Virus record (IMG/VR): IMGVR_UViG_3300034110_000489
Span: 1 to 52,813 of that record
DNA from: a virus
Lineage: Duplodnaviria; Caudoviricetes
DNA length: 52,813 nt
Reading direction: 5' to 3' (one strand)
A program made the translations under genes and the position numbers. The stretch's first letter is position 1, and each line of letters begins with the position of its first letter. The notes beneath the pieces are model-generated. The model was not told the DNA's origin. It worked only from the letters and a program-made list of their open reading frames with translations, and made no database searches. Shown here one piece after another: positions 1-52,813 of this stretch.

Positions 1-237
1 ATCACGACGGGACCTCGATCCGCTCGATCCTCGATCCGGGACACGTCGCGACGAGGACCTCGATCAGAGCGTCGGCGTCAGTGGCGGGCAGAGCGTCGGC
101 CCGGTCGCGAGTCGTGAGCCATCCGCCGGCCCGGGTCCACACGATCGACGAGGATCCGGGGAACTCGACGGTCACGAGATAACGCGGTTCAGTCATCGGT
201 CGCCTCCGATGCGAGGTCGATCACGAGGGCGACGATC
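1..237. repeat. Terminal direct repeat, left copy (circular assembly overlap)
   Basis: Matches 52577-52813 with 4 mismatches (64, 65, 82, 110); 111-237 (127 bp) is identical. Confidence 0.95.
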
Positions 238-344
238 GCTCGGCGGAGGAGAGCGCTCCGAGGGACGCCGGCACGAGCGGCGGCGACGTTCAGCGCGTTA
301 TGGGTCTCGGGGTCGAGTCGGACGGCGACGACGGGAGAGTTCAT
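189..344 (-). CDS. Ribbon-helix-helix (CopG-like) DNA-binding protein
   Basis: MNSPVVAVRLDPETHNALNVAAARAGVPRSALLRRAI has the RHH pattern; ATGA overlap with upstream ORF. Confidence 0.7.
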   Translation of the reverse strand: MNSPVVAVRLDPETHNALNVAAARAGVPRSALLRRAIVALVIDLASEATDD

Positions 345-700
345 CGCTCGACCTCGTCGGTCGTGATCGAGTCGAGGATCTCCCGGACATACAGGTCGTC
401 GAAGATGTCGGCGAGGTCCGGGTCGAGCGATCGGTGTTCGTTGGTGATGAGATCGGCGAGACGCTCGACATCGAAAGCGGTCGAGGACGGTGTCAGCGAG
501 ACGACGTCGAGGTCGATCGAAGTCCCGACCGGGTAGCGGGTGAGCAACGCGTCGACGATGCCATCTCCGAGAGCGACGAGATCGAGTATGTCGGTCTCCT
601 CGGGGAATGGTCCGACGATCCACGGGTAAGACTCGATGAAAGCGTCGGGGACCTCGATCGAGATCATGATCGAGAGGCGGTCGATTTCGTGATGGTTCAT
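341..700 (-). CDS. Hypothetical acidic protein
   Basis: 119 aa ORF; GAAGGAG and CA-rich leader upstream. Confidence 0.65.
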   Translation of the reverse strand: MNHHEIDRLSIMISIEVPDAFIESYPWIVGPFPEETDILDLVALGDGIVDALLTRYPVGTSIDLDVVSLTPSSTAFDVERLADLITNEHRSLDPDLADIFDDLYVREILDSITTDEVER

Positions 701-778
701 TTCGGTGGTAGTGCTCCTTCGGTGGTGGTGGTGGTGGATCTTAGCGATCGAGGTCGAGTCGGTGTCGGATCTGTCGCG

Positions 779-1030
779 TCATCCGACCGACAGTCCGGAC
801 GGGGTCTCCCGTGCTGTCATTCGTCGGACCTCGTGACCGTCGGCGCTGAGTTGGACTCGACCGATGTATCCGGAGACGCCGGTCGGCCATGTCACCTTTC
901 GGGCCGGTTCGATCCATTCGATGTCGAGGTCGAGAGCGTCGGGGTTCGCGCTGCGGATGCCGGCCTCGGCGCGTCGTCGAAACTGATCGACGCGAGTCGA
1001 CATCGTGTTCTTCTTGGTGGCGGTGTTCAT
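779..1030 (-). CDS. Hypothetical protein (P1 cassette)
   Basis: MNTATKK start, GGAG RBS, ATGA overlap. Confidence 0.6.
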   Translation of the reverse strand: MNTATKKNTMSTRVDQFRRRAEAGIRSANPDALDLDIEWIEPARKVTWPTGVSGYIGRVQLSADGHEVRRMTARETPSGLSVG

Positions 1031-1197
1031 CGTTGTGCTCCAGTGGTGAGGGCGATCTCGTCGTCGAGGTCGGTGATCTGCTGTTCGAGTGATGCGATGC
1101 CGATCGAGGTGAACGCGTCGCGATGGTTGGCGAGTTTGTCGGCGAGGTAGTCGCGCCGGGTGGCGAGTCCGGCGACGATCATCTCGACGGCGCTCAT
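1027..1197 (-). CDS. Hypothetical coiled-coil protein (P1 cassette)
   Basis: MSAVEMIVAG start with ATGA overlap. Confidence 0.6.
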   Translation of the reverse strand: MSAVEMIVAGLATRRDYLADKLANHRDAFTSIGIASLEQQITDLDDEIALTTGAQR

Positions 1198-1481
1198 CGT
1201 GCGACCTCGACGATCGAGTCGGCCCGGAGGATCTGAGCGCGTCCGGCCTTGAAGTAGATCGCGATGAACGGCGCCGGTTGATCGGTCCGCTTCCATGTCG
1301 AGCGGAGACCGCGTCGGTCGACACTCGATCCCATGCCGACGACTCGGAGGACTTCCATCTCGTTCACGATCTCGACGACTCGGCCGGCGCGCATGGCGCC
1401 GAGACTGCCGGCGTTCTGAGCGGTGTATCGGTCGACGACGATGTCTCCGACTGCGATCAGTGCGGCGGTGGTGGTTTTCAT
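1194..1481 (-). CDS. Hypothetical protein, first gene of P1 cassette
   Basis: MKTTT start directly after conserved leader. Confidence 0.7.
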   Translation of the reverse strand: MKTTTAALIAVGDIVVDRYTAQNAGSLGAMRAGRVVEIVNEMEVLRVVGMGSSVDRRGLRSTWKRTDQPAPFIAIYFKAGRAQILRADSIVEVAR

Positions 1482-1530
1482 GATGGCGACCCTTTCGAGG
1501 TGCTAGGTGTCGGCGTCTCCGACAGACGTA

Positions 1531-1559
1531 ACCATACACGACACCTCTACCCCGGTCAA
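1531..1559 (-). promoter_or_regulatory. Conserved sigma70-type promoter P1
   Basis: TTGACC-ggggtagaggtgtcgtg (17 nt)-TATGGT. Confidence 0.85.
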
Positions 1560-1669
1560 GTATGCCGAGAGATCCGCACCGGATAAGGGATCGGGGCGAC
1601 GCGTGCTCGACTCGACGTCGATCGAGGTCGTCGAGTCGGTGTCGTCGAGGGCGCCATCGTTGCGGGTAC

Positions 1670-1698
1670 TTGACGGGGGTAGAGTTATCGTGTAGACT
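1670..1698 (+). promoter_or_regulatory. Conserved promoter P2 (divergent from P1)
   Basis: TTGACG-ggggtagagttatcgtg (17 nt)-TAGACT. Confidence 0.85.
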
Positions 1699-1752
1699 TC
1701 AATCAGTCGAGGGCGGTCCTCGACGCCTAGAGATCCGAGGAGGATCCCCATC

Positions 1753-2010
1753 ATGAATAACACAACGTGGACAGAAATCGAAAAGGGTGCCGAGGTCAAG
1801 GTCGACGGCGTCCCCGGCGCTTTCGTCTTCATCTCGGTCGCGTCGAACGGCGACATCACGGTCTTCGGTGGATCGAAAGATCCCGCCGGCGTTCGGATGT
1901 TCCGGACGTTCCGGTCTGAGCGTGTCCGTCTCTACCGTCCACGCGTCGAGCATCGTCGGTTCCAACCATCGCCGGCGATCCCGCCGACCAACCGAAAGGG
2001 CCGGAGGTGA
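1753..2010 (+). CDS. Hypothetical protein, first gene of P2 cassette
   Basis: MNNTT start, GAGGAGG RBS. Confidence 0.7.
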   Translation: MNNTTWTEIEKGAEVKVDGVPGAFVFISVASNGDITVFGGSKDPAGVRMFRTFRSERVRLYRPRVEHRRFQPSPAIPPTNRKGRR

Positions 2011-2336
2011 GCGCGATGGAAATCGCACTCACGAAGTTTCAGGCGGAGGAGATCGTCGGTCTCCTCTCGGTGATCGACGATCAGAACTCGATCGCTCTCG
2101 ACATGGGATCCGACGACGACTTCATGCCGGTATGGGGAGTCATGGGCGGGACAGCATCGAAGCCGACTCTGATCGTGCTCGACGGTCAGCACCTCCACGC
2201 GATCGCCGACCTCGACTACCGCGCCGAGTACATGATCGAGGAGGGCGACCAGTCCGGACCGTCGATCCTGACGGGTTACTCCGGAGCACGATCGCTTCGA
2301 CTCGTCATCGGGAAGATCGAGGCGGCGAGTCTCTGA
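2007..2336 (+). CDS. Hypothetical protein
   Basis: GTGA overlap; GGAGG upstream of the in-frame ATG. Confidence 0.65.
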   Translation: MSAMEIALTKFQAEEIVGLLSVIDDQNSIALDMGSDDDFMPVWGVMGGTASKPTLIVLDGQHLHAIADLDYRAEYMIEEGDQSGPSILTGYSGARSLRLVIGKIEAASL

Positions 2337-2360
2337 TCGTCGAGGCGCTACGATGACGGA

Positions 2361-2672
2361 ATGAGCGCCGACGGGTGGGGGTGGGAAGTGAACGATCCCG
2401 ACGTGATCGCGAGAGCGACAGCGTCCGACGGTCGCGAGGTGCTGCTCCTCATGGCGCCGGCGGCGGCGCTCGACGGGAGCGACGGTCCCGTCGTCATCCC
2501 CGGGTTCGACTCCGACCGTGTTCACGTTGTGCTGTCCGACGAGTTCATCGAGCGTTACGTCATCGCTGAGGACGACTCGGCCGAGACCGTGCGGGAGAAA
2601 CTCGCGTTGCTGTCCTACGCCGTGCGCGAGTCGCTGTCGCTCGGGATCGACGCTCTCGACGGTCGACTCTGA
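2361..2672 (+). CDS. Hypothetical protein (probably leaderless)
   Basis: TACGAT 6 nt before ATG. Confidence 0.6.
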   Translation: MSADGWGWEVNDPDVIARATASDGREVLLLMAPAAALDGSDGPVVIPGFDSDRVHVVLSDEFIERYVIAEDDSAETVREKLALLSYAVRESLSLGIDALDGRL

Positions 2673-2893
2673 TCTCGGCGCCATCGGATCAGGTTCGCGA
2701 GATTGACGGTCCACCATAGGGGCGCCATCGCTGCGGCGACGTAAGCGTCGGCGAGGATCTGAAGCACGAACCACGGGACCGAGTGTCCGAGGACGATCGC
2801 CCACGCCCACCAGCGACCGGATCCTACTTTCCACTGACCGTACAGACCGATCGCCTCGAACACGAGGAGGATCGTCCACGTCGTCGAGTTCAC
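2615..2893 (-). CDS. Small membrane protein (PnuC-like pattern)
   Basis: Hydrophobic segments, RWWAW motif; GTGA overlap with upstream gene. Confidence 0.5.
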   Translation of the reverse strand: MNSTTWTILLVFEAIGLYGQWKVGSGRWWAWAIVLGHSVPWFVLQILADAYVAAAMAPLWWTVNLANLIRWRRDQSRPSRASIPSDSDSRTA

Positions 2894-3684
2894 GGTCGAG
2901 GTCCTGTCGTGCGGCGCTCGTCTCGTCGACGTTGGATCTCCCCGAACGACTGTCCGCCCATCTGCCGGCGGAGGTGCGGGACGTTGTTCGAGACGATGCC
3001 GATCCGGAGGCTCGGAGCGAGGACGGCGAGTAGGTCGCTCGACTCCTGATCGGTGTAGTCGGCGGCGGAGAGATCGTCGTCGGTGGCGAACACCTCGGCG
3101 TGGCGGTCGACGTCGAGGTCGAGGAGGTGATCCTCTTTCCCTCCGAGGGAGTAGAGCCATCGGAAGTTTGGCGGTGCTTGACCCTCGACGAGTCGACGGA
3201 ACCGGGAGACCTCCTTCGTGTACGCGTAGAACAGGACGTCCGGAGTCACTCGGGCGATCCGGAGCCATGCCTCGACGTATCCGTCGGACAGGAAGTCGCC
3301 GGCGTCATGGATCCGCACGGCGGACCCTCCGGCCTCGGCCCACTCGATCGCCCATTCGTCGGCCGGGTCGATCGTGTCGAGGACGTCGAGGCGGGGATCT
3401 CCGCTCGGTCGGTGTCGAGGGTGAGCGAGTTCGGAGATCATCTCGTCGGACCATCCGTCGAGGTCGTCGAGGATGCGGGCGAGGTTGCGGAGGTGGGCGC
3501 CTCTGACGTTCGAGAAGGCGTATGAGTTGACCCGGGCGTAGCAGAGAGCGAGACATCCGTCAGCGTTGGGGCAGGCGTTCACACGGCGGCCATCGTCGAG
3601 GGTGACGGGGCCGGCGGGGATAGTCCAGTTCCACACTCGGATTCGGCGGAGTTCTGAGTTCTGCCGGAGCAAGGTCGCCGCCAT
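2890..3684 (-). CDS. gp88-like protein (Cys-cluster, radical-SAM-like)
   Basis: ACPNADGCLALCYA, RIHDAGDF, FYAYTK motifs typical of the actinophage gp88 family. Confidence 0.7.
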   Translation of the reverse strand: MAATLLRQNSELRRIRVWNWTIPAGPVTLDDGRRVNACPNADGCLALCYARVNSYAFSNVRGAHLRNLARILDDLDGWSDEMISELAHPRHRPSGDPRLDVLDTIDPADEWAIEWAEAGGSAVRIHDAGDFLSDGYVEAWLRIARVTPDVLFYAYTKEVSRFRRLVEGQAPPNFRWLYSLGGKEDHLLDLDVDRHAEVFATDDDLSAADYTDQESSDLLAVLAPSLRIGIVSNNVPHLRRQMGGQSFGEIQRRRDERRTTGPRP

Positions 3685-3687
3685 CGG

Positions 3688-3885
3688 TCAGAGGAGACGG
3701 ACGACGGGCATACAGGGGTCGTCGCCGTCGTCGAGGGCGGACTCCTCGTCGGCGGTCATCGGTCCGAGATCGTGAGTCGAACAGAACGACGTCGAGCACC
3801 ATCCCCGGGAGAGTCCGTAGTCGAGCCATTGCTCGGCGGTGAGGGTCGGGTCGGTGGTGAGCGGGTTTCCGTGGTGGTCGGTCAT
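3688..3885 (-). CDS. Hypothetical Cys/His protein
   Basis: GWCSTSFCSTHD...DPC; TACGAT 7 nt before ATG. Confidence 0.65.
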   Translation of the reverse strand: MTDHHGNPLTTDPTLTAEQWLDYGLSRGWCSTSFCSTHDLGPMTADEESALDDGDDPCMPVVRLL

Positions 3886-3944
3886 GATCTCGATCGTAGT
3901 CGCCGGCGGTGTTTCATGTGAAACACTCGATCAGAGGCGGCCGG

Positions 3945-4586
3945 TCACACGCGCGCCCATACGGCGAGAGTGTGCCAGTTCTTAGCGGTAACTCTCGGTT
4001 CCTTTATCGGTTGAAATCCGGCGGCCTCGATCTGCGAAAACAGATTCGGAGCGGACACGTTTCTCCACTCTTTACGATTGAGATGGATCTCGGCCGCGAT
4101 GTATTGGACCGTCGGCCACTGAGCAATGCGAGCGAGAATCGCGTACTCGCCGCCTTCGGTATCGCATTTCACGGCCTCGGGCGAGTACTGCTCTAGCATC
4201 GTTTCGACGTTGACAGACGGGACGTCGACATACGATCGACCTCTCATCTCGATCGTAGAATGTCCACCTTTGTTTTTCCCTGAGGAGATGTAGAACCGAG
4301 TCGTCTCCTCGTGATGGTCCACCATCGCCGCCGGGATTATTGTCGCTTCAGGCGCGTTGCGGCGGAGAAGTCTCACGTTGTCCGGCTCCGGCTCGAACGA
4401 CACGACTCGCGACGCTCCAGCGTCGAGCAACGTTCGAGACATCGCTCCGATGTTTGCCCCGACATCCCATACGAAAAGGCCGGCGATTCGGCGGGTGAAA
4501 TCTTTGTAGTTCGCTGTTTCTCCTACGACGTACTGATCGAGAGTATCGGTCCTGACTGTCAATCCACGAAACTCGTATTCGTTCAT
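3945..4586 (-). CDS. FkbM-family SAM-dependent methyltransferase
   Basis: DVGANIG, SFEPEPDN, KCDTEGGE motifs. Confidence 0.88.
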   Translation of the reverse strand: MNEYEFRGLTVRTDTLDQYVVGETANYKDFTRRIAGLFVWDVGANIGAMSRTLLDAGASRVVSFEPEPDNVRLLRRNAPEATIIPAAMVDHHEETTRFYISSGKNKGGHSTIEMRGRSYVDVPSVNVETMLEQYSPEAVKCDTEGGEYAILARIAQWPTVQYIAAEIHLNRKEWRNVSAPNLFSQIEAAGFQPIKEPRVTAKNWHTLAVWARV

Positions 4587-4598
4587 GGTTTCATCCTT

Positions 4599-5231
4599 TC
4601 ATCGAAATCTGCCGAGTCCGCCGAGGTCGAACGCGTTGCTCTTGCCGAGACCGACCGGGACGAAGTCCGGGATGATCCCGTCGGTGCCGGCGATGCCGAG
4701 CGACGAGATCGCCCATACGAGCGCGTCGAGGCGGTCGGGAGACTCTCCGGACGACTGAGTCCACGTCGTGAGTTGATCTTCGAGGACAGCGAAACCGACG
4801 GCGGATCCGACGTGATGAACTCGACCCTGCTCATACAGTGCGGCGATCGGTTCGGCTCGTGTCCGTTTCCCGACTCTCGCGGTCACTCTCGTGACGGGGA
4901 GTCCGGGGCGAACCGTGCGGAGGACCTGAGTCACGAGGTCGCCGCCTTGATTGCCTTCGGCGATGACTCGGTCGGCCTGCCACTGATCGAACGCCTCGAC
5001 CGCTCGACTCGCCCACTGATCCGGAGTCGGTCGGAGTTCCCGAGGGATCGTGGCATCTTCGAGGACGTACGCGTGTCCTGAGCATCGTTCGGTTCGGCAC
5101 GTCTCCGGGACGTGAGGACCGAGAGCGACGACGACGATCCCGGTCTCGTCGGCGGCGTCGCCTGATGTCACGGCCGGATCGACTCCGACGACGACTCTCG
5201 TGAAATCTCCACGGTCGACGGCGATCACCAT
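4599..5231 (-). CDS. Terminase large subunit, nuclease domain
   Basis: VVVGVDPA, EGNQGG, KRTRAEP, SPDRLDALVWA. Confidence 0.9.
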   Translation of the reverse strand: MVIAVDRGDFTRVVVGVDPAVTSGDAADETGIVVVALGPHVPETCRTERCSGHAYVLEDATIPRELRPTPDQWASRAVEAFDQWQADRVIAEGNQGGDLVTQVLRTVRPGLPVTRVTARVGKRTRAEPIAALYEQGRVHHVGSAVGFAVLEDQLTTWTQSSGESPDRLDALVWAISSLGIAGTDGIIPDFVPVGLGKSNAFDLGGLGRFR

Positions 5232-5395
5232 TCCACCTCGGCGGACGTGAGGCGCGCCCGGAGCGCGTCGATCTGATCGGCGGCGTCAGTGAACGACCGT
5301 CCGGACAGCATGACGAGACCGACCTCGGAGGAGTCGGCGAGTTCGGCGAGGAGTCGGAGTTCGGTCACGATGTCGAGATCCCGGTCGGCGGTCAT
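5225..5395 (-). CDS. Small ORF between the two terminase halves
   Basis: 56 aa, overlaps both neighbours (ATGA and ATGGTGA). Confidence 0.55.
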   Translation of the reverse strand: MTADRDLDIVTELRLLAELADSSEVGLVMLSGRSFTDAADQIDALRARLTSAEVEW

Positions 5396-6345
5396 GAGGA
5401 CCATTCCGCTCGGAGTCGGTCGATCTGATCGAGGGACCATAGGGCGCCTTCGACGTCGGTGAGGAGTTCGCCGTACAGTTCTTGGCGGCCGATCCGGGTC
5501 CCTTCATAGGCGGCGAGGACCTGATCTCGGAACGACGGCGCGAGGTTGACAAGGTTCGCGTACGTCGTGTCGGTCGTGGTCGTGGTCGTGTCGCGCTCCA
5601 TGATCTGCCGGATCAGTTTCACGCGTTTCGGTGTCGTCGTGACGAAACACTTCGGGTCGCGACCGATGCGGAGTCCGAGCATGAGATTATTCCACGACGT
5701 GTCGAGCGAGTCGCCTTTCGTCGCGTCGGGCCATGCGGCCATTTCATCGCACCATGCGGCGTCGTGCTGAGGACCTCGTAACTGAGACGGGGCCGCCGCC
5801 GAATAGGTGAACGCCTGCGCGCCGTTCGGCCACACGAGACGCCGTTTCGTTGGCTCGTGCTCCGGTCGAGGATGAGGATCCGAACACGCCATGATTCCCG
5901 AATCGCCGTAGATCATGACGTCGCGCGCGTCTGCCGGTGTGCGGGCGACGAGAGCGATCCGTTTCGCGCCTTTGTTCCACACTTGGTCGAGGACCCATTC
6001 GGCGCCGGCGCGTGTCTTGCCGGTGCCACGGCCGCCGGAGAACAACCATACGAACCAGTCGTTTTCGGGGGGACGTTGAGCGGCGCGCGCGTGTCGACAC
6101 TCCGGGAGATGATCGGTCGAGTCGATCGGATGATCGCACCAGTGAAACCCTTCGTGCGGAGCGCCATCGCATCCCGGCACGGGACAGTAGAACCGACGTC
6201 GAGGCGCGTTCTCGTGGAGATCGAGGATCCGGAGGACCGATCCGATCTCGTCCGGTGAGAGTCGCGCCAGCATCGAGAACCTCTCCTCCCGACTGAACGA
6301 CTCGGGGGAGATGAGGAAATCGTCGAGCGTCGGAGTCGTGCTCAC
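5392..6345 (-). CDS. Terminase large subunit, ATPase domain
   Basis: Walker A GGRGTGKT, LRGPQ, Walker B AWCDE, VTTTP. Confidence 0.92.
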   Translation of the reverse strand: MSTTPTLDDFLISPESFSREERFSMLARLSPDEIGSVLRILDLHENAPRRRFYCPVPGCDGAPHEGFHWCDHPIDSTDHLPECRHARAAQRPPENDWFVWLFSGGRGTGKTRAGAEWVLDQVWNKGAKRIALVARTPADARDVMIYGDSGIMACSDPHPRPEHEPTKRRLVWPNGAQAFTYSAAAPSQLRGPQHDAAWCDEMAAWPDATKGDSLDTSWNNLMLGLRIGRDPKCFVTTTPKRVKLIRQIMERDTTTTTTDTTYANLVNLAPSFRDQVLAAYEGTRIGRQELYGELLTDVEGALWSLDQIDRLRAEWSS

Positions 6346-6809
6346 TGCTCCGGCGTGATGTCGTCGGTTCCGAGTCCGAGGGCAGAGGCGAGTCGTGCTT
6401 CGAGATCGACGAGGTCGACTTCAGTCTTGATCGGTCCGCCTTCGGGGCCGCTGATCTCGGTTCGGTTGATTCGTCCCCATCGCTGCGGATGGGATCGTTC
6501 GAGGTACCACGCCGCGGCCTGCCATGTTCCGTCGTTCGCTGCTTTGTTGATGATGCCGGTGTTCCGTACCTCTGCTTGTGCTCGGGCGGTCTCTACTGCC
6601 TCGCGGAACTCGCGGTAGATGGTCTCCGCTTTGAGCGGTTTCTCGCCGGAGTTGACTCGGTCGCGTTCGATGCGGCCTCGTTCCATCCATCGGTAGTAGG
6701 TGCCTTGATCGATGCCGGCGTATGCGGCGGCGGCTTCTTGGTAGTTGCCGGCGGTGAGGGCGGAGAGAATCTTTTCCTTGACCTCGGGAGTGAGTTTCGT
6801 CTTTGCCAT
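6342..6809 (-). CDS. Terminase small subunit (HTH)
   Basis: N-terminal HTH, WQAAAWYLER, EISGPEGGPI tail; directly upstream of TerL. Confidence 0.8.
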   Translation of the reverse strand: MAKTKLTPEVKEKILSALTAGNYQEAAAAYAGIDQGTYYRWMERGRIERDRVNSGEKPLKAETIYREFREAVETARAQAEVRNTGIINKAANDGTWQAAAWYLERSHPQRWGRINRTEISGPEGGPIKTEVDLVDLEARLASALGLGTDDITPEQ

Positions 6810-6843
6810 GAGGTGATGTTACTCCGGTTGAGTGTCGACGGCG

Positions 6844-7800
6844 TCAGCGTGTGCGGCGTGTAATACTCGCTACGGTCTGATCTGCGACGAGTCGAGCGTC
6901 GTGGTTCTTGAGGAAATGATCGGCGGCGGCGAGGCGGTTGGGTGTTGGTCGAGTCACTGCTTCGACGAGTTCGTCGGAGGTGCTCACGATGTCGGCGTAG
7001 TCGGCTAGTGCTCCGGATGGATTCCATTCGGCGTTGAGGATGAGCGAGGCGCCGGCGTCGGCCGCTTCGAGGAACGTGTATTGGGATCCGCCTCCGTCGC
7101 CCTTGATTACGCTCATGTCGACGACGCGTTCGTAAGTTGCTGCGATACGGACTGCGGCCCATAGGTCGTCGGCGGTGAATCGGCCTTTGTAGTTTTCTTT
7201 CCACTCGGGGTCGATCTCGTCGAGTTTGATCTTCCCGTATAGTCCGTTGAGCGCTCCGTAAATGTCGATCGCCTGCTGTAAGACTAGGTTCGCTGCGACT
7301 ATCAGTTCCGTATGTTTGTCGAAGTCGACTCGGGAGATCGAGACCGCCGAGCGTTTCGGTGCTGTCGGTTCGAGCGCTCGGGCGGCGTAAGGATGCGGTA
7401 TGAACGACGCGTGTGGCAAGTGTTGAAGCATCGACTCACGGATTACGATTACGTTCGCTTCGGGCAACGCGCTGCGTAACGGTTCTTTCATTTCTGTGGG
7501 ATCGTGTACAACGATCGAGGCGCCGGCGTCGATCAGGTCGACGGCGAGTTCGTAGTAGGTCTTATCGACTGCCGTGATGAGGACGTCGGAGGATCGCGCT
7601 GTAGCGATGAGGTCATCTCTGTTCACGTTTTGGTATCGGAGTTTTCGACCGAAAGGACGCGTCATCCGTTCGGTTTTGTTCCCGTGTTTGATGATGTGCG
7701 CGTCGTGTCCAGCGCTCCGTAATCCTCGTAGCAGGTGCGCGGTGTAGGTGGGCCATCCGCCGTACTTGGGTTTTGCTAGGTATGCGAGAAAGGTCGTCAC
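6844..7800 (-). CDS. GT-B fold glycosyltransferase, putative DNA glycosyltransferase
   Basis: YGGW N-terminus, VHDP, ISRVDFDKH, YTFLEAADAG. Confidence 0.75.
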   Translation of the reverse strand: MTTFLAYLAKPKYGGWPTYTAHLLRGLRSAGHDAHIIKHGNKTERMTRPFGRKLRYQNVNRDDLIATARSSDVLITAVDKTYYELAVDLIDAGASIVVHDPTEMKEPLRSALPEANVIVIRESMLQHLPHASFIPHPYAARALEPTAPKRSAVSISRVDFDKHTELIVAANLVLQQAIDIYGALNGLYGKIKLDEIDPEWKENYKGRFTADDLWAAVRIAATYERVVDMSVIKGDGGGSQYTFLEAADAGASLILNAEWNPSGALADYADIVSTSDELVEAVTRPTPNRLAAADHFLKNHDARLVADQTVASITRRTR

Positions 7801-8639
7801 GACAGGAATCCGGTTTCTCGTTGTCGGTCGAGCATCGTGATCGCTGAGTTCGTGCGGGACTGTCGAGCGTCGGCGAGTTCCTCATCCGGTGGGAGGCAGT
7901 GAGCCATCTTCGCTACTGAGTAGTACACGACCGAGTATCGGTATCCGTCCGGGCGGATGTCGATCGGGGTGACGCCGTGGACAATCTCCGGTCCGGGGAA
8001 CATGACGACGGCGCCGTCTCGACATGGGATCACGACGTCGTACTCGGGTAGGTGGAGATGTCCGCCTCGGGTGTTTCGTCGGACGACGACCATCGCCGAC
8101 CATGCGCCTATTCCGTTGTTTCGGTCTCGGTGATACATGAGGGCGGAGGTTTTGTTCACGATGCCGGAGGTCCACGCGGTGTTGCCGAGGCGCCAGTCGG
8201 GGAGGATCTGTTCGGCGGCTCGTGCTGTCGCTTCAGTGCCGGCGGGGACTCGGTCGGACATCATCGCCCATAGCGTCGACGCTGAGTCGCATAGAAACCG
8301 GTGCGCCTCGGGGGCTTCGTACGATGTCGCGCAGACTCGACAGGATCCACGGGCCTGAATGAACGCCGCTCTCGGGAGGAAACCGATCGTGCGCGCCGTG
8401 TTTCGTTGTCCGGAGGTGCGTAGAACGCTCGTGTTCTGAGGGATGTCGAGGACTGCTCGTCGAAACGCTGCGAGAGAGTCCGCCGGGAACGCGTCGAGGG
8501 CGAGGATCGGTTTCCCGGTGTCAGCGTCGACGAGGAGATCGCCGGGGTCGATCGGTGACGGCTTCAGGTCGGGGGCGTCATCGTTGACGAGTGTCGACGC
8601 CTCATCGGGAGACATCACTCGCGAGACGGTGCGGATCAT
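7797..8639 (-). CDS. TET/JBP-like 2OG-Fe(II) dioxygenase
   Basis: TSGIVN, YHRD (HxD), GGHLHLPEY, HGVTPI, RYSVVYY. Confidence 0.82.
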   Translation of the reverse strand: MIRTVSRVMSPDEASTLVNDDAPDLKPSPIDPGDLLVDADTGKPILALDAFPADSLAAFRRAVLDIPQNTSVLRTSGQRNTARTIGFLPRAAFIQARGSCRVCATSYEAPEAHRFLCDSASTLWAMMSDRVPAGTEATARAAEQILPDWRLGNTAWTSGIVNKTSALMYHRDRNNGIGAWSAMVVVRRNTRGGHLHLPEYDVVIPCRDGAVVMFPGPEIVHGVTPIDIRPDGYRYSVVYYSVAKMAHCLPPDEELADARQSRTNSAITMLDRQRETGFLS

Positions 8640-9292
8640 GCGCCGGGAGGATCCTCGGACATCGCTTCGGCGACGAGGTGGAGGAACAGGTCGGCGAACG
8701 ACGCGCATTTCAGTTTCTCACGCGCACGATCGGCGGCGTCGGTGAGCCATGCGAACTGATCGAGTCGGTAGTCGAGGATGATGGAGCGGACCGCCTTGTC
8801 CCGATAGGCGGCGACGTGCTCGTTCAGGTCTTTGTCTTTCGTGACCTTTGATCCGGAGTCGACGGCGTCGCTCATCGTCGGGATCGCTGTTTCCTGAAGG
8901 AGAGCGTTTAGGTCGTCGAGGTCGTCGACGTCGAAGCCGGTGCCGGTCAGCGTGTCGAGGGAGGCGAGGAGATCCACGAGAGCGCGATCGTCATACGTCG
9001 CGAGGTCGCTCGTCCGGTTATCGGCGAGGAGGATTCGTCGAGCGGTCTCTTCGTCGGCGGTGATCGTTGTGACGAGCATCTCGGACCATCCGAGGGAGCG
9101 GGCGGCGGCGAGGCGGTGAGAGCCGGCGAGAACGGTCCCGTCGGGGAGAGCGACGATCGGGGCGTACTGTCCCGTCGTGCTGAGGCTCTCGGCGATTTCT
9201 TGGACGTTGCCTCGGCGGGGGTTGTCCGGGTGCGGGTGGAGATCGTCGAGGGATCTCATCTCGGTGATCGGGTTCAGGTCAGTGGTGGGCAT
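8636..9292 (-). CDS. ParB/Srx-like domain protein
   Basis: LHPHPDNPRRG, GQYAPIV, LAGSHR, LADNRT. Confidence 0.85.
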   Translation of the reverse strand: MPTTDLNPITEMRSLDDLHPHPDNPRRGNVQEIAESLSTTGQYAPIVALPDGTVLAGSHRLAAARSLGWSEMLVTTITADEETARRILLADNRTSDLATYDDRALVDLLASLDTLTGTGFDVDDLDDLNALLQETAIPTMSDAVDSGSKVTKDKDLNEHVAAYRDKAVRSIILDYRLDQFAWLTDAADRAREKLKCASFADLFLHLVAEAMSEDPPGA

Positions 9293-9316
9293 GACCGGAG
9301 TGTAGCGCCGTCGAGG

Positions 9317-10519
9317 TCAGCGAGGTGGACTCCACGAGCCGGTAGGGAGATCGAGGCGGGAGGCGATCTCGTCGAGAGGTCGGGTCCCGAGTTGGCTCTC
9401 CCATTCGGTGAACGCCGAGGTCGGAACTTTCAGTGTCCAGCGGTCGACCCGGATCCTCGTCTCGGTGGTGACGGTCTGAGACGGGCGTCCCGAGGCGCCG
9501 GCGAGGAGATCGTCGAGGTCGTCCCCATCGAAGCCGGTGCCTCGGAGGTCGGTCGACACGGTGCGGAGGAGGTCGCCGAGGGCGTCGGAGTCGTACGTCG
9601 CGATGTCGGTCGTTCGGTTGTCGACGAGGACGATCCGGCGCGCCTCGATCGGATCGACGTCGACGAACGTAACTGCGATCTCCGACCATCCGAGACGGGC
9701 GGCGGCCTGCCATGTGTGGTTTCCGACGAGGATCTCCCGAGTCGGCCGGTTCACGACGATCGGTCGGTACTGTCCGTGTGTGGCGAGGCTCTCCGCTATG
9801 GCCCCTACGTCGCCTTGTCGGGCGTTGCCGGGATAGGGGACGAGGGAGTCGATCGGGACGGGTTCGGCGGAGATGGTGGAGAGGCGGACCGGGGTCGACT
9901 CCGGGTCGACGCGTCGAGGTCGAGGGCGGGCGGGGAGGTCGAGTCGGCGGCGGAGGCTCTCCTCCGGTTTCAGCGTCGACTGCTCGATCGGTGTCGCCCA
10001 TGACTCGAACGGATCACGCTCGACGATGAGGAGGTGACGACCGACGGCGATCTCGGCGTCGACGATCGGAGCGTCGTCGAAGATGTCCTGACCGTTGCTC
10101 GTCGACAGTGGGGGAGGGTCGGACCATAACCCTTCGAGAGCGTCGAGGTCGTCGGCGGTGTATCCGGTCCCGTCGAGGTCGGGGAGGTCTCGGAGGAGTG
10201 AGGCGAGGAGAGAGTCGTCGTAGGTCGCGAGATCCGAAGCGCGGTTATCGACGAGCACGATCCGGGCCTCGGTGTCGTCGTCGACGTCGACGAACGAGAC
10301 GGCGATCTTTCGCCATCCGAGACGCTTAGCGGCGCGCCAAGTGTGAGTACCGGCGAGGATCCGGGAGGTTCGTCGGTTGGCGACGATCGGTCGGTACTGA
10401 CCGTGGGCGGAGAGCGACTCGGCGATCGCGTCGACGTTGCCGCGTCGCGGGTTGCGCGGGTGCGGGGTCAGTGAGTCGAGCGGAACGGACTCGGTGTCGG
10501 CGATGATCCTCGGAGCCAT
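9317..10519 (-). CDS. Protein with two tandem ParB-like domains
   Basis: Two copies of N(P/A)RxG..IAESL..HGQYRPIV..G.HTW..LVDNR. Confidence 0.87.
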   Translation of the reverse strand: MAPRIIADTESVPLDSLTPHPRNPRRGNVDAIAESLSAHGQYRPIVANRRTSRILAGTHTWRAAKRLGWRKIAVSFVDVDDDTEARIVLVDNRASDLATYDDSLLASLLRDLPDLDGTGYTADDLDALEGLWSDPPPLSTSNGQDIFDDAPIVDAEIAVGRHLLIVERDPFESWATPIEQSTLKPEESLRRRLDLPARPRPRRVDPESTPVRLSTISAEPVPIDSLVPYPGNARQGDVGAIAESLATHGQYRPIVVNRPTREILVGNHTWQAAARLGWSEIAVTFVDVDPIEARRIVLVDNRTTDIATYDSDALGDLLRTVSTDLRGTGFDGDDLDDLLAGASGRPSQTVTTETRIRVDRWTLKVPTSAFTEWESQLGTRPLDEIASRLDLPTGSWSPPR

Positions 10520-10653
10520 GTCGTCGACTGTAGTCGGGACGCGTCTCGGCCCCGACCTCGACCGGGCGGACGGGAGATCGGGGCCGAGGACGACGAGCGG
10601 GGAGGGCGGTCTCCCGGTTGCTCGTCGGGCTAGGTCAGGCGGCGAGGATCTCG

Positions 10654-13071
10654 TCAGTCATGGCGGAGACCTTTCTCAGTGAGTCGGATCAGGAGATCGC
10701 CGAGGATCGACCTCGACGTCGAGTCAGGATCGGACGAGTCGCCGTCGGTGGCGGCGTCGACGATCTCGCGTTTCGCTGCGATCAGTGCGGCGATGTCCTC
10801 GTCGATCGTGCCGGCGACGATCATGTTCCACGCGGTGACGCTGTCGGTCTGTCCGATGCGATGGCAACGATCCGCGGCCTGATCCATGTCGGCCGGCGTC
10901 CACCCTTGTTCGATGAACAGGACATCGGCGGCGGCGGTGAGGGTGAGTCCGACTCCGGCGGCCTTCAGCGAACACGCGATGACCTGAGCGCTTTCGGTCT
11001 GTTGAAACTGATCGACGGCGATCTGCCGATCCGGGATCGAGACCGCTCCGGTGATGCGGCGACCGTCGGCGAACTCGTCGGCGATGAGGTCGACGATCTC
11101 TCGATGATGAGCGAAGGCGACGAGTTTCGATCCGGTGTCGACGAAGTCGGCGACCCATTGTCGAGCGGCGGGGACCTTTGCTCGGGCGGCGAGACGTTTC
11201 AGGGCGGACACGGCGACGAGGTGCTCAGCGGCGGCGGCGCGTGTCGCTGCTTCCCATGCGACGCGACGCGCCTCCTCCGACGTTGCTCCGGATTCCTCGG
11301 CGGTCCGTCGAGCACTGTCGGCGAGGTATGAGACGATGTCGGCCTCGGCTCGGTGGTACTCGCGCATTGCGGCCGGGTCGCCGTCGACGATGATCGAGGA
11401 CCATCGTTTCGGAGGTAGTTCCGTGAGGACGTCCTCCTTCCGGCGTCGGACCATACACGAGGCTCGGAGTCGTCGGTTCAGTTCGGGGAGGTTATGTCCG
11501 CCGGCGTATCGGGTCCGGAAGTCGCCGGGTCCGCCGAACTCGTCGAGGCGTCGGAGGAATCGGAGTTGGGTCACGATCTCGCCGGGGACGTTGACGACGG
11601 GGGTCCCGGTGAGGCAGAGGCGGAGGGCGTCGGGAGCGGTCCGGTCGGCGAGTCTGATCGCCGCTTTCGTGCGGAGCGCTGTCCCGTTCTTGATGTAATG
11701 CGACTCGTCGAGGATGACGGCGGCCGGTGTGGGGAGCACCTCGGCCCAAGTGTCGAGGACGTCGTAGTTCACGATCGTCACGTCGGGCGGTGGGTTCTGA
11801 GCGGTGTCGGCCCGGGTCCCGGAGATCACTCCGACCGACCATCCGGGGAGCCAGTGCTCGACCTCTCGGCGCCAGTTGAGTTTCAGCGAGGCGGGGCAGA
11901 CGATGACGGCGGGACGGGCGTCCCGGGCGGCGAGGCACGCGAGAGCCTGAACGGTCTTTCCTAGTCCCATCTGATCGGCGATCAGGACATCGCCTCCGGC
12001 TCGGAGGACATAGGCGACCCCGGCACGTTGGAACGGGAGGAGGGTCCCTCCGAGTCCGTCGATCTCGATCTCGGCGTCGGCGGCGGCGGAGGCTTCGATC
12101 CGGGCGATCGCCTCGGCGGCGTCGGTGAGGACCTCGGCGGCGGTCGCGTCGATGATGGCGGACGTCGCGACGGCGAACTCGGAGACCTCGATCGCTGCTT
12201 CGATGTCGACGGTCCACACTCTCGACCGGGCGGACCATCGGGCGCCGGGGAGGTCTCGGACTCGGGCGATGAGATCACGGTCGTAAGGGAACCGGAGGAT
12301 GAACTCGCCGGTCGCGATCGAGATCGCAGGTCGGAGGTCCGGCTCGATCTCGGGGAGATCGGCCACGGCGGCGGGGATGGTGAGTCGGTGTCGTGCGGCG
12401 AAGGTGCGGACCAGTGCGGCCGAGGACAGCGGGGCGGTCCACACTCGACGATCGGGATCCCATAGGCGACCGGGGATGTCTTTCACGGCGCCGACGGCGT
12501 CCGGGTCGTAGTCGAACGCTAGTACGAGGAGGTCCTCGACGATCGACACGGATCCGAGAGGGACGTCGACAGCGGTCGAGAGAACCTCACGCGCTGCCGG
12601 CGTAATCGGGATGTCGTGCTCGGCGGCGACTTCGAGGACCATCGAGAAACGTCGAGGCGGGACAATCCATCGTTTCCCGTCGCGATCCCATCGGGCGGAC
12701 AGTTTCGATTTCACGTCGAGCGGATGACCGTATGGAACCTTGATCGTGATCCCGAGAGTCTGATCGTGATCGACGAGGACGATCCCTCGACCCTGAGTCG
12801 GTGTCGTGACGGATCGAGGCGGAACGATCGCGTCGTAGTCGATGCCGATCGTCGAGAGTTGGGCGCGATACTTGCGAAGCATTTCCCACGCCTCGCGCGC
12901 GATCTCCGGCGTCCATGCTTGTTCGGGCATCATGGCGAGAGCGCGACCGAACGGAGCATCCGGTCCGGAGTATCCGATCCCGTCGTCGGTCGAGGCGCCA
13001 TCGCATCGGCGCGCGATGATCCGGACCGCTTCCATGAGGAGAGGATCCGGATCGACTGTCGTGTCGGTCAT
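10654..13071 (-). CDS. SNF2-family helicase with N-terminal HARP-like repeats
   Basis: ADQMGLGKT, DESH, LTGTP, GVGLTL, QAADRCHRIGQ; start set at ATGA overlap. Confidence 0.9.
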   Translation of the reverse strand: MTDTTVDPDPLLMEAVRIIARRCDGASTDDGIGYSGPDAPFGRALAMMPEQAWTPEIAREAWEMLRKYRAQLSTIGIDYDAIVPPRSVTTPTQGRGIVLVDHDQTLGITIKVPYGHPLDVKSKLSARWDRDGKRWIVPPRRFSMVLEVAAEHDIPITPAAREVLSTAVDVPLGSVSIVEDLLVLAFDYDPDAVGAVKDIPGRLWDPDRRVWTAPLSSAALVRTFAARHRLTIPAAVADLPEIEPDLRPAISIATGEFILRFPYDRDLIARVRDLPGARWSARSRVWTVDIEAAIEVSEFAVATSAIIDATAAEVLTDAAEAIARIEASAAADAEIEIDGLGGTLLPFQRAGVAYVLRAGGDVLIADQMGLGKTVQALACLAARDARPAVIVCPASLKLNWRREVEHWLPGWSVGVISGTRADTAQNPPPDVTIVNYDVLDTWAEVLPTPAAVILDESHYIKNGTALRTKAAIRLADRTAPDALRLCLTGTPVVNVPGEIVTQLRFLRRLDEFGGPGDFRTRYAGGHNLPELNRRLRASCMVRRRKEDVLTELPPKRWSSIIVDGDPAAMREYHRAEADIVSYLADSARRTAEESGATSEEARRVAWEAATRAAAAEHLVAVSALKRLAARAKVPAARQWVADFVDTGSKLVAFAHHREIVDLIADEFADGRRITGAVSIPDRQIAVDQFQQTESAQVIACSLKAAGVGLTLTAAADVLFIEQGWTPADMDQAADRCHRIGQTDSVTAWNMIVAGTIDEDIAALIAAKREIVDAATDGDSSDPDSTSRSILGDLLIRLTEKGLRHD

Positions 13072-13595
13072 GCCGGATCGTTCACCATTTCGAGGACTGC
13101 CTCGATCGCTGCGATCTGATCGGCGTCGCCGATGCCGAGGGGACGGGCGGCGATCCGGAGGCGACGGATCATCGCGGCGACCGCTTCGGCCTCCGAGTCG
13201 TAGGGTGCGGCGTTGCTCGTTCCCTCGAATGGGTTCGTGAGGCGACATCCCGTCTTCGTGTTGCGGCGGGTGATCGTCACGCTCTGACCGTCGGCGTCTC
13301 CCCATGAGATCACGATCGTCTTCGGGAGGTGGAGGTTCGCCTCTCCGAGTGCGATCGCCTCGACGACCTCGGGCTTCGCTGATCGACGAGCGGCGGCGTC
13401 GGCCTTCACTGCTGCTTCAGCGGCGGCGACACGCGTCGCGCACGAGTCGAGGTCTCCACACTTCACGAACCACGGTGAGGAGTGGAACGGATAGTTCTTG
13501 TAGATGAAACCCTGACCGGCTTCGACGTGCTCGTGGCACTTGCCGCACGAGCCGGCGTAAGTGTTGGGGCGGTGGGCGGTGGTGGTCGTTGTCAT
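13068..13595 (-). CDS. Hypothetical protein with N-terminal Cys motif (P3, leaderless)
   Basis: NTYAGSCGKC..V.AGQG; ATG 7 nt after the -10 box. Confidence 0.7.
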   Translation of the reverse strand: MTTTTTAHRPNTYAGSCGKCHEHVEAGQGFIYKNYPFHSSPWFVKCGDLDSCATRVAAAEAAVKADAAARRSAKPEVVEAIALGEANLHLPKTIVISWGDADGQSVTITRRNTKTGCRLTNPFEGTSNAAPYDSEAEAVAAMIRRLRIAARPLGIGDADQIAAIEAVLEMVNDPA

Positions 13596-13602
13596 GTCAG
13601 TA

Positions 13603-13631
13603 ATCATACGTCTCGACTCTACCCCGGTCAA
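13603..13631 (-). promoter_or_regulatory. Conserved promoter P3
   Basis: TTGACC-ggggtagagtcgagacg (17 nt)-TATGAT. Confidence 0.85.
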
Positions 13632-13670
13632 GTATGCCGAGAGATGCCATAGCGGACAAGGGATCGCGGG

Positions 13671-13931
13671 CTAGGCGGTCCGGGTCCGACCGTGGCGGAG
13701 GTCTTTGTAGATCGCCTGCTCGGAGGTGCCGGCGGCCTCGGCCAGTGTCCGAAACGGGACGTGCTTCAGGCGGAGTTCTCGGAGGAGGGCGCGTCGCTCT
13801 CGACCGTTGTCGGCGATGCGTTTCTCAGAGGCGCGCATCTCACGAGTCAGGAGTCGGATCCGTTGAAGATCGTCGGCGACGTGCTCCGGTGCGGGAGGTG
13901 TCGGTCGTCGGTTGGGAGCAGTGCTGTTCAT
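13671..13931 (-). CDS. HTH DNA-binding protein
   Basis: VPFRTLAEAAGTSEQAIYKDL. Confidence 0.75.
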   Translation of the reverse strand: MNSTAPNRRPTPPAPEHVADDLQRIRLLTREMRASEKRIADNGRERRALLRELRLKHVPFRTLAEAAGTSEQAIYKDLRHGRTRTA

Positions 13932-14296
13932 CGTTTTGTTTCTCCTTCGATGATGAGGACGAGAGCATCTCGTCCGATCTTGGGGGCTAGGTAAGTGATG
14001 CTGCGGACGATGTCGGGAGTGTCATCGTCGAGAACTCCGGCGTCGACGAGTCCGTCGATCGCTGCCTTCGCTGCGGGATGACACGCGCCAGTATCCTGAA
14101 CGCCGGCACGATTGCGGAGCCACGGTTCGACGATCACGTCGCACCATTCGAGTCGTGGAGGGGCGAGTTCGGTCGCGAGGAGCGCGTACGCTGTCCTCCA
14201 CTGTTTCGTTTTCTTGGCGCGATCCCATCGGTTACCGGAGCGCTCGGCGTTCGTGGTCCACGGCCGTTCGGGATATTCGATTCCGAATGAGATCAT
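13928..14296 (-). CDS. RusA-like Holliday junction resolvase
   Basis: D.....AAKAAIDGLVDAGVLDDD. Confidence 0.8.
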   Translation of the reverse strand: MISFGIEYPERPWTTNAERSGNRWDRAKKTKQWRTAYALLATELAPPRLEWCDVIVEPWLRNRAGVQDTGACHPAAKAAIDGLVDAGVLDDDTPDIVRSITYLAPKIGRDALVLIIEGETKR

Positions 14297-15051
14297 CGAG
14301 AATCATCCTCATACTCAGTTTCCGCTATCGCGCATAGAAGTGAACACTCGAACGAGGCTTCGGTAGCGTGATTTCCCCGAGCGGGATCGAGTTCGTCGAG
14401 AAACAATTTCTCCCCGTCTGATCGCAAGACACTGTTTCCGATGTCTCGTTCAAGTTTCGCCATTCGATCGAATGTCTCGGGGAAGTCGATTCTGATCTTG
14501 TTCCAGTAACCCATTCCACCTTTCGGACATCCGATACAGTTGTTGTTCTGATAACCGAGCGAATACATAACGGGCAGTTCAATTCCTGCGCGTGCGATCA
14601 TGGCGAGGCAGTCGGACTTCGTGAGACCGAAGTCGATTAGGGGCGTGACGAGATCGACTCCGGGATTCTGATCTCTGAATCGTTCGGCTCGATGTCTCTC
14701 CTCGACTGTGTATCCGAAGACCTGTCGATCGGTTGGTTTCTCGAATGAGTAACGAACTTTTTTCTTTAGTTCTGTCGTACATGGAGCGCCGAACGCTGAG
14801 ACGATGAACCGACGTTTCTCCCAAACTTCCCAAGTATCGGTGAACTTCTCTGATTTCAATCGAGTGACGGGATGACCGAACCACTCCTCGCACTGGTCAA
14901 TGAAGCGAACGTTGTCGGGATGCTCACTTCCGGGATCCGTGTACGCGATCACGATCTCGCCGAGGTCCGAAAAGTTTTTCAGTGTCAGTTTTGCGGCCAC
15001 TGCGGACGCGGCTCCGGCACTGAACCATACGAGCGTTCGAGGTTGACTCAT
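14293..15051 (-). CDS. PAPS-reductase/PP-loop family protein
   Basis: VWFSAGAASAVA, EHPDN, CTTELK, NNCIGCPKGG. Confidence 0.75.
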   Translation of the reverse strand: MSQPRTLVWFSAGAASAVAAKLTLKNFSDLGEIVIAYTDPGSEHPDNVRFIDQCEEWFGHPVTRLKSEKFTDTWEVWEKRRFIVSAFGAPCTTELKKKVRYSFEKPTDRQVFGYTVEERHRAERFRDQNPGVDLVTPLIDFGLTKSDCLAMIARAGIELPVMYSLGYQNNNCIGCPKGGMGYWNKIRIDFPETFDRMAKLERDIGNSVLRSDGEKLFLDELDPARGNHATEASFECSLLCAIAETEYEDDSR

Positions 15052-15620
15052 CGAAGCCATCCGTGACGACGTGAGCATCCCGGCCACGCTCGGTAACCGG
15101 ACGATGCGAGGACACGCTCGGCGACGACGATCTGCTGCTCTCGTGTCGCCTCCCACGGATGAGCGGAGAACTCCCCACCTCCGAACGATGTCCACGTCGA
15201 CCACCTCGGACCGTGAGCGAACTGAAGTCCGCCGCCGTATCCGTTGCCGGTGTTCGCTGACCAGTTGCCGCCGGTCTCGCATTGCGCGAGAACGTCCCAT
15301 CGGTCGGAGGTCGGGGTCGACTCGACCGAGATCGAGGCCGGCTCGACCGGTGCGATCCTCTGAACCGGCGGTGTCGAGACGGTCGTCGTCGCGTTGAGGA
15401 ACGAGAGGTCGATCGTCGTCGACGTTGTCGAGGTCGTCTCCGGCGCGACGGGTGACGAGAGGCGGTCGATCGGGCATCGGTCCGCCCGGTAGATCAGACA
15501 TCCCGGGGAGGTCGTCTCGGTCGACGACGCGTCGGAAAATGCCGAGAGGATGAGGATCATCGCGAGGATCAGGATCAGGACAGCGGCGAACAGCGCTGCG
15601 AGAGGTTTGTTCAGTTTCAT
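15048..15620 (-). CDS. Rpf-like lytic transglycosylase with signal peptide or membrane anchor
   Basis: WDVLAQCETGGNWSANTGNGYGGGLQF...AWPGC; hydrophobic N-terminus; S/T-rich linker. Confidence 0.9.
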   Translation of the reverse strand: MKLNKPLAALFAAVLILILAMILILSAFSDASSTETTSPGCLIYRADRCPIDRLSSPVAPETTSTTSTTIDLSFLNATTTVSTPPVQRIAPVEPASISVESTPTSDRWDVLAQCETGGNWSANTGNGYGGGLQFAHGPRWSTWTSFGGGEFSAHPWEATREQQIVVAERVLASSGYRAWPGCSRRHGWLR

Positions 15621-16000
15621 TCCGGGTTTCCTTCCCACGACCAGCGGCGGAAACCGCGCTCGTGTGCTTCTGTCGGATGAGTTTCGATTCGGTCGTGGCA
15701 GTGCCGGCACACGACGAGGTACTCGGATCGTGATCCGCCGACGATGCGGCCGCCCTGAGACCTCGGGAGGATCTCGTGAACGTCGACAGTGCGAACGGTA
15801 CATCCGTCGTCCCACTGTGCTTCGCAGATTCGGTGTTCGTCGAGCATCCGGGCGACGAGGGCGCGTCGCTCGAGGTACAGTCGGGCGGTCTTCTTTGATC
15901 GTGGGCGGAGCGGTGTCCGGTCGGGACGCCACGGCGTTTTCGCTCGGAGCGGTGTCCGGCGGGTGAGTCCTCGACGGCGCTCGGGGGGCGTGGTGGTCAT
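15617..16000 (-). CDS. HNH endonuclease-like protein
   Basis: CE...C...DVHEILPRSQGG...VCRHCH. Confidence 0.75.
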   Translation of the reverse strand: MTTTPPERRRGLTRRTPLRAKTPWRPDRTPLRPRSKKTARLYLERRALVARMLDEHRICEAQWDDGCTVRTVDVHEILPRSQGGRIVGGSRSEYLVVCRHCHDRIETHPTEAHERGFRRWSWEGNPE

Positions 16001-16027
16001 GAGAGGCGATCCTAGCGTTACGGAGGG

Positions 16028-16348
16028 TTAGTCCGAGTAGATGGAACGGGGGAGGTCTGTCGGGATGTCCGTCGAGCACACTCGACAGCGCTCGACGGTG
16101 ACCGGGGCATCGGGCGGAGAGATCACTCGGAAACCCTCATCGCATCCGCACGGTCGATTTCCGAGGCGCGCTCCGATGGTCTCCGGATGGTCTCGGATCG
16201 TGCGGAGATAGCGGAGGCAGAGGCGACGGGCGGCCGGCGTGTCGAGCGTCGAGAAGCCGGCGATGACATCGGCGACGGTGTCACGCTGACGCGGGGAGAG
16301 TCGCGGCCATAGGGTCACGACCTCGGAGGCGATCTCGGGATCCGTCAC
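16028..16348 (-). CDS. Hypothetical Zn-binding protein
   Basis: CGC...CRVC; GTGA overlap. Confidence 0.55.
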   Translation of the reverse strand: MTDPEIASEVVTLWPRLSPRQRDTVADVIAGFSTLDTPAARRLCLRYLRTIRDHPETIGARLGNRPCGCDEGFRVISPPDAPVTVERCRVCSTDIPTDLPRSIYSD

Positions 16349-16808
16349 CTAGTGAGATCCGTCCGGGCGTCGTAAGGATTTCCGTATCGTTGTGCTTCTG
16401 AGCGTCGGCGTACAGGCGCAGGAACTGCGCGCGTATCGTCTCCGGGTTCGTCGAGTGGCAGAGATCCCACCATCCGATCGAGGCGACAGTCTCGGCGATC
16501 GCCGGATGAGAGAACGCCCCGGTCGTCGAGGTGAGTCCGGTCGAGGTGAGTCGACGGACCTCCGCCCACGCCTCGGCCGGGGATGGTGAGAGGAGTCCGG
16601 CACGGTGAGCGGTGCGGCGGCGGATCGTCGCGACGGTGGGCCAGCGGTCTTCGGTGAGGACGAGGTCGCGCACGGCGGCGAGAGCGGCGTCGTGATCGAG
16701 ATCGCCGAGACCGTCGGCGTAGACCGCCACGGTCTCGCGACTCGCGGGCCACTGAGGGTACGCGGCGGAGATGATGGCGACGAGTGCGGCGGCTTCACGG
16801 GGGTTCAT
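16281..16808 (-). CDS. Replicative helicase loader/inhibitor (G39P-like)
   Basis: MNPREAAALVAIISAAYP...WPTVATIR...AEAWAEV; follows initiator. Confidence 0.7.
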   Translation of the reverse strand: MNPREAAALVAIISAAYPQWPASRETVAVYADGLGDLDHDAALAAVRDLVLTEDRWPTVATIRRRTAHRAGLLSPSPAEAWAEVRRLTSTGLTSTTGAFSHPAIAETVASIGWWDLCHSTNPETIRAQFLRLYADAQKHNDTEILTTPGRISLGDGSRDRLRGRDPMAATLPASA

Positions 16809-16829
16809 TGTATCGCTCCGGGGGTTAGG

Positions 16830-17681
16830 TTACCGAGGTTGGTCGTCGAGGGAGGCGAGGAAGTCTCGGACGCCTGAGAGACCTCTCGGACCGGCGGACT
16901 GTTGCTCTCGCATTGCTTGAAGTCTCATCCGCTCGTAATGCCGGCGGAGAGCATCGGGGGAGAGGATGTTCGTCGACCAAAACGAATGAACCGTCGCCCA
17001 TCGGATTGCTTTCTCGATCTGCTCCGGGGTGCGGTCGTCGATGCGGATCATCCGGTCGAGTGTCGTGATCCATGCCTTCGACACTTTCGGTCGGCGGGCG
17101 CCGTTGTCGGCGATGAGGTCGGCGAGGAGATCGCCGAGTCGGTGGCATTCGATGAGTCGAGTCTCGACGTCAGGGTCGACGATCACGATCTCGGTCGACT
17201 TCGTCGCCGAGGGACGTTTCTTCTCTGTTGTGATCTCTGTTGTAATCTCTGTTGTAATCTCTGTAATAGAAGCGCCCATGAGGGCGGATCCATCGGCCCT
17301 AGTGGGCTGATCCATGCGCCCATCCGGGCAGATGGAAGCGCCCGTCGGGGCAGATGGTCGAGCGGTCAGGATCGGACACTCGTAGTCGATCCGATACCAC
17401 TTTCGACGGTGGTACGCCTCCGGTTGACATGAGATCAGGATCCCGGCGGCTTCGAGTCGAGTGATCGACGCGCGCGCCTGTTTCTCGGTGATGCCGATTT
17501 CGTCGGACCATTGCTCGTACGTCTTGTAGACCCATCGTTCGCCGGCGTGTCGAGCGGTCGCCCGTTGTAACCAGTAATGGACCTGCTGAAGAACGGCGGC
17601 GTCGGAGAGGTGTCCGAGGGTGCGGACGAGGGCAGGCTGAATGACGAGACACGGCTCGTCGAGGAGGAGGGCGGAGGTCAT
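16830..17681 (-). CDS. Replication initiator (wHTH; lambda O/DnaD-like organisation)
   Basis: AAVLQQVHYW, WVYKTYEQW, C-terminal FWSTNILSP.ALR. Confidence 0.8.
   Translation of the reverse strand: MTSALLLDEPCLVIQPALVRTLGHLSDAAVLQQVHYWLQRATARHAGERWVYKTYEQWSDEIGITEKQARASITRLEAAGILISCQPEAYHRRKWYRIDYECPILTARPSAPTGASICPDGRMDQPTRADGSALMGASITEITTEITTEITTEKKRPSATKSTEIVIVDPDVETRLIECHRLGDLLADLIADNGARRPKVSKAWITTLDRMIRIDDRTPEQIEKAIRWATVHSFWSTNILSPDALRRHYERMRLQAMREQQSAGPRGLSGVRDFLASLDDQPR
17223..17267. repeat. Tandem 12-bp AT-rich repeats (candidate iterons/origin)
   Basis: atctctgttgta-like unit about 3.7 copies, encoding ITEITTEITTEITTE. Confidence 0.65.
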
Positions 17682-17804
17682 GCGATCGGTCTCCCGGTGG
17701 CGGTGGCGGTGGGGCGGTGACTCTAGTCCGAACATGAGAGCGGTCGCGTCGAACTACACTCGACGACGGTCCTCCGTTCTCTGTGGTGGTGTTTCGGTGG
17801 ACCG

Positions 17805-17843
17805 GTCGAGGGTCGGGACTGCCAAGCGCTCCCGACCCTCGAC
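17805..17843 (-). terminator. 14-bp hairpin after SSAP gene
   Basis: gtcgagggtcggga...tcccgaccctcgac; no U-tract. Confidence 0.55.
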
Positions 17844-17853
17844 GCGTCCGGAC

Positions 17854-18447
17854 CTACATCGAGGCGGCCTCGACAAACGTCGACGACTGACTCTCCCATT
17901 CGGCGATGAATGCCTCGGCGTCGGGGACATCGCCGGCAGTCATCGCCGACGGATGACCGAACCGCTCGGCGAAACCCTGCTTTGCTGCGATGCGTGCCGG
18001 TGCCGGCTCGATCGCGTTCATCCGGTCGACGAGGATCGCGATCGCCGGCGGCATCTTGGACGGCTTCGACTTCGGCGCCGGTGTCGGTGTCGGTGTCGAG
18101 CGCTCGGCCTGACGGTTCCGGACCTCCTCAGCGGAGGCGAGAGATCGGTTCACGGCGATGCCGGCGGCGGCCAGTGCTCGACCGATCGCCGACGTCTCGG
18201 CGTTCATCATCTCCGAATCCTTTGTGTACGGGGTCTTGCCGGGGAATGGCTCCCACGCCGAGGCGATACAGGGGAGAGGGTCCTCCGGCGTGCGGAACAC
18301 CGAGGTCGTGACCTCGATGAAAACGCGATCGCCGACGGTGCGGATCACGGGAGCGGACGAGACGATCCGTCCGTCCGGGTGTTCCTTGTAGAACAGTGCT
18401 TCACGTTGGGGGACGGTGACGTAATCACCGAGATCGAATCCAGCCAT
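17854..18447 (-). CDS. Putative single-strand annealing protein (Rad52/Erf-like)
   Basis: FDLGDYVTV..R, NAETSAIGRALA, ASAEEV; adjacent to Gam. Confidence 0.6.
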   Translation of the reverse strand: MAGFDLGDYVTVPQREALFYKEHPDGRIVSSAPVIRTVGDRVFIEVTTSVFRTPEDPLPCIASAWEPFPGKTPYTKDSEMMNAETSAIGRALAAAGIAVNRSLASAEEVRNRQAERSTPTPTPAPKSKPSKMPPAIAILVDRMNAIEPAPARIAAKQGFAERFGHPSAMTAGDVPDAEAFIAEWESQSSTFVEAASM

Positions 18448-18461
18448 TTCAGTTTCCTCTT

Positions 18462-19022
18462 TCAGTCGATGTCAGGGGTGACGGTTGCGGAGATGTCTCC
18501 GGATGAGATGCGGACTCCGGGAACGATCTCTCCGGAGTCGGGGTCGACGACATCGGACGTCGGAGCGTCGACGACGGCGGCCAGCGCGCGCTTGATCTCG
18601 GAGAGTGACGGATCGACCTTCACTCGGAGAAGATCCGGGCGATGAGCCTCGGCCCACGGGATGAACTCGGTCGCGTCGATGTGCCAGTGTGCCGACGGGA
18701 TCCGGGTCGCGATCTTGCCGGCCGGGAGACTGATCGACTTCCGACCGTCGTCCGGGTTCTGACGGCATCGAAGCGCATAGTGTCCGAGGATCGCCTCGAA
18801 ATAGGTGGCGTTCATGTCGAGGGATCGGTTCACGTCGGAGAGCCATCCCTCGATCTTCTCGATCTCGTCGGCGGCGATGGCGGCGTTCGTCTGTTGCTGT
18901 CGGCGGAGACGTTGAAGTTTCCGCATCGCCCACGCGGCGGCGCCGTCGTCGAGTATCTCGTAATGCTCGGGAGTGTCGTCGACGTTGTCGGCGAGGTGCT
19001 CCTCTAGGGTCGTTTCGTTCAC
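18462..19022 (-). CDS. Mu Gam-like host-nuclease inhibitor
   Basis: AAWAMRKL, coiled coil, KSISLPAGKIATR, VDPDSGEIVPGV. Confidence 0.75.
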   Translation of the reverse strand: MNETTLEEHLADNVDDTPEHYEILDDGAAAWAMRKLQRLRRQQQTNAAIAADEIEKIEGWLSDVNRSLDMNATYFEAILGHYALRCRQNPDDGRKSISLPAGKIATRIPSAHWHIDATEFIPWAEAHRPDLLRVKVDPSLSEIKRALAAVVDAPTSDVVDPDSGEIVPGVRISSGDISATVTPDID

Positions 19023-19185
19023 TGCTGCTCCTTCATGGTGGTGGTGTTCGCCGGGGTCGGCGATGGTTCAGAGATTACGGGGGAGGTGTGACAGGGAATC
19101 GAGGCGGCGGCGGATCCTGCTCGGACATCGCATCGCCGACAGTGGACCGACTCTCGGTCGGGGGAGTGCCAGTCGTGGAGATCGG

Positions 19186-19404
19186 TCATCGCTCACCTCC
19201 GAGGATCCTCAGACAACGGCGACAAACGATCGGATGAACGCGATCGGTGAGCGGCGTGATGATGATCGGCGGGATCGTCCGGTCGAGGACCATCGCTCGA
19301 CAGATTGCGATTTCGTCGCCGTGAACCGGACTGACGGCGTGATACTTGCCGCCTCCGATCGGCGGGAAGAACGACGCCTGACGAGTGACGATCGGCGCGC
19401 TCAT
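19186..19404 (-). CDS. Hypothetical Cys/His protein (P4 cassette)
   Basis: MSAPIVT start at ATGA; KYHA..IC..VCRRC. Confidence 0.6.
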   Translation of the reverse strand: MSAPIVTRQASFFPPIGGGKYHAVSPVHGDEIAICRAMVLDRTIPPIIITPLTDRVHPIVCRRCLRILGGER

Positions 19405-19649
19405 CGGACGACCTCGACAATCTCGAACCAATCGAGTCCGCCAAACTTCGACGAAACCTTCGGCAAACATCTCTTACAACTAGCCGCCCATACTTCACCG
19501 TTGTCGGTGTTGATGAGTAGGTGGGTGGTGGGTTTGTTACATGGGTACTGGGACCATGTTCCAGCGATGTCCGCTCGGCGGCGGCACGACTGACCGCAGA
19601 GATGGGTATTCGGATGGAAGTTTGAAAGTGAAACGGCGGTGGTGTTCAT
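19401..19649 (-). CDS. Small Cys-rich protein, paralog of 42400-42648
   Basis: MNTT start; CGQSCRRR.DIAGTW shared with paralog. Confidence 0.75.
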   Translation of the reverse strand: MNTTAVSLSNFHPNTHLCGQSCRRRADIAGTWSQYPCNKPTTHLLINTDNGEVWAASCKRCLPKVSSKFGGLDWFEIVEVVR

Positions 19650-19699
19650 GGCGACCCTCCGAGGGTGCTAGGTGCCGAGGTCCGTCCTCGACTGACTGA

Positions 19700-19728
19700 A
19701 GCCTACACGACTCCTCTACCCCGGTCAA
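19700..19728 (-). promoter_or_regulatory. Conserved promoter P4
   Basis: TTGACC-ggggtagaggagtcgtg (17 nt)-TAGGCT. Confidence 0.85.
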
Positions 19729-19800
19729 GTCATGCGGGGAGATTTCTCCCGAGGTCAATCATCCGGCCGGGACCGGATCCCGACCGGACATCCTCGACGA

Positions 19801-20121
19801 TCAGACAGCCGACCCCGTAGGACCCTCTGAGACGTCCGGAGAGACGACCGGGACGATCCCGGCGGGAGTTGCGCCCGATCCACCAGCCGGAGCGTATGAC
19901 GGCGCTCCCGGGGATCCGAGCATCCATCCGGCCTTCGGCCATTTCTGTTCGGCGGCACGGACAGCGGCGTAATAGATAGCGGCGACGGCGGCGTCGATCG
20001 CCGGGATGATCGTCGAGGCGTCGATCTCGACACCTCGCGTAGCGAACCATCCGACGAGAGCGCCGACAGCGATCGGGACGATCGTCCGGATCAGAGAGCG
20101 GCCGTAAGCGGTGGGGGTCAT
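19801..20121 (-). CDS. Holin-like membrane protein
   Basis: Two hydrophobic segments; IRT.VP...YYAAVR..E.KWP..GW.LG. Confidence 0.6.
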   Translation of the reverse strand: MTPTAYGRSLIRTIVPIAVGALVGWFATRGVEIDASTIIPAIDAAVAAIYYAAVRAAEQKWPKAGWMLGSPGAPSYAPAGGSGATPAGIVPVVSPDVSEGPTGSAV

Positions 20122-20504
20122 GATGAGGCTCCTTCGGGAGTTGTGTCGAGTCTTTGTCGGAGGTCTCGGATCTGCTCCGAGTTGGCGGCGGTCTGCTGCT
20201 TCACGGTGTCGAGACGATCAGAGATCGAGCGTCGGTCGCCGTTGGTCGGTCGGAGCGCCTCGACGATCTCCTCGATCTTACGTTCGATGATGTCGATCCG
20301 CTCATCGTGAACGGGGACATCGGACAGACGATCGACCGCGGTCTCGATCCCCGACGAGATCCGACGAACCCATCTCCACACGGGGAGCACGAGCACGCGC
20401 ACGATGACAGCGAGAGCGGCGAGGACCGCACCGATGAGAACGATCTCGTTCAGCGGTCCGGTCTGCCACGCGTCGGGAATCAGGTCGAGAGCGGAGAGCA
20501 CCAT
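20118..20504 (-). CDS. Membrane protein with coiled coil (lysis-associated?)
   Basis: One hydrophobic segment, coiled coil, PTNG.S..D motif. Confidence 0.6.
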   Translation of the reverse strand: MVLSALDLIPDAWQTGPLNEIVLIGAVLAALAVIVRVLVLPVWRWVRRISSGIETAVDRLSDVPVHDERIDIIERKIEEIVEALRPTNGDRRSISDRLDTVKQQTAANSEQIRDLRQRLDTTPEGASS

Positions 20505-20535
20505 TCGAGTGTATTGGCGCGTGTCGCCGATGTCA

Positions 20536-21087
20536 CTAGATCGCTTTCAGTAGCACCATGCTGAGATTACTATTCGTTCCGACAGTGAGGGTAGAACCTG
20601 AGTTCTGATTCGCCTGAATGAAGACATAGTCTCCAACGGTCAGATACCAAGTTATGAACTGAAAGTTCATCGTGTGAGCGAAACCGCTCACGGCGCGATC
20701 GGTGACACCTCCGAGTTGATTAGCGCCGGCTCCAGTCTGCTGATACCCGATGACCTGTCGGCTGTTAGTTGCGTTCGACGAGAACTCGACAGTCCCGGAC
20801 ACGAGATAGACACCGGCGATAGTCGCCGTGATCCGATCCGTTTCTGCGGGGAGAGGCGCGAGCGGTCCGATCGCGACGACTGATCCGGGCGAGTTCCAGT
20901 CGATGCTGTTGAACAGAACGTTTGCCGGTGTCCCGCTGAATAGATTCTGTCCGGTCGAGTTGCGCGAGATGCGCGCCCCCGGTCGAAGATGTCCGAGGCT
21001 GTGAAGATTGTCGCGCACGACGTTGTTCATCGTCGGCGCTTTCAGGACGGTGTTTGCTGCGAATGTCGGCGGGTTAGTCCACGGCAT
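20536..21087 (-). CDS. Minor tail/receptor-binding paralog 3
   Basis: MPWTNP...N..VRDNL; C1q-like beta domain. Confidence 0.7.
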   Translation of the reverse strand: MPWTNPPTFAANTVLKAPTMNNVVRDNLHSLGHLRPGARISRNSTGQNLFSGTPANVLFNSIDWNSPGSVVAIGPLAPLPAETDRITATIAGVYLVSGTVEFSSNATNSRQVIGYQQTGAGANQLGGVTDRAVSGFAHTMNFQFITWYLTVGDYVFIQANQNSGSTLTVGTNSNLSMVLLKAI

Positions 21088-21638
21088 TAGAACGGATCCT
21101 TTCCGAGCCACGTAATCGAGAACCACGACGTAAAGTTGCCGCTAGTGTTGAGCGCTGCGCCGGAGTCTTGCGTACAGGCAAGATAGGTGTAGTCGCCGGC
21201 GTTCATGTAACACAATAGCGACACGCCGACTACTGACTGCCCACCTGCGAAGTTCGACGCGTCGGTCGCACGATTCGCACGAAGGCCCGAGATGCTCCCG
21301 ACGGTGTAGAGAAGGACGATTCGTTTCCCTGTTGCGTTTGCTGCGAAGTTTATGCTCCCCTGAATCAGATAGAAACCATCCATTCCGGCGGGAACCGTGA
21401 GTCGATCGGTATTGGTTGTCGTGGAGTGAAACCCGTCGGTGTCCCATAGTTCAAAAGCGAACAGAGGATTCGTTCCGGAAAAGATTCCGTTAGCGATGCT
21501 CGTAGCCGCCGACTGACAGACCCACGCGCTCGGACGCGACGGCCCGAACATCATGAGATTATCTCGAACGTAAGTGTTGAGAAGTGCGGCGGTGGTGTCC
21601 TCATTAGTGACCCACGTTTTCGGATTAGTCCACGGCAT
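21087..21638 (-). CDS. Minor tail/receptor-binding paralog 2
   Basis: MPWTNPKTW...LNTYVRDNL; RLTVPAG..GFYLI. Confidence 0.7.
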   Translation of the reverse strand: MPWTNPKTWVTNEDTTAALLNTYVRDNLMMFGPSRPSAWVCQSAATSIANGIFSGTNPLFAFELWDTDGFHSTTTNTDRLTVPAGMDGFYLIQGSINFAANATGKRIVLLYTVGSISGLRANRATDASNFAGGQSVVGVSLLCYMNAGDYTYLACTQDSGAALNTSGNFTSWFSITWLGKDPF

Positions 21639-21641
21639 CGG

Positions 21642-22187
21642 TCAGACCGCCCATTCGCTTTCGCCGACATACATGACAGTCATTTCGTTGTAGTTCCCCA
21701 GTGTCAGATTCGCCCCGCTGTTCTGCCATGCCTCGAGCGTGATGTAATCAGTCGTAGCGTTCAACAGAACGAAACCTGAGATCGTCATCCAGTGCTGCTG
21801 AAACACGTACGTGTTGTTCGAGATGTGGGACGAAATGATCCCGGACGAAGGAGTCGTGCGCGTCGTCTTTATTTGAAGGCGACGAAACCCGGTCGCATTC
21901 GCAGAGAACGCCGCGTTCGCGCTCACGAAGTACAGTCCCGGCCAACCTGCCGGAGCGGAGATACGCGACTGAACCGCCGCCGATTTCATCGTGTACGGAT
22001 CCTGAACCGTGTCCCATGTGACCGGCAAGGCGGTTCCGCTGACGAGTGTGTTCGTCGCCTTCGCAGTTCCAGCGAAAAACGGTTTGTCTTTTCCGTGCGC
22101 GTTCATGTTGTCGCGCAGTTCTTGATTCCACTTGGCGGCGGTCGGGGACTCCCCACCGAACCATTTCGTCGGTCTTACCCATGCCAT
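21642..22187 (-). CDS. Minor tail/receptor-binding paralog 1
   Basis: MAWVRP.KW...WNQELRDNM. Confidence 0.7.
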   Translation of the reverse strand: MAWVRPTKWFGGESPTAAKWNQELRDNMNAHGKDKPFFAGTAKATNTLVSGTALPVTWDTVQDPYTMKSAAVQSRISAPAGWPGLYFVSANAAFSANATGFRRLQIKTTRTTPSSGIISSHISNNTYVFQQHWMTISGFVLLNATTDYITLEAWQNSGANLTLGNYNEMTVMYVGESEWAV

Positions 22188-22188
22188 T

Positions 22189-24873
22189 TCAGTAGCCTAA
22201 CCGAGCCGACGCCGAACCGACCTTGTCTAGTTCAGGGTTATCGAGGACGAGGAAGTCGCTCACCTCTGACGGCGATAGAAGCCATGTCGTCATCCAGTTC
22301 GACGGCGTGATCTCGTGCTGTATGCCTTCAATGATCGCGGTTCGTGTGATCGCCGGCGAAATACCCTGAGGCGATCGAGTCGTCGAGACACGGGTTCCGA
22401 TGTCATACTCGATGACCTCTTTCCATAGTCCCGACCCGCGCGGCATGATCGCGACCGAGTCGACACGAGGTCGAGGATAAGCGTAAGCGGAAAGACGAGC
22501 CTCGGTCATGTACGCGATCGTTCCGTCCTCATCGTTCAGAAGTCCGGTGATGTTCTCGGGACGAAGAAAGTACTGACCCTCTGAAACCGAATCGTTTCGG
22601 AACTGCGGAAGTGATCCCTCGCGTGTGATCTCGATCGAGTTCTTGATGAGTTGATCCGTGAAGTTCGGTTGGAAGTCGACATACTGCGAATCGGTGAGCG
22701 AGACCTGAGTCGTGTTGTATGACGGGTTCAGATTGAGATCGCTTCGAGACTGAAACGACAGACGCCCGTAACGGTCAATGAAAAGTTTCCCGACCTCTGC
22801 GCGCTCCATCTCTTGAAGATACGACAGCGCCGAGCCAGTCGGAATGTACGACTGAACAGTCGAATCACCTGTGTCGACGTCGCGCGCGTCGGTCGGCCAA
22901 CCGATCTGCGAGAGGACCCGGTTCACGCGTGTCCCGGTTGTCTCGCCGGCACCGCTCTTGAAGACGTCGTAATGCGCCGCGACACGCGCCGCCGATGGCA
23001 CACGATCGTAGAGGATAACTTCGTCGATGTCGCCCTTGAAAGGAGACGCCGCCGTGTATGTCGCCGATCCGGTGTTGTAGTTGTGACCGACCTTCCATCG
23101 TTCCCATCCGCTCGGCGACACGAACGTCGTAAGCGCTGTCATCGCGACGCCGTTCAGATAGGCGCGCGCAGTGCCGCCGGAGTCCTGCCCGAACATGAGG
23201 TGCTTCGGTCCGAGAGCGCTCCATACCCACGGGACAAGGGATCCGATGACACTAGAAAACACTTGAACAGTCGGAAACCCTGCTGTCATCACAAGAACGA
23301 ACAACGTGGCGGTTCCGCCACTGCTCACCGAAACGTACGCTCCGAGACGGATGTATCCGGTCGGACCGCCGAACGCGCATAGTCCGTACGACCCCGGCCA
23401 CGGCGTAAGAATGTCCATCGCGAAAGTGAGTTCGCATCCGGTGAAAGGCACCCCGTAATACTGATTGCGATAGTTCACCGGCGTCGTGAACAGACCCGTC
23501 GACAGCGCCTCGACCCATTTCGTTCCGTCGAATCGTTGCGAGAAATCCGTCGTATCCGAAAGCACGACCGAAGGCGCCTGCTCTCCCGACGAGGCTACGT
23601 AACTCGTCGTGTAATAGTAACCGGGATTGTTGTCGAACGGTGGAGACGCGACTCCCGCCATCGGATCCGAGATCGTGTATTTCACGGCCGTGTTCGAGAT
23701 AGTCGCCGACTGCGACGCCTCGTTCATTCGGAGCCACGCGCGCGGCGTGTCAGCGAGGACAGTGTCGACCCATGCCGAGCCGAGAGGAATCAGCGAAAGA
23801 ACCTTGAACGCGTCGGAGCATGAAAGCGTCACGGTCGCGAGGCGTGGAGGGTCGTACTGTTGCGGCCATCCGTCGACGAATCCCACGAACATGGATTCCA
23901 TTCCTCGACCGGGAGCGACGGCGGAGATCCGGATCGGCCGCATCGGTGACAACGCCCCGTGGTATGGACTGCCAACGGTCCACGATGCCGCCGGACTGCC
24001 GGAGACGTTTCGGGTCCACGTCTCGCCGGTGGCGGCGACCACGGTCGTCGACGTGGAGGATGTGACGAGAGACGGGTCGAAGTCGCCGATAGCGGCGCCT
24101 CCGATCGTCGAGGACACGAGCACGCGTCGAACGACTCCGGTGAATCGCTCGGTATTCCCGTTGAATCGCGAGCCGATTTCGATTCGCGATGTTCCGTTGT
24201 AGTACGCCGTCGTCACGGATGCGACAGTCGCTCCGAGTTGTGTCCAAGTGACGGGGGGGATCGGGGAGTCCGGAGCGGTGTAAAAGATTACGTTTCCGGT
24301 CGAGGAGGAGCGCGTCACTCGAACCCAACGCGACGCGCCATCGGAAAATCCGGTAGCGACTGTCGAGTCGACGTTCACCTGTGTGCTGCCATTAGTCGAG
24401 TACGACAAACGTAGACGCCCGATCGAGGAAATCGACAGTCGCCATTGAAGGCTTGCTCCGCTGTCTTCTTTCGCTACGAGACTCTGCTCTGTACCGCTTG
24501 CCCAACTAACCGGAGCGCACCGGATAGAAATGTCGAGGTTGCCGGTGATCGCCCATTTCGCCGCGTGAGGTGTCGAAAGAAAGTTTCCTGAGGTCCCGGG
24601 AAACGTCGCCGTTGCCGGACCGAAATCAGGATCGAAACGCCGGTCCCGGTTATCGAGTTCGACCATCGCCGAACCCGTCGAGAAAGTGTCCAGTTCGTTC
24701 GATCGTCCACGCTGAATCGACACTCCTCGGACCCTGTCGGTGACATCAGTCCATACGATGTCGGCGGCGAGAGCGTTGTACGGGACAGTGTTTACGCCGG
24801 CGGTGGAGGTTGCGAAACTGAGGTCGACCTTTAGTTGAACCCCGTTGTAGAGCGTGACGGTCACGAGCGCCAT
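22189..24873 (-). CDS. Tail tip/hub protein with LamG-like insertions
   Basis: Follows TMP; WTDVT...IQRGR...LDNRD.RFDP; FKGDIDEVILYDR. Confidence 0.8.
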   Translation of the reverse strand: MALVTVTLYNGVQLKVDLSFATSTAGVNTVPYNALAADIVWTDVTDRVRGVSIQRGRSNELDTFSTGSAMVELDNRDRRFDPDFGPATATFPGTSGNFLSTPHAAKWAITGNLDISIRCAPVSWASGTEQSLVAKEDSGASLQWRLSISSIGRLRLSYSTNGSTQVNVDSTVATGFSDGASRWVRVTRSSSTGNVIFYTAPDSPIPPVTWTQLGATVASVTTAYYNGTSRIEIGSRFNGNTERFTGVVRRVLVSSTIGGAAIGDFDPSLVTSSTSTTVVAATGETWTRNVSGSPAASWTVGSPYHGALSPMRPIRISAVAPGRGMESMFVGFVDGWPQQYDPPRLATVTLSCSDAFKVLSLIPLGSAWVDTVLADTPRAWLRMNEASQSATISNTAVKYTISDPMAGVASPPFDNNPGYYYTTSYVASSGEQAPSVVLSDTTDFSQRFDGTKWVEALSTGLFTTPVNYRNQYYGVPFTGCELTFAMDILTPWPGSYGLCAFGGPTGYIRLGAYVSVSSGGTATLFVLVMTAGFPTVQVFSSVIGSLVPWVWSALGPKHLMFGQDSGGTARAYLNGVAMTALTTFVSPSGWERWKVGHNYNTGSATYTAASPFKGDIDEVILYDRVPSAARVAAHYDVFKSGAGETTGTRVNRVLSQIGWPTDARDVDTGDSTVQSYIPTGSALSYLQEMERAEVGKLFIDRYGRLSFQSRSDLNLNPSYNTTQVSLTDSQYVDFQPNFTDQLIKNSIEITREGSLPQFRNDSVSEGQYFLRPENITGLLNDEDGTIAYMTEARLSAYAYPRPRVDSVAIMPRGSGLWKEVIEYDIGTRVSTTRSPQGISPAITRTAIIEGIQHEITPSNWMTTWLLSPSEVSDFLVLDNPELDKVGSASARLGY

Positions 24874-27728
24874 CCGGCGCCGGAGCGTTTCTCGAATGCT
24901 GAGATTGCCTCGACGATTGTTCGGCCGACGGACGCCGAGTCGGCGGTCGCCGATACGTTCACGTTGATTTCGTACACGTTGCCGCCCGACATCATCGAAC
25001 CGCCCCCGGCGGACAGACCGGCGAGAGCGTTGTTCGGGATGATCTTCCCGGCGCTCGACGGCATAAAGACTTCAGGCCCTTTTTCGCCGACGATGATCGG
25101 CGCGTTCGCTCCGACCGGCCCACCTTTAGCGAACTGAGGAAGATTGAAGATCGCTCCGAGAGGAATGAAACCGTTTTCGTCGCGCTGAGACATGAGCCAT
25201 TCGGTTTTCCATCTGACCTGCTTATCGTCGAGCGACATTTCCATCATCACGTAAGTTCCGTTGACGAGCATCGCCGTGTACCCGGCCTCTTTGATCTTCT
25301 GCTGAAGATGAGCGGCGGCCTCCGACGACGGATCGAGTCCCTTCTTTTTCATTTCCTCGAACGCTGCGATCGCGGTCAACGAAACGCCCTGCTGATCTTT
25401 CATCCCGGCCTGAGCGAAATCGACCTGAGCGGCGAGACGTTTGAACGCATCCGATCCCGGGTCGATGCCGAGACGGATCAGTTCCTGAAGACGACCCTGA
25501 ACCTGTTCTTGTGTGACGGTTCCGTTTTTCAGTCCGACCTCTAGGTCGTTGAGAGTGTCCGAGTACGCTCCGGTTGCGGCCACGAGTTTGTAATACGCCT
25601 CCTCTTTTTCAGCCTGCGTTTTCGATCCGTCTTTTTCAATAGCGTTGTACTCGACCTGCGCCTCTTTCATCTTTTTCAAGGCGTCGAGGTTGGCGAACAT
25701 CGGATCGAGCGCTGCTTTCTGCGCGTCGTGCTTGGCCTTGATCGAGTCCGCTACGGCCTTGTTCGCCGTCGCGAGGTTATACGCCTCGGTTGCGGCGTCT
25801 TTGTCGAGTCCGGTCGACATGAGTTGAGAGATGCCGACCGCTTTCAGCATCTCTTGTTTCTTTGCGTACTCTGCTGTTTCGGTGCGGAGTTGGTCGGCGA
25901 TCTCAGCGGTAAGGACACCCTGAATGGACATCTGCGCGAGTAATGCGTTTACGGCGTTGCCGCCGTTTTCGAGTTCGTCGAAATATGCTTTCTGTGCGGC
26001 GAGACGTTGCTCGACTGCTTCGAGTTGAAGTTGTGTAGCGCGCCGTTCGGCCCCGGTACCTTTGTCGAGATTGTTGCGGTGCTGCTGCGCCATCATCTCG
26101 GTAACTCTCATCGTTTCGCCCGAGCGCGAGGAGAGCAACGTGTACGCTTCCGACGCCGAGATCATTCCCTCGGTGCCACCTTCGACGGCCTTACGCCACG
26201 CGTCCATACTGATGCCGGCGGAAGTCAGATTGTTCATCGTGCCATCGGCGGCGAGTTTGTTGGCGACGACGGCGTCGGTGTTCTTAGTCCACGCGCCGGT
26301 CTGTTCGTCGAGTGAGCCGGCGAAATCTTTAGCGTGCTGCTCCGCCTCTTTCTGACTCTTGTTCCAAACGGTGAAAGCGATGAACGCGACGCCGAGAGCG
26401 ATCGCGATCGGACCGAGTGCCGACTGAATCGCGTATCCCGCCTTCAGGGCGGCGGCCTCTGAGAGTCCCATCGCCGCTAGGAATGACGCGGCATAGCCTC
26501 CGGCGGCGCCGGCCATCACGCCGAACGATCCGATGATCGATGTAGCCATACCTGAAACGAGACCGCTTAGCGCTGTGAAACCTTTCACGGCCAGCACGAA
26601 CAACGCGATCGAGGGCAGGGCGAGCATGATCGGTTTCGGCAGAGCAAGAAACGCCTGAACCATGTCGCCGAGGAAATCGGTCGCTTCGGTGAGGATCGGC
26701 ATCATGAGTTTCATCGCCGTGTTCATTCCTTGAAACACTGCTGTAGCGAGAGGCTCGAACGCTAGTTGTAATCGGTGCGACATGATCGAGAGTTTCCCGC
26801 CGAATGTCGACACGTCCCCCGATGCTTTCGAGATCGTGTCGGTCCCGTTGACGATCGTCGCCATGTACTCCTCGAAAGAAAGTTTTCCTTCCATGATGGC
26901 GGCCGCTAATCGGGGACCGCCTCTCGCGCCGAAAACTTCTAGTGCGATGCCGGTCGCCTCGGTCGGATCCTTTGCGTTCTTGATCGCGTCGAACGTCGAT
27001 TGGAACATCGTCTTAGCGTCGATGCCTTGCTTTCCGGCGGTGGCGAGCGCTCTCGTCATCGCCGGCAGGATGTCGCGCACCTCGATACCGGACTTCGCGA
27101 GTGTCCCCATGAGAGCGGCCGTCGAATCGAAATCGAATCCGAGTTGACGAAGGACGATACCGGACTTCGCCATCTGATCTGCGAGAGACGACACCTCGAC
27201 CCCGGACGTCGCCGACGCACGGTAGAGAAGATCGAGAGAATCTTTCTGATCGGCGGCGGCGACACCGAAGTTCTTGAACACGGTCGTGACCGATTCGATG
27301 TTTCCCTTCAGGTCGGTGCCGGTCATGCGCGACAGTTTCAAGATCTGAAGCGACACTTCTTCGAGAGGTTTCCCGGTGAGTCCGAGTTTCGTGTTCAGGT
27401 CGGCGATGACTGTCCCGACGTCTTTCATCGACGACGGGGTGTTGGCGAACACGTTCCTGAAAGACTGCTCCAGTCCTTTCAGTGTTTCGCCGGTTTGACC
27501 GGTCTCGACCCGGATCACTTTGTAAGCGTCGTGAAATGAGTTTCCGAGTTTGAACAGGAGAACGCCGGCAGTGGCGACGGCGGCGGCGGTGCCGACGGCG
27601 ACCGCCTGAGTTACCCCGCCCATCGCTCCGGCGAACTTCGTGGTCGCGACCTCTCCGCCTTTCAGTCCGGCGATGAACTGCGAAGTGTCGGCGCGTAGTT
27701 TGGCGACGATGTCGAACGATGCGGCCAT
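24861..27728 (-). CDS. Tape measure protein
   Basis: 955 aa Ala-rich helical; C-terminal FAKGGPV...VGEKGPE. Confidence 0.93.
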   Translation of the reverse strand: MAASFDIVAKLRADTSQFIAGLKGGEVATTKFAGAMGGVTQAVAVGTAAAVATAGVLLFKLGNSFHDAYKVIRVETGQTGETLKGLEQSFRNVFANTPSSMKDVGTVIADLNTKLGLTGKPLEEVSLQILKLSRMTGTDLKGNIESVTTVFKNFGVAAADQKDSLDLLYRASATSGVEVSSLADQMAKSGIVLRQLGFDFDSTAALMGTLAKSGIEVRDILPAMTRALATAGKQGIDAKTMFQSTFDAIKNAKDPTEATGIALEVFGARGGPRLAAAIMEGKLSFEEYMATIVNGTDTISKASGDVSTFGGKLSIMSHRLQLAFEPLATAVFQGMNTAMKLMMPILTEATDFLGDMVQAFLALPKPIMLALPSIALFVLAVKGFTALSGLVSGMATSIIGSFGVMAGAAGGYAASFLAAMGLSEAAALKAGYAIQSALGPIAIALGVAFIAFTVWNKSQKEAEQHAKDFAGSLDEQTGAWTKNTDAVVANKLAADGTMNNLTSAGISMDAWRKAVEGGTEGMISASEAYTLLSSRSGETMRVTEMMAQQHRNNLDKGTGAERRATQLQLEAVEQRLAAQKAYFDELENGGNAVNALLAQMSIQGVLTAEIADQLRTETAEYAKKQEMLKAVGISQLMSTGLDKDAATEAYNLATANKAVADSIKAKHDAQKAALDPMFANLDALKKMKEAQVEYNAIEKDGSKTQAEKEEAYYKLVAATGAYSDTLNDLEVGLKNGTVTQEQVQGRLQELIRLGIDPGSDAFKRLAAQVDFAQAGMKDQQGVSLTAIAAFEEMKKKGLDPSSEAAAHLQQKIKEAGYTAMLVNGTYVMMEMSLDDKQVRWKTEWLMSQRDENGFIPLGAIFNLPQFAKGGPVGANAPIIVGEKGPEVFMPSSAGKIIPNNALAGLSAGGGSMMSGGNVYEINVNVSATADSASVGRTIVEAISAFEKRSGAGWRS

Positions 27729-27733
27729 CCGTG

Positions 27734-28266
27734 CTACCTCCTAGCGCGCCGCTGTGCGGCCTCGTGTTCCTCCGCCCGGAGTTTCCATAGGGCGGCCCAT
27801 TCGGTTATTTCGGCGGATGAAATCGGACGGTGTCCCGGAGATCCATCGAGGAGTTCCGAGACGGTCCGTCCGAGTTTCTCCGCTAGTTCGTAGATGAATC
27901 GTCGCTCGTGATCGAGGGCGAGTCTTTTCCCGCGACCTCGACAGCGTCTCCAGTCATGCCGGAGACGCGCATCGCCGAGGTTGCGAGGAGTTCGAGAGGA
28001 GCGGCGGACTTCGACAGCAGAGCGTCGACGTCATCGGCGGTGAAGATCCGTTCGCCGGACTCCGGGTCGAACGAGCAGAGGATCACCATTTCCGGATACA
28101 TCCGTTCCATGTCGATTACGCCGTCGTTGTCGGAGGCGCTTTTCAGGAGACGGGTTCGACTCCGACCATCCATCGAACGGATCTCGACGGTGACTCCCCA
28201 AGCGGGAACCTCCACGAGTTCGGTTTCGATGTCGTCGGCGTTTAGGATCTGCTCACGAATGGACAC
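27734..28266 (-). CDS. Tail assembly chaperone G-T fusion via -1 frameshift
   Basis: Slippery G GGA AAA at 27925-27931; -1 frame reads RLALDHERRFIYELAEKLGRTVSELL...ITEW...RARR stop. Confidence 0.85.
27883..28266 (-). CDS. Tail assembly chaperone (G, short form)
   Basis: SIREQILNADD..VEVPAWG; GTG start with AAGGAG RBS. Confidence 0.85.
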   Translation of the reverse strand: MSIREQILNADDIETELVEVPAWGVTVEIRSMDGRSRTRLLKSASDNDGVIDMERMYPEMVILCSFDPESGERIFTADDVDALLSKSAAPLELLATSAMRVSGMTGDAVEVAGKDSPSITSDDSSTN

Positions 28267-28292
28267 TAGGTCACTCCTTATTTTCAGGTTTC

Positions 28293-28709
28293 TTAGAAGG
28301 TGCCGCGAGTTACGGGACCAGTGATCTGAAAGTCGCATCCGAAGGAAACGACATCTCCGACCGGTGACGAGAGATCGTACTTCGTCATGATGGCTTCGCC
28401 GGTGAACTTGACGTAACCGACGGTCGTACCGGCGGGGCCGTACTCGAATGAGACGGTGGCTTCTTGTCCGAGGATGCCGGCGAGGTGAGCGTCGACTGTC
28501 GAGTCGAACTTACCTGAGACGGTGATCGTCGAGTCGTTCAGACCGACGACGTATGTCTTCGCTCCGCCAGTGACACCGAAGGTCGTGGTTTCTGCGGTCT
28601 CGATTGAGCGCGGGAGACTGACCTCGTGGATGTATGTCGAAATGTCGGTCAGCGTGCCGCCCGAGTTGTCGACCTTGAATGATGCGTTCTTACCGTGACG
28701 AAATGCCAT
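28293..28709 (-). CDS. Major tail tube protein
   Basis: ETAETTTFG, FEYGPAG, FQITGPVTRGTF; upstream of chaperone. Confidence 0.85.
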   Translation of the reverse strand: MAFRHGKNASFKVDNSGGTLTDISTYIHEVSLPRSIETAETTTFGVTGGAKTYVVGLNDSTITVSGKFDSTVDAHLAGILGQEATVSFEYGPAGTTVGYVKFTGEAIMTKYDLSSPVGDVVSFGCDFQITGPVTRGTF

Positions 28710-28727
28710 TGTGTTCCCTCCTCGGGA

Positions 28728-29462
28728 TTAGCGCCGACCGAAAGCGGCGGCGATGGTTGCGGAGCCGGTCGAGCCGGCGACGGTGTACGACACTCGAAGG
28801 TATCGGTTGACCGTTGTTCCCGAGGCGACGGACAGTCGCTCGGAGGTCTTGGTCGTCGAGGAGACGACCGAGAAAGTAGCGAGATCGGCGAACGTGACGT
28901 TGTCGGCCGAGTGGGCGACCTTGACCGTGATGTTCCCGTTCCGGGTGTTGGCGGTGACGTGAAGCGTCGCGATGCCGCCGTTCGAGGATGAGGCGATCCC
29001 GTCGACGGATGTCCCGGTCGACGTCGACGAGATCACGTCGGACGCTGCGAGGACGAAACCGTGGACTGACTCGCCGTCGGACTGAAGGTCGAGGGACGTC
29101 GAGACGACGTCGGCGACGGGGGAGGAGATGTCGTACTTCGTCTCGATCGACTGTCCGAGGAGACAGCGTCGGCCGACGACGAGTCCGCCGTCCTGAGCGA
29201 TCGTGAACACGACGTCGGTGTCGGATCCGAGAGCGGCCGAGATGACATCGTCGGCGGCGCCGGTGTCATCGTCGAACAGACCGGAGATCGAAACGGTCGA
29301 GTCGCTGAGGCCGGTTACATAGGTCTTGGCGTCTCCTGAGACTCCGAACGTGGTCGTCTCGGCGGTCTCGACGGATGAGGAAATGGACGTCTCTCGGAAA
29401 TACGCGGACAGGTCCGACGATCCAATCAGAACCCGGGTGTTCTTACCGTGACGGAATGGCAT
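28728..29462 (-). CDS. Tail tube paralog with extra C-terminal domain
   Basis: Shares FRHGKN and ETAETTTFGV.G.AKTYV.GL.DST with 28293-28709. Confidence 0.8.
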   Translation of the reverse strand: MPFRHGKNTRVLIGSSDLSAYFRETSISSSVETAETTTFGVSGDAKTYVTGLSDSTVSISGLFDDDTGAADDVISAALGSDTDVVFTIAQDGGLVVGRRCLLGQSIETKYDISSPVADVVSTSLDLQSDGESVHGFVLAASDVISSTSTGTSVDGIASSSNGGIATLHVTANTRNGNITVKVAHSADNVTFADLATFSVVSSTTKTSERLSVASGTTVNRYLRVSYTVAGSTGSATIAAAFGRR

Positions 29463-29656
29463 TAGTTAGCGACCTCCTCGGTCGGTTCGACGGCGTCGGA
29501 GTCTTTGCCGACGAGTTCGACGTACCCCTGCTCTCGTAGCCACTTGATCGAGTCACGAGGGAGATCCTCGACGACGTCTCCGACCTCGGCGCGCTTCGCC
29601 TTGTAATCGAGTCCGGCGTCGCCGGTTGGGCCTCCGGTGATGCGGTAGCGGGCCAT
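29462..29656 (-). CDS. Small virion-associated protein
   Basis: MARYRITGG...GDVVEDLP..SIKWL..QG; GGAGG RBS. Confidence 0.7.
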   Translation of the reverse strand: MARYRITGGPTGDAGLDYKAKRAEVGDVVEDLPRDSIKWLREQGYVELVGKDSDAVEPTEEVAN

Positions 29657-29879
29657 CGAATGCCTCCGTAGGGCGCGAGTGATCCCGTACCGCTTAGGGG
29701 TCACGAGGACACACGAGGCCGGCGGTCGGGGTCACGGTGGACACGAACAACGCTCGAACCGTATCACCTGACCGGCGCTCCCGCTATGGCGGGGGGCGAT
29801 CCCGGCGGAGGGCTGAGACTCCGCCGGGATCATCGTCGGGCGCCATCCGAGGGGAAGCGGGGCGTCGCCGACGAAACCG

Positions 29880-30032
29880 TTACGCCGCGTTGGGCGCCTT
29901 ACATCGTGGACACTTTATACGCCACGGACGGGACAGCGTCTCGGCGAGGAGTCGACCGCATCGCCAGCACCGAACACCCTCGTCGATCTCGGCGCCTCGA
30001 CCGTACGGGTCGCGAGGAGTGTCCTCGATCAT
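29880..30032 (-). CDS. Mu Com-like zinc-finger regulator (not in ORF track)
   Basis: Manual translation MIEDTPRDPYGRGAEIDEGVRCWRCGRLLAETLSRPWRIKCPRCKAPNAA; ATGA overlap. Confidence 0.8.
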   Translation of the reverse strand: MIEDTPRDPYGRGAEIDEGVRCWRCGRLLAETLSRPWRIKCPRCKAPNAA

Positions 30033-30274
30033 GAGAACTGTTCGCCGCAATCGGGGCAGAGAAATACGGGACCTTGATCGCCGAGAGTCGAGACCTCGAC
30101 GGCGTCAGAGTGAGAGCACGGTCGAGGACTCTCGTCCTCGTCGAGTTCGTCGTCGGTCATCGGGGCGCCGGCGTCGATCAGTCGACCGAGCAAGATCCGA
30201 CACGAGTCGAGCGCACGCGTCGCCGCATCGAACGACAGCGCGACCGCTCGGAGGAGATCCGGGTCAGTCGTCAT
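30029..30274 (-). CDS. Small Zn-ribbon protein
   Basis: CSH...CPDC. Confidence 0.65.
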   Translation of the reverse strand: MTTDPDLLRAVALSFDAATRALDSCRILLGRLIDAGAPMTDDELDEDESPRPCSHSDAVEVSTLGDQGPVFLCPDCGEQFS

Positions 30275-30668
30275 ACGTCACCGTGTAGGTCATCGCGACG
30301 CGTGGTCGATCGTTGTCGTCGAGTCCGAGAGGCGACGGGGTGCCAACCTGCTCGACGCGGAGGATCAGGATCCCCGAGATAGTCGAGTTCGAGAGTGCTT
30401 CGAGAGCGGCGGTCACGTTGGCGATCTTGGTTCGGGCCGCCTGATAGTCCTCGCGTGCCGCACGAGCGACGACCTGAAGGTTCGCCACGATCAGAGCGGC
30501 GCCGGACGTGCTGCCCTGAGTGTAGAGCGGATAGCCGGCGCCAGTCTCGTAGATCGTGACGACAGCATCCGGAGACGCCGGAGAGCGCGAGAGAAAGATC
30601 GTCGAGCCGAGCGTTCCGATGCCGGCGCTCTGTAACGCCGATCCGATCACGTCGAGAACTTCGCTCAT
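30264..30668 (-). CDS. Tail terminator
   Basis: PDAVVTIYETG, LQVVAR, LGLDDNDRPR; synteny. Confidence 0.75.
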   Translation of the reverse strand: MSEVLDVIGSALQSAGIGTLGSTIFLSRSPASPDAVVTIYETGAGYPLYTQGSTSGAALIVANLQVVARAAREDYQAARTKIANVTAALEALSNSTISGILILRVEQVGTPSPLGLDDNDRPRVAMTYTVTYDD

Positions 30669-31111
30669 TTCGGAACCTCAGTGTTTTCGTCGGCGGACTG
30701 ACCCTCGGCGGCGGCGGCGTCTCCGGAGTCTTTCCCTTCGGCGGCGCGATCGAGCGCGTCGGCGAGTCGTTTCTCCATGCCGGGGCGCGCCTCCATCAGC
30801 GGGATTTCAAGGAACTTGTAGGTCTTTCCTTTAGCGTGTTGCGCGTCGGGGTCCTCGTGGACATAGAGAGCGTACGGGGCGGCCGGTCCGCCGTAACCGA
30901 TGAGGACTTCGTTGTTCGTTGGTCCCTCGACGACTCCGGAGCCTTTCAAGAATCCCTTATCGACCGGAACGAGACGTTGCGATTTCCTGAAGATCGCCTG
31001 AGCCTCCCGATACAGAGCCTTGTTCAGTTCTTTCGGGACGTCGGTTCGCATCTTTTTCAGACGGGCGAGCATGACCTCCGTTCCGAAAACTGAAAAGTTC
31101 GTTGCCGCCAT
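30665..31111 (-). CDS. HK97 gp10-like tail completion/neck protein
   Basis: VPVDKGFLKGS, PYALYVHE, KFLEIP. Confidence 0.8.
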   Translation of the reverse strand: MAATNFSVFGTEVMLARLKKMRTDVPKELNKALYREAQAIFRKSQRLVPVDKGFLKGSGVVEGPTNNEVLIGYGGPAAPYALYVHEDPDAQHAKGKTYKFLEIPLMEARPGMEKRLADALDRAAEGKDSGDAAAAEGQSADENTEVPK

Positions 31112-31113
31112 CG

Positions 31114-31440
31114 TCAGGCCCCGTAATGGATACAGGTATGATGAGATCCGCGCTCGTCGGTGAAACGGTCGACAGTCAGCACACGAGGAACGGATCCGTC
31201 GGGGAGTGTTATCTTCGAGGCGGGTGTCACGGTCGGACTCGACGCGATGTACACCTTTCCGGTGGCGACGATTTCCTGTCCGTTCTGATCGGTGACCTTG
31301 TGCGCCCCGGTCTGAACTCGACATTTCGTGACAGTCGTCGGAGATGCGTAGGAGTGTTTCGCATACGAGTCGATGGTCGAGACGTTGGCGATCGTGATCG
31401 ACTCGACCATCAGGTCGGAGAGGAGAGTTTCGATCGCCAT
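31114..31440 (-). CDS. Head-tail stopper
   Basis: Synteny; V.D.NGQE.V...KITLPDG. Confidence 0.7.
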   Translation of the reverse strand: MAIETLLSDLMVESITIANVSTIDSYAKHSYASPTTVTKCRVQTGAHKVTDQNGQEIVATGKVYIASSPTVTPASKITLPDGSVPRVLTVDRFTDERGSHHTCIHYGA

Positions 31441-31442
31441 CG

Positions 31443-31829
31443 TTACAGTGTGAACTTGTCGAGGAGGCCGATCGTGAACTCGGCGCCGAGCGCGCCGGCG
31501 TTCGCTTTCGCAATCGGTGGCAGAGTGATAGCGGAGGAGAGACCCTGAAGATGGTCGCCGAGGTGGTGGTACTGAGCCGACTTCTGCGACAGCGACTCGG
31601 ATAGCGAGAGGTCGCCGACGTTGCGGGCCTGATCTGACTCCCGGGAGAACTTCGCTGCGATGGCACGGGCGGCGCCGACAGCGGCGAGAGGTGCCTCGGA
31701 GTACAGCCCCACGAGATAGGCGATCTCCTCGTCGGTGATGAGAGGGTCGGTCGAGTCAGTGTCAGCGACGAGGAAACGGACGGCGTCGCGATCGTTGGCG
31801 GCCGGGTTCCCTGAGTAGGTCCACGTCAT
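31443..31829 (-). CDS. Head-tail adaptor
   Basis: MTWTYSG.P...DAVRFLV.DTD...LITDEEI. Confidence 0.78.
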   Translation of the reverse strand: MTWTYSGNPAANDRDAVRFLVADTDSTDPLITDEEIAYLVGLYSEAPLAAVGAARAIAAKFSRESDQARNVGDLSLSESLSQKSAQYHHLGDHLQGLSSAITLPPIAKANAGALGAEFTIGLLDKFTL

Positions 31830-32215
31830 GTTTTCGACTCCTCCTCGGGCGGCATCCAAAGGCGGCCGCGTGCGAACGTCGGTCGGTCATCGAGACCGGG
31901 GCGGGTAACGGCGAACTCGCGGAGCGTGAAAGCGTGCCACGCGACGGCGTCGAGATGATGAGAGTGTAGTTCAGGATCCTCGTCCTCGCCGTTCCACCAT
32001 GTCCAAAGATGACGGTTCAGAGCGGCGAACGAGATCGACCACGGATAGCCGCGCCGCCAGTTGTGGTCGTCGTATTTGCCGGCGCCTCGGCCGTAATGCT
32101 CTGCCAGCGCGTAGAGAGGGATCTCCGGGATCAGGTCGAAGCGGGCGAGTTTCGTTCCCTTCTCGCCGCCGGTGGTGGGGTCGACATAGCGGACTTCTGC
32201 TCGTCGGTCAGTCAT
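31826..32215 (-). CDS. dATP/dGTP diphosphohydrolase-like protein (DUF5664 type)
   Basis: K.RFDLIP...GAGKY..HNWRRG...AL.RH...ED.E...HHL. Confidence 0.8.
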   Translation of the reverse strand: MTDRRAEVRYVDPTTGGEKGTKLARFDLIPEIPLYALAEHYGRGAGKYDDHNWRRGYPWSISFAALNRHLWTWWNGEDEDPELHSHHLDAVAWHAFTLREFAVTRPGLDDRPTFARGRLWMPPEEESKT

Positions 32216-32366
32216 GAGCACCATCCGAGAGGTCTCGGAGGTTGCGAATGAATCGCCGCCATCGTCGAGTGAGGCGATCGTTTCGGAGTTGCTCGTCGAG
32301 GGTCGCGTCGTCGACCTCGCGTCGGAGTGCCTCGTCTCCGGAGTCATGCTCGGGGAGGTCGGTCAT
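32208..32366 (-). CDS. Hypothetical protein
   Basis: 52 aa, overlaps both neighbours. Confidence 0.5.
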   Translation of the reverse strand: MTDLPEHDSGDEALRREVDDATLDEQLRNDRLTRRWRRFIRNLRDLSDGAHD

Positions 32367-32779
32367 CGGAGCATCGTCTCGACACGGGTCACGATTTCGA
32401 TTCCGTCGAGCGGTTCGAGCATGATCGGCCGGTGTTGAAAGAACTGGTAGAGGGTGCGGCCGGTGAGGGCGGCGACGTGCGCCTCGGCGCGTGCTCCTTC
32501 TGAGCCTGTCCAACCGGGGAGGAGAGCGACGGCGTCGACGTCGAGGACATCCAAGAAACAATGTTTCAGCGCGTCGGGGAGGTTGAATCCGATCTCGTCG
32601 AGATCCTCTCGGCCGGTGAGTCCGACCGGATCGAAGTCGGCGTTTCGGTCACGTTCGGCGGGGCATCGGACATTCCATCCGGCGGAGCCGAGTCGCATCC
32701 GTGCCGCGTCGAACGACGGGAAATTGAACTGAGGTATGCCGCGCATAGGGCCGGCAATGTAGATGGAAGTCGGGATCAC
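32363..32779 (-). CDS. DUF4406 / nucleoside 2-deoxyribosyltransferase-like protein
   Basis: IYIAGPMRG...FNFPSF...LLPGW..SEGARAE. Confidence 0.85.
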   Translation of the reverse strand: MIPTSIYIAGPMRGIPQFNFPSFDAARMRLGSAGWNVRCPAERDRNADFDPVGLTGREDLDEIGFNLPDALKHCFLDVLDVDAVALLPGWTGSEGARAEAHVAALTGRTLYQFFQHRPIMLEPLDGIEIVTRVETMLR

Positions 32780-32827
32780 GGACTAGAACTCCGGGTCGTC
32801 GGGATAGGGGTCGGGGACGTTACCGGA

Positions 32828-34084
32828 TCATCCTACGATGTCGAGGTCTCCCCACCCGCGAGCACCGTAACCGCGTCCGACTCCGAACATGAGTTGCCCC
32901 GACGGCGAATGGCTCCCGGTCTGAGCGGTCCACCAGTACGAACCGCCATCCTGCGCGGGGCATTGAATATGGGTCCGCCCGGTGGACTCGGCGATTACGA
33001 GGTGGTGGAGATGTCCGGTAATGAGAATGTCAGCGTCGGCGATCGGTTGCCGACCCATGATCTGACCGGTCCACCATTTCTCGGCCTTCGCTGCGGCGTG
33101 ACCTCCACCTCGGCCGAACTGATGTCCGTGAGCGAGTCCGACGTTCACGCCTGACACGCCGAGGACGAGAGTCAGGTCGCGCGCTAGGACTGTCGAGACA
33201 TGACCGTAACGCTCCGGGTTAGCCGCGCAGATTTCCGCGGTCTCCTCGATTACCGCTAGGTCGGAGTTATCGGTCCACGTCGTGTACGCCTTGCCGTCGC
33301 GTCGTGCTTCGCCGTGATTGCCGGGAACGCCGGCGATGACGACTCTCGGGACCAGTGCGGCGGCGACGTCGACACCTCGGAGCCATAGGCGACGGACGAC
33401 TCGTTTCTGCTCTCGGTTGTCGAGGTCGGTCTGAAACTCCATCATCGGGTAGAAGCCGGAGCATCCTTCGAGGGTGTCGCCCATGCCGAGGAGATAGATA
33501 GCGCCCGGTGCTCGACCGGCGCGTTTCATTTCTCGGACCTTGTCGACCATCGCGTCGATACCTCGACTGATCCTCTCCACGGCCGCCGGAGACCCTCCGC
33601 CTTCGCCCTTGCCGATCTGCCAGTCGGAGAGCGGGACGACGAGAGAGACGTCCTCAGAGTCGACCTCGGGGACCGTGCGCGCCTTGCGACCGAGAGCGAG
33701 GCGACAGAGTTCGTCGACGTCGGCCCGGTCGATCGACACCTCGGCGGAGCGCTGTCGGATCGTCGCCCGGTAATAGCGGAGACGACGGATCTCTCCGCCG
33801 CCGATGTTCGCATCCCATCCCCGAACCTGAATCGAGCCGGGGACGACCTCGGTCGTCGTCGGGTCGAGGTTCCAGTCGGCGAGGAGTTCGGCCCATAGGG
33901 CGTCGTTCGGCTCGACGTCGAGAGGTCCGGTCGTGATCTGACCTTCGGACCCATCCCACGCGATGCCGGACTCCCATCCCGCCGGCGCCGGAGCGGGGCG
34001 ACGGTCAGCGCGTCGGAGAGCCTTTTCGAGAGCGTCGGGATCCTGACCCGGGATCGAGATCGCCTCCTCGTATGGATCGCTCAC
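32828..34084 (-). CDS. Calcineurin-like metallophosphoesterase
   Basis: SDWQIG, GDTLEG, PGNHG, AHGH, TGHLHH. Confidence 0.85.
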   Translation of the reverse strand: MSDPYEEAISIPGQDPDALEKALRRADRRPAPAPAGWESGIAWDGSEGQITTGPLDVEPNDALWAELLADWNLDPTTTEVVPGSIQVRGWDANIGGGEIRRLRYYRATIRQRSAEVSIDRADVDELCRLALGRKARTVPEVDSEDVSLVVPLSDWQIGKGEGGGSPAAVERISRGIDAMVDKVREMKRAGRAPGAIYLLGMGDTLEGCSGFYPMMEFQTDLDNREQKRVVRRLWLRGVDVAAALVPRVVIAGVPGNHGEARRDGKAYTTWTDNSDLAVIEETAEICAANPERYGHVSTVLARDLTLVLGVSGVNVGLAHGHQFGRGGGHAAAKAEKWWTGQIMGRQPIADADILITGHLHHLVIAESTGRTHIQCPAQDGGSYWWTAQTGSHSPSGQLMFGVGRGYGARGWGDLDIVG

Positions 34085-34377
34085 GAGTACGCCTCATCGG
34101 GACACGAGCACGAGCGCCGGCGGTGACGGCCGAGCGTGTCGGGGCGGAGACTGATCCCGAGGGTTTCGTTCACGGCGGCGATGATCGGAGCGTGTGTCAG
34201 TTCCTCTACGGGCAGGTTGATGTATCCGACGAGCCGGGTCCGATACTCGCCGGGGTCGAGGTCGATGATGACTCGACCAACAGAGCACCCGCGCGCGTAC
34301 CAAGTGTTTCGGTGTCCCTCGACGAGTGAGGAGAGAGCGTCGGCGTTCGGGGTGGTGGGCGTTGTCATGGGATCCAT
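34081..34377 (-). CDS. Hypothetical protein coupled to phosphoesterase
   Basis: CSV...RHRRRSCSC; GTGA overlap. Confidence 0.6.
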   Translation of the reverse strand: MDPMTTPTTPNADALSSLVEGHRNTWYARGCSVGRVIIDLDPGEYRTRLVGYINLPVEELTHAPIIAAVNETLGISLRPDTLGRHRRRSCSCPDEAYS

Positions 34378-34412
34378 TCTTACCGACGAGCGAGATGAAC
34401 GGGGGTATGGTC

Positions 34413-34961
34413 CTACCGGACTGCTCCGACCTGCGTAACCGTCAGGATCACGGACGGGACCGCCGGTCGGATAGGGCCGGTTCTCGTGCCGCTCGCGAGT
34501 AACCGCATACTGCTATCCGGTGTTGACCACACGAGCCGGAAATACTGTCCGGCAGTGAACGTGTAGACCCAGTTCCAAGCGGCGACGATTCGTCCCGGAT
34601 TGTTGGGAATGGTGAGATCGGTCGCCGACCGTGCCACGTTGCCCCCGTCGACGTCGAGCCATACGGTGACGTCATCGGATCCGCCGTCGGTCTTGTCGAG
34701 TTGCGCCGAAAACTGAACGTTGTATGTGCCGGGGTTAGCGATCACGATCCGATTCGACGGCGATCCGATAGACACGCCGAAAGACTCCTCGGTCGTGTCG
34801 AACGTCATCGGCGTAGCGGTGTTCGCCGTGATGGTCTGAGTCGTCGAGTCTGAGAAAGCACCATAGAAACCGAAAGCGAATCCGGTTTCGAGAGCGTCGG
34901 TCGCCGACTGCCAGTCCCCACGATCAGAGTTCTTGAAAAACTGTCGCCCACTGAATGCCAT
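34413..34961 (-). CDS. Virion structural protein (C1q/BclA-like)
   Basis: YGAFSD.TTQ, GTYNVQFSAQL, PSVILTVTQV. Confidence 0.65.
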   Translation of the reverse strand: MAFSGRQFFKNSDRGDWQSATDALETGFAFGFYGAFSDSTTQTITANTATPMTFDTTEESFGVSIGSPSNRIVIANPGTYNVQFSAQLDKTDGGSDDVTVWLDVDGGNVARSATDLTIPNNPGRIVAAWNWVYTFTAGQYFRLVWSTPDSSMRLLASGTRTGPIRPAVPSVILTVTQVGAVR

Positions 34962-34978
34962 CGTTTGAACTCCCGCGT

Positions 34979-35509
34979 TCAGATGCTCAGAGTCGTGAAC
35001 GGTTCGCAGACCCCGACCGAGTGTAGCGCGGCGGCGGCGAGGGCGGTCAGGATCCGACGTCGAGGGTTGCCGGTCGTGGACGCTAACGATCCGAGAGCGA
35101 ACTCGGATCCGCATCCGATCGACTCATACCCGAGGACTGATCGTCCGACGTGGTAGTCGTCGTCGACACAATAGAGAGCGCCCCGGTATCCGACGAGAAA
35201 CGATCCTCCCGTCTCCTCGCCGTGATCGTCTCGGGCGACTCCGCCATCGCGGAAGCACTGTCGGACAGCGTCGACGAACACGGTACAGAGATGCTCGAAG
35301 TCGTCAGCGGTCGAGGTCTGCTCCGGGACGTCGAGCGTGAACCGGAGTAACTGACCCATCCGAAACGACTCGGTGAAACCGATGAGATAGGGACCGACCC
35401 GGAAAACTTTCGGATCGACACGAGCGACGATCCGCATCTCCCCGACGGCGGCCGCGTCTCCGCCGATCGTTACCCGTCCGTCGTGTTCGAGACCGACGAT
35501 ACAGGTCAT
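34979..35509 (-). CDS. HslV/proteasome-beta-like Ntn hydrolase
   Basis: MTCIVG (N-terminal Thr), GGD, KVF, SIGCGSEFALGSL. Confidence 0.75.
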   Translation of the reverse strand: MTCIVGLEHDGRVTIGGDAAAVGEMRIVARVDPKVFRVGPYLIGFTESFRMGQLLRFTLDVPEQTSTADDFEHLCTVFVDAVRQCFRDGGVARDDHGEETGGSFLVGYRGALYCVDDDYHVGRSVLGYESIGCGSEFALGSLASTTGNPRRRILTALAAAALHSVGVCEPFTTLSI

Positions 35510-35513
35510 GAGA

Positions 35514-35813
35514 TTAGTCTTCGACCGGTGCCGTCTTGTCGACGTGAACGATCTTTCCCGACGGCGTGGACTCGACACGCGTCGAGCGTTTCACGGCGGT
35601 CTTCTTTGCCGGTGCTTTCTTAGCGGCGGCCTTCTTGACGGGTTTCGGCGCGTCGACGATCTCGTCCGGTGCGGCGACAAGGTAGCCACGGTCGACGAGT
35701 TGGAACGCGTTCCGATATTCCGTTACGTCGACGATTTCGCCGGGGATCATGCGGCGCCCATCGCAGTCGAACGGACGTCGGACGCGATGCGGGCCTACTG
35801 TTGGGATGCTCAC
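35514..35813 (-). CDS. Small protein with histone-like PAKK tail
   Basis: KPVKKAAAKKAPAKKTAVK; follows major capsid gene. Confidence 0.65.
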   Translation of the reverse strand: MSIPTVGPHRVRRPFDCDGRRMIPGEIVDVTEYRNAFQLVDRGYLVAAPDEIVDAPKPVKKAAAKKAPAKKTAVKRSTRVESTPSGKIVHVDKTAPVED

Positions 35814-35847
35814 GGGGAGACTCTTTTCGTTTCAGGTTGTACGCGAA

Positions 35848-35892
35848 GATCGCCGGCCCTGTCCCACCGAGAGGAGGACGGGACCGGCGATC
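35848..35892 (-). terminator. Hairpin after major capsid gene
   Basis: gatcgccgg.cc.gtcc...ggacgggaccggcgatc inverted repeat. Confidence 0.55.
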
Positions 35893-35906
35893 GACAGCGT
35901 GAAGGA

Positions 35907-36884
35907 TCAGGCTACAGCGGTACCGAAGAAGAAACCGAGATCGGCGGCGGTGACCTTGTTAGCGAAAGCGAGTTCGCCTTCGATGCGGTCGGCCTTCAGT
36001 GACTCCATGCGGATACGACTCACGCCGACAGTAGCGCCGAGGTTACCGGACACTCCGCGCCATGCGAAGGTGTAACCGGCCGAAGGAGTCATAAGACCCG
36101 GGTTCGGTGCTGAGTAGGTGAGTAGTGCGCTCTTGCCAGTGTTGAACGCGTAGGCCGGTGTCGCGCCTTCTGCGTTCGTGGCACGAACTGACGACGACAC
36201 GAGCACACGCTCGACGTCGAACAGGCGGGCCATGATGTCGGTCGTGATGACGTTCGACGAGGTGTACTTGATGCGGTCGACAAGGTCGGGATGGTTACGC
36301 AACTTGCGGTAGACCTGATAACCGAGAACGAGCGTGTTCGGCATGAAGCCAGTGGCTCCGAGAATCGCTTCCTTGCCGGACTCGATGTCTTCGATCGGGT
36401 CAGAGTTGGCGTAGTCGCTCCACTGCTTGAACTCCGCGGTTGACGGTGTACCAGCGACGCCGACCCAGTCGGTTCCCCATACGCCGCTCTTGATGAAGTC
36501 CGAAACGAACTGAACTTCTTGGCGGAGGAGGAGACGAGAGGTCACGAACTCGGTCGCTTCACGATCCGGAACGAGCGGTGTGTCGCTGTTGTAACGGGTC
36601 TGATCGCCTACGTCCTTGTGGAATGCGAACACGTCCGCACTGTAGGAGGAGGTCGTCAGGTTGTAACCGGATCCGGCGGACTCGGTCGCGTCTGCGCGAC
36701 GTTGTGCTTCGTCACGGAACCAGTCGTTCTTCGTGTAGACGAAAAACTTGTCTGACTTCTTGTCGACCGGGATAACCGGGAACACCTTGTTGGCGATGAA
36801 GTTTTCCTGAGCCTGAAGGTAGGCGATGGAAATGTTCGTCAGTGGTGCGTCGACGTGAACCTGATTGAGGTTTGGCTGAGGCAT
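35907..36884 (-). CDS. Major capsid protein
   Basis: VHVDAPLTNISIAY, FIA.KVFP, PNTLVLG, PSAGYTF; synteny. Confidence 0.9.
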   Translation of the reverse strand: MPQPNLNQVHVDAPLTNISIAYLQAQENFIANKVFPVIPVDKKSDKFFVYTKNDWFRDEAQRRADATESAGSGYNLTTSSYSADVFAFHKDVGDQTRYNSDTPLVPDREATEFVTSRLLLRQEVQFVSDFIKSGVWGTDWVGVAGTPSTAEFKQWSDYANSDPIEDIESGKEAILGATGFMPNTLVLGYQVYRKLRNHPDLVDRIKYTSSNVITTDIMARLFDVERVLVSSSVRATNAEGATPAYAFNTGKSALLTYSAPNPGLMTPSAGYTFAWRGVSGNLGATVGVSRIRMESLKADRIEGELAFANKVTAADLGFFFGTAVA

Positions 36885-36898
36885 TTTCTAGTTTCCGA

Positions 36899-37297
36899 TC
36901 AGGCGGCGCGGCCGGGGGCGGCGCAGTTGATGATTGCGGACATGATGTCGCCGGACGCTGCGGTAGCGAGCGGAGCACCGAGGATGTACTTCGTGGTATC
37001 GGTTCCTGCTGCGAGCGGTGTCGCTGCTCCTGCGGAGGTGGTGCCGAGAATGAAGTGAGTACCGAGCGTGATCGTCGCGCCGGCCTTCAACTTCGTGCCA
37101 CCAGTTACAAGAACTTCGGCTTCTTGACCGGAGGTCGGAGCGTTCTGAAGAACACCGAGCGGAATGTCAGTTGCGGCGGCAACCGCGACGACTGAACCGG
37201 CGGAGTTCTGCTTCACGAATGTGTACTGAAGTGCCGAGAGATCAGCGCCCGCGACGCGGGTCACCTTGACGGCGTAGTTACTGATTTCGTATGCCAT
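36899..37297 (-). CDS. Capsid decoration/cement protein
   Basis: AGADLS..QY.FVK...GVLQNAP..GQEA.V. Confidence 0.8.
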   Translation of the reverse strand: MAYEISNYAVKVTRVAGADLSALQYTFVKQNSAGSVVAVAAATDIPLGVLQNAPTSGQEAEVLVTGGTKLKAGATITLGTHFILGTTSAGAATPLAAGTDTTKYILGAPLATAASGDIMSAIINCAAPGRAA

Positions 37298-37299
37298 GT

Positions 37300-38085
37300 T
37301 CAGGCACCTTTCTCATTGAGATGACGGGCGTACAGGTCGGGGTTCTGCTCGGCGACCTTGACGAACGCCTGCTCGAACGTGGGGGAGATGCCGGCTTCGA
37401 GTGCCGACTTCGCGAGACCTTCGAGCGTCTCGTAAGCATCTGTGCTTTCGGGACGACCGGCCTTACCGATCTCTGCGAAAATACCGGCGCTTTCGGCCTG
37501 AGCGTTGGCGGCGGAGAGGACAGTCTCGACAGCGGCGGCGAGATCGGAGTCGACCTCTGCCATCTTGCGGAGCATCGGTCCGACCTGAGCGGCGTCGAGT
37601 GAGAGCGACGTCCACGCTGCGGCCTTTGCGATTGCTGCTTCGTCGGCTCGGATGGCGCGTTCCTTGCGGAGTTCGTCTTCTGAGGCGGCGGCCTTTGCGA
37701 GAGCGTTAGTCACGGCGGCGGCCTGATCGTCGAGCATCTTTCGGACGGCCTCGGGGACCGACTTCAGGAGATCCTCGTCGACGGTGTCGTCGGCGGTTTC
37801 TGCGATTGCGGGGACCTCGACAGCGGCGAGCGCTGCTTCGAGTTCGGCGATACGTTCGTTCGCCTTTGCGAGTTCGTCGACCGGGGCGGCCTCGACCTCG
37901 GGAACCTGATCTTCCATCGGGTATTCCTCCGGGTTAGTTGGTTGGGCGGCGGCCCTGATTGCGTCGAGTAGTTCGGTGGCCTCGGCGGCGTCGGTTGCCT
38001 TCATGACGAGCCATCCTTCTCGGAGGTGCGCGGGATGATCGACCCCGGACGTCTCCTCGATGTTCATCTCGATAAGTTTCGGCAT
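37300..38085 (-). CDS. Scaffold protein with N-terminal protease-like segment
   Basis: Acidic coiled coil with repeated KA/KS; N-terminal IEETSGVDHPAH. Confidence 0.8.
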   Translation of the reverse strand: MPKLIEMNIEETSGVDHPAHLREGWLVMKATDAAEATELLDAIRAAAQPTNPEEYPMEDQVPEVEAAPVDELAKANERIAELEAALAAVEVPAIAETADDTVDEDLLKSVPEAVRKMLDDQAAAVTNALAKAAASEDELRKERAIRADEAAIAKAAAWTSLSLDAAQVGPMLRKMAEVDSDLAAAVETVLSAANAQAESAGIFAEIGKAGRPESTDAYETLEGLAKSALEAGISPTFEQAFVKVAEQNPDLYARHLNEKGA

Positions 38086-38168
38086 ACGTGCTTCCTCGGT
38101 TCGCGATGCGGACTCGACGTCGTTAGCGTAGCAACGATCGAGCGCGCGTCAATGGATGACGGTTCGGA

Positions 38169-38933
38169 TCAGTCGGAGAGAAACTTTCGGAGGTCATTCA
38201 CCTTGAACCAGTCACACCACGGACCGGAGCCGGGGGTCGTCTGCCATGATCCCCATAGTTCGCCGACGGCGGCGAGAGTTACGCAGAGTCGACCGTCGAC
38301 AGTTTTCTCGGCGACGAGATTCGAGCCGGCGATACCGGGGACGAGTTCGATCCACGGACCGATCGGTCCGGTCGGTGTCGCCGACCAACACGCGACGACC
38401 TGTCCGCCGGCAGTGAGAGCGATGTACTCGTCGCGTCCGTCGACATTCTTGAAATGGAACATGGCTTCATCCTTTGTTTCGATCGGTGCGGGACCGGGTC
38501 CGGGTGTCGGAGTTGTGTCGTATGCGGGGCGCGCGATCTCTGCCATGCCGCCGCCATCGAACGGGAACCATAGGTCTTTCACTCGGGATCCGTTCACGTT
38601 CCCGTTGCGAGTCCACGCGCCCGACTCGGTGAGTCCGATCACCATCGCGACGTGGTCATACCCGCCGGGAGTGGATCCCCATTCGAACGCGACGAGATCG
38701 CCCGGGAGCGCCGAGCGGATGTCGTATGAGTTGCGGCCCTGTCGACGATAGGCGTCGAAGCACGCGGAGACCCACGCGTACCGGGTCGGGATGCCACACT
38801 CCGAAAGCGCCATGCTCTGAAATGCCATACACCACGCTGTCCCTCTGCTGAGGGGATACCAGTTCCACGTTTCGTCGCCGCCCTGATTGAGGCGCGCACC
38901 CTCGAACGCGAGGACCTGCTCGGCGGTCGTCAT
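38169..38933 (-). CDS. Endolysin, CHAP/NlpC-P60 domain plus C-terminal Trp-rich binding domain
   Basis: AWCMAF, PGDLVAFEW, DHVAMV, NGN; Pro-rich linker. Confidence 0.8.
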   Translation of the reverse strand: MTTAEQVLAFEGARLNQGGDETWNWYPLSRGTAWCMAFQSMALSECGIPTRYAWVSACFDAYRRQGRNSYDIRSALPGDLVAFEWGSTPGGYDHVAMVIGLTESGAWTRNGNVNGSRVKDLWFPFDGGGMAEIARPAYDTTPTPGPGPAPIETKDEAMFHFKNVDGRDEYIALTAGGQVVACWSATPTGPIGPWIELVPGIAGSNLVAEKTVDGRLCVTLAAVGELWGSWQTTPGSGPWCDWFKVNDLRKFLSD

Positions 38934-39106
38934 CGCTCGACCTTGTCGGGATGGTCCTCGCCGGCCGGAGGGTCGAAATGGGGGATGAGTCCGAGGGCGT
39001 CAGGGTCCGGAATGTCTCCGACCTCGTGATCGTCCTCGACGTGTGTCGGGGTGGCGTCAGTCATGCCGCCGAGCGTATCGCACTGTCGGCGATCAGGCTC
39101 GACGAG

Positions 39107-39352
39107 TTACATCGAGTCGACCCGTCGGTCCCATTCGGCCTCGTAGCGTGCCTCGCGTGCCTCGGCCCATCGGTCGGCGTCGGCTTCGGCGCGCATCTCC
39201 TCGGCCTGATCCCATAGTTCGGCGACGCGTGCCTCGATCTCCTGATCTGTTGGCTCTCGATTGAGGGTCGAGGTGAGTTCGACGGTCGCGTCGTCCCACG
39301 CTGCTTCTTCCCACTGCTCGGCGAATCTGCTGTCGTGGTCGTGTCTGCTCAT
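39107..39352 (-). CDS. Hypothetical acidic protein
   Basis: ATGA-coupled ORF in accessory island. Confidence 0.6.
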   Translation of the reverse strand: MSRHDHDSRFAEQWEEAAWDDATVELTSTLNREPTDQEIEARVAELWDQAEEMRAEADADRWAEAREARYEAEWDRRVDSM

Positions 39353-39522
39353 CGTTGGGCCTCCGAGGTGATGGCGAGAGAAAGGACTCCGAGCACGGCG
39401 GCCGAGAGGAGTCCGACTCCGAGGTTCGTCGAGACGGCGATCGCCGCTCCGGTAATGACGGTCAGGGTCGCGAGGACCGAGATCGAGGGTCGAGAGATCG
39501 CGTCGAGGAGTTGGCGGATCAT
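39349..39522 (-). CDS. Small two-helix membrane protein
   Basis: Hydrophobic; ATGA overlaps. Confidence 0.55.
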   Translation of the reverse strand: MIRQLLDAISRPSISVLATLTVITGAAIAVSTNLGVGLLSAAVLGVLSLAITSEAQR

Positions 39523-39737
39523 GAGAGGAACCGTCCGGCGGCGAGGTCGTCGATAGCGTCGAGGAACTGATCGGTCGAGAGTCCCGTCGGGAAATGCTCG
39601 ACGTCGGAGACGATCCATCCGGAGTCGTCCCTCCCGTCGAATAGCGAAGTGTTGCCCGGGACCGGTCGTCGCTCGACGATCGCGACTCCGGTCTCCGGGT
39701 CGTAGTCGAACCGCCAGTGCCGGTAGACGATCTTCAC
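39519..39737 (-). CDS. Hypothetical protein
   Basis: GTG start with GGAGG RBS. Confidence 0.55.
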   Translation of the reverse strand: MKIVYRHWRFDYDPETGVAIVERRPVPGNTSLFDGRDDSGWIVSDVEHFPTGLSTDQFLDAIDDLAAGRFLS

Positions 39738-39843
39738 AATCCCTCCCGGATGACGGCGCGCACGGCGTACACGAGGACCGAGGTCATCCCGACGACGATC
39801 ACGATCTGACCGCCTCGGGACACGAGCCATACGAGGAGACCGC

Positions 39844-40131
39844 TCACGAGAGGACCTCCTCGATCATCGTCGCCGACTGTCGGAACGCGTGGACGTGGAT
39901 TCGGGTCGGGTAGACCTCACCCTCGAACGCGTCGGTCATGTAGGCGTAGGCGTCGATCTCGACGGCGTATTCGATCGACGGGCGCTCGTCGTCGGGGACC
40001 GGGACGATGTCGAGGTGGGCGACGACGAGTCCGTCGAGTGAGACGAAGATCGTCGCTGTCCCGTTGTTCTGCTGTTGGATGACGGTCTCGACGTCGAGGT
40101 CCGGGACCGGTGTCCATTCTCCGGATTTCAT
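39844..40131 (-). CDS. Hypothetical protein
   Basis: GAAGGAG RBS, ATGA overlap. Confidence 0.6.
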   Translation of the reverse strand: MKSGEWTPVPDLDVETVIQQQNNGTATIFVSLDGLVVAHLDIVPVPDDERPSIEYAVEIDAYAYMTDAFEGEVYPTRIHVHAFRQSATMIEEVLS

Positions 40132-40361
40132 GAGTGTGCTCCTTCGGTGTGGGGGCGGTCGAGGTTGGCGAGACGTTTCGCCTCGGCGAATGATCCGGTG
40201 GACTCGATGAATTCGTAGTCGAGGATCCCGTCGGAGAGGGTCCAACGGCGGACGATCCACGAGCCGGGATCGGGATTCGAGACGACGTAGGTCCCGTCGG
40301 TCTCGTACGGTCCGGACTCGTACCATCCGGCACGGATCCGAGTGAATCGGAGGGCGCTCAT
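40128..40361 (-). CDS. Hypothetical protein
   Basis: GGAGG RBS, ATGA overlap. Confidence 0.6.
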   Translation of the reverse strand: MSALRFTRIRAGWYESGPYETDGTYVVSNPDPGSWIVRRWTLSDGILDYEFIESTGSFAEAKRLANLDRPHTEGAHS

Positions 40362-40684
40362 CGTGCCGCCTCCGATCCGAAGTCGACGTTGACGAAGCAC
40401 GAGGCGAGGTAAGCGGTCTCGCCGAGATCCTCGGCGTAGACGTGAGTAACCTCGCCTTTGATCCACTGCTTCAGACCACGAGAGAACACTCGACGGACGC
40501 TGTAAAGATCGCGACCCTCGACGTACTCGACCTCGACGCTGTAACCGGATGAGACCGGGAACGAGAGTGTCGTCGAGGCGATGCGCTGAACGCGTCCGCC
40601 GGAGATGGCGAGGATGTTGGTCCGGCCGATCTGCTGTTCCATCGTGTGACAGATTTCGAGTTGGTAATCGGTGGTGGTGTTCAT
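40358..40684 (-). CDS. Hypothetical protein, first gene of P5 cassette
   Basis: MNTTT start; QQIG...ILAISGGR. Confidence 0.7.
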   Translation of the reverse strand: MNTTTDYQLEICHTMEQQIGRTNILAISGGRVQRIASTTLSFPVSSGYSVEVEYVEGRDLYSVRRVFSRGLKQWIKGEVTHVYAEDLGETAYLASCFVNVDFGSEAAR

Positions 40685-40730
40685 TGGGATCCCCTTCGGG
40701 TTCTAGGTGTCGGTCCGTCCGACGTGAGTA

Positions 40731-40759
40731 ACCATACACGACTGCTCTACCCCGGTCAA
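40731..40759 (-). promoter_or_regulatory. Conserved promoter P5
   Basis: TTGACC-ggggtagagcagtcgtg (17 nt)-TATGGT. Confidence 0.85.
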
Positions 40760-40925
40760 GTACCCGGGGGGGGATTTCTCGGATCAGGCTCCGGAGCGGC
40801 CGGCGGTCCGGCCTGATACTGGCGAATCATCTCCTCGACCCTCCGCTCATGCTCCGCCTCTAGCGCCCTGAGAGCCTCCGAGAGCGCCTCCGAGATCCCC
40901 GACGAGCCATCGTCCGGGATGGCGA

Positions 40926-41210
40926 TCATCGCCCACCTCCGGGACACGACAGCGCCTCGGCGATCTCCGAGATCCGATCCTCCGGACCGATGTCGGCGAC
41001 ACTCCGACCGCAACACGGGAGGATCCCATCGGTCGGGATCCCGTGAGTCGAGAAGACGAGGACCTCCTCGCACGGGATCCGATAGCGCCGGCCGCCGATG
41101 ACGACGGTCGCGATCCTCGATTCGCGCGTTACGTGCTGAAGGCGACCGACTCGACCATCGTCGAGGACTACCTCCCGCTTGTCGCGCGCGTGGGCGAATG
41201 TCGGCTTCAT
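40926..41210 (-). CDS. Hypothetical protein
   Basis: MKPTFAH start, ATGA overlap. Confidence 0.55.
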   Translation of the reverse strand: MKPTFAHARDKREVVLDDGRVGRLQHVTRESRIATVVIGGRRYRIPCEEVLVFSTHGIPTDGILPCCGRSVADIGPEDRISEIAEALSCPGGGR

Positions 41211-41497
41211 GACGTGGACTCTTTCGGGTAGTGATAGGTGACAACCGACTCGGATCCGGAGCGTCGGAGACGAGTCCACGATCGGAGCACCTCTCCCCGG
41301 TCGGTCGAGTCAGCGTAGGACCTCGGACGGATGTCGAGGTCGTAGTACATCACCTCGGAGAACTCCTCGACGTTGACGAGGTCGAGGGTAGCGATGACGC
41401 GTCCGCCGGCGACGATGTCGAGACCGCCGTCATCGTTGGCGATCGTGACGAGTGTCGGGATCTCGTGCGGGATGATCGGCGTCGGCTCGGTGCTCAT
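41207..41497 (-). CDS. Hypothetical protein
   Basis: GGGGGAG RBS, ATGA overlap. Confidence 0.6.
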   Translation of the reverse strand: MSTEPTPIIPHEIPTLVTIANDDGGLDIVAGGRVIATLDLVNVEEFSEVMYYDLDIRPRSYADSTDRGEVLRSWTRLRRSGSESVVTYHYPKESTS

Positions 41498-41627
41498 GAC
41501 TCCCCCGGTTCTTCGCAGTCGTGACCGAACGCCCGTTCGCATGAACAGACCCGGACTCGACACTCCGGACACGAGGACACTCCTCGACCGTGACAGTCGT
41601 CGTTCGGCTCGTGCCGTTGGTCGGCGC

Positions 41628-42143
41628 TCATCGGACGACCTCGACGATCCGATCGAGGCCGGCGGCGCGACGCTCGGCGACAGCGAGTCGGGTTCGTGCG
41701 GTCCACGCCCTGTCGGCGGCCAGCGATGCGGCCCGAGTCGAGGTCCGGTCGACGAGGAGATACCAGCGGTGATGTTTCTCCGCTTCGGTTTCTTTGCCGA
41801 TGGCACGATCGAGAGCGGAGCGAAGCGCTCGGTGAGTCACGATCTCGAACGTCGAGGCGTTGCGCCCGATCTGAGAGTCGAGAGTCGTCACGACGTAGAC
41901 GGTCCGGCCACGGTCGGCGCCGGTCAGAGCGTGCTTCGAGAGTTCGCCGGTCGGGACGAGGTCATCCCACGCTGAGCGGATCTGTCGCGCACACTTTGAG
42001 CAGATGTCGACGGACATCGTTCCGTGAATGGTGGTCGTGATCTTTCGGTGTGTTGCCGGTCCGTGGCGGTCGACGTGGGATTCGGTGAACAGGTTCGCAC
42101 ACTGTCCGCCGTTCGAGATGATGGTCGAGTTCATGGCGATCAC
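41628..42143 (-). CDS. Hypothetical protein (P6 cassette)
   Basis: Coupled ORF containing CSKC, ending IVEVVR. Confidence 0.6.
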   Translation of the reverse strand: MIAMNSTIISNGGQCANLFTESHVDRHGPATHRKITTTIHGTMSVDICSKCARQIRSAWDDLVPTGELSKHALTGADRGRTVYVVTTLDSQIGRNASTFEIVTHRALRSALDRAIGKETEAEKHHRWYLLVDRTSTRAASLAADRAWTARTRLAVAERRAAGLDRIVEVVR

Positions 42144-42403
42144 TTTCCGATTCCGTAAGCGGCGGCGAGGAAGTATCCGAGTGCTTCGCTCTCGGTGACG
42201 CTGAGCATCCGGGCGAGACTGCGGAGGAGGTCGTCGCTCTCCTCATGCCATTCGGCTGAACGCTCCGACATCTCCTCGGAGATGGTGTCGAGTCCGGCGT
42301 AGTGAGCGTTTTCGACGGCGGTGTCGTAGAACTCTGCGATGCGGATCGTCATCTCGATCTTCTCGACGAGTCGGGCGGTGGTGGTGGTGGCGACGTTGCT
42401 CAT
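42140..42403 (-). CDS. Hypothetical protein (P6 cassette)
   Basis: MSNVATTTT start at ATGA. Confidence 0.6.
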   Translation of the reverse strand: MSNVATTTTARLVEKIEMTIRIAEFYDTAVENAHYAGLDTISEEMSERSAEWHEESDDLLRSLARMLSVTESEALGYFLAAAYGIGK

Positions 42404-42648
42404 CGGACGACCTCCACGATCGAAAGGTGAGCGACCTCGTCGGCCCACGAGGAGACCTTCGGGGTACACCTCGTACAGAACGCGATGACCGCTCGACCGT
42501 CGTCGGTGTTGAGGAGCGCACGAGTTACGGGAAGGCCGCACGCTTTCGCTACCCATGTGCCGGCGATGTCGCCTCGGCGGCGACATGACTGTCCGCACTG
42601 ATGCGAGTTCGGATGAAGATCGGAAAGCGTGATGGTGGCGGTGTTCAT
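42400..42648 (-). CDS. Small Cys-rich protein, paralog of 19401-19649
   Basis: CGQSCRRRGDIAGTW...CTRC.PKVSS...IVEVVR. Confidence 0.75.
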   Translation of the reverse strand: MNTATITLSDLHPNSHQCGQSCRRRGDIAGTWVAKACGLPVTRALLNTDDGRAVIAFCTRCTPKVSSWADEVAHLSIVEVVR

Positions 42649-42697
42649 GGCGACCCTCCGAGGGTGCTAGGTGCCGGCGGTGTTGCCGACAGGAGTA

Positions 42698-42726
42698 ACA
42701 ATACAGAGGACCTCTACCCCGGTCAA
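42698..42726 (-). promoter_or_regulatory. Conserved promoter P6
   Basis: TTGACC-ggggtagaggtcctctg (17 nt)-TATTGT. Confidence 0.85.
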
Positions 42727-42851
42727 GTTATTAGGGAAACAATCCTCTGACCTGCGGAAACGCGCCTAATCCCGGACGCGAAAGCGACGCTCGACCGGAC
42801 CCGACCTCCCCCGAGGACATCCGATCGAGCGTTGCGACGAGCGCTCGGGAG

Positions 42852-43391
42852 TTACTGAGCCAGTGACGACTTCAACATCCACGCGTGTTTCTGATGAGAC
42901 TCGATCCGCTCCGAAATCAGATTCGCGATTCCCTGCTCATTAGCGGCGGACGCGATCTCGAACGTCGAGTTGAGCGACACGAGAACGGCCATGTTCCCGA
43001 CGTGGAGATCGGCGGACATCTCCGCGGGCATCGGCGAGGAGACCGGGACGTCGACGATCGAGCGAAGCGCCATGATGTCCGGCAGTCGGAACGGAGCCAT
43101 GCCGTCGAGCGCGCGGATGCTCTCCGCTATCGGATCGACACTCGACTCGACATCCTCGTAGATGGATCCGTACAGAGCGTGATACTCGGCGAAGTCGGAT
43201 CCGATCACGTTCCAGTGGTAACCGTGTGCTCGAAGCGAAAACGAAATCACGTCGGCGAGGAGACGTCGAAGCGACGAGACCAGCATCGGACGCGCCTCGT
43301 CGAGATCGTGTTCGGCCTTCGCCAGTGGAGCGGCGACAGTGCGAAACGCGACCGGGGTCGCGTCATGGTTGCGGGAAATGTGAACGGTCAT
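42852..43391 (-). CDS. dps: Dps-family mini-ferritin
   Basis: HGYHWNVIG.DF..YH, D.IAE.IRAL, HQKHAWML; ATGA overlap with protease gene. Confidence 0.9.
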   Translation of the reverse strand: MTVHISRNHDATPVAFRTVAAPLAKAEHDLDEARPMLVSSLRRLLADVISFSLRAHGYHWNVIGSDFAEYHALYGSIYEDVESSVDPIAESIRALDGMAPFRLPDIMALRSIVDVPVSSPMPAEMSADLHVGNMAVLVSLNSTFEIASAANEQGIANLISERIESHQKHAWMLKSSLAQ

Positions 43392-45421
43392 ACGTTGCCT
43401 TCCGAGGGTAGATCGACGGTCACGCGTTGACCGGCTCCGCCCATAGAGTAGCCGCGGATCTTTCCCGCTTTCACGAGGTCCCACGCCCACGACTCCCAAA
43501 CGACGCCCATGAACACGGTTCCCGGTGGGAACTCCTGCTCGACAGTGAGTCCGGATCCGGCGTCGATCATCGGAACCGACACGGCGTACGGCCATGTCAG
43601 AGCCTCGACCCATTCGCCGGCGACGATCTCGACGTCGTGCTGAAGTCGGATCTGTCGGTCGCCCTTGCGGACATAATCCCATAGCGCCGACTGAAGTTCT
43701 GTCGAGTCGGTCCATTCGCCGTGCGCGTCGTACGAGTCCGGGACGTACCACGGTCCGAGAGTGAAACGACGTTCCTCCGCCTTAGCGAACACGGACGGGA
43801 TCGAGCGTTCGAGAGCGCCGATCTCGGTGAGGGTGCCGACACGGTGTCCGACGCGTCGATCGGTGGGGCGCCATCCCTCCGACGTCTCCTCCCATAACCG
43901 AATGAGAGCGGCGGGGTCATCCTCGGACGCGTCGATCGTGAACGATGAGTCGGGGACAGCGATCGGACGATCCGTCGAGATCCGCTCGACCTGACCTCGA
44001 CCTCGACCTCCGGACGATCCCCAAGAAACATACGAGCCGACTCCGATCCGTTTCGACATCATGCCGGCCGGGGAGACCAGTCGACGCCGAGAGCGTCCGC
44101 CGGATCCCATCGGAACTTCGACGTGGACATCGGAGACCGACGGCGATCCCTTGTCGATCCCGTCGAGGATGCCACGAGTCCACGAGACGGCGGGGTCTCC
44201 TCCCCAAGCGGCCCACGCGACGCGACCCGGCGACGGGTATCCCGGCTCTCCGGGCGACCATCCTTCGCCCTGCTTGTCGGCCTCGTGACGAGCAAGGTAC
44301 GAGGAGATCCGCTCCACGGTGTCGAGCGAGACGGGGTTTCCGGCGGCGAGGTCAGAGGCGCGACGTCGGCCGGTCGGAGTGAATCCGTCTCCGGCGTGAC
44401 CCTCGGCGATCCATGCCTCGGCCCGTGCGGCCTCCTCGCGGACTCCGGCGGGAGGCTCGAACGTGTCGGCCTTAGCGAAACGCTCGACCTCGGCGAGACG
44501 TGCCTCGGCCTCGGCGCGAGTGTCGTACGTGCCGAATGATCGACTGCCATCGGCGGACGTCACACGAAACCGACCGTCGACCTCGACGACCTCCTTCGAC
44601 ATCGTCTCGACGATCTGAAGTCGCTCCGGAATCACCCATAGTTTACAGATTCCTTCGGGAGCGATGGATCCCTCGACCCAATAGCACCCGCCGACCTCGG
44701 GGCAATAGGCTACGCAGTTGTAGCAGGCGAGACCCTCGTCGACGAACGGCGACTCGTCGATGTAGTGGGCGTCGGACTGTCGGAAGCATCCGAGCGCGTC
44801 GACGATGAGATCGTGAGCCTCGGCCAGTGCGGCGGATCGGAGAGTCAGGTCGCCGAGTTGGCTCTCGTGCTCGTGCTCGGAGTCGTGGGCCATCGGATCG
44901 GCGCCGTACTCGGACATCAGGTCTTTCGCCATCGGGGACGGGATGAACAGGCGAGGCGCCAGCGCTCCGACGCGTTGCCGGTTGTCGGAGGTCGACGCGT
45001 TGCCAGTGTCGACCGAGAGCGCTTTCCCGAACACTGTCCGGAGACGATCGAGGAGACCGAGGAGACCGCCGCGATCCTCGTCGTCGTCGTCGTCGTCGTG
45101 ATGCTCTTTCTCGGTGTCGTAGTTGCCGGCCTCGATCTCGGTCTCGTAGGACATCTCCATTTCGTCGACGTGGTAGTCCGTCTCGATCTTGGTCGACTCC
45201 TCGTCCTCGGACTCGGTGTCCTCCGGATCCTCGACGGTGCCAGTCGGAGCGATCACGAGTCGGTATCCGCTCTCGTCGACGATGGTCGCGATGTCGGCGA
45301 CAGTCATCCCGGACGCGATGAGTTCCTCAGCGGTAACGCGGATGTCCTCGGGCATTCCGTCTTTCGTGAGACGGTCGAGGGGAACGGCGCGGATGATGTC
45401 GACGATTCGTGTTTCGGTCAT
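43388..45421 (-). CDS. Multidomain capsid maturation protease (XkdF-like C-terminus)
   Basis: RFTLGPWYVPD..DAHGE...LQH...WDLVKAGKIRGYSMGG; extra HiPIP-like and Tudor-like domains. Confidence 0.85.
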   Translation of the reverse strand: MTETRIVDIIRAVPLDRLTKDGMPEDIRVTAEELIASGMTVADIATIVDESGYRLVIAPTGTVEDPEDTESEDEESTKIETDYHVDEMEMSYETEIEAGNYDTEKEHHDDDDDDEDRGGLLGLLDRLRTVFGKALSVDTGNASTSDNRQRVGALAPRLFIPSPMAKDLMSEYGADPMAHDSEHEHESQLGDLTLRSAALAEAHDLIVDALGCFRQSDAHYIDESPFVDEGLACYNCVAYCPEVGGCYWVEGSIAPEGICKLWVIPERLQIVETMSKEVVEVDGRFRVTSADGSRSFGTYDTRAEAEARLAEVERFAKADTFEPPAGVREEAARAEAWIAEGHAGDGFTPTGRRRASDLAAGNPVSLDTVERISSYLARHEADKQGEGWSPGEPGYPSPGRVAWAAWGGDPAVSWTRGILDGIDKGSPSVSDVHVEVPMGSGGRSRRRLVSPAGMMSKRIGVGSYVSWGSSGGRGRGQVERISTDRPIAVPDSSFTIDASEDDPAALIRLWEETSEGWRPTDRRVGHRVGTLTEIGALERSIPSVFAKAEERRFTLGPWYVPDSYDAHGEWTDSTELQSALWDYVRKGDRQIRLQHDVEIVAGEWVEALTWPYAVSVPMIDAGSGLTVEQEFPPGTVFMGVVWESWAWDLVKAGKIRGYSMGGAGQRVTVDLPSEGNV

Positions 45422-45475
45422 GAGATGGCTCCTTCGGTGCGGCAGTGTAACCGACGAGGTGTCGCCGGCCCGGGG

Positions 45476-46432
45476 TCACTCCTCGATCTCGATCTCGTCA
45501 TCGGATGGTTTCGACGACTCGGCGTCCCCCGGAGCGACGTCCGGGATCAGGACAGCGGTACAGCGACAGTTCGGATGAGCGGGAGGCATACCATCGTCCG
45601 AGGAGAAATCCCCATCCGCCGCGACGATCTCGCCGTCGTAGATCGAGCACTCCTCGCACGCGTCCCCCTCGGCAATCCATTCCTTCGACGAGTTAGAGAG
45701 ATCCACGAGTCCGGCGTCTTGTGCTTGCTGCCATGAGATAGCGCGTCCCTCGTTCGCCGCTGTCATGACTTCGGTTCGGGCGATCATCATCGAACGCGAG
45801 TCGATCAGTCGATCGCGATACGCCTCGGCGAGACGCTCGGCGCGTTCCTCGGCGGCGGTGCTCGTGAGACCCTCAGCGAGAAAGGACGTTACGTTTCGTT
45901 GGTACGAGTTCTCGACGGCGGCCGCCCATCGCGGGAACAGTCCGATCTGTCGGGGGATCTCGCGCGCGATCTGTCGCGGGTCGATCTGATTCACGAACGA
46001 TGAAGTGATGAGTTGACGGATCTCCGCTCGGACACTCTCACCGATGCCGACGACCAGTTCTCCGGACCTCGCCGCCGCCCACGCTGTCGCCCGTGGATCC
46101 GTCACGTCGAACGCATACGCTCCGACGACTCGACCGATCGACCGAGTCTCGGCGACTCCGGTGTTCACGATCTGCTGAAGCAGAGGTATCCGGGATGTCG
46201 ACATCCTCTCGCCGAACGTGGACCAGTTGAACGCCTGAACGGCCGCTCCGACTGAACGCGACGACAGAGCACGAGAAAGCGTCGCCGTGTCGAGGTCGGA
46301 GGTCAGTCCCCGAAACGCCTCGGCGATGACCGAAGTCATCCTACGTTCGGTTGCGGTCAGACGTTTCGTCCCGAGGAGACGTCGTCCCGGGTTAGCGACC
46401 TTCTGTATTTGGCGACCCCTGCGCGCGTTCAT
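45476..46432 (-). CDS. MuF-like minor head protein
   Basis: MIARTE, KEW, CEEC, PPAHPNCRC. Confidence 0.9.
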   Translation of the reverse strand: MNARRGRQIQKVANPGRRLLGTKRLTATERRMTSVIAEAFRGLTSDLDTATLSRALSSRSVGAAVQAFNWSTFGERMSTSRIPLLQQIVNTGVAETRSIGRVVGAYAFDVTDPRATAWAAARSGELVVGIGESVRAEIRQLITSSFVNQIDPRQIAREIPRQIGLFPRWAAAVENSYQRNVTSFLAEGLTSTAAEERAERLAEAYRDRLIDSRSMMIARTEVMTAANEGRAISWQQAQDAGLVDLSNSSKEWIAEGDACEECSIYDGEIVAADGDFSSDDGMPPAHPNCRCTAVLIPDVAPGDAESSKPSDDEIEIEE

Positions 46433-46441
46433 CGAGATCGG

Positions 46442-47965
46442 TTACTCGGACTCGGAACCGGGAGCCTTGAGGGTCGTCGGTTGAAGTCCGGTGAACCTCG
46501 CACCCGGCAGACCGACGAGTTTCGCCGCGACCTCCGGCTCCATGCCGGCACGGATCAGGATCCCGAGAGCGTCGGCCTTCGCGCGCATCGTCGCGACGTC
46601 GTCGGCCTCGGTGGTGACAGTGTCGACCGTCTCGGTGTCCATCTCCTCGGGCATTCCGAGGCCGGGGATGAGAGTCGAGAGAGGCGACTCGTGATCGGCC
46701 GGCGGGAGGTTGCCGACATCGCGCAAGAAGTTTTCGAGTCCCTCGTCGGGGATGAGTGCTCCGGCCTGAGTGAGTTTCCCGACGAAGTCGGCGATCGAGG
46801 TTAGGTCGATGGATCCGAGTTCGCCGTAGGTGAGCATCGGACAGCGCGACGTATCCATACCGTTGAGTTTGAGGAGACGAGGGATCGCGTGATCGTTGAA
46901 GACATCGCAGATAGCGCGCACCCATGCTTCGACGGCGGAGATGAACAGGTCGATCTTCGAGGATCCGAGAGCGAATGATCCGACGCCTTCGTGTCCGAGG
47001 AGAATGAAATCGGAGAGTGTCGTCATCGCGATTCGTTGGTCGTAACGAGAAATAATCTTGTCCGTGTCGAACTGACGTTGACCGCCGGAGGAGAGAAGTT
47101 CGAGTCGGAACATCTCGCGTCCGCTCTCGTCGTATGCCAACGGGAACACGACGCCTTCCTGCTCGTTTCGTTTGATCCCCTGAACGATGTCGGTGATCGC
47201 TGAAAGTGCGGACTGTTGGGCCTGAGTCGCGCTCGACGAAAGCAACGACGGCGGGACGTATGCGATCGGAAGTCCGGCGAGATCGCGTTCGATGCCGACC
47301 GCCTCGAACTCCTCGATACGACGCTTGTAATACCACGGGCGAAACGAGTTGCGGAGAATGGAGCGACCCTCGGGGTTCGCCTTTGCCACTGTCGTTCGGA
47401 ACAGCAACGCTTTTTCCATCGGGATCGTCGCGTGTTTGCCGGTCGACGGATCCCACTGAACCATCGCTTCGAGTCCACCATCGGGACCGAACACCCATTG
47501 CCAGCGCGTTTCCTGAGCACGGTAGGCGATCTTTCGCCATCCGATCTTCCCGTCGTTGTAACGTGATTTCTTCGACGCGTCTTTCGCGTCCGGTCCGCCT
47601 CGACGCTTGTAGACGAGTTCGTGAAACGAGAATCCGAACGGGAGCATCGTCAGGATTCCTTGAAGCAACGCGCCCCACGATTCGTTCAGGTCGTGGCGAC
47701 ACGACTCGACGAACTCGGCGACTGCCTCATCCTGCGGAGTGCTCACGCCGTCGGAGTCGACGTACGGGTCGGTGCGCCATTCGACTTTCATGATGAGTTT
47801 CTCGATAGCGAACAGCAGAGCGCCGACGATCGGATCGTTGTCCGACATCTCGCGCCACGCGTTGACGGCGTTAGTTCCCCGGAGGGCGGAGAGTTGGTCG
47901 TCGATGACGAAGCCGCCGACGCGACGTAGGCCGGTTGTTCCGAGTTCGGTCATCTCGTCAGACAT
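46442..47965 (-). CDS. Portal protein
   Basis: 507 aa; GFSFHELVYK, NPEGRSILR, IERDLAGLP, GSFAL. Confidence 0.9.
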   Translation of the reverse strand: MSDEMTELGTTGLRRVGGFVIDDQLSALRGTNAVNAWREMSDNDPIVGALLFAIEKLIMKVEWRTDPYVDSDGVSTPQDEAVAEFVESCRHDLNESWGALLQGILTMLPFGFSFHELVYKRRGGPDAKDASKKSRYNDGKIGWRKIAYRAQETRWQWVFGPDGGLEAMVQWDPSTGKHATIPMEKALLFRTTVAKANPEGRSILRNSFRPWYYKRRIEEFEAVGIERDLAGLPIAYVPPSLLSSSATQAQQSALSAITDIVQGIKRNEQEGVVFPLAYDESGREMFRLELLSSGGQRQFDTDKIISRYDQRIAMTTLSDFILLGHEGVGSFALGSSKIDLFISAVEAWVRAICDVFNDHAIPRLLKLNGMDTSRCPMLTYGELGSIDLTSIADFVGKLTQAGALIPDEGLENFLRDVGNLPPADHESPLSTLIPGLGMPEEMDTETVDTVTTEADDVATMRAKADALGILIRAGMEPEVAAKLVGLPGARFTGLQPTTLKAPGSESE

Positions 47966-48254
47966 ACGGGGTCTTCCTCCGGGCGGTGATCTTCAGCGAC
48001 GCGCTCTCTATCGTAGCGCCTAGATTCATCTCGGACCGGATGCGCGCGCGATCGTCGCGAGCGTGACCTCCCCATACGCCGAATGGCTCGTCGAGGTGCT
48101 CGGTCAGACAGCGTATGCGAACGAGACAGTCAGCGCAGACGCGACGCGCCTCGCCGACCTCGTCACGAGAAAAGAACAACGAAAGCGGGATCTCCTCGGA
48201 TCGGCATCGGGCGCCTACCCACCACGGCGGAGCGGCGACGAACGGGAGTCTCAC
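47958..48254 (-). CDS. WhiB-family transcriptional regulator
   Basis: A.C...FF...ARRVCADC.VR..CL...GVWGG. Confidence 0.87.
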   Translation of the reverse strand: MRLPFVAAPPWWVGARCRSEEIPLSLFFSRDEVGEARRVCADCLVRIRCLTEHLDEPFGVWGGHARDDRARIRSEMNLGATIESASLKITARRKTPYV

Positions 48255-48439
48255 TCGGCGAGACCTTGCTCAGCGATGAGGTACGCGATCAGTCGGAGGG
48301 CGGCGCCGTCGTCGAATCCGCCGTCGATCAGGGCGAGGTAGATCTCGTGTAGTGCGACGGTCGCTTCGACCAGTGGGGCGAGGTCGACGTCGTCCTCGAT
48401 CTCGTCGAGGTCCTCGTCGTCGTAATCGTCGGCGCTCAT
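48251..48439 (-). CDS. Hypothetical protein (leaderless)
   Basis: TACGAT 6 nt before ATG; LHEIY.AL..GGF. Confidence 0.65.
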   Translation of the reverse strand: MSADDYDDEDLDEIEDDVDLAPLVEATVALHEIYLALIDGGFDDGAALRLIAYLIAEQGLAE

Positions 48440-48888
48440 CTCCGGATCGTAGCGGGAGATCGGCGACCGTCGGGGATGCTCAGTCGAGGAAGCGGGCCGC
48501 GATGATCGCTCGGGCGCGCACCTCGTGGAAACTGAAATGCGATCGTGCGGCGACATAGCGGGAGAGGGTCTCGCGCATCCGGTACGCGTGTCGTGCCGAC
48601 GGGCGGTCGTGACTCTTTACGGAGAGTTGGGCGACGTGATGCCAGCCGGCCGCCTCGGTGATGAGGAGACGGACCGAGTCGGTGTCGAGGACCTCGGCGC
48701 CGTCGACGATGGCGACCTCTGCTCCGGGGATCACTTGCCGGCCCGGATCATGTCGAGGACAGTCTCGGCGGAGTCGACGAGGAGTCGGAGACGCTCGATC
48801 TCGACGATCGCCAGTTCGAGCCATAGGGGGTCGACGCGATCTCCGCCGGCGTCTCGGATCGTGCGGAGCCGGTCGAGGATGTCCGGTC

Positions 48889-49419
48889 TCATTCGTCGCC
48901 TCCGAGAGTGACGGCCTCACGGGCGGCGGTGCGGAGTTGGTCGGCGACTCCGGGCGGGAGAGTGATCGTCGAGCCGGCGAGACCTCGGGAGAGTTTCTCT
49001 ACGATCATGGCGGGGAGGACGATCGCGAGAGATCCCTCGGGGACCGTTGGTCGTCGAGTCCGTGTCGACGGTTCCTCGATCGGTCGTCCGTCCACGAACA
49101 ACGGGAGGACGTAGATCTTACATCGGTTGCGGGAGGCGGAGAGGCGGGCGATGAGTCCGGCACGGTGGAGAACCGACAGGACTCCGGACGCCTGTCCGTG
49201 ATGCCATCCGAGCGCGTCGGCGAGGTCGTGCCACGTCATCCCGTCGGAGCCGGCGGCCTTGAGTCGGCGGAGCGTCTCGGACTGTCGGGCGGTGGTCGTG
49301 CCGTCGGTGTCCTCGACGCGTGCTCGACGCTCGGAGGTGTCGGTTCCGGAGTGTCCGGACGTGCCGGCGTACGGGAGGATCGGATCGAACAGGTCGCGAT
49401 CGAGATCGGGAGAGGTCAT
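48889..49419 (-). CDS. Winged-HTH DNA-binding protein
   Basis: GMTWHDLADALGWHHGQASGVLSVLHRAG. Confidence 0.7.
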   Translation of the reverse strand: MTSPDLDRDLFDPILPYAGTSGHSGTDTSERRARVEDTDGTTTARQSETLRRLKAAGSDGMTWHDLADALGWHHGQASGVLSVLHRAGLIARLSASRNRCKIYVLPLFVDGRPIEEPSTRTRRPTVPEGSLAIVLPAMIVEKLSRGLAGSTITLPPGVADQLRTAAREAVTLGGDE

Positions 49420-49616
49420 CGGTCGCCGCCTCGGATGACGATCCCGGAGTCGAGACCGACGGCGCCGTCGTCGATCGCGTGAAACAGACGGGCGAGGAGT
49501 TGGTACAGCATCTCGACGGATGGATCGTCGCCTCGGTCGAAGTCGTCGGCGAGGAGGTCGACGAGGTGTCCGAGGTCGTCGATCGAGATCGAGACCCATG
49601 ATTCGGGGGAGGTCAT
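49416..49616 (-). CDS. Hypothetical protein
   Basis: AAAGGA RBS, ATGA overlap. Confidence 0.55.
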   Translation of the reverse strand: MTSPESWVSISIDDLGHLVDLLADDFDRGDDPSVEMLYQLLARLFHAIDDGAVGLDSGIVIRGGDR

Positions 49617-49932
49617 GCGGCATTTCCTTTCGTGGTGGTGTTGGGGGTGTTGCTCTGTTGAGTCTCCCATCGGCGGTACGCGTCGAGGGTGATGGTCGTT
49701 CCGATGAGGGCGTGAGGCGGAATCCGGAGAGAGACGCCTCGTCGAGAGACTGTCGTCCACGTCGAGGCTTCGTCCTCGTCGTACGATCCGACGCGTGTCC
49801 GGGCGTCACGGTCTCGGCCGATCAGGTGCGGGAGGATGTCTCGGTCACCCATGACGCCGGCGTATCGGTTCTCCCACGCGATCGACGGGAGTCGAGGCGG
49901 ATCGTATGACGACGGTCGGCCGGGTCCGTCGA

Positions 49933-50178
49933 TCACGGGAGACCTCCGGACGGATGCGTCGAGGCGGTGAGGATCTGATCGTCAGAGATCCAAAGAAGGC
50001 GAGAGGTGTCGTCGGCGGTGGCGACGTGGACCGGGACGATCTGTCGGAGCGCGCACGGGACGACGGGGCGCTCGTCGGCGATGACGCCGAGGCAGAGAGT
50101 CGCGAGGTGCGATCCGGTTACGGTCTCATTGTCGAGGACGAATCGGACTGTCATCCCGGGGGCGAGGTCGAGGGTCAT
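49933..50178 (-). CDS. Hypothetical protein
   Basis: MTLDLAPG start, ATGA overlap. Confidence 0.5.
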   Translation of the reverse strand: MTLDLAPGMTVRFVLDNETVTGSHLATLCLGVIADERPVVPCALRQIVPVHVATADDTSRLLWISDDQILTASTHPSGGLP

Positions 50179-50396
50179 CGGGCGATGTAGAGGGCCGGGG
50201 CGATCAGGGTATGAGCGTCGTCGAGTGCTCTCGTGCGATGTCCGGCGCGTGTGAACGGGGCGAGGTCTCGGGAGTCGACAGCGTGTCGGACGATCCACGA
50301 GCCGGCGGGGAATCCGTGGACATCGGAGAGGATCGGTTCGGCCGGTCCGATCAGTCGGAGACCGTCGAGCCATGCGGGGCGTATGGGATCAGGCAT
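50175..50396 (-). CDS. Hypothetical protein
   Basis: GGAGG RBS. Confidence 0.55.
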   Translation of the reverse strand: MPDPIRPAWLDGLRLIGPAEPILSDVHGFPAGSWIVRHAVDSRDLAPFTRAGHRTRALDDAHTLIAPALYIAR

Positions 50397-50658
50397 CGGA
50401 CGAGCCTCCTTCGGTGATCGGATCGTAGTCCGGTGCCTCCTCGAAGATGGCGACGAACCGATCGCCGGCCGGGGTCGTGATCTCCCATCCGGGGCCGCCG
50501 TAGAAATGGTCGAGGGCGATCGACCATCCGGTCGGGAGGGTGACGAGGTTGTTCTCCGGGACCTCGACGAGCGAGTAGAGGAGGACGAGAGCGGCCTCCT
50601 CTGCTGTCCGGTGGTACGGGTCGTGAGGGTCGACGTAGTCGGGGTGCGGGGCGGTCAT
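50389..50658 (-). CDS. Hypothetical protein
   Basis: GGAGG RBS, ATGA overlap. Confidence 0.6.
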   Translation of the reverse strand: MTAPHPDYVDPHDPYHRTAEEAALVLLYSLVEVPENNLVTLPTGWSIALDHFYGGPGWEITTPAGDRFVAIFEEAPDYDPITEGGSSDA

Positions 50659-50842
50659 GAGATGGATCCTCCGAGGGTCAGGGTATGGGCTTCGATGGTG
50701 GCGATCGGTGACGGGTCTCCGGTTACTCGGAGCATCGTGTACGAGTGCTCCCATCGGTCGAGGTCGAGGTCGTCGATCCGGTCGAGGATCGCGGTCCGGT
50801 CGTCGAAGTTGGCGGGTAGGTGAAGCATGATCGAGGCCACGG

Positions 50843-51133
50843 TCAGACCTCCCCGGTCGACGCGTCTCGGATGTCCTGACAATACGGACACCATTGTTCG
50901 GGGGCGCTCGACCATGATCGGGCGAGGTCGATCGTCTCGTGAGAGCACACTCCGCCGTGGTCATCGCAGAGCGTGTACCACGGTTGCGTACCGCCGTCGG
51001 AGTCGAGGCCGGCGGCGTCTGCCTCGGCGACGAGGACGAGAGTCCCGGTCGATCGGGCGAACGATGCGGAGCGGATGCCGGCGTAGGTCAGTGCCTCGCG
51101 ACGTCGTGCTCGGCGATCGGTGTCGGCGCTCAT
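50843..51133 (-). CDS. Hypothetical Cys/His protein
   Basis: W..LC..HG...WCPYC. Confidence 0.65.
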   Translation of the reverse strand: MSADTDRRARRREALTYAGIRSASFARSTGTLVLVAEADAAGLDSDGGTQPWYTLCDDHGGVCSHETIDLARSWSSAPEQWCPYCQDIRDASTGEV

Positions 51134-51324
51134 CGTGCGCCTCCGTCGAGGTCGGCTCCGCCGGTGGCGATCAGGATCTCGGCGGTGTCGACCGGGAGAG
51201 GGAGCGAGCGGAACGGGTAGCGGCCCTGAGCGATGTAACGGGCGCGGCGTCGGCCGTTCTTGTCTGTCGAGAAGGAGATCGTGATCCGGCAGTTGTATCC
51301 GGGTGTGTTGGTGGTGGTGTTCAT
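51130..51324 (-). CDS. Hypothetical protein, first gene of P7 cassette
   Basis: MNTTT start after conserved leader. Confidence 0.7.
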   Translation of the reverse strand: MNTTTNTPGYNCRITISFSTDKNGRRRARYIAQGRYPFRSLPLPVDTAEILIATGGADLDGGAR

Positions 51325-51374
51325 GGTGGTCGCCTCCGTGGCGGCTAGGTGTCGGCCGGTGTGCCGATGGATGT

Positions 51375-51403
51375 ATCTTACACGATCGCTCTACCGGGGT
51401 CAA
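51375..51403 (-). promoter_or_regulatory. Conserved promoter P7 (spacer variant)
   Basis: TTGACC-ccggtagagcgatcgtg (17 nt)-TAAGAT. Confidence 0.85.
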
Positions 51404-51667
51404 GTACCCCGGGGAGATTTCTTTCGGGCCAGTCTCGGACCGGGATCGAGAGCCGGTCGACCAGCGCCCATACGAGGACGAGGTCGTCGGCGATCTCCTC
51501 CTCGATCCGGTAGGGGGGAGCGGGAGTCTCGATCGACAGTTCGATTACTGACCGGCGGAGACCCTGTAGGAGCGCCTGACACTCCTCCGGGGTGAGATCG
51601 ACCGAGAGGACCGGACCGATCTCGCCGGCGCTCTCCGAGCCTCTGAGGGTGCTCTCCGGGTTCATGC

Positions 51668-52039
51668 TCAGTACCCGTAGTCTCGACGGGGAGCGACCTC
51701 GTCGAGCCATGCGGCGTCGACGTCGGCGCCGGCGACGAGGCAGAGCGTCCGGACCCGGTCGGAGCGGTCGAGGAGGATGTCGAGCGGATGACCGATCGCG
51801 CGTCCCGTGACGACTCGGTAGGCGTCGCGATGCTCGGAGATGTCGTCGACGTTGCCGGCCGAAATGTAGAGATGGTTGGCGGCGGTGCCTCGGCCAGTCG
51901 TGACCGAGAATCGGAGTCCGGTCCGTTGGCGGAGCATCGTCCGTAGGAGAGCGGCGGTCTCCTTCGGGGAGTCGGCGATCGCGGTCAGACGGTAAAGGTC
52001 GTATGAACCGATGGTGGCGGGAATGGTGGTGGTGTTCAT
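51668..52039 (-). CDS. Hypothetical protein, first gene of P8 cassette
   Basis: MNTTT start; G.RFSVTTGRGTA. Confidence 0.7.
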   Translation of the reverse strand: MNTTTIPATIGSYDLYRLTAIADSPKETAALLRTMLRQRTGLRFSVTTGRGTAANHLYISAGNVDDISEHRDAYRVVTGRAIGHPLDILLDRSDRVRTLCLVAGADVDAAWLDEVAPRRDYGY

Positions 52040-52091
52040 GGTGGTGATCCTCCTCGGATCTCTAGGTCGGCCGGGGCGGCCGTTGCTCGTA

Positions 52092-52120
52092 ACCTTACAC
52101 GACTGCTCTACCCCGGTCAA
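52092..52120 (-). promoter_or_regulatory. Conserved promoter P8
   Basis: TTGACC-ggggtagagcagtcgtg (17 nt)-TAAGGT. Confidence 0.85.
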
Positions 52121-52165
52121 GTACCCGGGGGGATGCCAGTCTCCCCTACGGATCTCCGACCTCGA

Positions 52166-52399
52166 TCAGAGATCCGGGTCTCCTCGACCTCGATCAGCGA
52201 TCACCCATCCGAGGCAGAGCAACGGGAGAGCGACCAGCGACCACGGGAGAGCAATCCACACGAGACCCGCGAGGACGAGACCGGCGAGGACAAGGACCCC
52301 GAACGCGAGGATCCCGACAAGCGCTCCGGCGGCGAGGGCGAGAGGATCGTCATCGGCGGCGGCGATCAGTCGATCGAGGAGATCGTCGAGGCGTCTCAT
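52166..52399 (-). CDS. Small membrane protein
   Basis: Long hydrophobic stretch; ATGA overlap. Confidence 0.55.
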   Translation of the reverse strand: MRRLDDLLDRLIAAADDDPLALAAGALVGILAFGVLVLAGLVLAGLVWIALPWSLVALPLLCLGWVIADRGRGDPDL

Positions 52400-52576
52400 C
52401 CCCGAGCCTCGTCCTCGTGGATCTGCTCCACGGCGAGGAGGAGAGCGCCGGCCAGTCGGACGGCGTCGAGCGTCGAGAGATGCGCGCCGAGATCCTCTCC
52501 AGTGGTCGACGGACTGATCTCGACCCATACGGCGCCGGTCTGACCGAGCGACGGTCGAGCGGTGACACGTTGAGCG

Positions 52577-52813
52577 ATCACGACGGGACCTCGATCCGCT
52601 CGATCCTCGATCCGGGACACGTCGCGACGAGGACCTCGACGAGAGCGTCGGCGTCAGCGGCGGGCAGAGCGTCGGCCCGGTCGCGTGTCGTGAGCCATCC
52701 GCCGGCCCGGGTCCACACGATCGACGAGGATCCGGGGAACTCGACGGTCACGAGATAACGCGGTTCAGTCATCGGTCGCCTCCGATGCGAGGTCGATCAC
52801 GAGGGCGACGATC
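52577..52813. repeat. Terminal direct repeat, right copy
   Basis: Matches 1-237. Confidence 0.95.
52578..52772 (-). CDS. Hypothetical protein (same gene as 2-196)
   Basis: 64 aa ORF within the terminal overlap. Confidence 0.6.
   Translation of the reverse strand: MTEPRYLVTVEFPGSSSIVWTRAGGWLTTRDRADALPAADADALVEVLVATCPGSRIERIEVPS

Follow-up and report, generated by a model that had tools for sequence, protein, structure and literature searches.

A repeated promoter and hairpin leader in an actinobacterial phage: a candidate 5'-terminal stabiliser

What does the leader do that stands before the first gene in seven of the eight repeated cassettes of this phage, and does it do so as RNA or as DNA? 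The window, which is the whole stretch of DNA analysed, is a 52.8-kb phage record from an uncultured freshwater actinobacterial phage, probably a lytic actinobacterial siphovirus; a WhiB-family transcription factor gene and the nearest isolates, which are Arthrobacter and Microbacterium phages, point to Actinobacteria as host. All of the public runs that contain the sequence (n=24) are DNA. A first-pass annotation had described a structured leader made up of a hairpin, an invariant CCTAG, a stem holding the Shine-Dalgarno (SD) sequence and an AUG AAC ACC ACC start, and had interpreted it as a new cis-regulatory RNA recognised by a protein or nuclease. Every listed element was located in the seven cassettes, and the parts of that interpretation that hold are a real, repeated leader with no Rfam match and with compensatory changes in the first hairpin, whereas the SD stem, the ATG-ACC start and the invariance of CCUAG require revision.

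The leaders follow a family of promoters whose core, TTGACCGGGGTAGAG, is found in eight window copies at <=3 mismatches, seven on the minus strand and one on the plus strand; shuffled windows contain a mean of 1.7 copies, and none of 100 shuffles reaches eight. The promoters are of the sigma-70 type, with a TTGAC -35, a 17-nt spacer and a -10 hexamer. On the minus strand, TTGACC of the leader-bearing copies starts at 52120 (c52062m, promoter 52092..52120, with the -35 at 52120-52115, a spacer containing GGGGTAGAG and -10 TAAGGT at 52097-52092), 51403 (c51345m, 51375..51403, TAAGAT, with the spacer variant CCGGTAGAG), 42726 (c42667m, 42698..42726, TATTGT), 40759 (c40703m, 40731..40759, TATGGT), 19728 (c19668m, 19700..19728, TAGGCT) and 1559 (c1503m, 1531..1559, TATGGT). 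The last of these is back to back with the sole plus-strand copy, in which TTGACG starts at 1670 (c1726p, 1670..1698, TAGACT). The eighth copy (c13617m, 13593..13631, minus strand) is leaderless, with TTGACC, a 17-nt spacer, TATGAT and, after 7 nt, an ATG at 13595 (MTTTTTAH, 175 aa), and likely marks the +1 of this promoter class. Leaderless copies account for 7 of the 27 promoters inspected across the window and 10 related loci and represent three distinct genes (c13617m, L018:541 and one in L152), in all of which the AUG begins at the 8th nt after the -10. The conserved spacer TAGAG(T) is itself readable as an alternative -10, which would place the +1 about 14 nt further upstream; TAGAGT is used as a -10-like hexamer in AnnaSerena.

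The order of elements in the seven leaders is hairpin 1, CCTAG, SD-containing stem and ATG AAC/AAA ACC ACC. In c52062m (52037..52091, minus strand, as are the next five), hairpin 1 is CGGCCG-CCC-CGGCCG at 52082-52068, followed by CCTAG at 52066-52062, the SD stem GATCC-GAGGA-GGATC at 52060-52046 and ATG at 52039-52037 (MNTTT, 123 aa). The c51345m leader (51322..51374) contains TCGGC-ACACCG-GCCGA at 51367-51352, CCTAG at 51349-51345, CGCC-ACGGA-GGCG at 51343-51331 and ATG at 51324 (MNTTT, 64 aa), and c42667m (42646..42697) contains (U)GUCGGC-AACACC-GCCGGC(A) with one U·G pair at 42691-42672, CCTAG at 42671-42667, ACCCT-CGG-AGGGT at 42665-42653 and ATG at 42648 (MNTAT, 82 aa). In c40703m (40682..40730), GTCGG-ACGGA-CCGAC at 40723-40709 and CCTAG at 40707-40703 precede a weak SD stem, CCC-GAAG-GGG, at 40700-40691 and ATG at 40684 (MNTTT, 108 aa). 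The c19668m leader (19647..19699) has GTCGAGG-ACGGA-CCTCGGC with one U·G pair at 19692-19674, CCTAG at 19672-19668, ACCCT-CGG-AGGGT at 19666-19654 and ATG at 19649 (MNTTA, 82 aa), the start of a paralog of the gene at 42648 (56% identity). Finally, c1503m (1479..1530) has (U)GUCGG-AGACG-CCGAC(A) at 1524-1508, CCTAG at 1507-1503, ACCT-CGAAA-GGGT at 1501-1489 and ATG at 1481 (MKTTT, 95 aa), and the plus-strand c1726p (1699..1755) has GTCGAGG-GCGGT-CCTCGAC at 1706-1724, CCTAG at 1726-1730, GATCC-GAGGA-GGATC at 1732-1746 and ATG at 1753 (MNNTT, 85 aa). All seven stems quoted in the first-pass annotation (TGTCGG/CCGACA, GTCGAGG/CCTCGAC, GTCGAGG/CCTCGGC, GTCGG/CCGAC, GTCGGC/GCCGGC, TCGGC/GCCGA and CGGCC(G)/(C)GGCCG) are among these. 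With a covariance model of the leaders, the seven window copies reach 58-66 bits, and no other window match exceeds 14.3 bits. Rfam gave no matches at the gathering cut-off across the whole window and none at E<=1 in the surroundings of six of the seven leaders.

Hairpin 1 is the well-supported part of the leader. It beats dinucleotide shuffles in all seven copies (z -1.4 to -3.2, mean -2.3); its stems are short, with 5-7 bp and -7 to -12 kcal/mol. Across 13 aligned rows, pairing is preserved in 89.5% of cells (77.2% in shuffles, 0/500 reaching the observed value), five of 11 pairs have changed on both sides (4/500) and the covariation score is 0.322 (0.158 in shuffles, 0/500), although all of these rows are related, as paralogs or orthologs within a single clade, and relatedness can by itself lift an alignment above shuffles in the absence of structure, so that the shuffle statistics are not probabilities. 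Slid controls of the same alignment give 16-49% pairing. The view that this hairpin varies in sequence yet stays paired is borne out, and is illustrated by c40703m and c19668m, which have a common loop (ACGGA) and stems distinguished by insertions that match each other on the two arms (GTCG-G/C-CGAC and GTCG-AGG/CCT-CGGC). The alignment includes six G·U cells, and because of these pairs hairpin 1 is strand-specific: in the two window copies with G·U the antisense fold is the weaker one (-7.3 vs -10.9 and -7.6 vs -11.1 kcal/mol).

The stem of hairpin 1 starts 6-9 nt after the -10 hexamer (7 nt in four of the seven copies, by RNAfold), and five of the seven have the G of GUCG as the 8th nt beyond the -10. 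Since the same position is that of the AUG in the three distinct leaderless variants, hairpin 1 would start at about +1, as had been supposed; judged from promoter geometry, it probably opens the transcript or lies no more than about 2 nt from its first base. For c52062m the distance from the -10 to the stem is 9 nt, so that perhaps 2 nt stay unpaired.

A different use of the same letters would be as a DNA operator, with hairpin 1 and CCTAG forming a site from +1 to +25 for a phage regulator, either a stoperator-like roadblock or an activator site. The 3' half, YCGRC-R-CCTAG, is indeed a conserved, asymmetric stretch of 11 nt whose distance from the promoter is fixed, the phage encodes the WhiB-family transcription factor, and a DNA-binding role has been proposed for the ESAS inverted repeats of Cluster K, for which the available text of PMC3203893 favours DNA-binding proteins, the repeats not covarying. 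However, the spacing of the GTCG...CGRC half-sites varies from 11 to 15 nt and is therefore a poor fit to a rigid dimeric DNA binder, the arm changes are compensatory, and each G·U pair would become an A·C mismatch on the opposite strand. No HTH_3 repressor or integrase was found in the window phage, which looks lytic, and a protein would more plausibly bind the conserved spacer GGGGTAGAG or the upstream AGAAATCTCC block than the variable hairpin. An operator is accordingly regarded as improbable.

The reading preferred here, which is given about an even chance of being correct, is a lineage-specific expression leader with a 5'-terminal stabiliser hairpin, akin to the SAS/ESAS-type repeats of actinophages. 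The seven leaders would be the 5' untranslated regions of a near-identical host-sigma-70 (SigA)-type promoter family that heads operons and small accessory genes of the phage. With hairpin 1 at about +1, the mRNA would be born with a base-paired 5' end, which would be denied to the 5'-end-dependent decay enzymes (RppH-type pyrophosphohydrolase, the RNase E 5' sensor and the RNase J 5' exonuclease), and the transcript may be stabilised as a result. B. subtilis RppH requires at least two unpaired 5' nt, according to the available text of PMC3997798, the reference list of which includes Emory/Bouvet/Belasco on 5'-terminal stem-loops. On the 3' side of the hairpin would lie a short single-stranded R-CCUAG linker, a ribosome-binding site of stereotyped form and, after the AUG, an A/C-rich (ACC) run, which would keep the initiation region open and may enhance initiation in the manner of CA-rich downstream sequences; CA repeats 3' of the start enhance SD-led and leaderless translation alike (PMC9031893, in the portion available). 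The whole unit would represent an expression cassette that is spread and exchanged within the genome by recombination between copies. Counted against a stabiliser are the short stems, the perhaps 2 unpaired nt of c52062m and the alternative TAGAG(T) -10.

The elements closest to the start codon are less distinctive than had been proposed. The SD stem is present in the seven leaders, but it is not leader-specific: it shows no gain in stability over shuffles (mean z -0.77), its folding energy does not differ from that at 76 other ORF starts with an SD in front (p=0.46), and the ortholog at L010:7310-7372 keeps one of the four SD-stem pairs of the consensus pairing (alignment read by eye). The cassette ORFs start as described (MNTTT three times, MNTAT, MNTTA, MKTTT and MNNTT), and within the window the ACC run is specific to the cassettes, with a mean of 2.33 ACC codons at positions 2-6 in six cassette genes versus 0.17 in 76 other ORF starts (p=4e-6). 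ACC-rich starts occur on leaderless and internal genes too, and AUG AAC ACC ACC is better described as a lineage-wide gene-start habit than as an element of the leader.

CCTAG follows hairpin 1 in all seven window leaders, and R-CCUAG is invariant in 20 of 20 leader-bearing promoter copies of the clade (12 distinct sequences), an invariance for which a simple stabiliser does not account. The window as a whole is not enriched in CCTAG (24 sites vs 28 expected), and only the fixed position within leaders is special about it. The claimed invariance extends to the immediate clade and fails beyond it. L199, whose capsid is 80% identical, has a GUGGGG/CCCUGC stem at the place of hairpin 1 and ACUAG at the place of CCUAG. 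L018 and L152 each carry an upstream gene insertion and a stem rebuilt as 11 bp, so that the enlarged hairpin occupies an internal intergenic position and is not 5'-terminal, which a simple stabiliser also leaves unaccounted for; the L152 internal copy is without any CUAG.

These observations bear on the suggestion that R-CCUAG, single-stranded between two helices, is recognised or cut by a trans-acting factor (host RNase E, a phage endoribonuclease or a translational repressor), in which case the seven operons would form a post-transcriptional regulon under timed processing or repression. CCUAG is constant while the loops and SD stem vary, it lies between helices that each show some covariation, the module of hairpin, CCUAG and SD stem is kept operon-internally in L018, and one of 13 leaders in Arthrobacter phage Ottawa has CCGA-CCTAG directly 3' of the hairpin. 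A purine followed by CCU also agrees with the strongest elements of the preference of mycobacterial RNase E, RN↓CNU in single-stranded RNA (PMC10641625, available portion), but R↓CNU is a low-information motif and the match is hence weak. The L199 layout is the same with ACUAG, which is without U at +3, the L152 internal copy lacks the motif, and 12 of 13 Ottawa leaders are without CCTAG. Invariance within one clade is explicable by recent duplication or gene conversion, and the search for an RNA-binding protein or nuclease yielded no candidate, with no family match at a curated cut-off among the first genes of the eight cassettes. A recognition site is considered unlikely, and a plain stabiliser hairpin fits better than recognition by a protein or nuclease.

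It had also been proposed that CCTAG might be a DNA crossover core, and this has some support in that CCTAG and the inside of hairpin 1 are places where module replacements in relatives have their breakpoints. Relatives with about 97% identity to the window (loci L010 and L018; contigs from runs X7 and X12) carry replacements that end in the leader: 254 nt from CCTAG (42667) to the first-gene end (42412) have given way to 236 other letters, 343 letters with a leaderless gene stand in place of 13 nt in the c52062m hairpin 1 (52076-52088), and 207 nt just 3' of the c40703m first gene are replaced. The promoter-leader blocks and the first-gene-end junction could then be homology patches for module exchange, their likeness maintained by gene conversion between copies and the RNA fold incidental. 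The common CCTAGAGATCCGAGGAGGATC of c52062m and c1726p, which are on opposite strands with unrelated genes, is consistent with this, as are the stereotyped first-gene ends, of which three of the eight in the window are ...GAGGTCG(Y/C)(C/A)CGA-TGA and five in all are -CGA-TGA, overlapping the next start; the L010 replacement gene has the same ending. However, phage mosaic joints are expected at gene boundaries anyway, homologous exchange requires more than a 5-nt core, and the window phage has neither a tyrosine recombinase (0 PF00589 matches) nor an integron-type core site. Homology use also leaves the compensatory changes, the G·U pairs and the different paired stems of L199 and Ottawa unexplained. 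As the whole explanation it is doubtful, somewhat more so than a recognition site, but it is compatible with a stabiliser hairpin and does not exclude one.

Several known systems resemble this leader in part. Lambda-type nut sites consist of boxA and a boxB hairpin 3' of early promoters, and likewise place a small hairpin and a conserved linear element near the start of several early transcripts; unlike these, the window leaders have the linear element 3' of the hairpin and loops that vary in length (3-6 nt) and sequence and so offer no conserved recognition surface, and no N-like protein was identified in the window phage. The 5'-terminal stem-loop stabilisers of E. coli ompA and papA similarly combine a short sequence-independent 5'-end hairpin, a single-stranded segment and a ribosome-binding site, and the phage T7 gene 10 leader has a 5' stem-loop of the same type. 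The ompA and papA stabilisers are experimentally shown and belong to single genes in Proteobacteria, whereas the window has a seven-copy family with a predicted 5' end in an uncultured actinophage.

A further group of similar elements comprises the start-associated sequences (SAS), with extended SAS (ESAS), found in mycobacteriophages of Cluster K and Microbacterium phages of Cluster EF, together with an 18-bp intergenic motif of Cluster EC. These also have many copies per genome, oriented with transcription just 5' of the starts of mostly small genes of unknown function, with an unusually conserved ribosome-site region after an inverted-repeat or conserved block, and with copies among genes inserted between the terminase, portal and capsid genes. 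In the first 50 kb of AnnaSerena, four of eight GTAGAG sites are preceded by TAGCG(A/G) and read as TAGCGA/TAGAGT promoter-like pairs, one of which is followed by an 8-bp hairpin, SAS and ATG. The window leaders are unrelated to SAS in sequence, and the two SAS consensus sequences have 1 and 2 window matches (<=2 mismatches) against 1.3 and 1.4 expected by chance. The window repeat differs in being a complete promoter and leader, with CCTAG and an ACC-rich start, and in having arms that covary, whereas RNA pairing is described as unsupported for ESAS in the available text of PMC3203893. The function of SAS/ESAS is stated to be unknown by their authors (PMC3203893 and PMC7302621, available portions).

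The nearest cultured capsid relative, Arthrobacter phage Ottawa (OQ938580.1, 60% identity), has 13 promoter-like repeat copies, of which 12 are followed by a hairpin and one is leaderless. Its promoter differs (TAGACA ... TAGCTT-type, with AACCCCnnTTAGG), and its stems, of four different sequences, are mostly GGCCCC/GGGGCC. No description of these leaders was found in literature searches, including the available portion of PMC5513430, which predates Ottawa. The layout is the same, with a promoter-like block, a main stem about 7-8 nt after the -10-like hexamer in a GC-rich hairpin, a 10-20-nt linker with SD, and an ATG that is often followed by ACC codons, and one copy even has CCGACCTAG 3' of the hairpin. 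The leader is thus a new case of an element type already known, the layout of which is shared by cultured relatives.

Seven of the eight promoter copies in the window are followed by the same succession of elements, namely hairpin 1, the sequence (A/G)CCTAG, a stem that holds the Shine-Dalgarno (SD) sequence, and a start region reading ATG AAC/AAA/AAT ACC/AAC. The repeated leader that the first-pass annotation claimed for seven of eight cassettes is thus borne out, and the covariance model it proposed, once built, retrieves exactly these seven copies at 58-66 bits; the best other score in the window is 14.3 bits (13694-13745). The leaders, designated by position and strand (m, minus; p, plus), are c52062m, c51345m, c42667m, c40703m, c19668m, c1503m and c1726p. 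In c52062m, the CCTAG directly abuts the stem. All seven share the same orientation relative to their genes, and they head six unrelated gene families and one paralog pair. The eighth copy (13631, minus strand) is leaderless and has no SD sequence, with the ATG of a gene encoding MTTTTTAH placed 7 nt after the -10 hexamer. Just upstream of this leaderless promoter, a gene at 13671-13931 (minus) has as its stop codon the TAG of a CCTAG that follows GGTCGGACCCGGACCG; this CCTAG (13671-13700, minus), near the 14.3-bit match, may be a decayed leader. Two cysteine-rich paralogs of 82 amino acids (42400-42648 and 19401-19649, minus; 56% identity) each lie behind a leader and feature a conserved CGQSCRRR and C..C; neither of them matches a Pfam or PHROG family, and a pattern search of IMG/VR yielded no relative. 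The novelty attached to the leader stands with respect to Rfam release 15, which gave no match over the whole window at the gathering threshold and none at E<=1 in three stretches holding six of the seven leaders, c19668m being covered at gathering only.

The promoter itself is strongly repeated. The pattern ACTTGACnnnGGTAGAG-N7-GTA occurs eight times in the window, and its 15-mer core, with up to three mismatches, is found in eight copies versus 1.7 in shuffled sequence (0 of 100 shuffles reach eight). Every copy has TTGACC, a 17-nt spacer and TAnnnT, and a consensus scanner applied to 40000-52813 returned three promoter copies as its sole sigma-70-like sites. Immediately 3' of the -35 hexamer, GGGGTAGAG is nearly invariant, and GGTAGAG is present in all eight spacers (e.g. 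1545-1553, minus). Such conservation goes far beyond the needs of a spacer, and it suggests that a protein site overlaps the promoter. A GTAGAG core likewise lies at the centre of the published extended start-associated sequence (ESAS) of Microbacterium Cluster EF phages, where it can be read as a TAGAGT -10-like hexamer. An additional conserved block, (G)AGAAATCTCCCC(C)GGG(G)T, lies 5' of the -35 hexamer in four of the eight copies, with a variant in c52062m, at about -60 to -37 (e.g. minus-strand 19729-19770, 40760-40790, 51404-51435 and 52121-52150). Some copies of this block form a small GGGAGA/TCTCCC inverted repeat, and a reduced form (AGAATCTCC) is found at positions 1-23 of L199, a related locus outside the window. 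Candidate roles for the block are those of an upstream promoter element or a regulator site; alternatively, it may be where the preceding transcript ends.

The leaderless copies help to place the transcription start. In five of the seven leaders, the G of GUCG is the eighth nucleotide after the -10 hexamer, with RNAfold adding an outer U-A pair in two; the c51345m stem begins at that same distance and the c52062m stem two bases later, so that stems start 6-9 nt after the -10 hexamer overall. Leaderless mRNAs begin with their start codon by definition, and in three distinct leaderless configurations (c13617m with its orthologs in L014, L025 and L190; L018:541 with a copy in L189; and L152) the A of the AUG is also the eighth nucleotide. 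Because the leaderless AUG and the first base of hairpin 1 occupy the same position, we infer that this base is the +1 of the promoter class.

Hairpin 1 folds better than dinucleotide shuffles in all seven copies (z from -1.4 to -3.2, mean -2.3). The compensatory pairing proposed for it was confirmed in a 13-row alignment comprising the seven window leaders, five distinct variants from close relatives, and L199, in which 5 of 11 pairs change on both sides, as many as in 4 of 500 shuffles. Over these rows, 89.5% of the cells in the two helices are paired, versus 77.2% after partner shuffling (0 of 500), and sliding the pairing by 1-3 columns leaves 16-49%; since the rows are mutually related, the shuffle figures are not probabilities. 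This alignment (A7) was anchored on the promoter; plain MAFFT alignments of the leaders only (A3 and A4) placed the 5' arms out of register, so that RNAalifold recovered only three pairs, and a model-fitted alignment (A5) had the same fault. The leaders c40703m and c19668m share the loop ACGGA, and their stems differ by matched insertions in both arms. The alignment contains six G·U cells; for both window copies with such cells, folding of the antisense strand is weaker. Conservation is of pairing and not of sequence, as L199 and the Arthrobacter phage Ottawa have other stems at the same place. An operator acting as DNA would account for the fixed portion of the leader; however, this portion is only ~11 nt (YCGRC-R-CCTAG) with the remainder covarying, and the arm spacing varies from 11 to 15 nt, which counts against a DNA dimer site. 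Moreover, a stoperator or operator of the Cluster A type needs a fixed asymmetric 13-14-bp site, a repressor gene and a lysogeny module, and the leader does not conform to this, with no Phage_integrase or HTH_3 match in the window; we regard a DNA operator as highly improbable. One terminator-like match lies opposite hairpin 1 of c51345m, and an antisense terminator was dismissed as a chance match.

The SD stem is a different matter, and its presentation as a structure specific to the leader did not hold. It covaries at two pairs; its mean z against shuffles is -0.77, and the folding energy from -32 to +3 is -7.3 kcal/mol for six cassette genes (the seventh was dropped by the start-picking rule) versus -7.9 ± 3.3 for 76 other SD-preceded ORF starts, a crude control set that includes some false genes (p=0.46). 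SD sequences within hairpins are also found at non-cassette genes, e.g. at 28709 and 29462, and in the c40703m ortholog of relatives (L010:7310-7372) the SD region is rewritten, with one of four consensus pairs kept in A7 by eye. We read the SD stem as the general ribosome-site style of this phage rather than as part of the leader proper. The ACC-rich start likewise proved to extend beyond the leader to which it had been assigned. Cassette genes average 2.33 ACC codons at positions 2-6, versus 0.17 elsewhere (p=4e-6), and the coding strand has 12 copies of ACCACCACC versus none on the opposite strand, but leaderless genes have this start as well (MTTTTT), as does an internal gene at 1030 (MNTAT), and the L199 homolog of the c40703m gene is ACC-rich despite being second in its operon, without hairpin or CTAG. 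Among 31 homologs of the c40703m protein, nearly all of those with at least 70% identity start M-[NST]-T-T or MTTDY, and remoter ones start otherwise; ACC runs also lie 5' of the SD sequence in some homologs and window sites. Enhancement of both SD-led and leaderless translation is described for CA-rich sequence placed directly 3' of the start (PMC9031893), and by analogy a translation enhancer would be the most economical reading of the ACC-rich start.

Close relatives of the phage, at 83-98% DNA identity, comprise five IMG/VR contigs, two metagenome contigs and two short contigs from a metagenome-assembled genome (MAG). Together with the window, these loci hold 27 promoter copies, 20 with a leader (12 distinct sequences) and seven leaderless. 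The CCTAG described as invariant is so in all seven window leaders and within the clade, but two loci depart from it. In L199, whose capsid protein is 80% identical, the layout is that of the window (cTTGACA-17-TAAACT, 6 nt, GUGGGG-AACAAG-CCCUGC, GAACUAG, GAUCC-UAGGA-GGAUC, AUG UCC ACC AUC ACC); the stem is wholly different and includes two G·U pairs, and of CCUAG only CUAG is kept. In L018 (503-852) and L152 (minus), a leaderless gene of 103 or 145 amino acids stands between a c52062m-type promoter and the leader; the hairpin, thereby internal, is rebuilt as an 11-bp stem, with CCUAG kept in L018 and absent in L152. Among 80 capsid-related loci (852 kb, capsid identity 69-98%), L199 alone has anything resembling the leader.

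Wider searches returned little beyond this clade. Neither megablast of 40500-42800 nor blastn of one cassette gave a match among 50,697 phage records, a search with the 108-aa protein found known loci only, and a promoter-pattern search of IMG/VR, metagenome contigs and GTDB genome contigs found only close relatives and chance AT-rich matches. The pattern CGACRCCTAG..ATGAAHACC recovered the clade and two chance matches within coding sequence; CCTAG..ATGAAHACCRCC was discarded as too loose, with at least 117 rows that were mostly chance. Searching with CTAG..ATCCnnGGAGGAT..ATG found L199 and ~19 unrelated families, including a large family of ~40% GC, which is about what chance would give by a rough estimate. 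In that abundant and unrelated phage group (L277-L334, ~28 IMG/VR contigs, ~40% G+C), a terminator and a promoter are followed by AATTAAGA-CTAG-ATCC(T/G)AGGAGGAT-TAA-ATG GCA ACA ACA (e.g. L277, minus, 6319). The order of CTAG, an SD sequence flanked by ATCC/GGAT, and Thr codons 5' of one gene is like the 3' half of the leader, a resemblance that may be chance.

The window covers an entire IMG/VR virus record (52,813 bases, 62% G+C), with nearly all genes on the minus strand. Among its products are a portal (46442-47965), a major capsid protein (35907-36884), a tape measure (24861-27728), a MuF-like head protein, an exonuclease, a helicase, a ParB-like nuclease, the N-terminal domain of a terminase large subunit and a Mu Gam-like protein. 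Directly upstream of the portal gene, in the region 47958-48254, is a WhiB-family gene (48042-48224, minus; 46.5 bits, above the cut-off). Among 14 control genomes, this family matches in Corynebacterium only. WhiB-like proteins are transcription factors in Actinobacteria, and this one is a candidate regulator of the repeated promoters. Searches covering the tyrosine integrase (Phage_integrase) and HTH_3 families found neither in the window, and the nearest cultured phages by capsid protein are the Arthrobacter phages Ottawa and Kharcho (60%), others at 53-55%, and Microbacterium phage ValentiniPuff (53%). On the basis of gene content, the WhiB-family gene, the lack of a tyrosine integrase or HTH_3 match, and the capsid relatives, the phage is probably a lytic siphovirus of an actinobacterium. 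The two MAG contigs, L189 and L190, are near-identical to parts of the phage and are binned in a genome titled Arenimonas sp., a gammaproteobacterium; given the WhiB gene and the nearest cultured phages, which indicate an actinobacterial host, this binning was probably made by composition or coverage. The record ends repeat each other over ~237 nt (1-237 and 52577-52813, 233 identical positions), and L189 spans their junction, so the genome is probably complete and circularly permuted or terminally redundant, though the record is classed as linear and 79% complete. The overlap also places c1503m, c1726p, c52062m and c51345m in one neighbourhood between the terminase and the portal. The DNA is present in lake-water and freshwater metagenome runs; a search of public runs for expression data found 24 that contain the sequence, none of them RNA runs. 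Contigs were drawn from four of these, over 33000-52813, and in the other 20 runs 33-100% of the sampled words are present.

Relatives ~97% identical to the window (L010, L018, and contigs from the sequencing runs X7 and X12) carry module replacements that coincide exactly with leader landmarks. One spans the stretch between the CCTAG at 42667 and the end of the first gene, a second falls within hairpin 1 of c52062m, and a third directly follows the first gene of c40703m. One 449-nt deletion is also found among them. Gene ends are stereotyped as well, with five of the eight first genes ending -CGA-TGA in overlap with the ATG of the next gene (42400-42415, 40358-40372, 19401-19415, 1194-1208 and 51130-51144, minus). 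Three of the five share ...GAGGTCG(Y/C)(C/A)CGA-TGA-GC, with C-termini -VEVVR, -VEVVR and -VEVAR; a replacement gene in L010 has the same ...GAGGTCG(Y/C)(C/A)CGA-TGA end (-EAVVR). Of the five genes that follow, four begin with MSA and one with MSN. It seems that the overlapping ribosome site of the following gene dictates the common C-terminus. Given the replacements and the gene ends, the first genes act like interchangeable cassettes flanked by stereotyped junctions. Recombination boundaries that gene conversion maintains would also fall at such junctions, but the exchange is compatible with a leader that functions as RNA, and boundaries of this kind seem quite unlikely to be what the leader is. 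Integron attC sites, with the core GTTRRRY, differ: they are imperfect inverted repeats used by an integron tyrosine recombinase and serve promoterless cassettes, whereas each cassette in the window has its own promoter; the window has no tyrosine recombinase, and reading the leaders found no GTTRRRY core.

The leader sequence family is narrow, and its layout is recurrent in cultured phages. The Ottawa genome (OQ938580.1) contains 13 plus-strand copies of a promoter-like repeat of its own, (T)CTAGACA..AACCCCnnTTAGGTTAGCTT, for example at 10098, 11305, 11902, 12529, 13474, 14434, 35867, 47124, 54377 and 55002, many of which head runs of small genes between head and tail genes. Twelve of the 13 are followed by a GC-rich hairpin whose main stem starts ~7-8 nt after the -10-like hexamer, and then by an SD sequence and ATG, often with ACC codons; one copy is leaderless. 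The stems are mostly GGCCCC/GGGGCC, with TTCGTC/GACGAA, GCGGACC/GGTCCGC and TCGGCACC/GGTTCCGA also present, and one copy has CCGACCTAG 3' of its hairpin. The literature consulted, including passages from a 2017 survey of Arthrobacter phages, gave no description of these repeats.

The predicted position at about +1, the retention of structure over sequence, the strand specificity, the arm spacing and the recurrence in Ottawa all point to hairpin 1 as a 5'-terminal stabiliser in a strong expression cassette, a proposal that we judge evenly balanced between right and wrong. Such a cassette would consist of the promoter, the hairpin at ~+1, a stereotyped ribosome site and an ACC-rich start. Decay enzymes that depend on the 5' end need unpaired 5' nucleotides there, and a paired 5' end would deny them these. 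Bacillus subtilis RppH is described as having this requirement (PMC3997798). A stabiliser does not explain the clade-invariant R-CCUAG, or the persistence of the hairpin where it is internal. It is possible that CCUAG is instead a site for a trans-acting factor or an RNase, as R|CCU fits the RN|CNU preference reported for mycobacterial RNase E (PMC10641625), but that motif is low in information and CCUAG is absent in L199, L152 and 12 of the 13 Ottawa copies, so that such a site is unlikely. Somewhat less likely again is a fuller version, in which the hairpin, the single-stranded R-CCUAG and the SD stem form a dedicated recognition and cleavage signal for host RNase E or a phage factor; with cutting or binding at CCUAG, the protective 5' hairpin would be lost and seven operons would be turned off (or on) in concert, as in a RegA/RegB-like post-transcriptional regulon in an actinobacterial phage. 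If true, this would offer a mechanistic explanation for start-associated repeats in general. Two other roles for CCTAG were rejected: its UAG is in frame with the ATG in only four of the seven leaders (CCTAG-to-ATG spacings of 18, 18, 18 and 21 nt, versus 20, 22 and 22 nt), and hexamers starting at TAG lack the final T of a sigma-dependent pause element in all seven.

The element is a real, lineage-specific structured leader, and it represents no new principle. In its proposed role, it would work like known 5' stabiliser hairpins, with a +1 predicted from sequence; the classic ompA and papA work is reportedly on stem-loops of this type. If the stabiliser proposal is correct, such repeats could serve as markers of transcription units when uncultured phages are annotated, would account for the expression of small accessory genes that sit within structural operons, and could provide compact expression parts for Actinobacteria. 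Actinobacteriophages carry several families of conserved start-associated repeats, including the start-associated sequences (SAS) with their ESAS and the Cluster EC, EG and EI motifs, whose function is stated as unknown in PMC3203893 and PMC7302621. The window is an unusually clear case, as its start-associated repeat resolves into a complete expression cassette, the leaderless form of the same promoter pins the likely start site, and the hairpin has compensatory support for a role at the RNA level. In Microbacterium phage AnnaSerena, the ESAS core GTAGAG likewise reads as a TAGAGT hexamer; TAGCG(A/G) lies upstream at four of eight GTAGAG sites in the first 50 kb, and downstream of one site come an 8-bp hairpin, the published SAS and ATG. 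SAS/ESAS are defined by a 13-bp asymmetric consensus (GGGATAGGAGCCC or GGGAAAGGACCCC) that is present at least 10 times, 3-7 bp 5' of start codons, a definition that excludes the window, where matches with up to two mismatches number one and two versus 1.26 and 1.40 expected, none at a leader. What is shared is the kind: a recurring element, always in the same orientation, that occupies the ribosome-site position of several unrelated genes and is linked to an inverted repeat upstream. The leader is therefore of the same kind as SAS/ESAS, and not a member by sequence.
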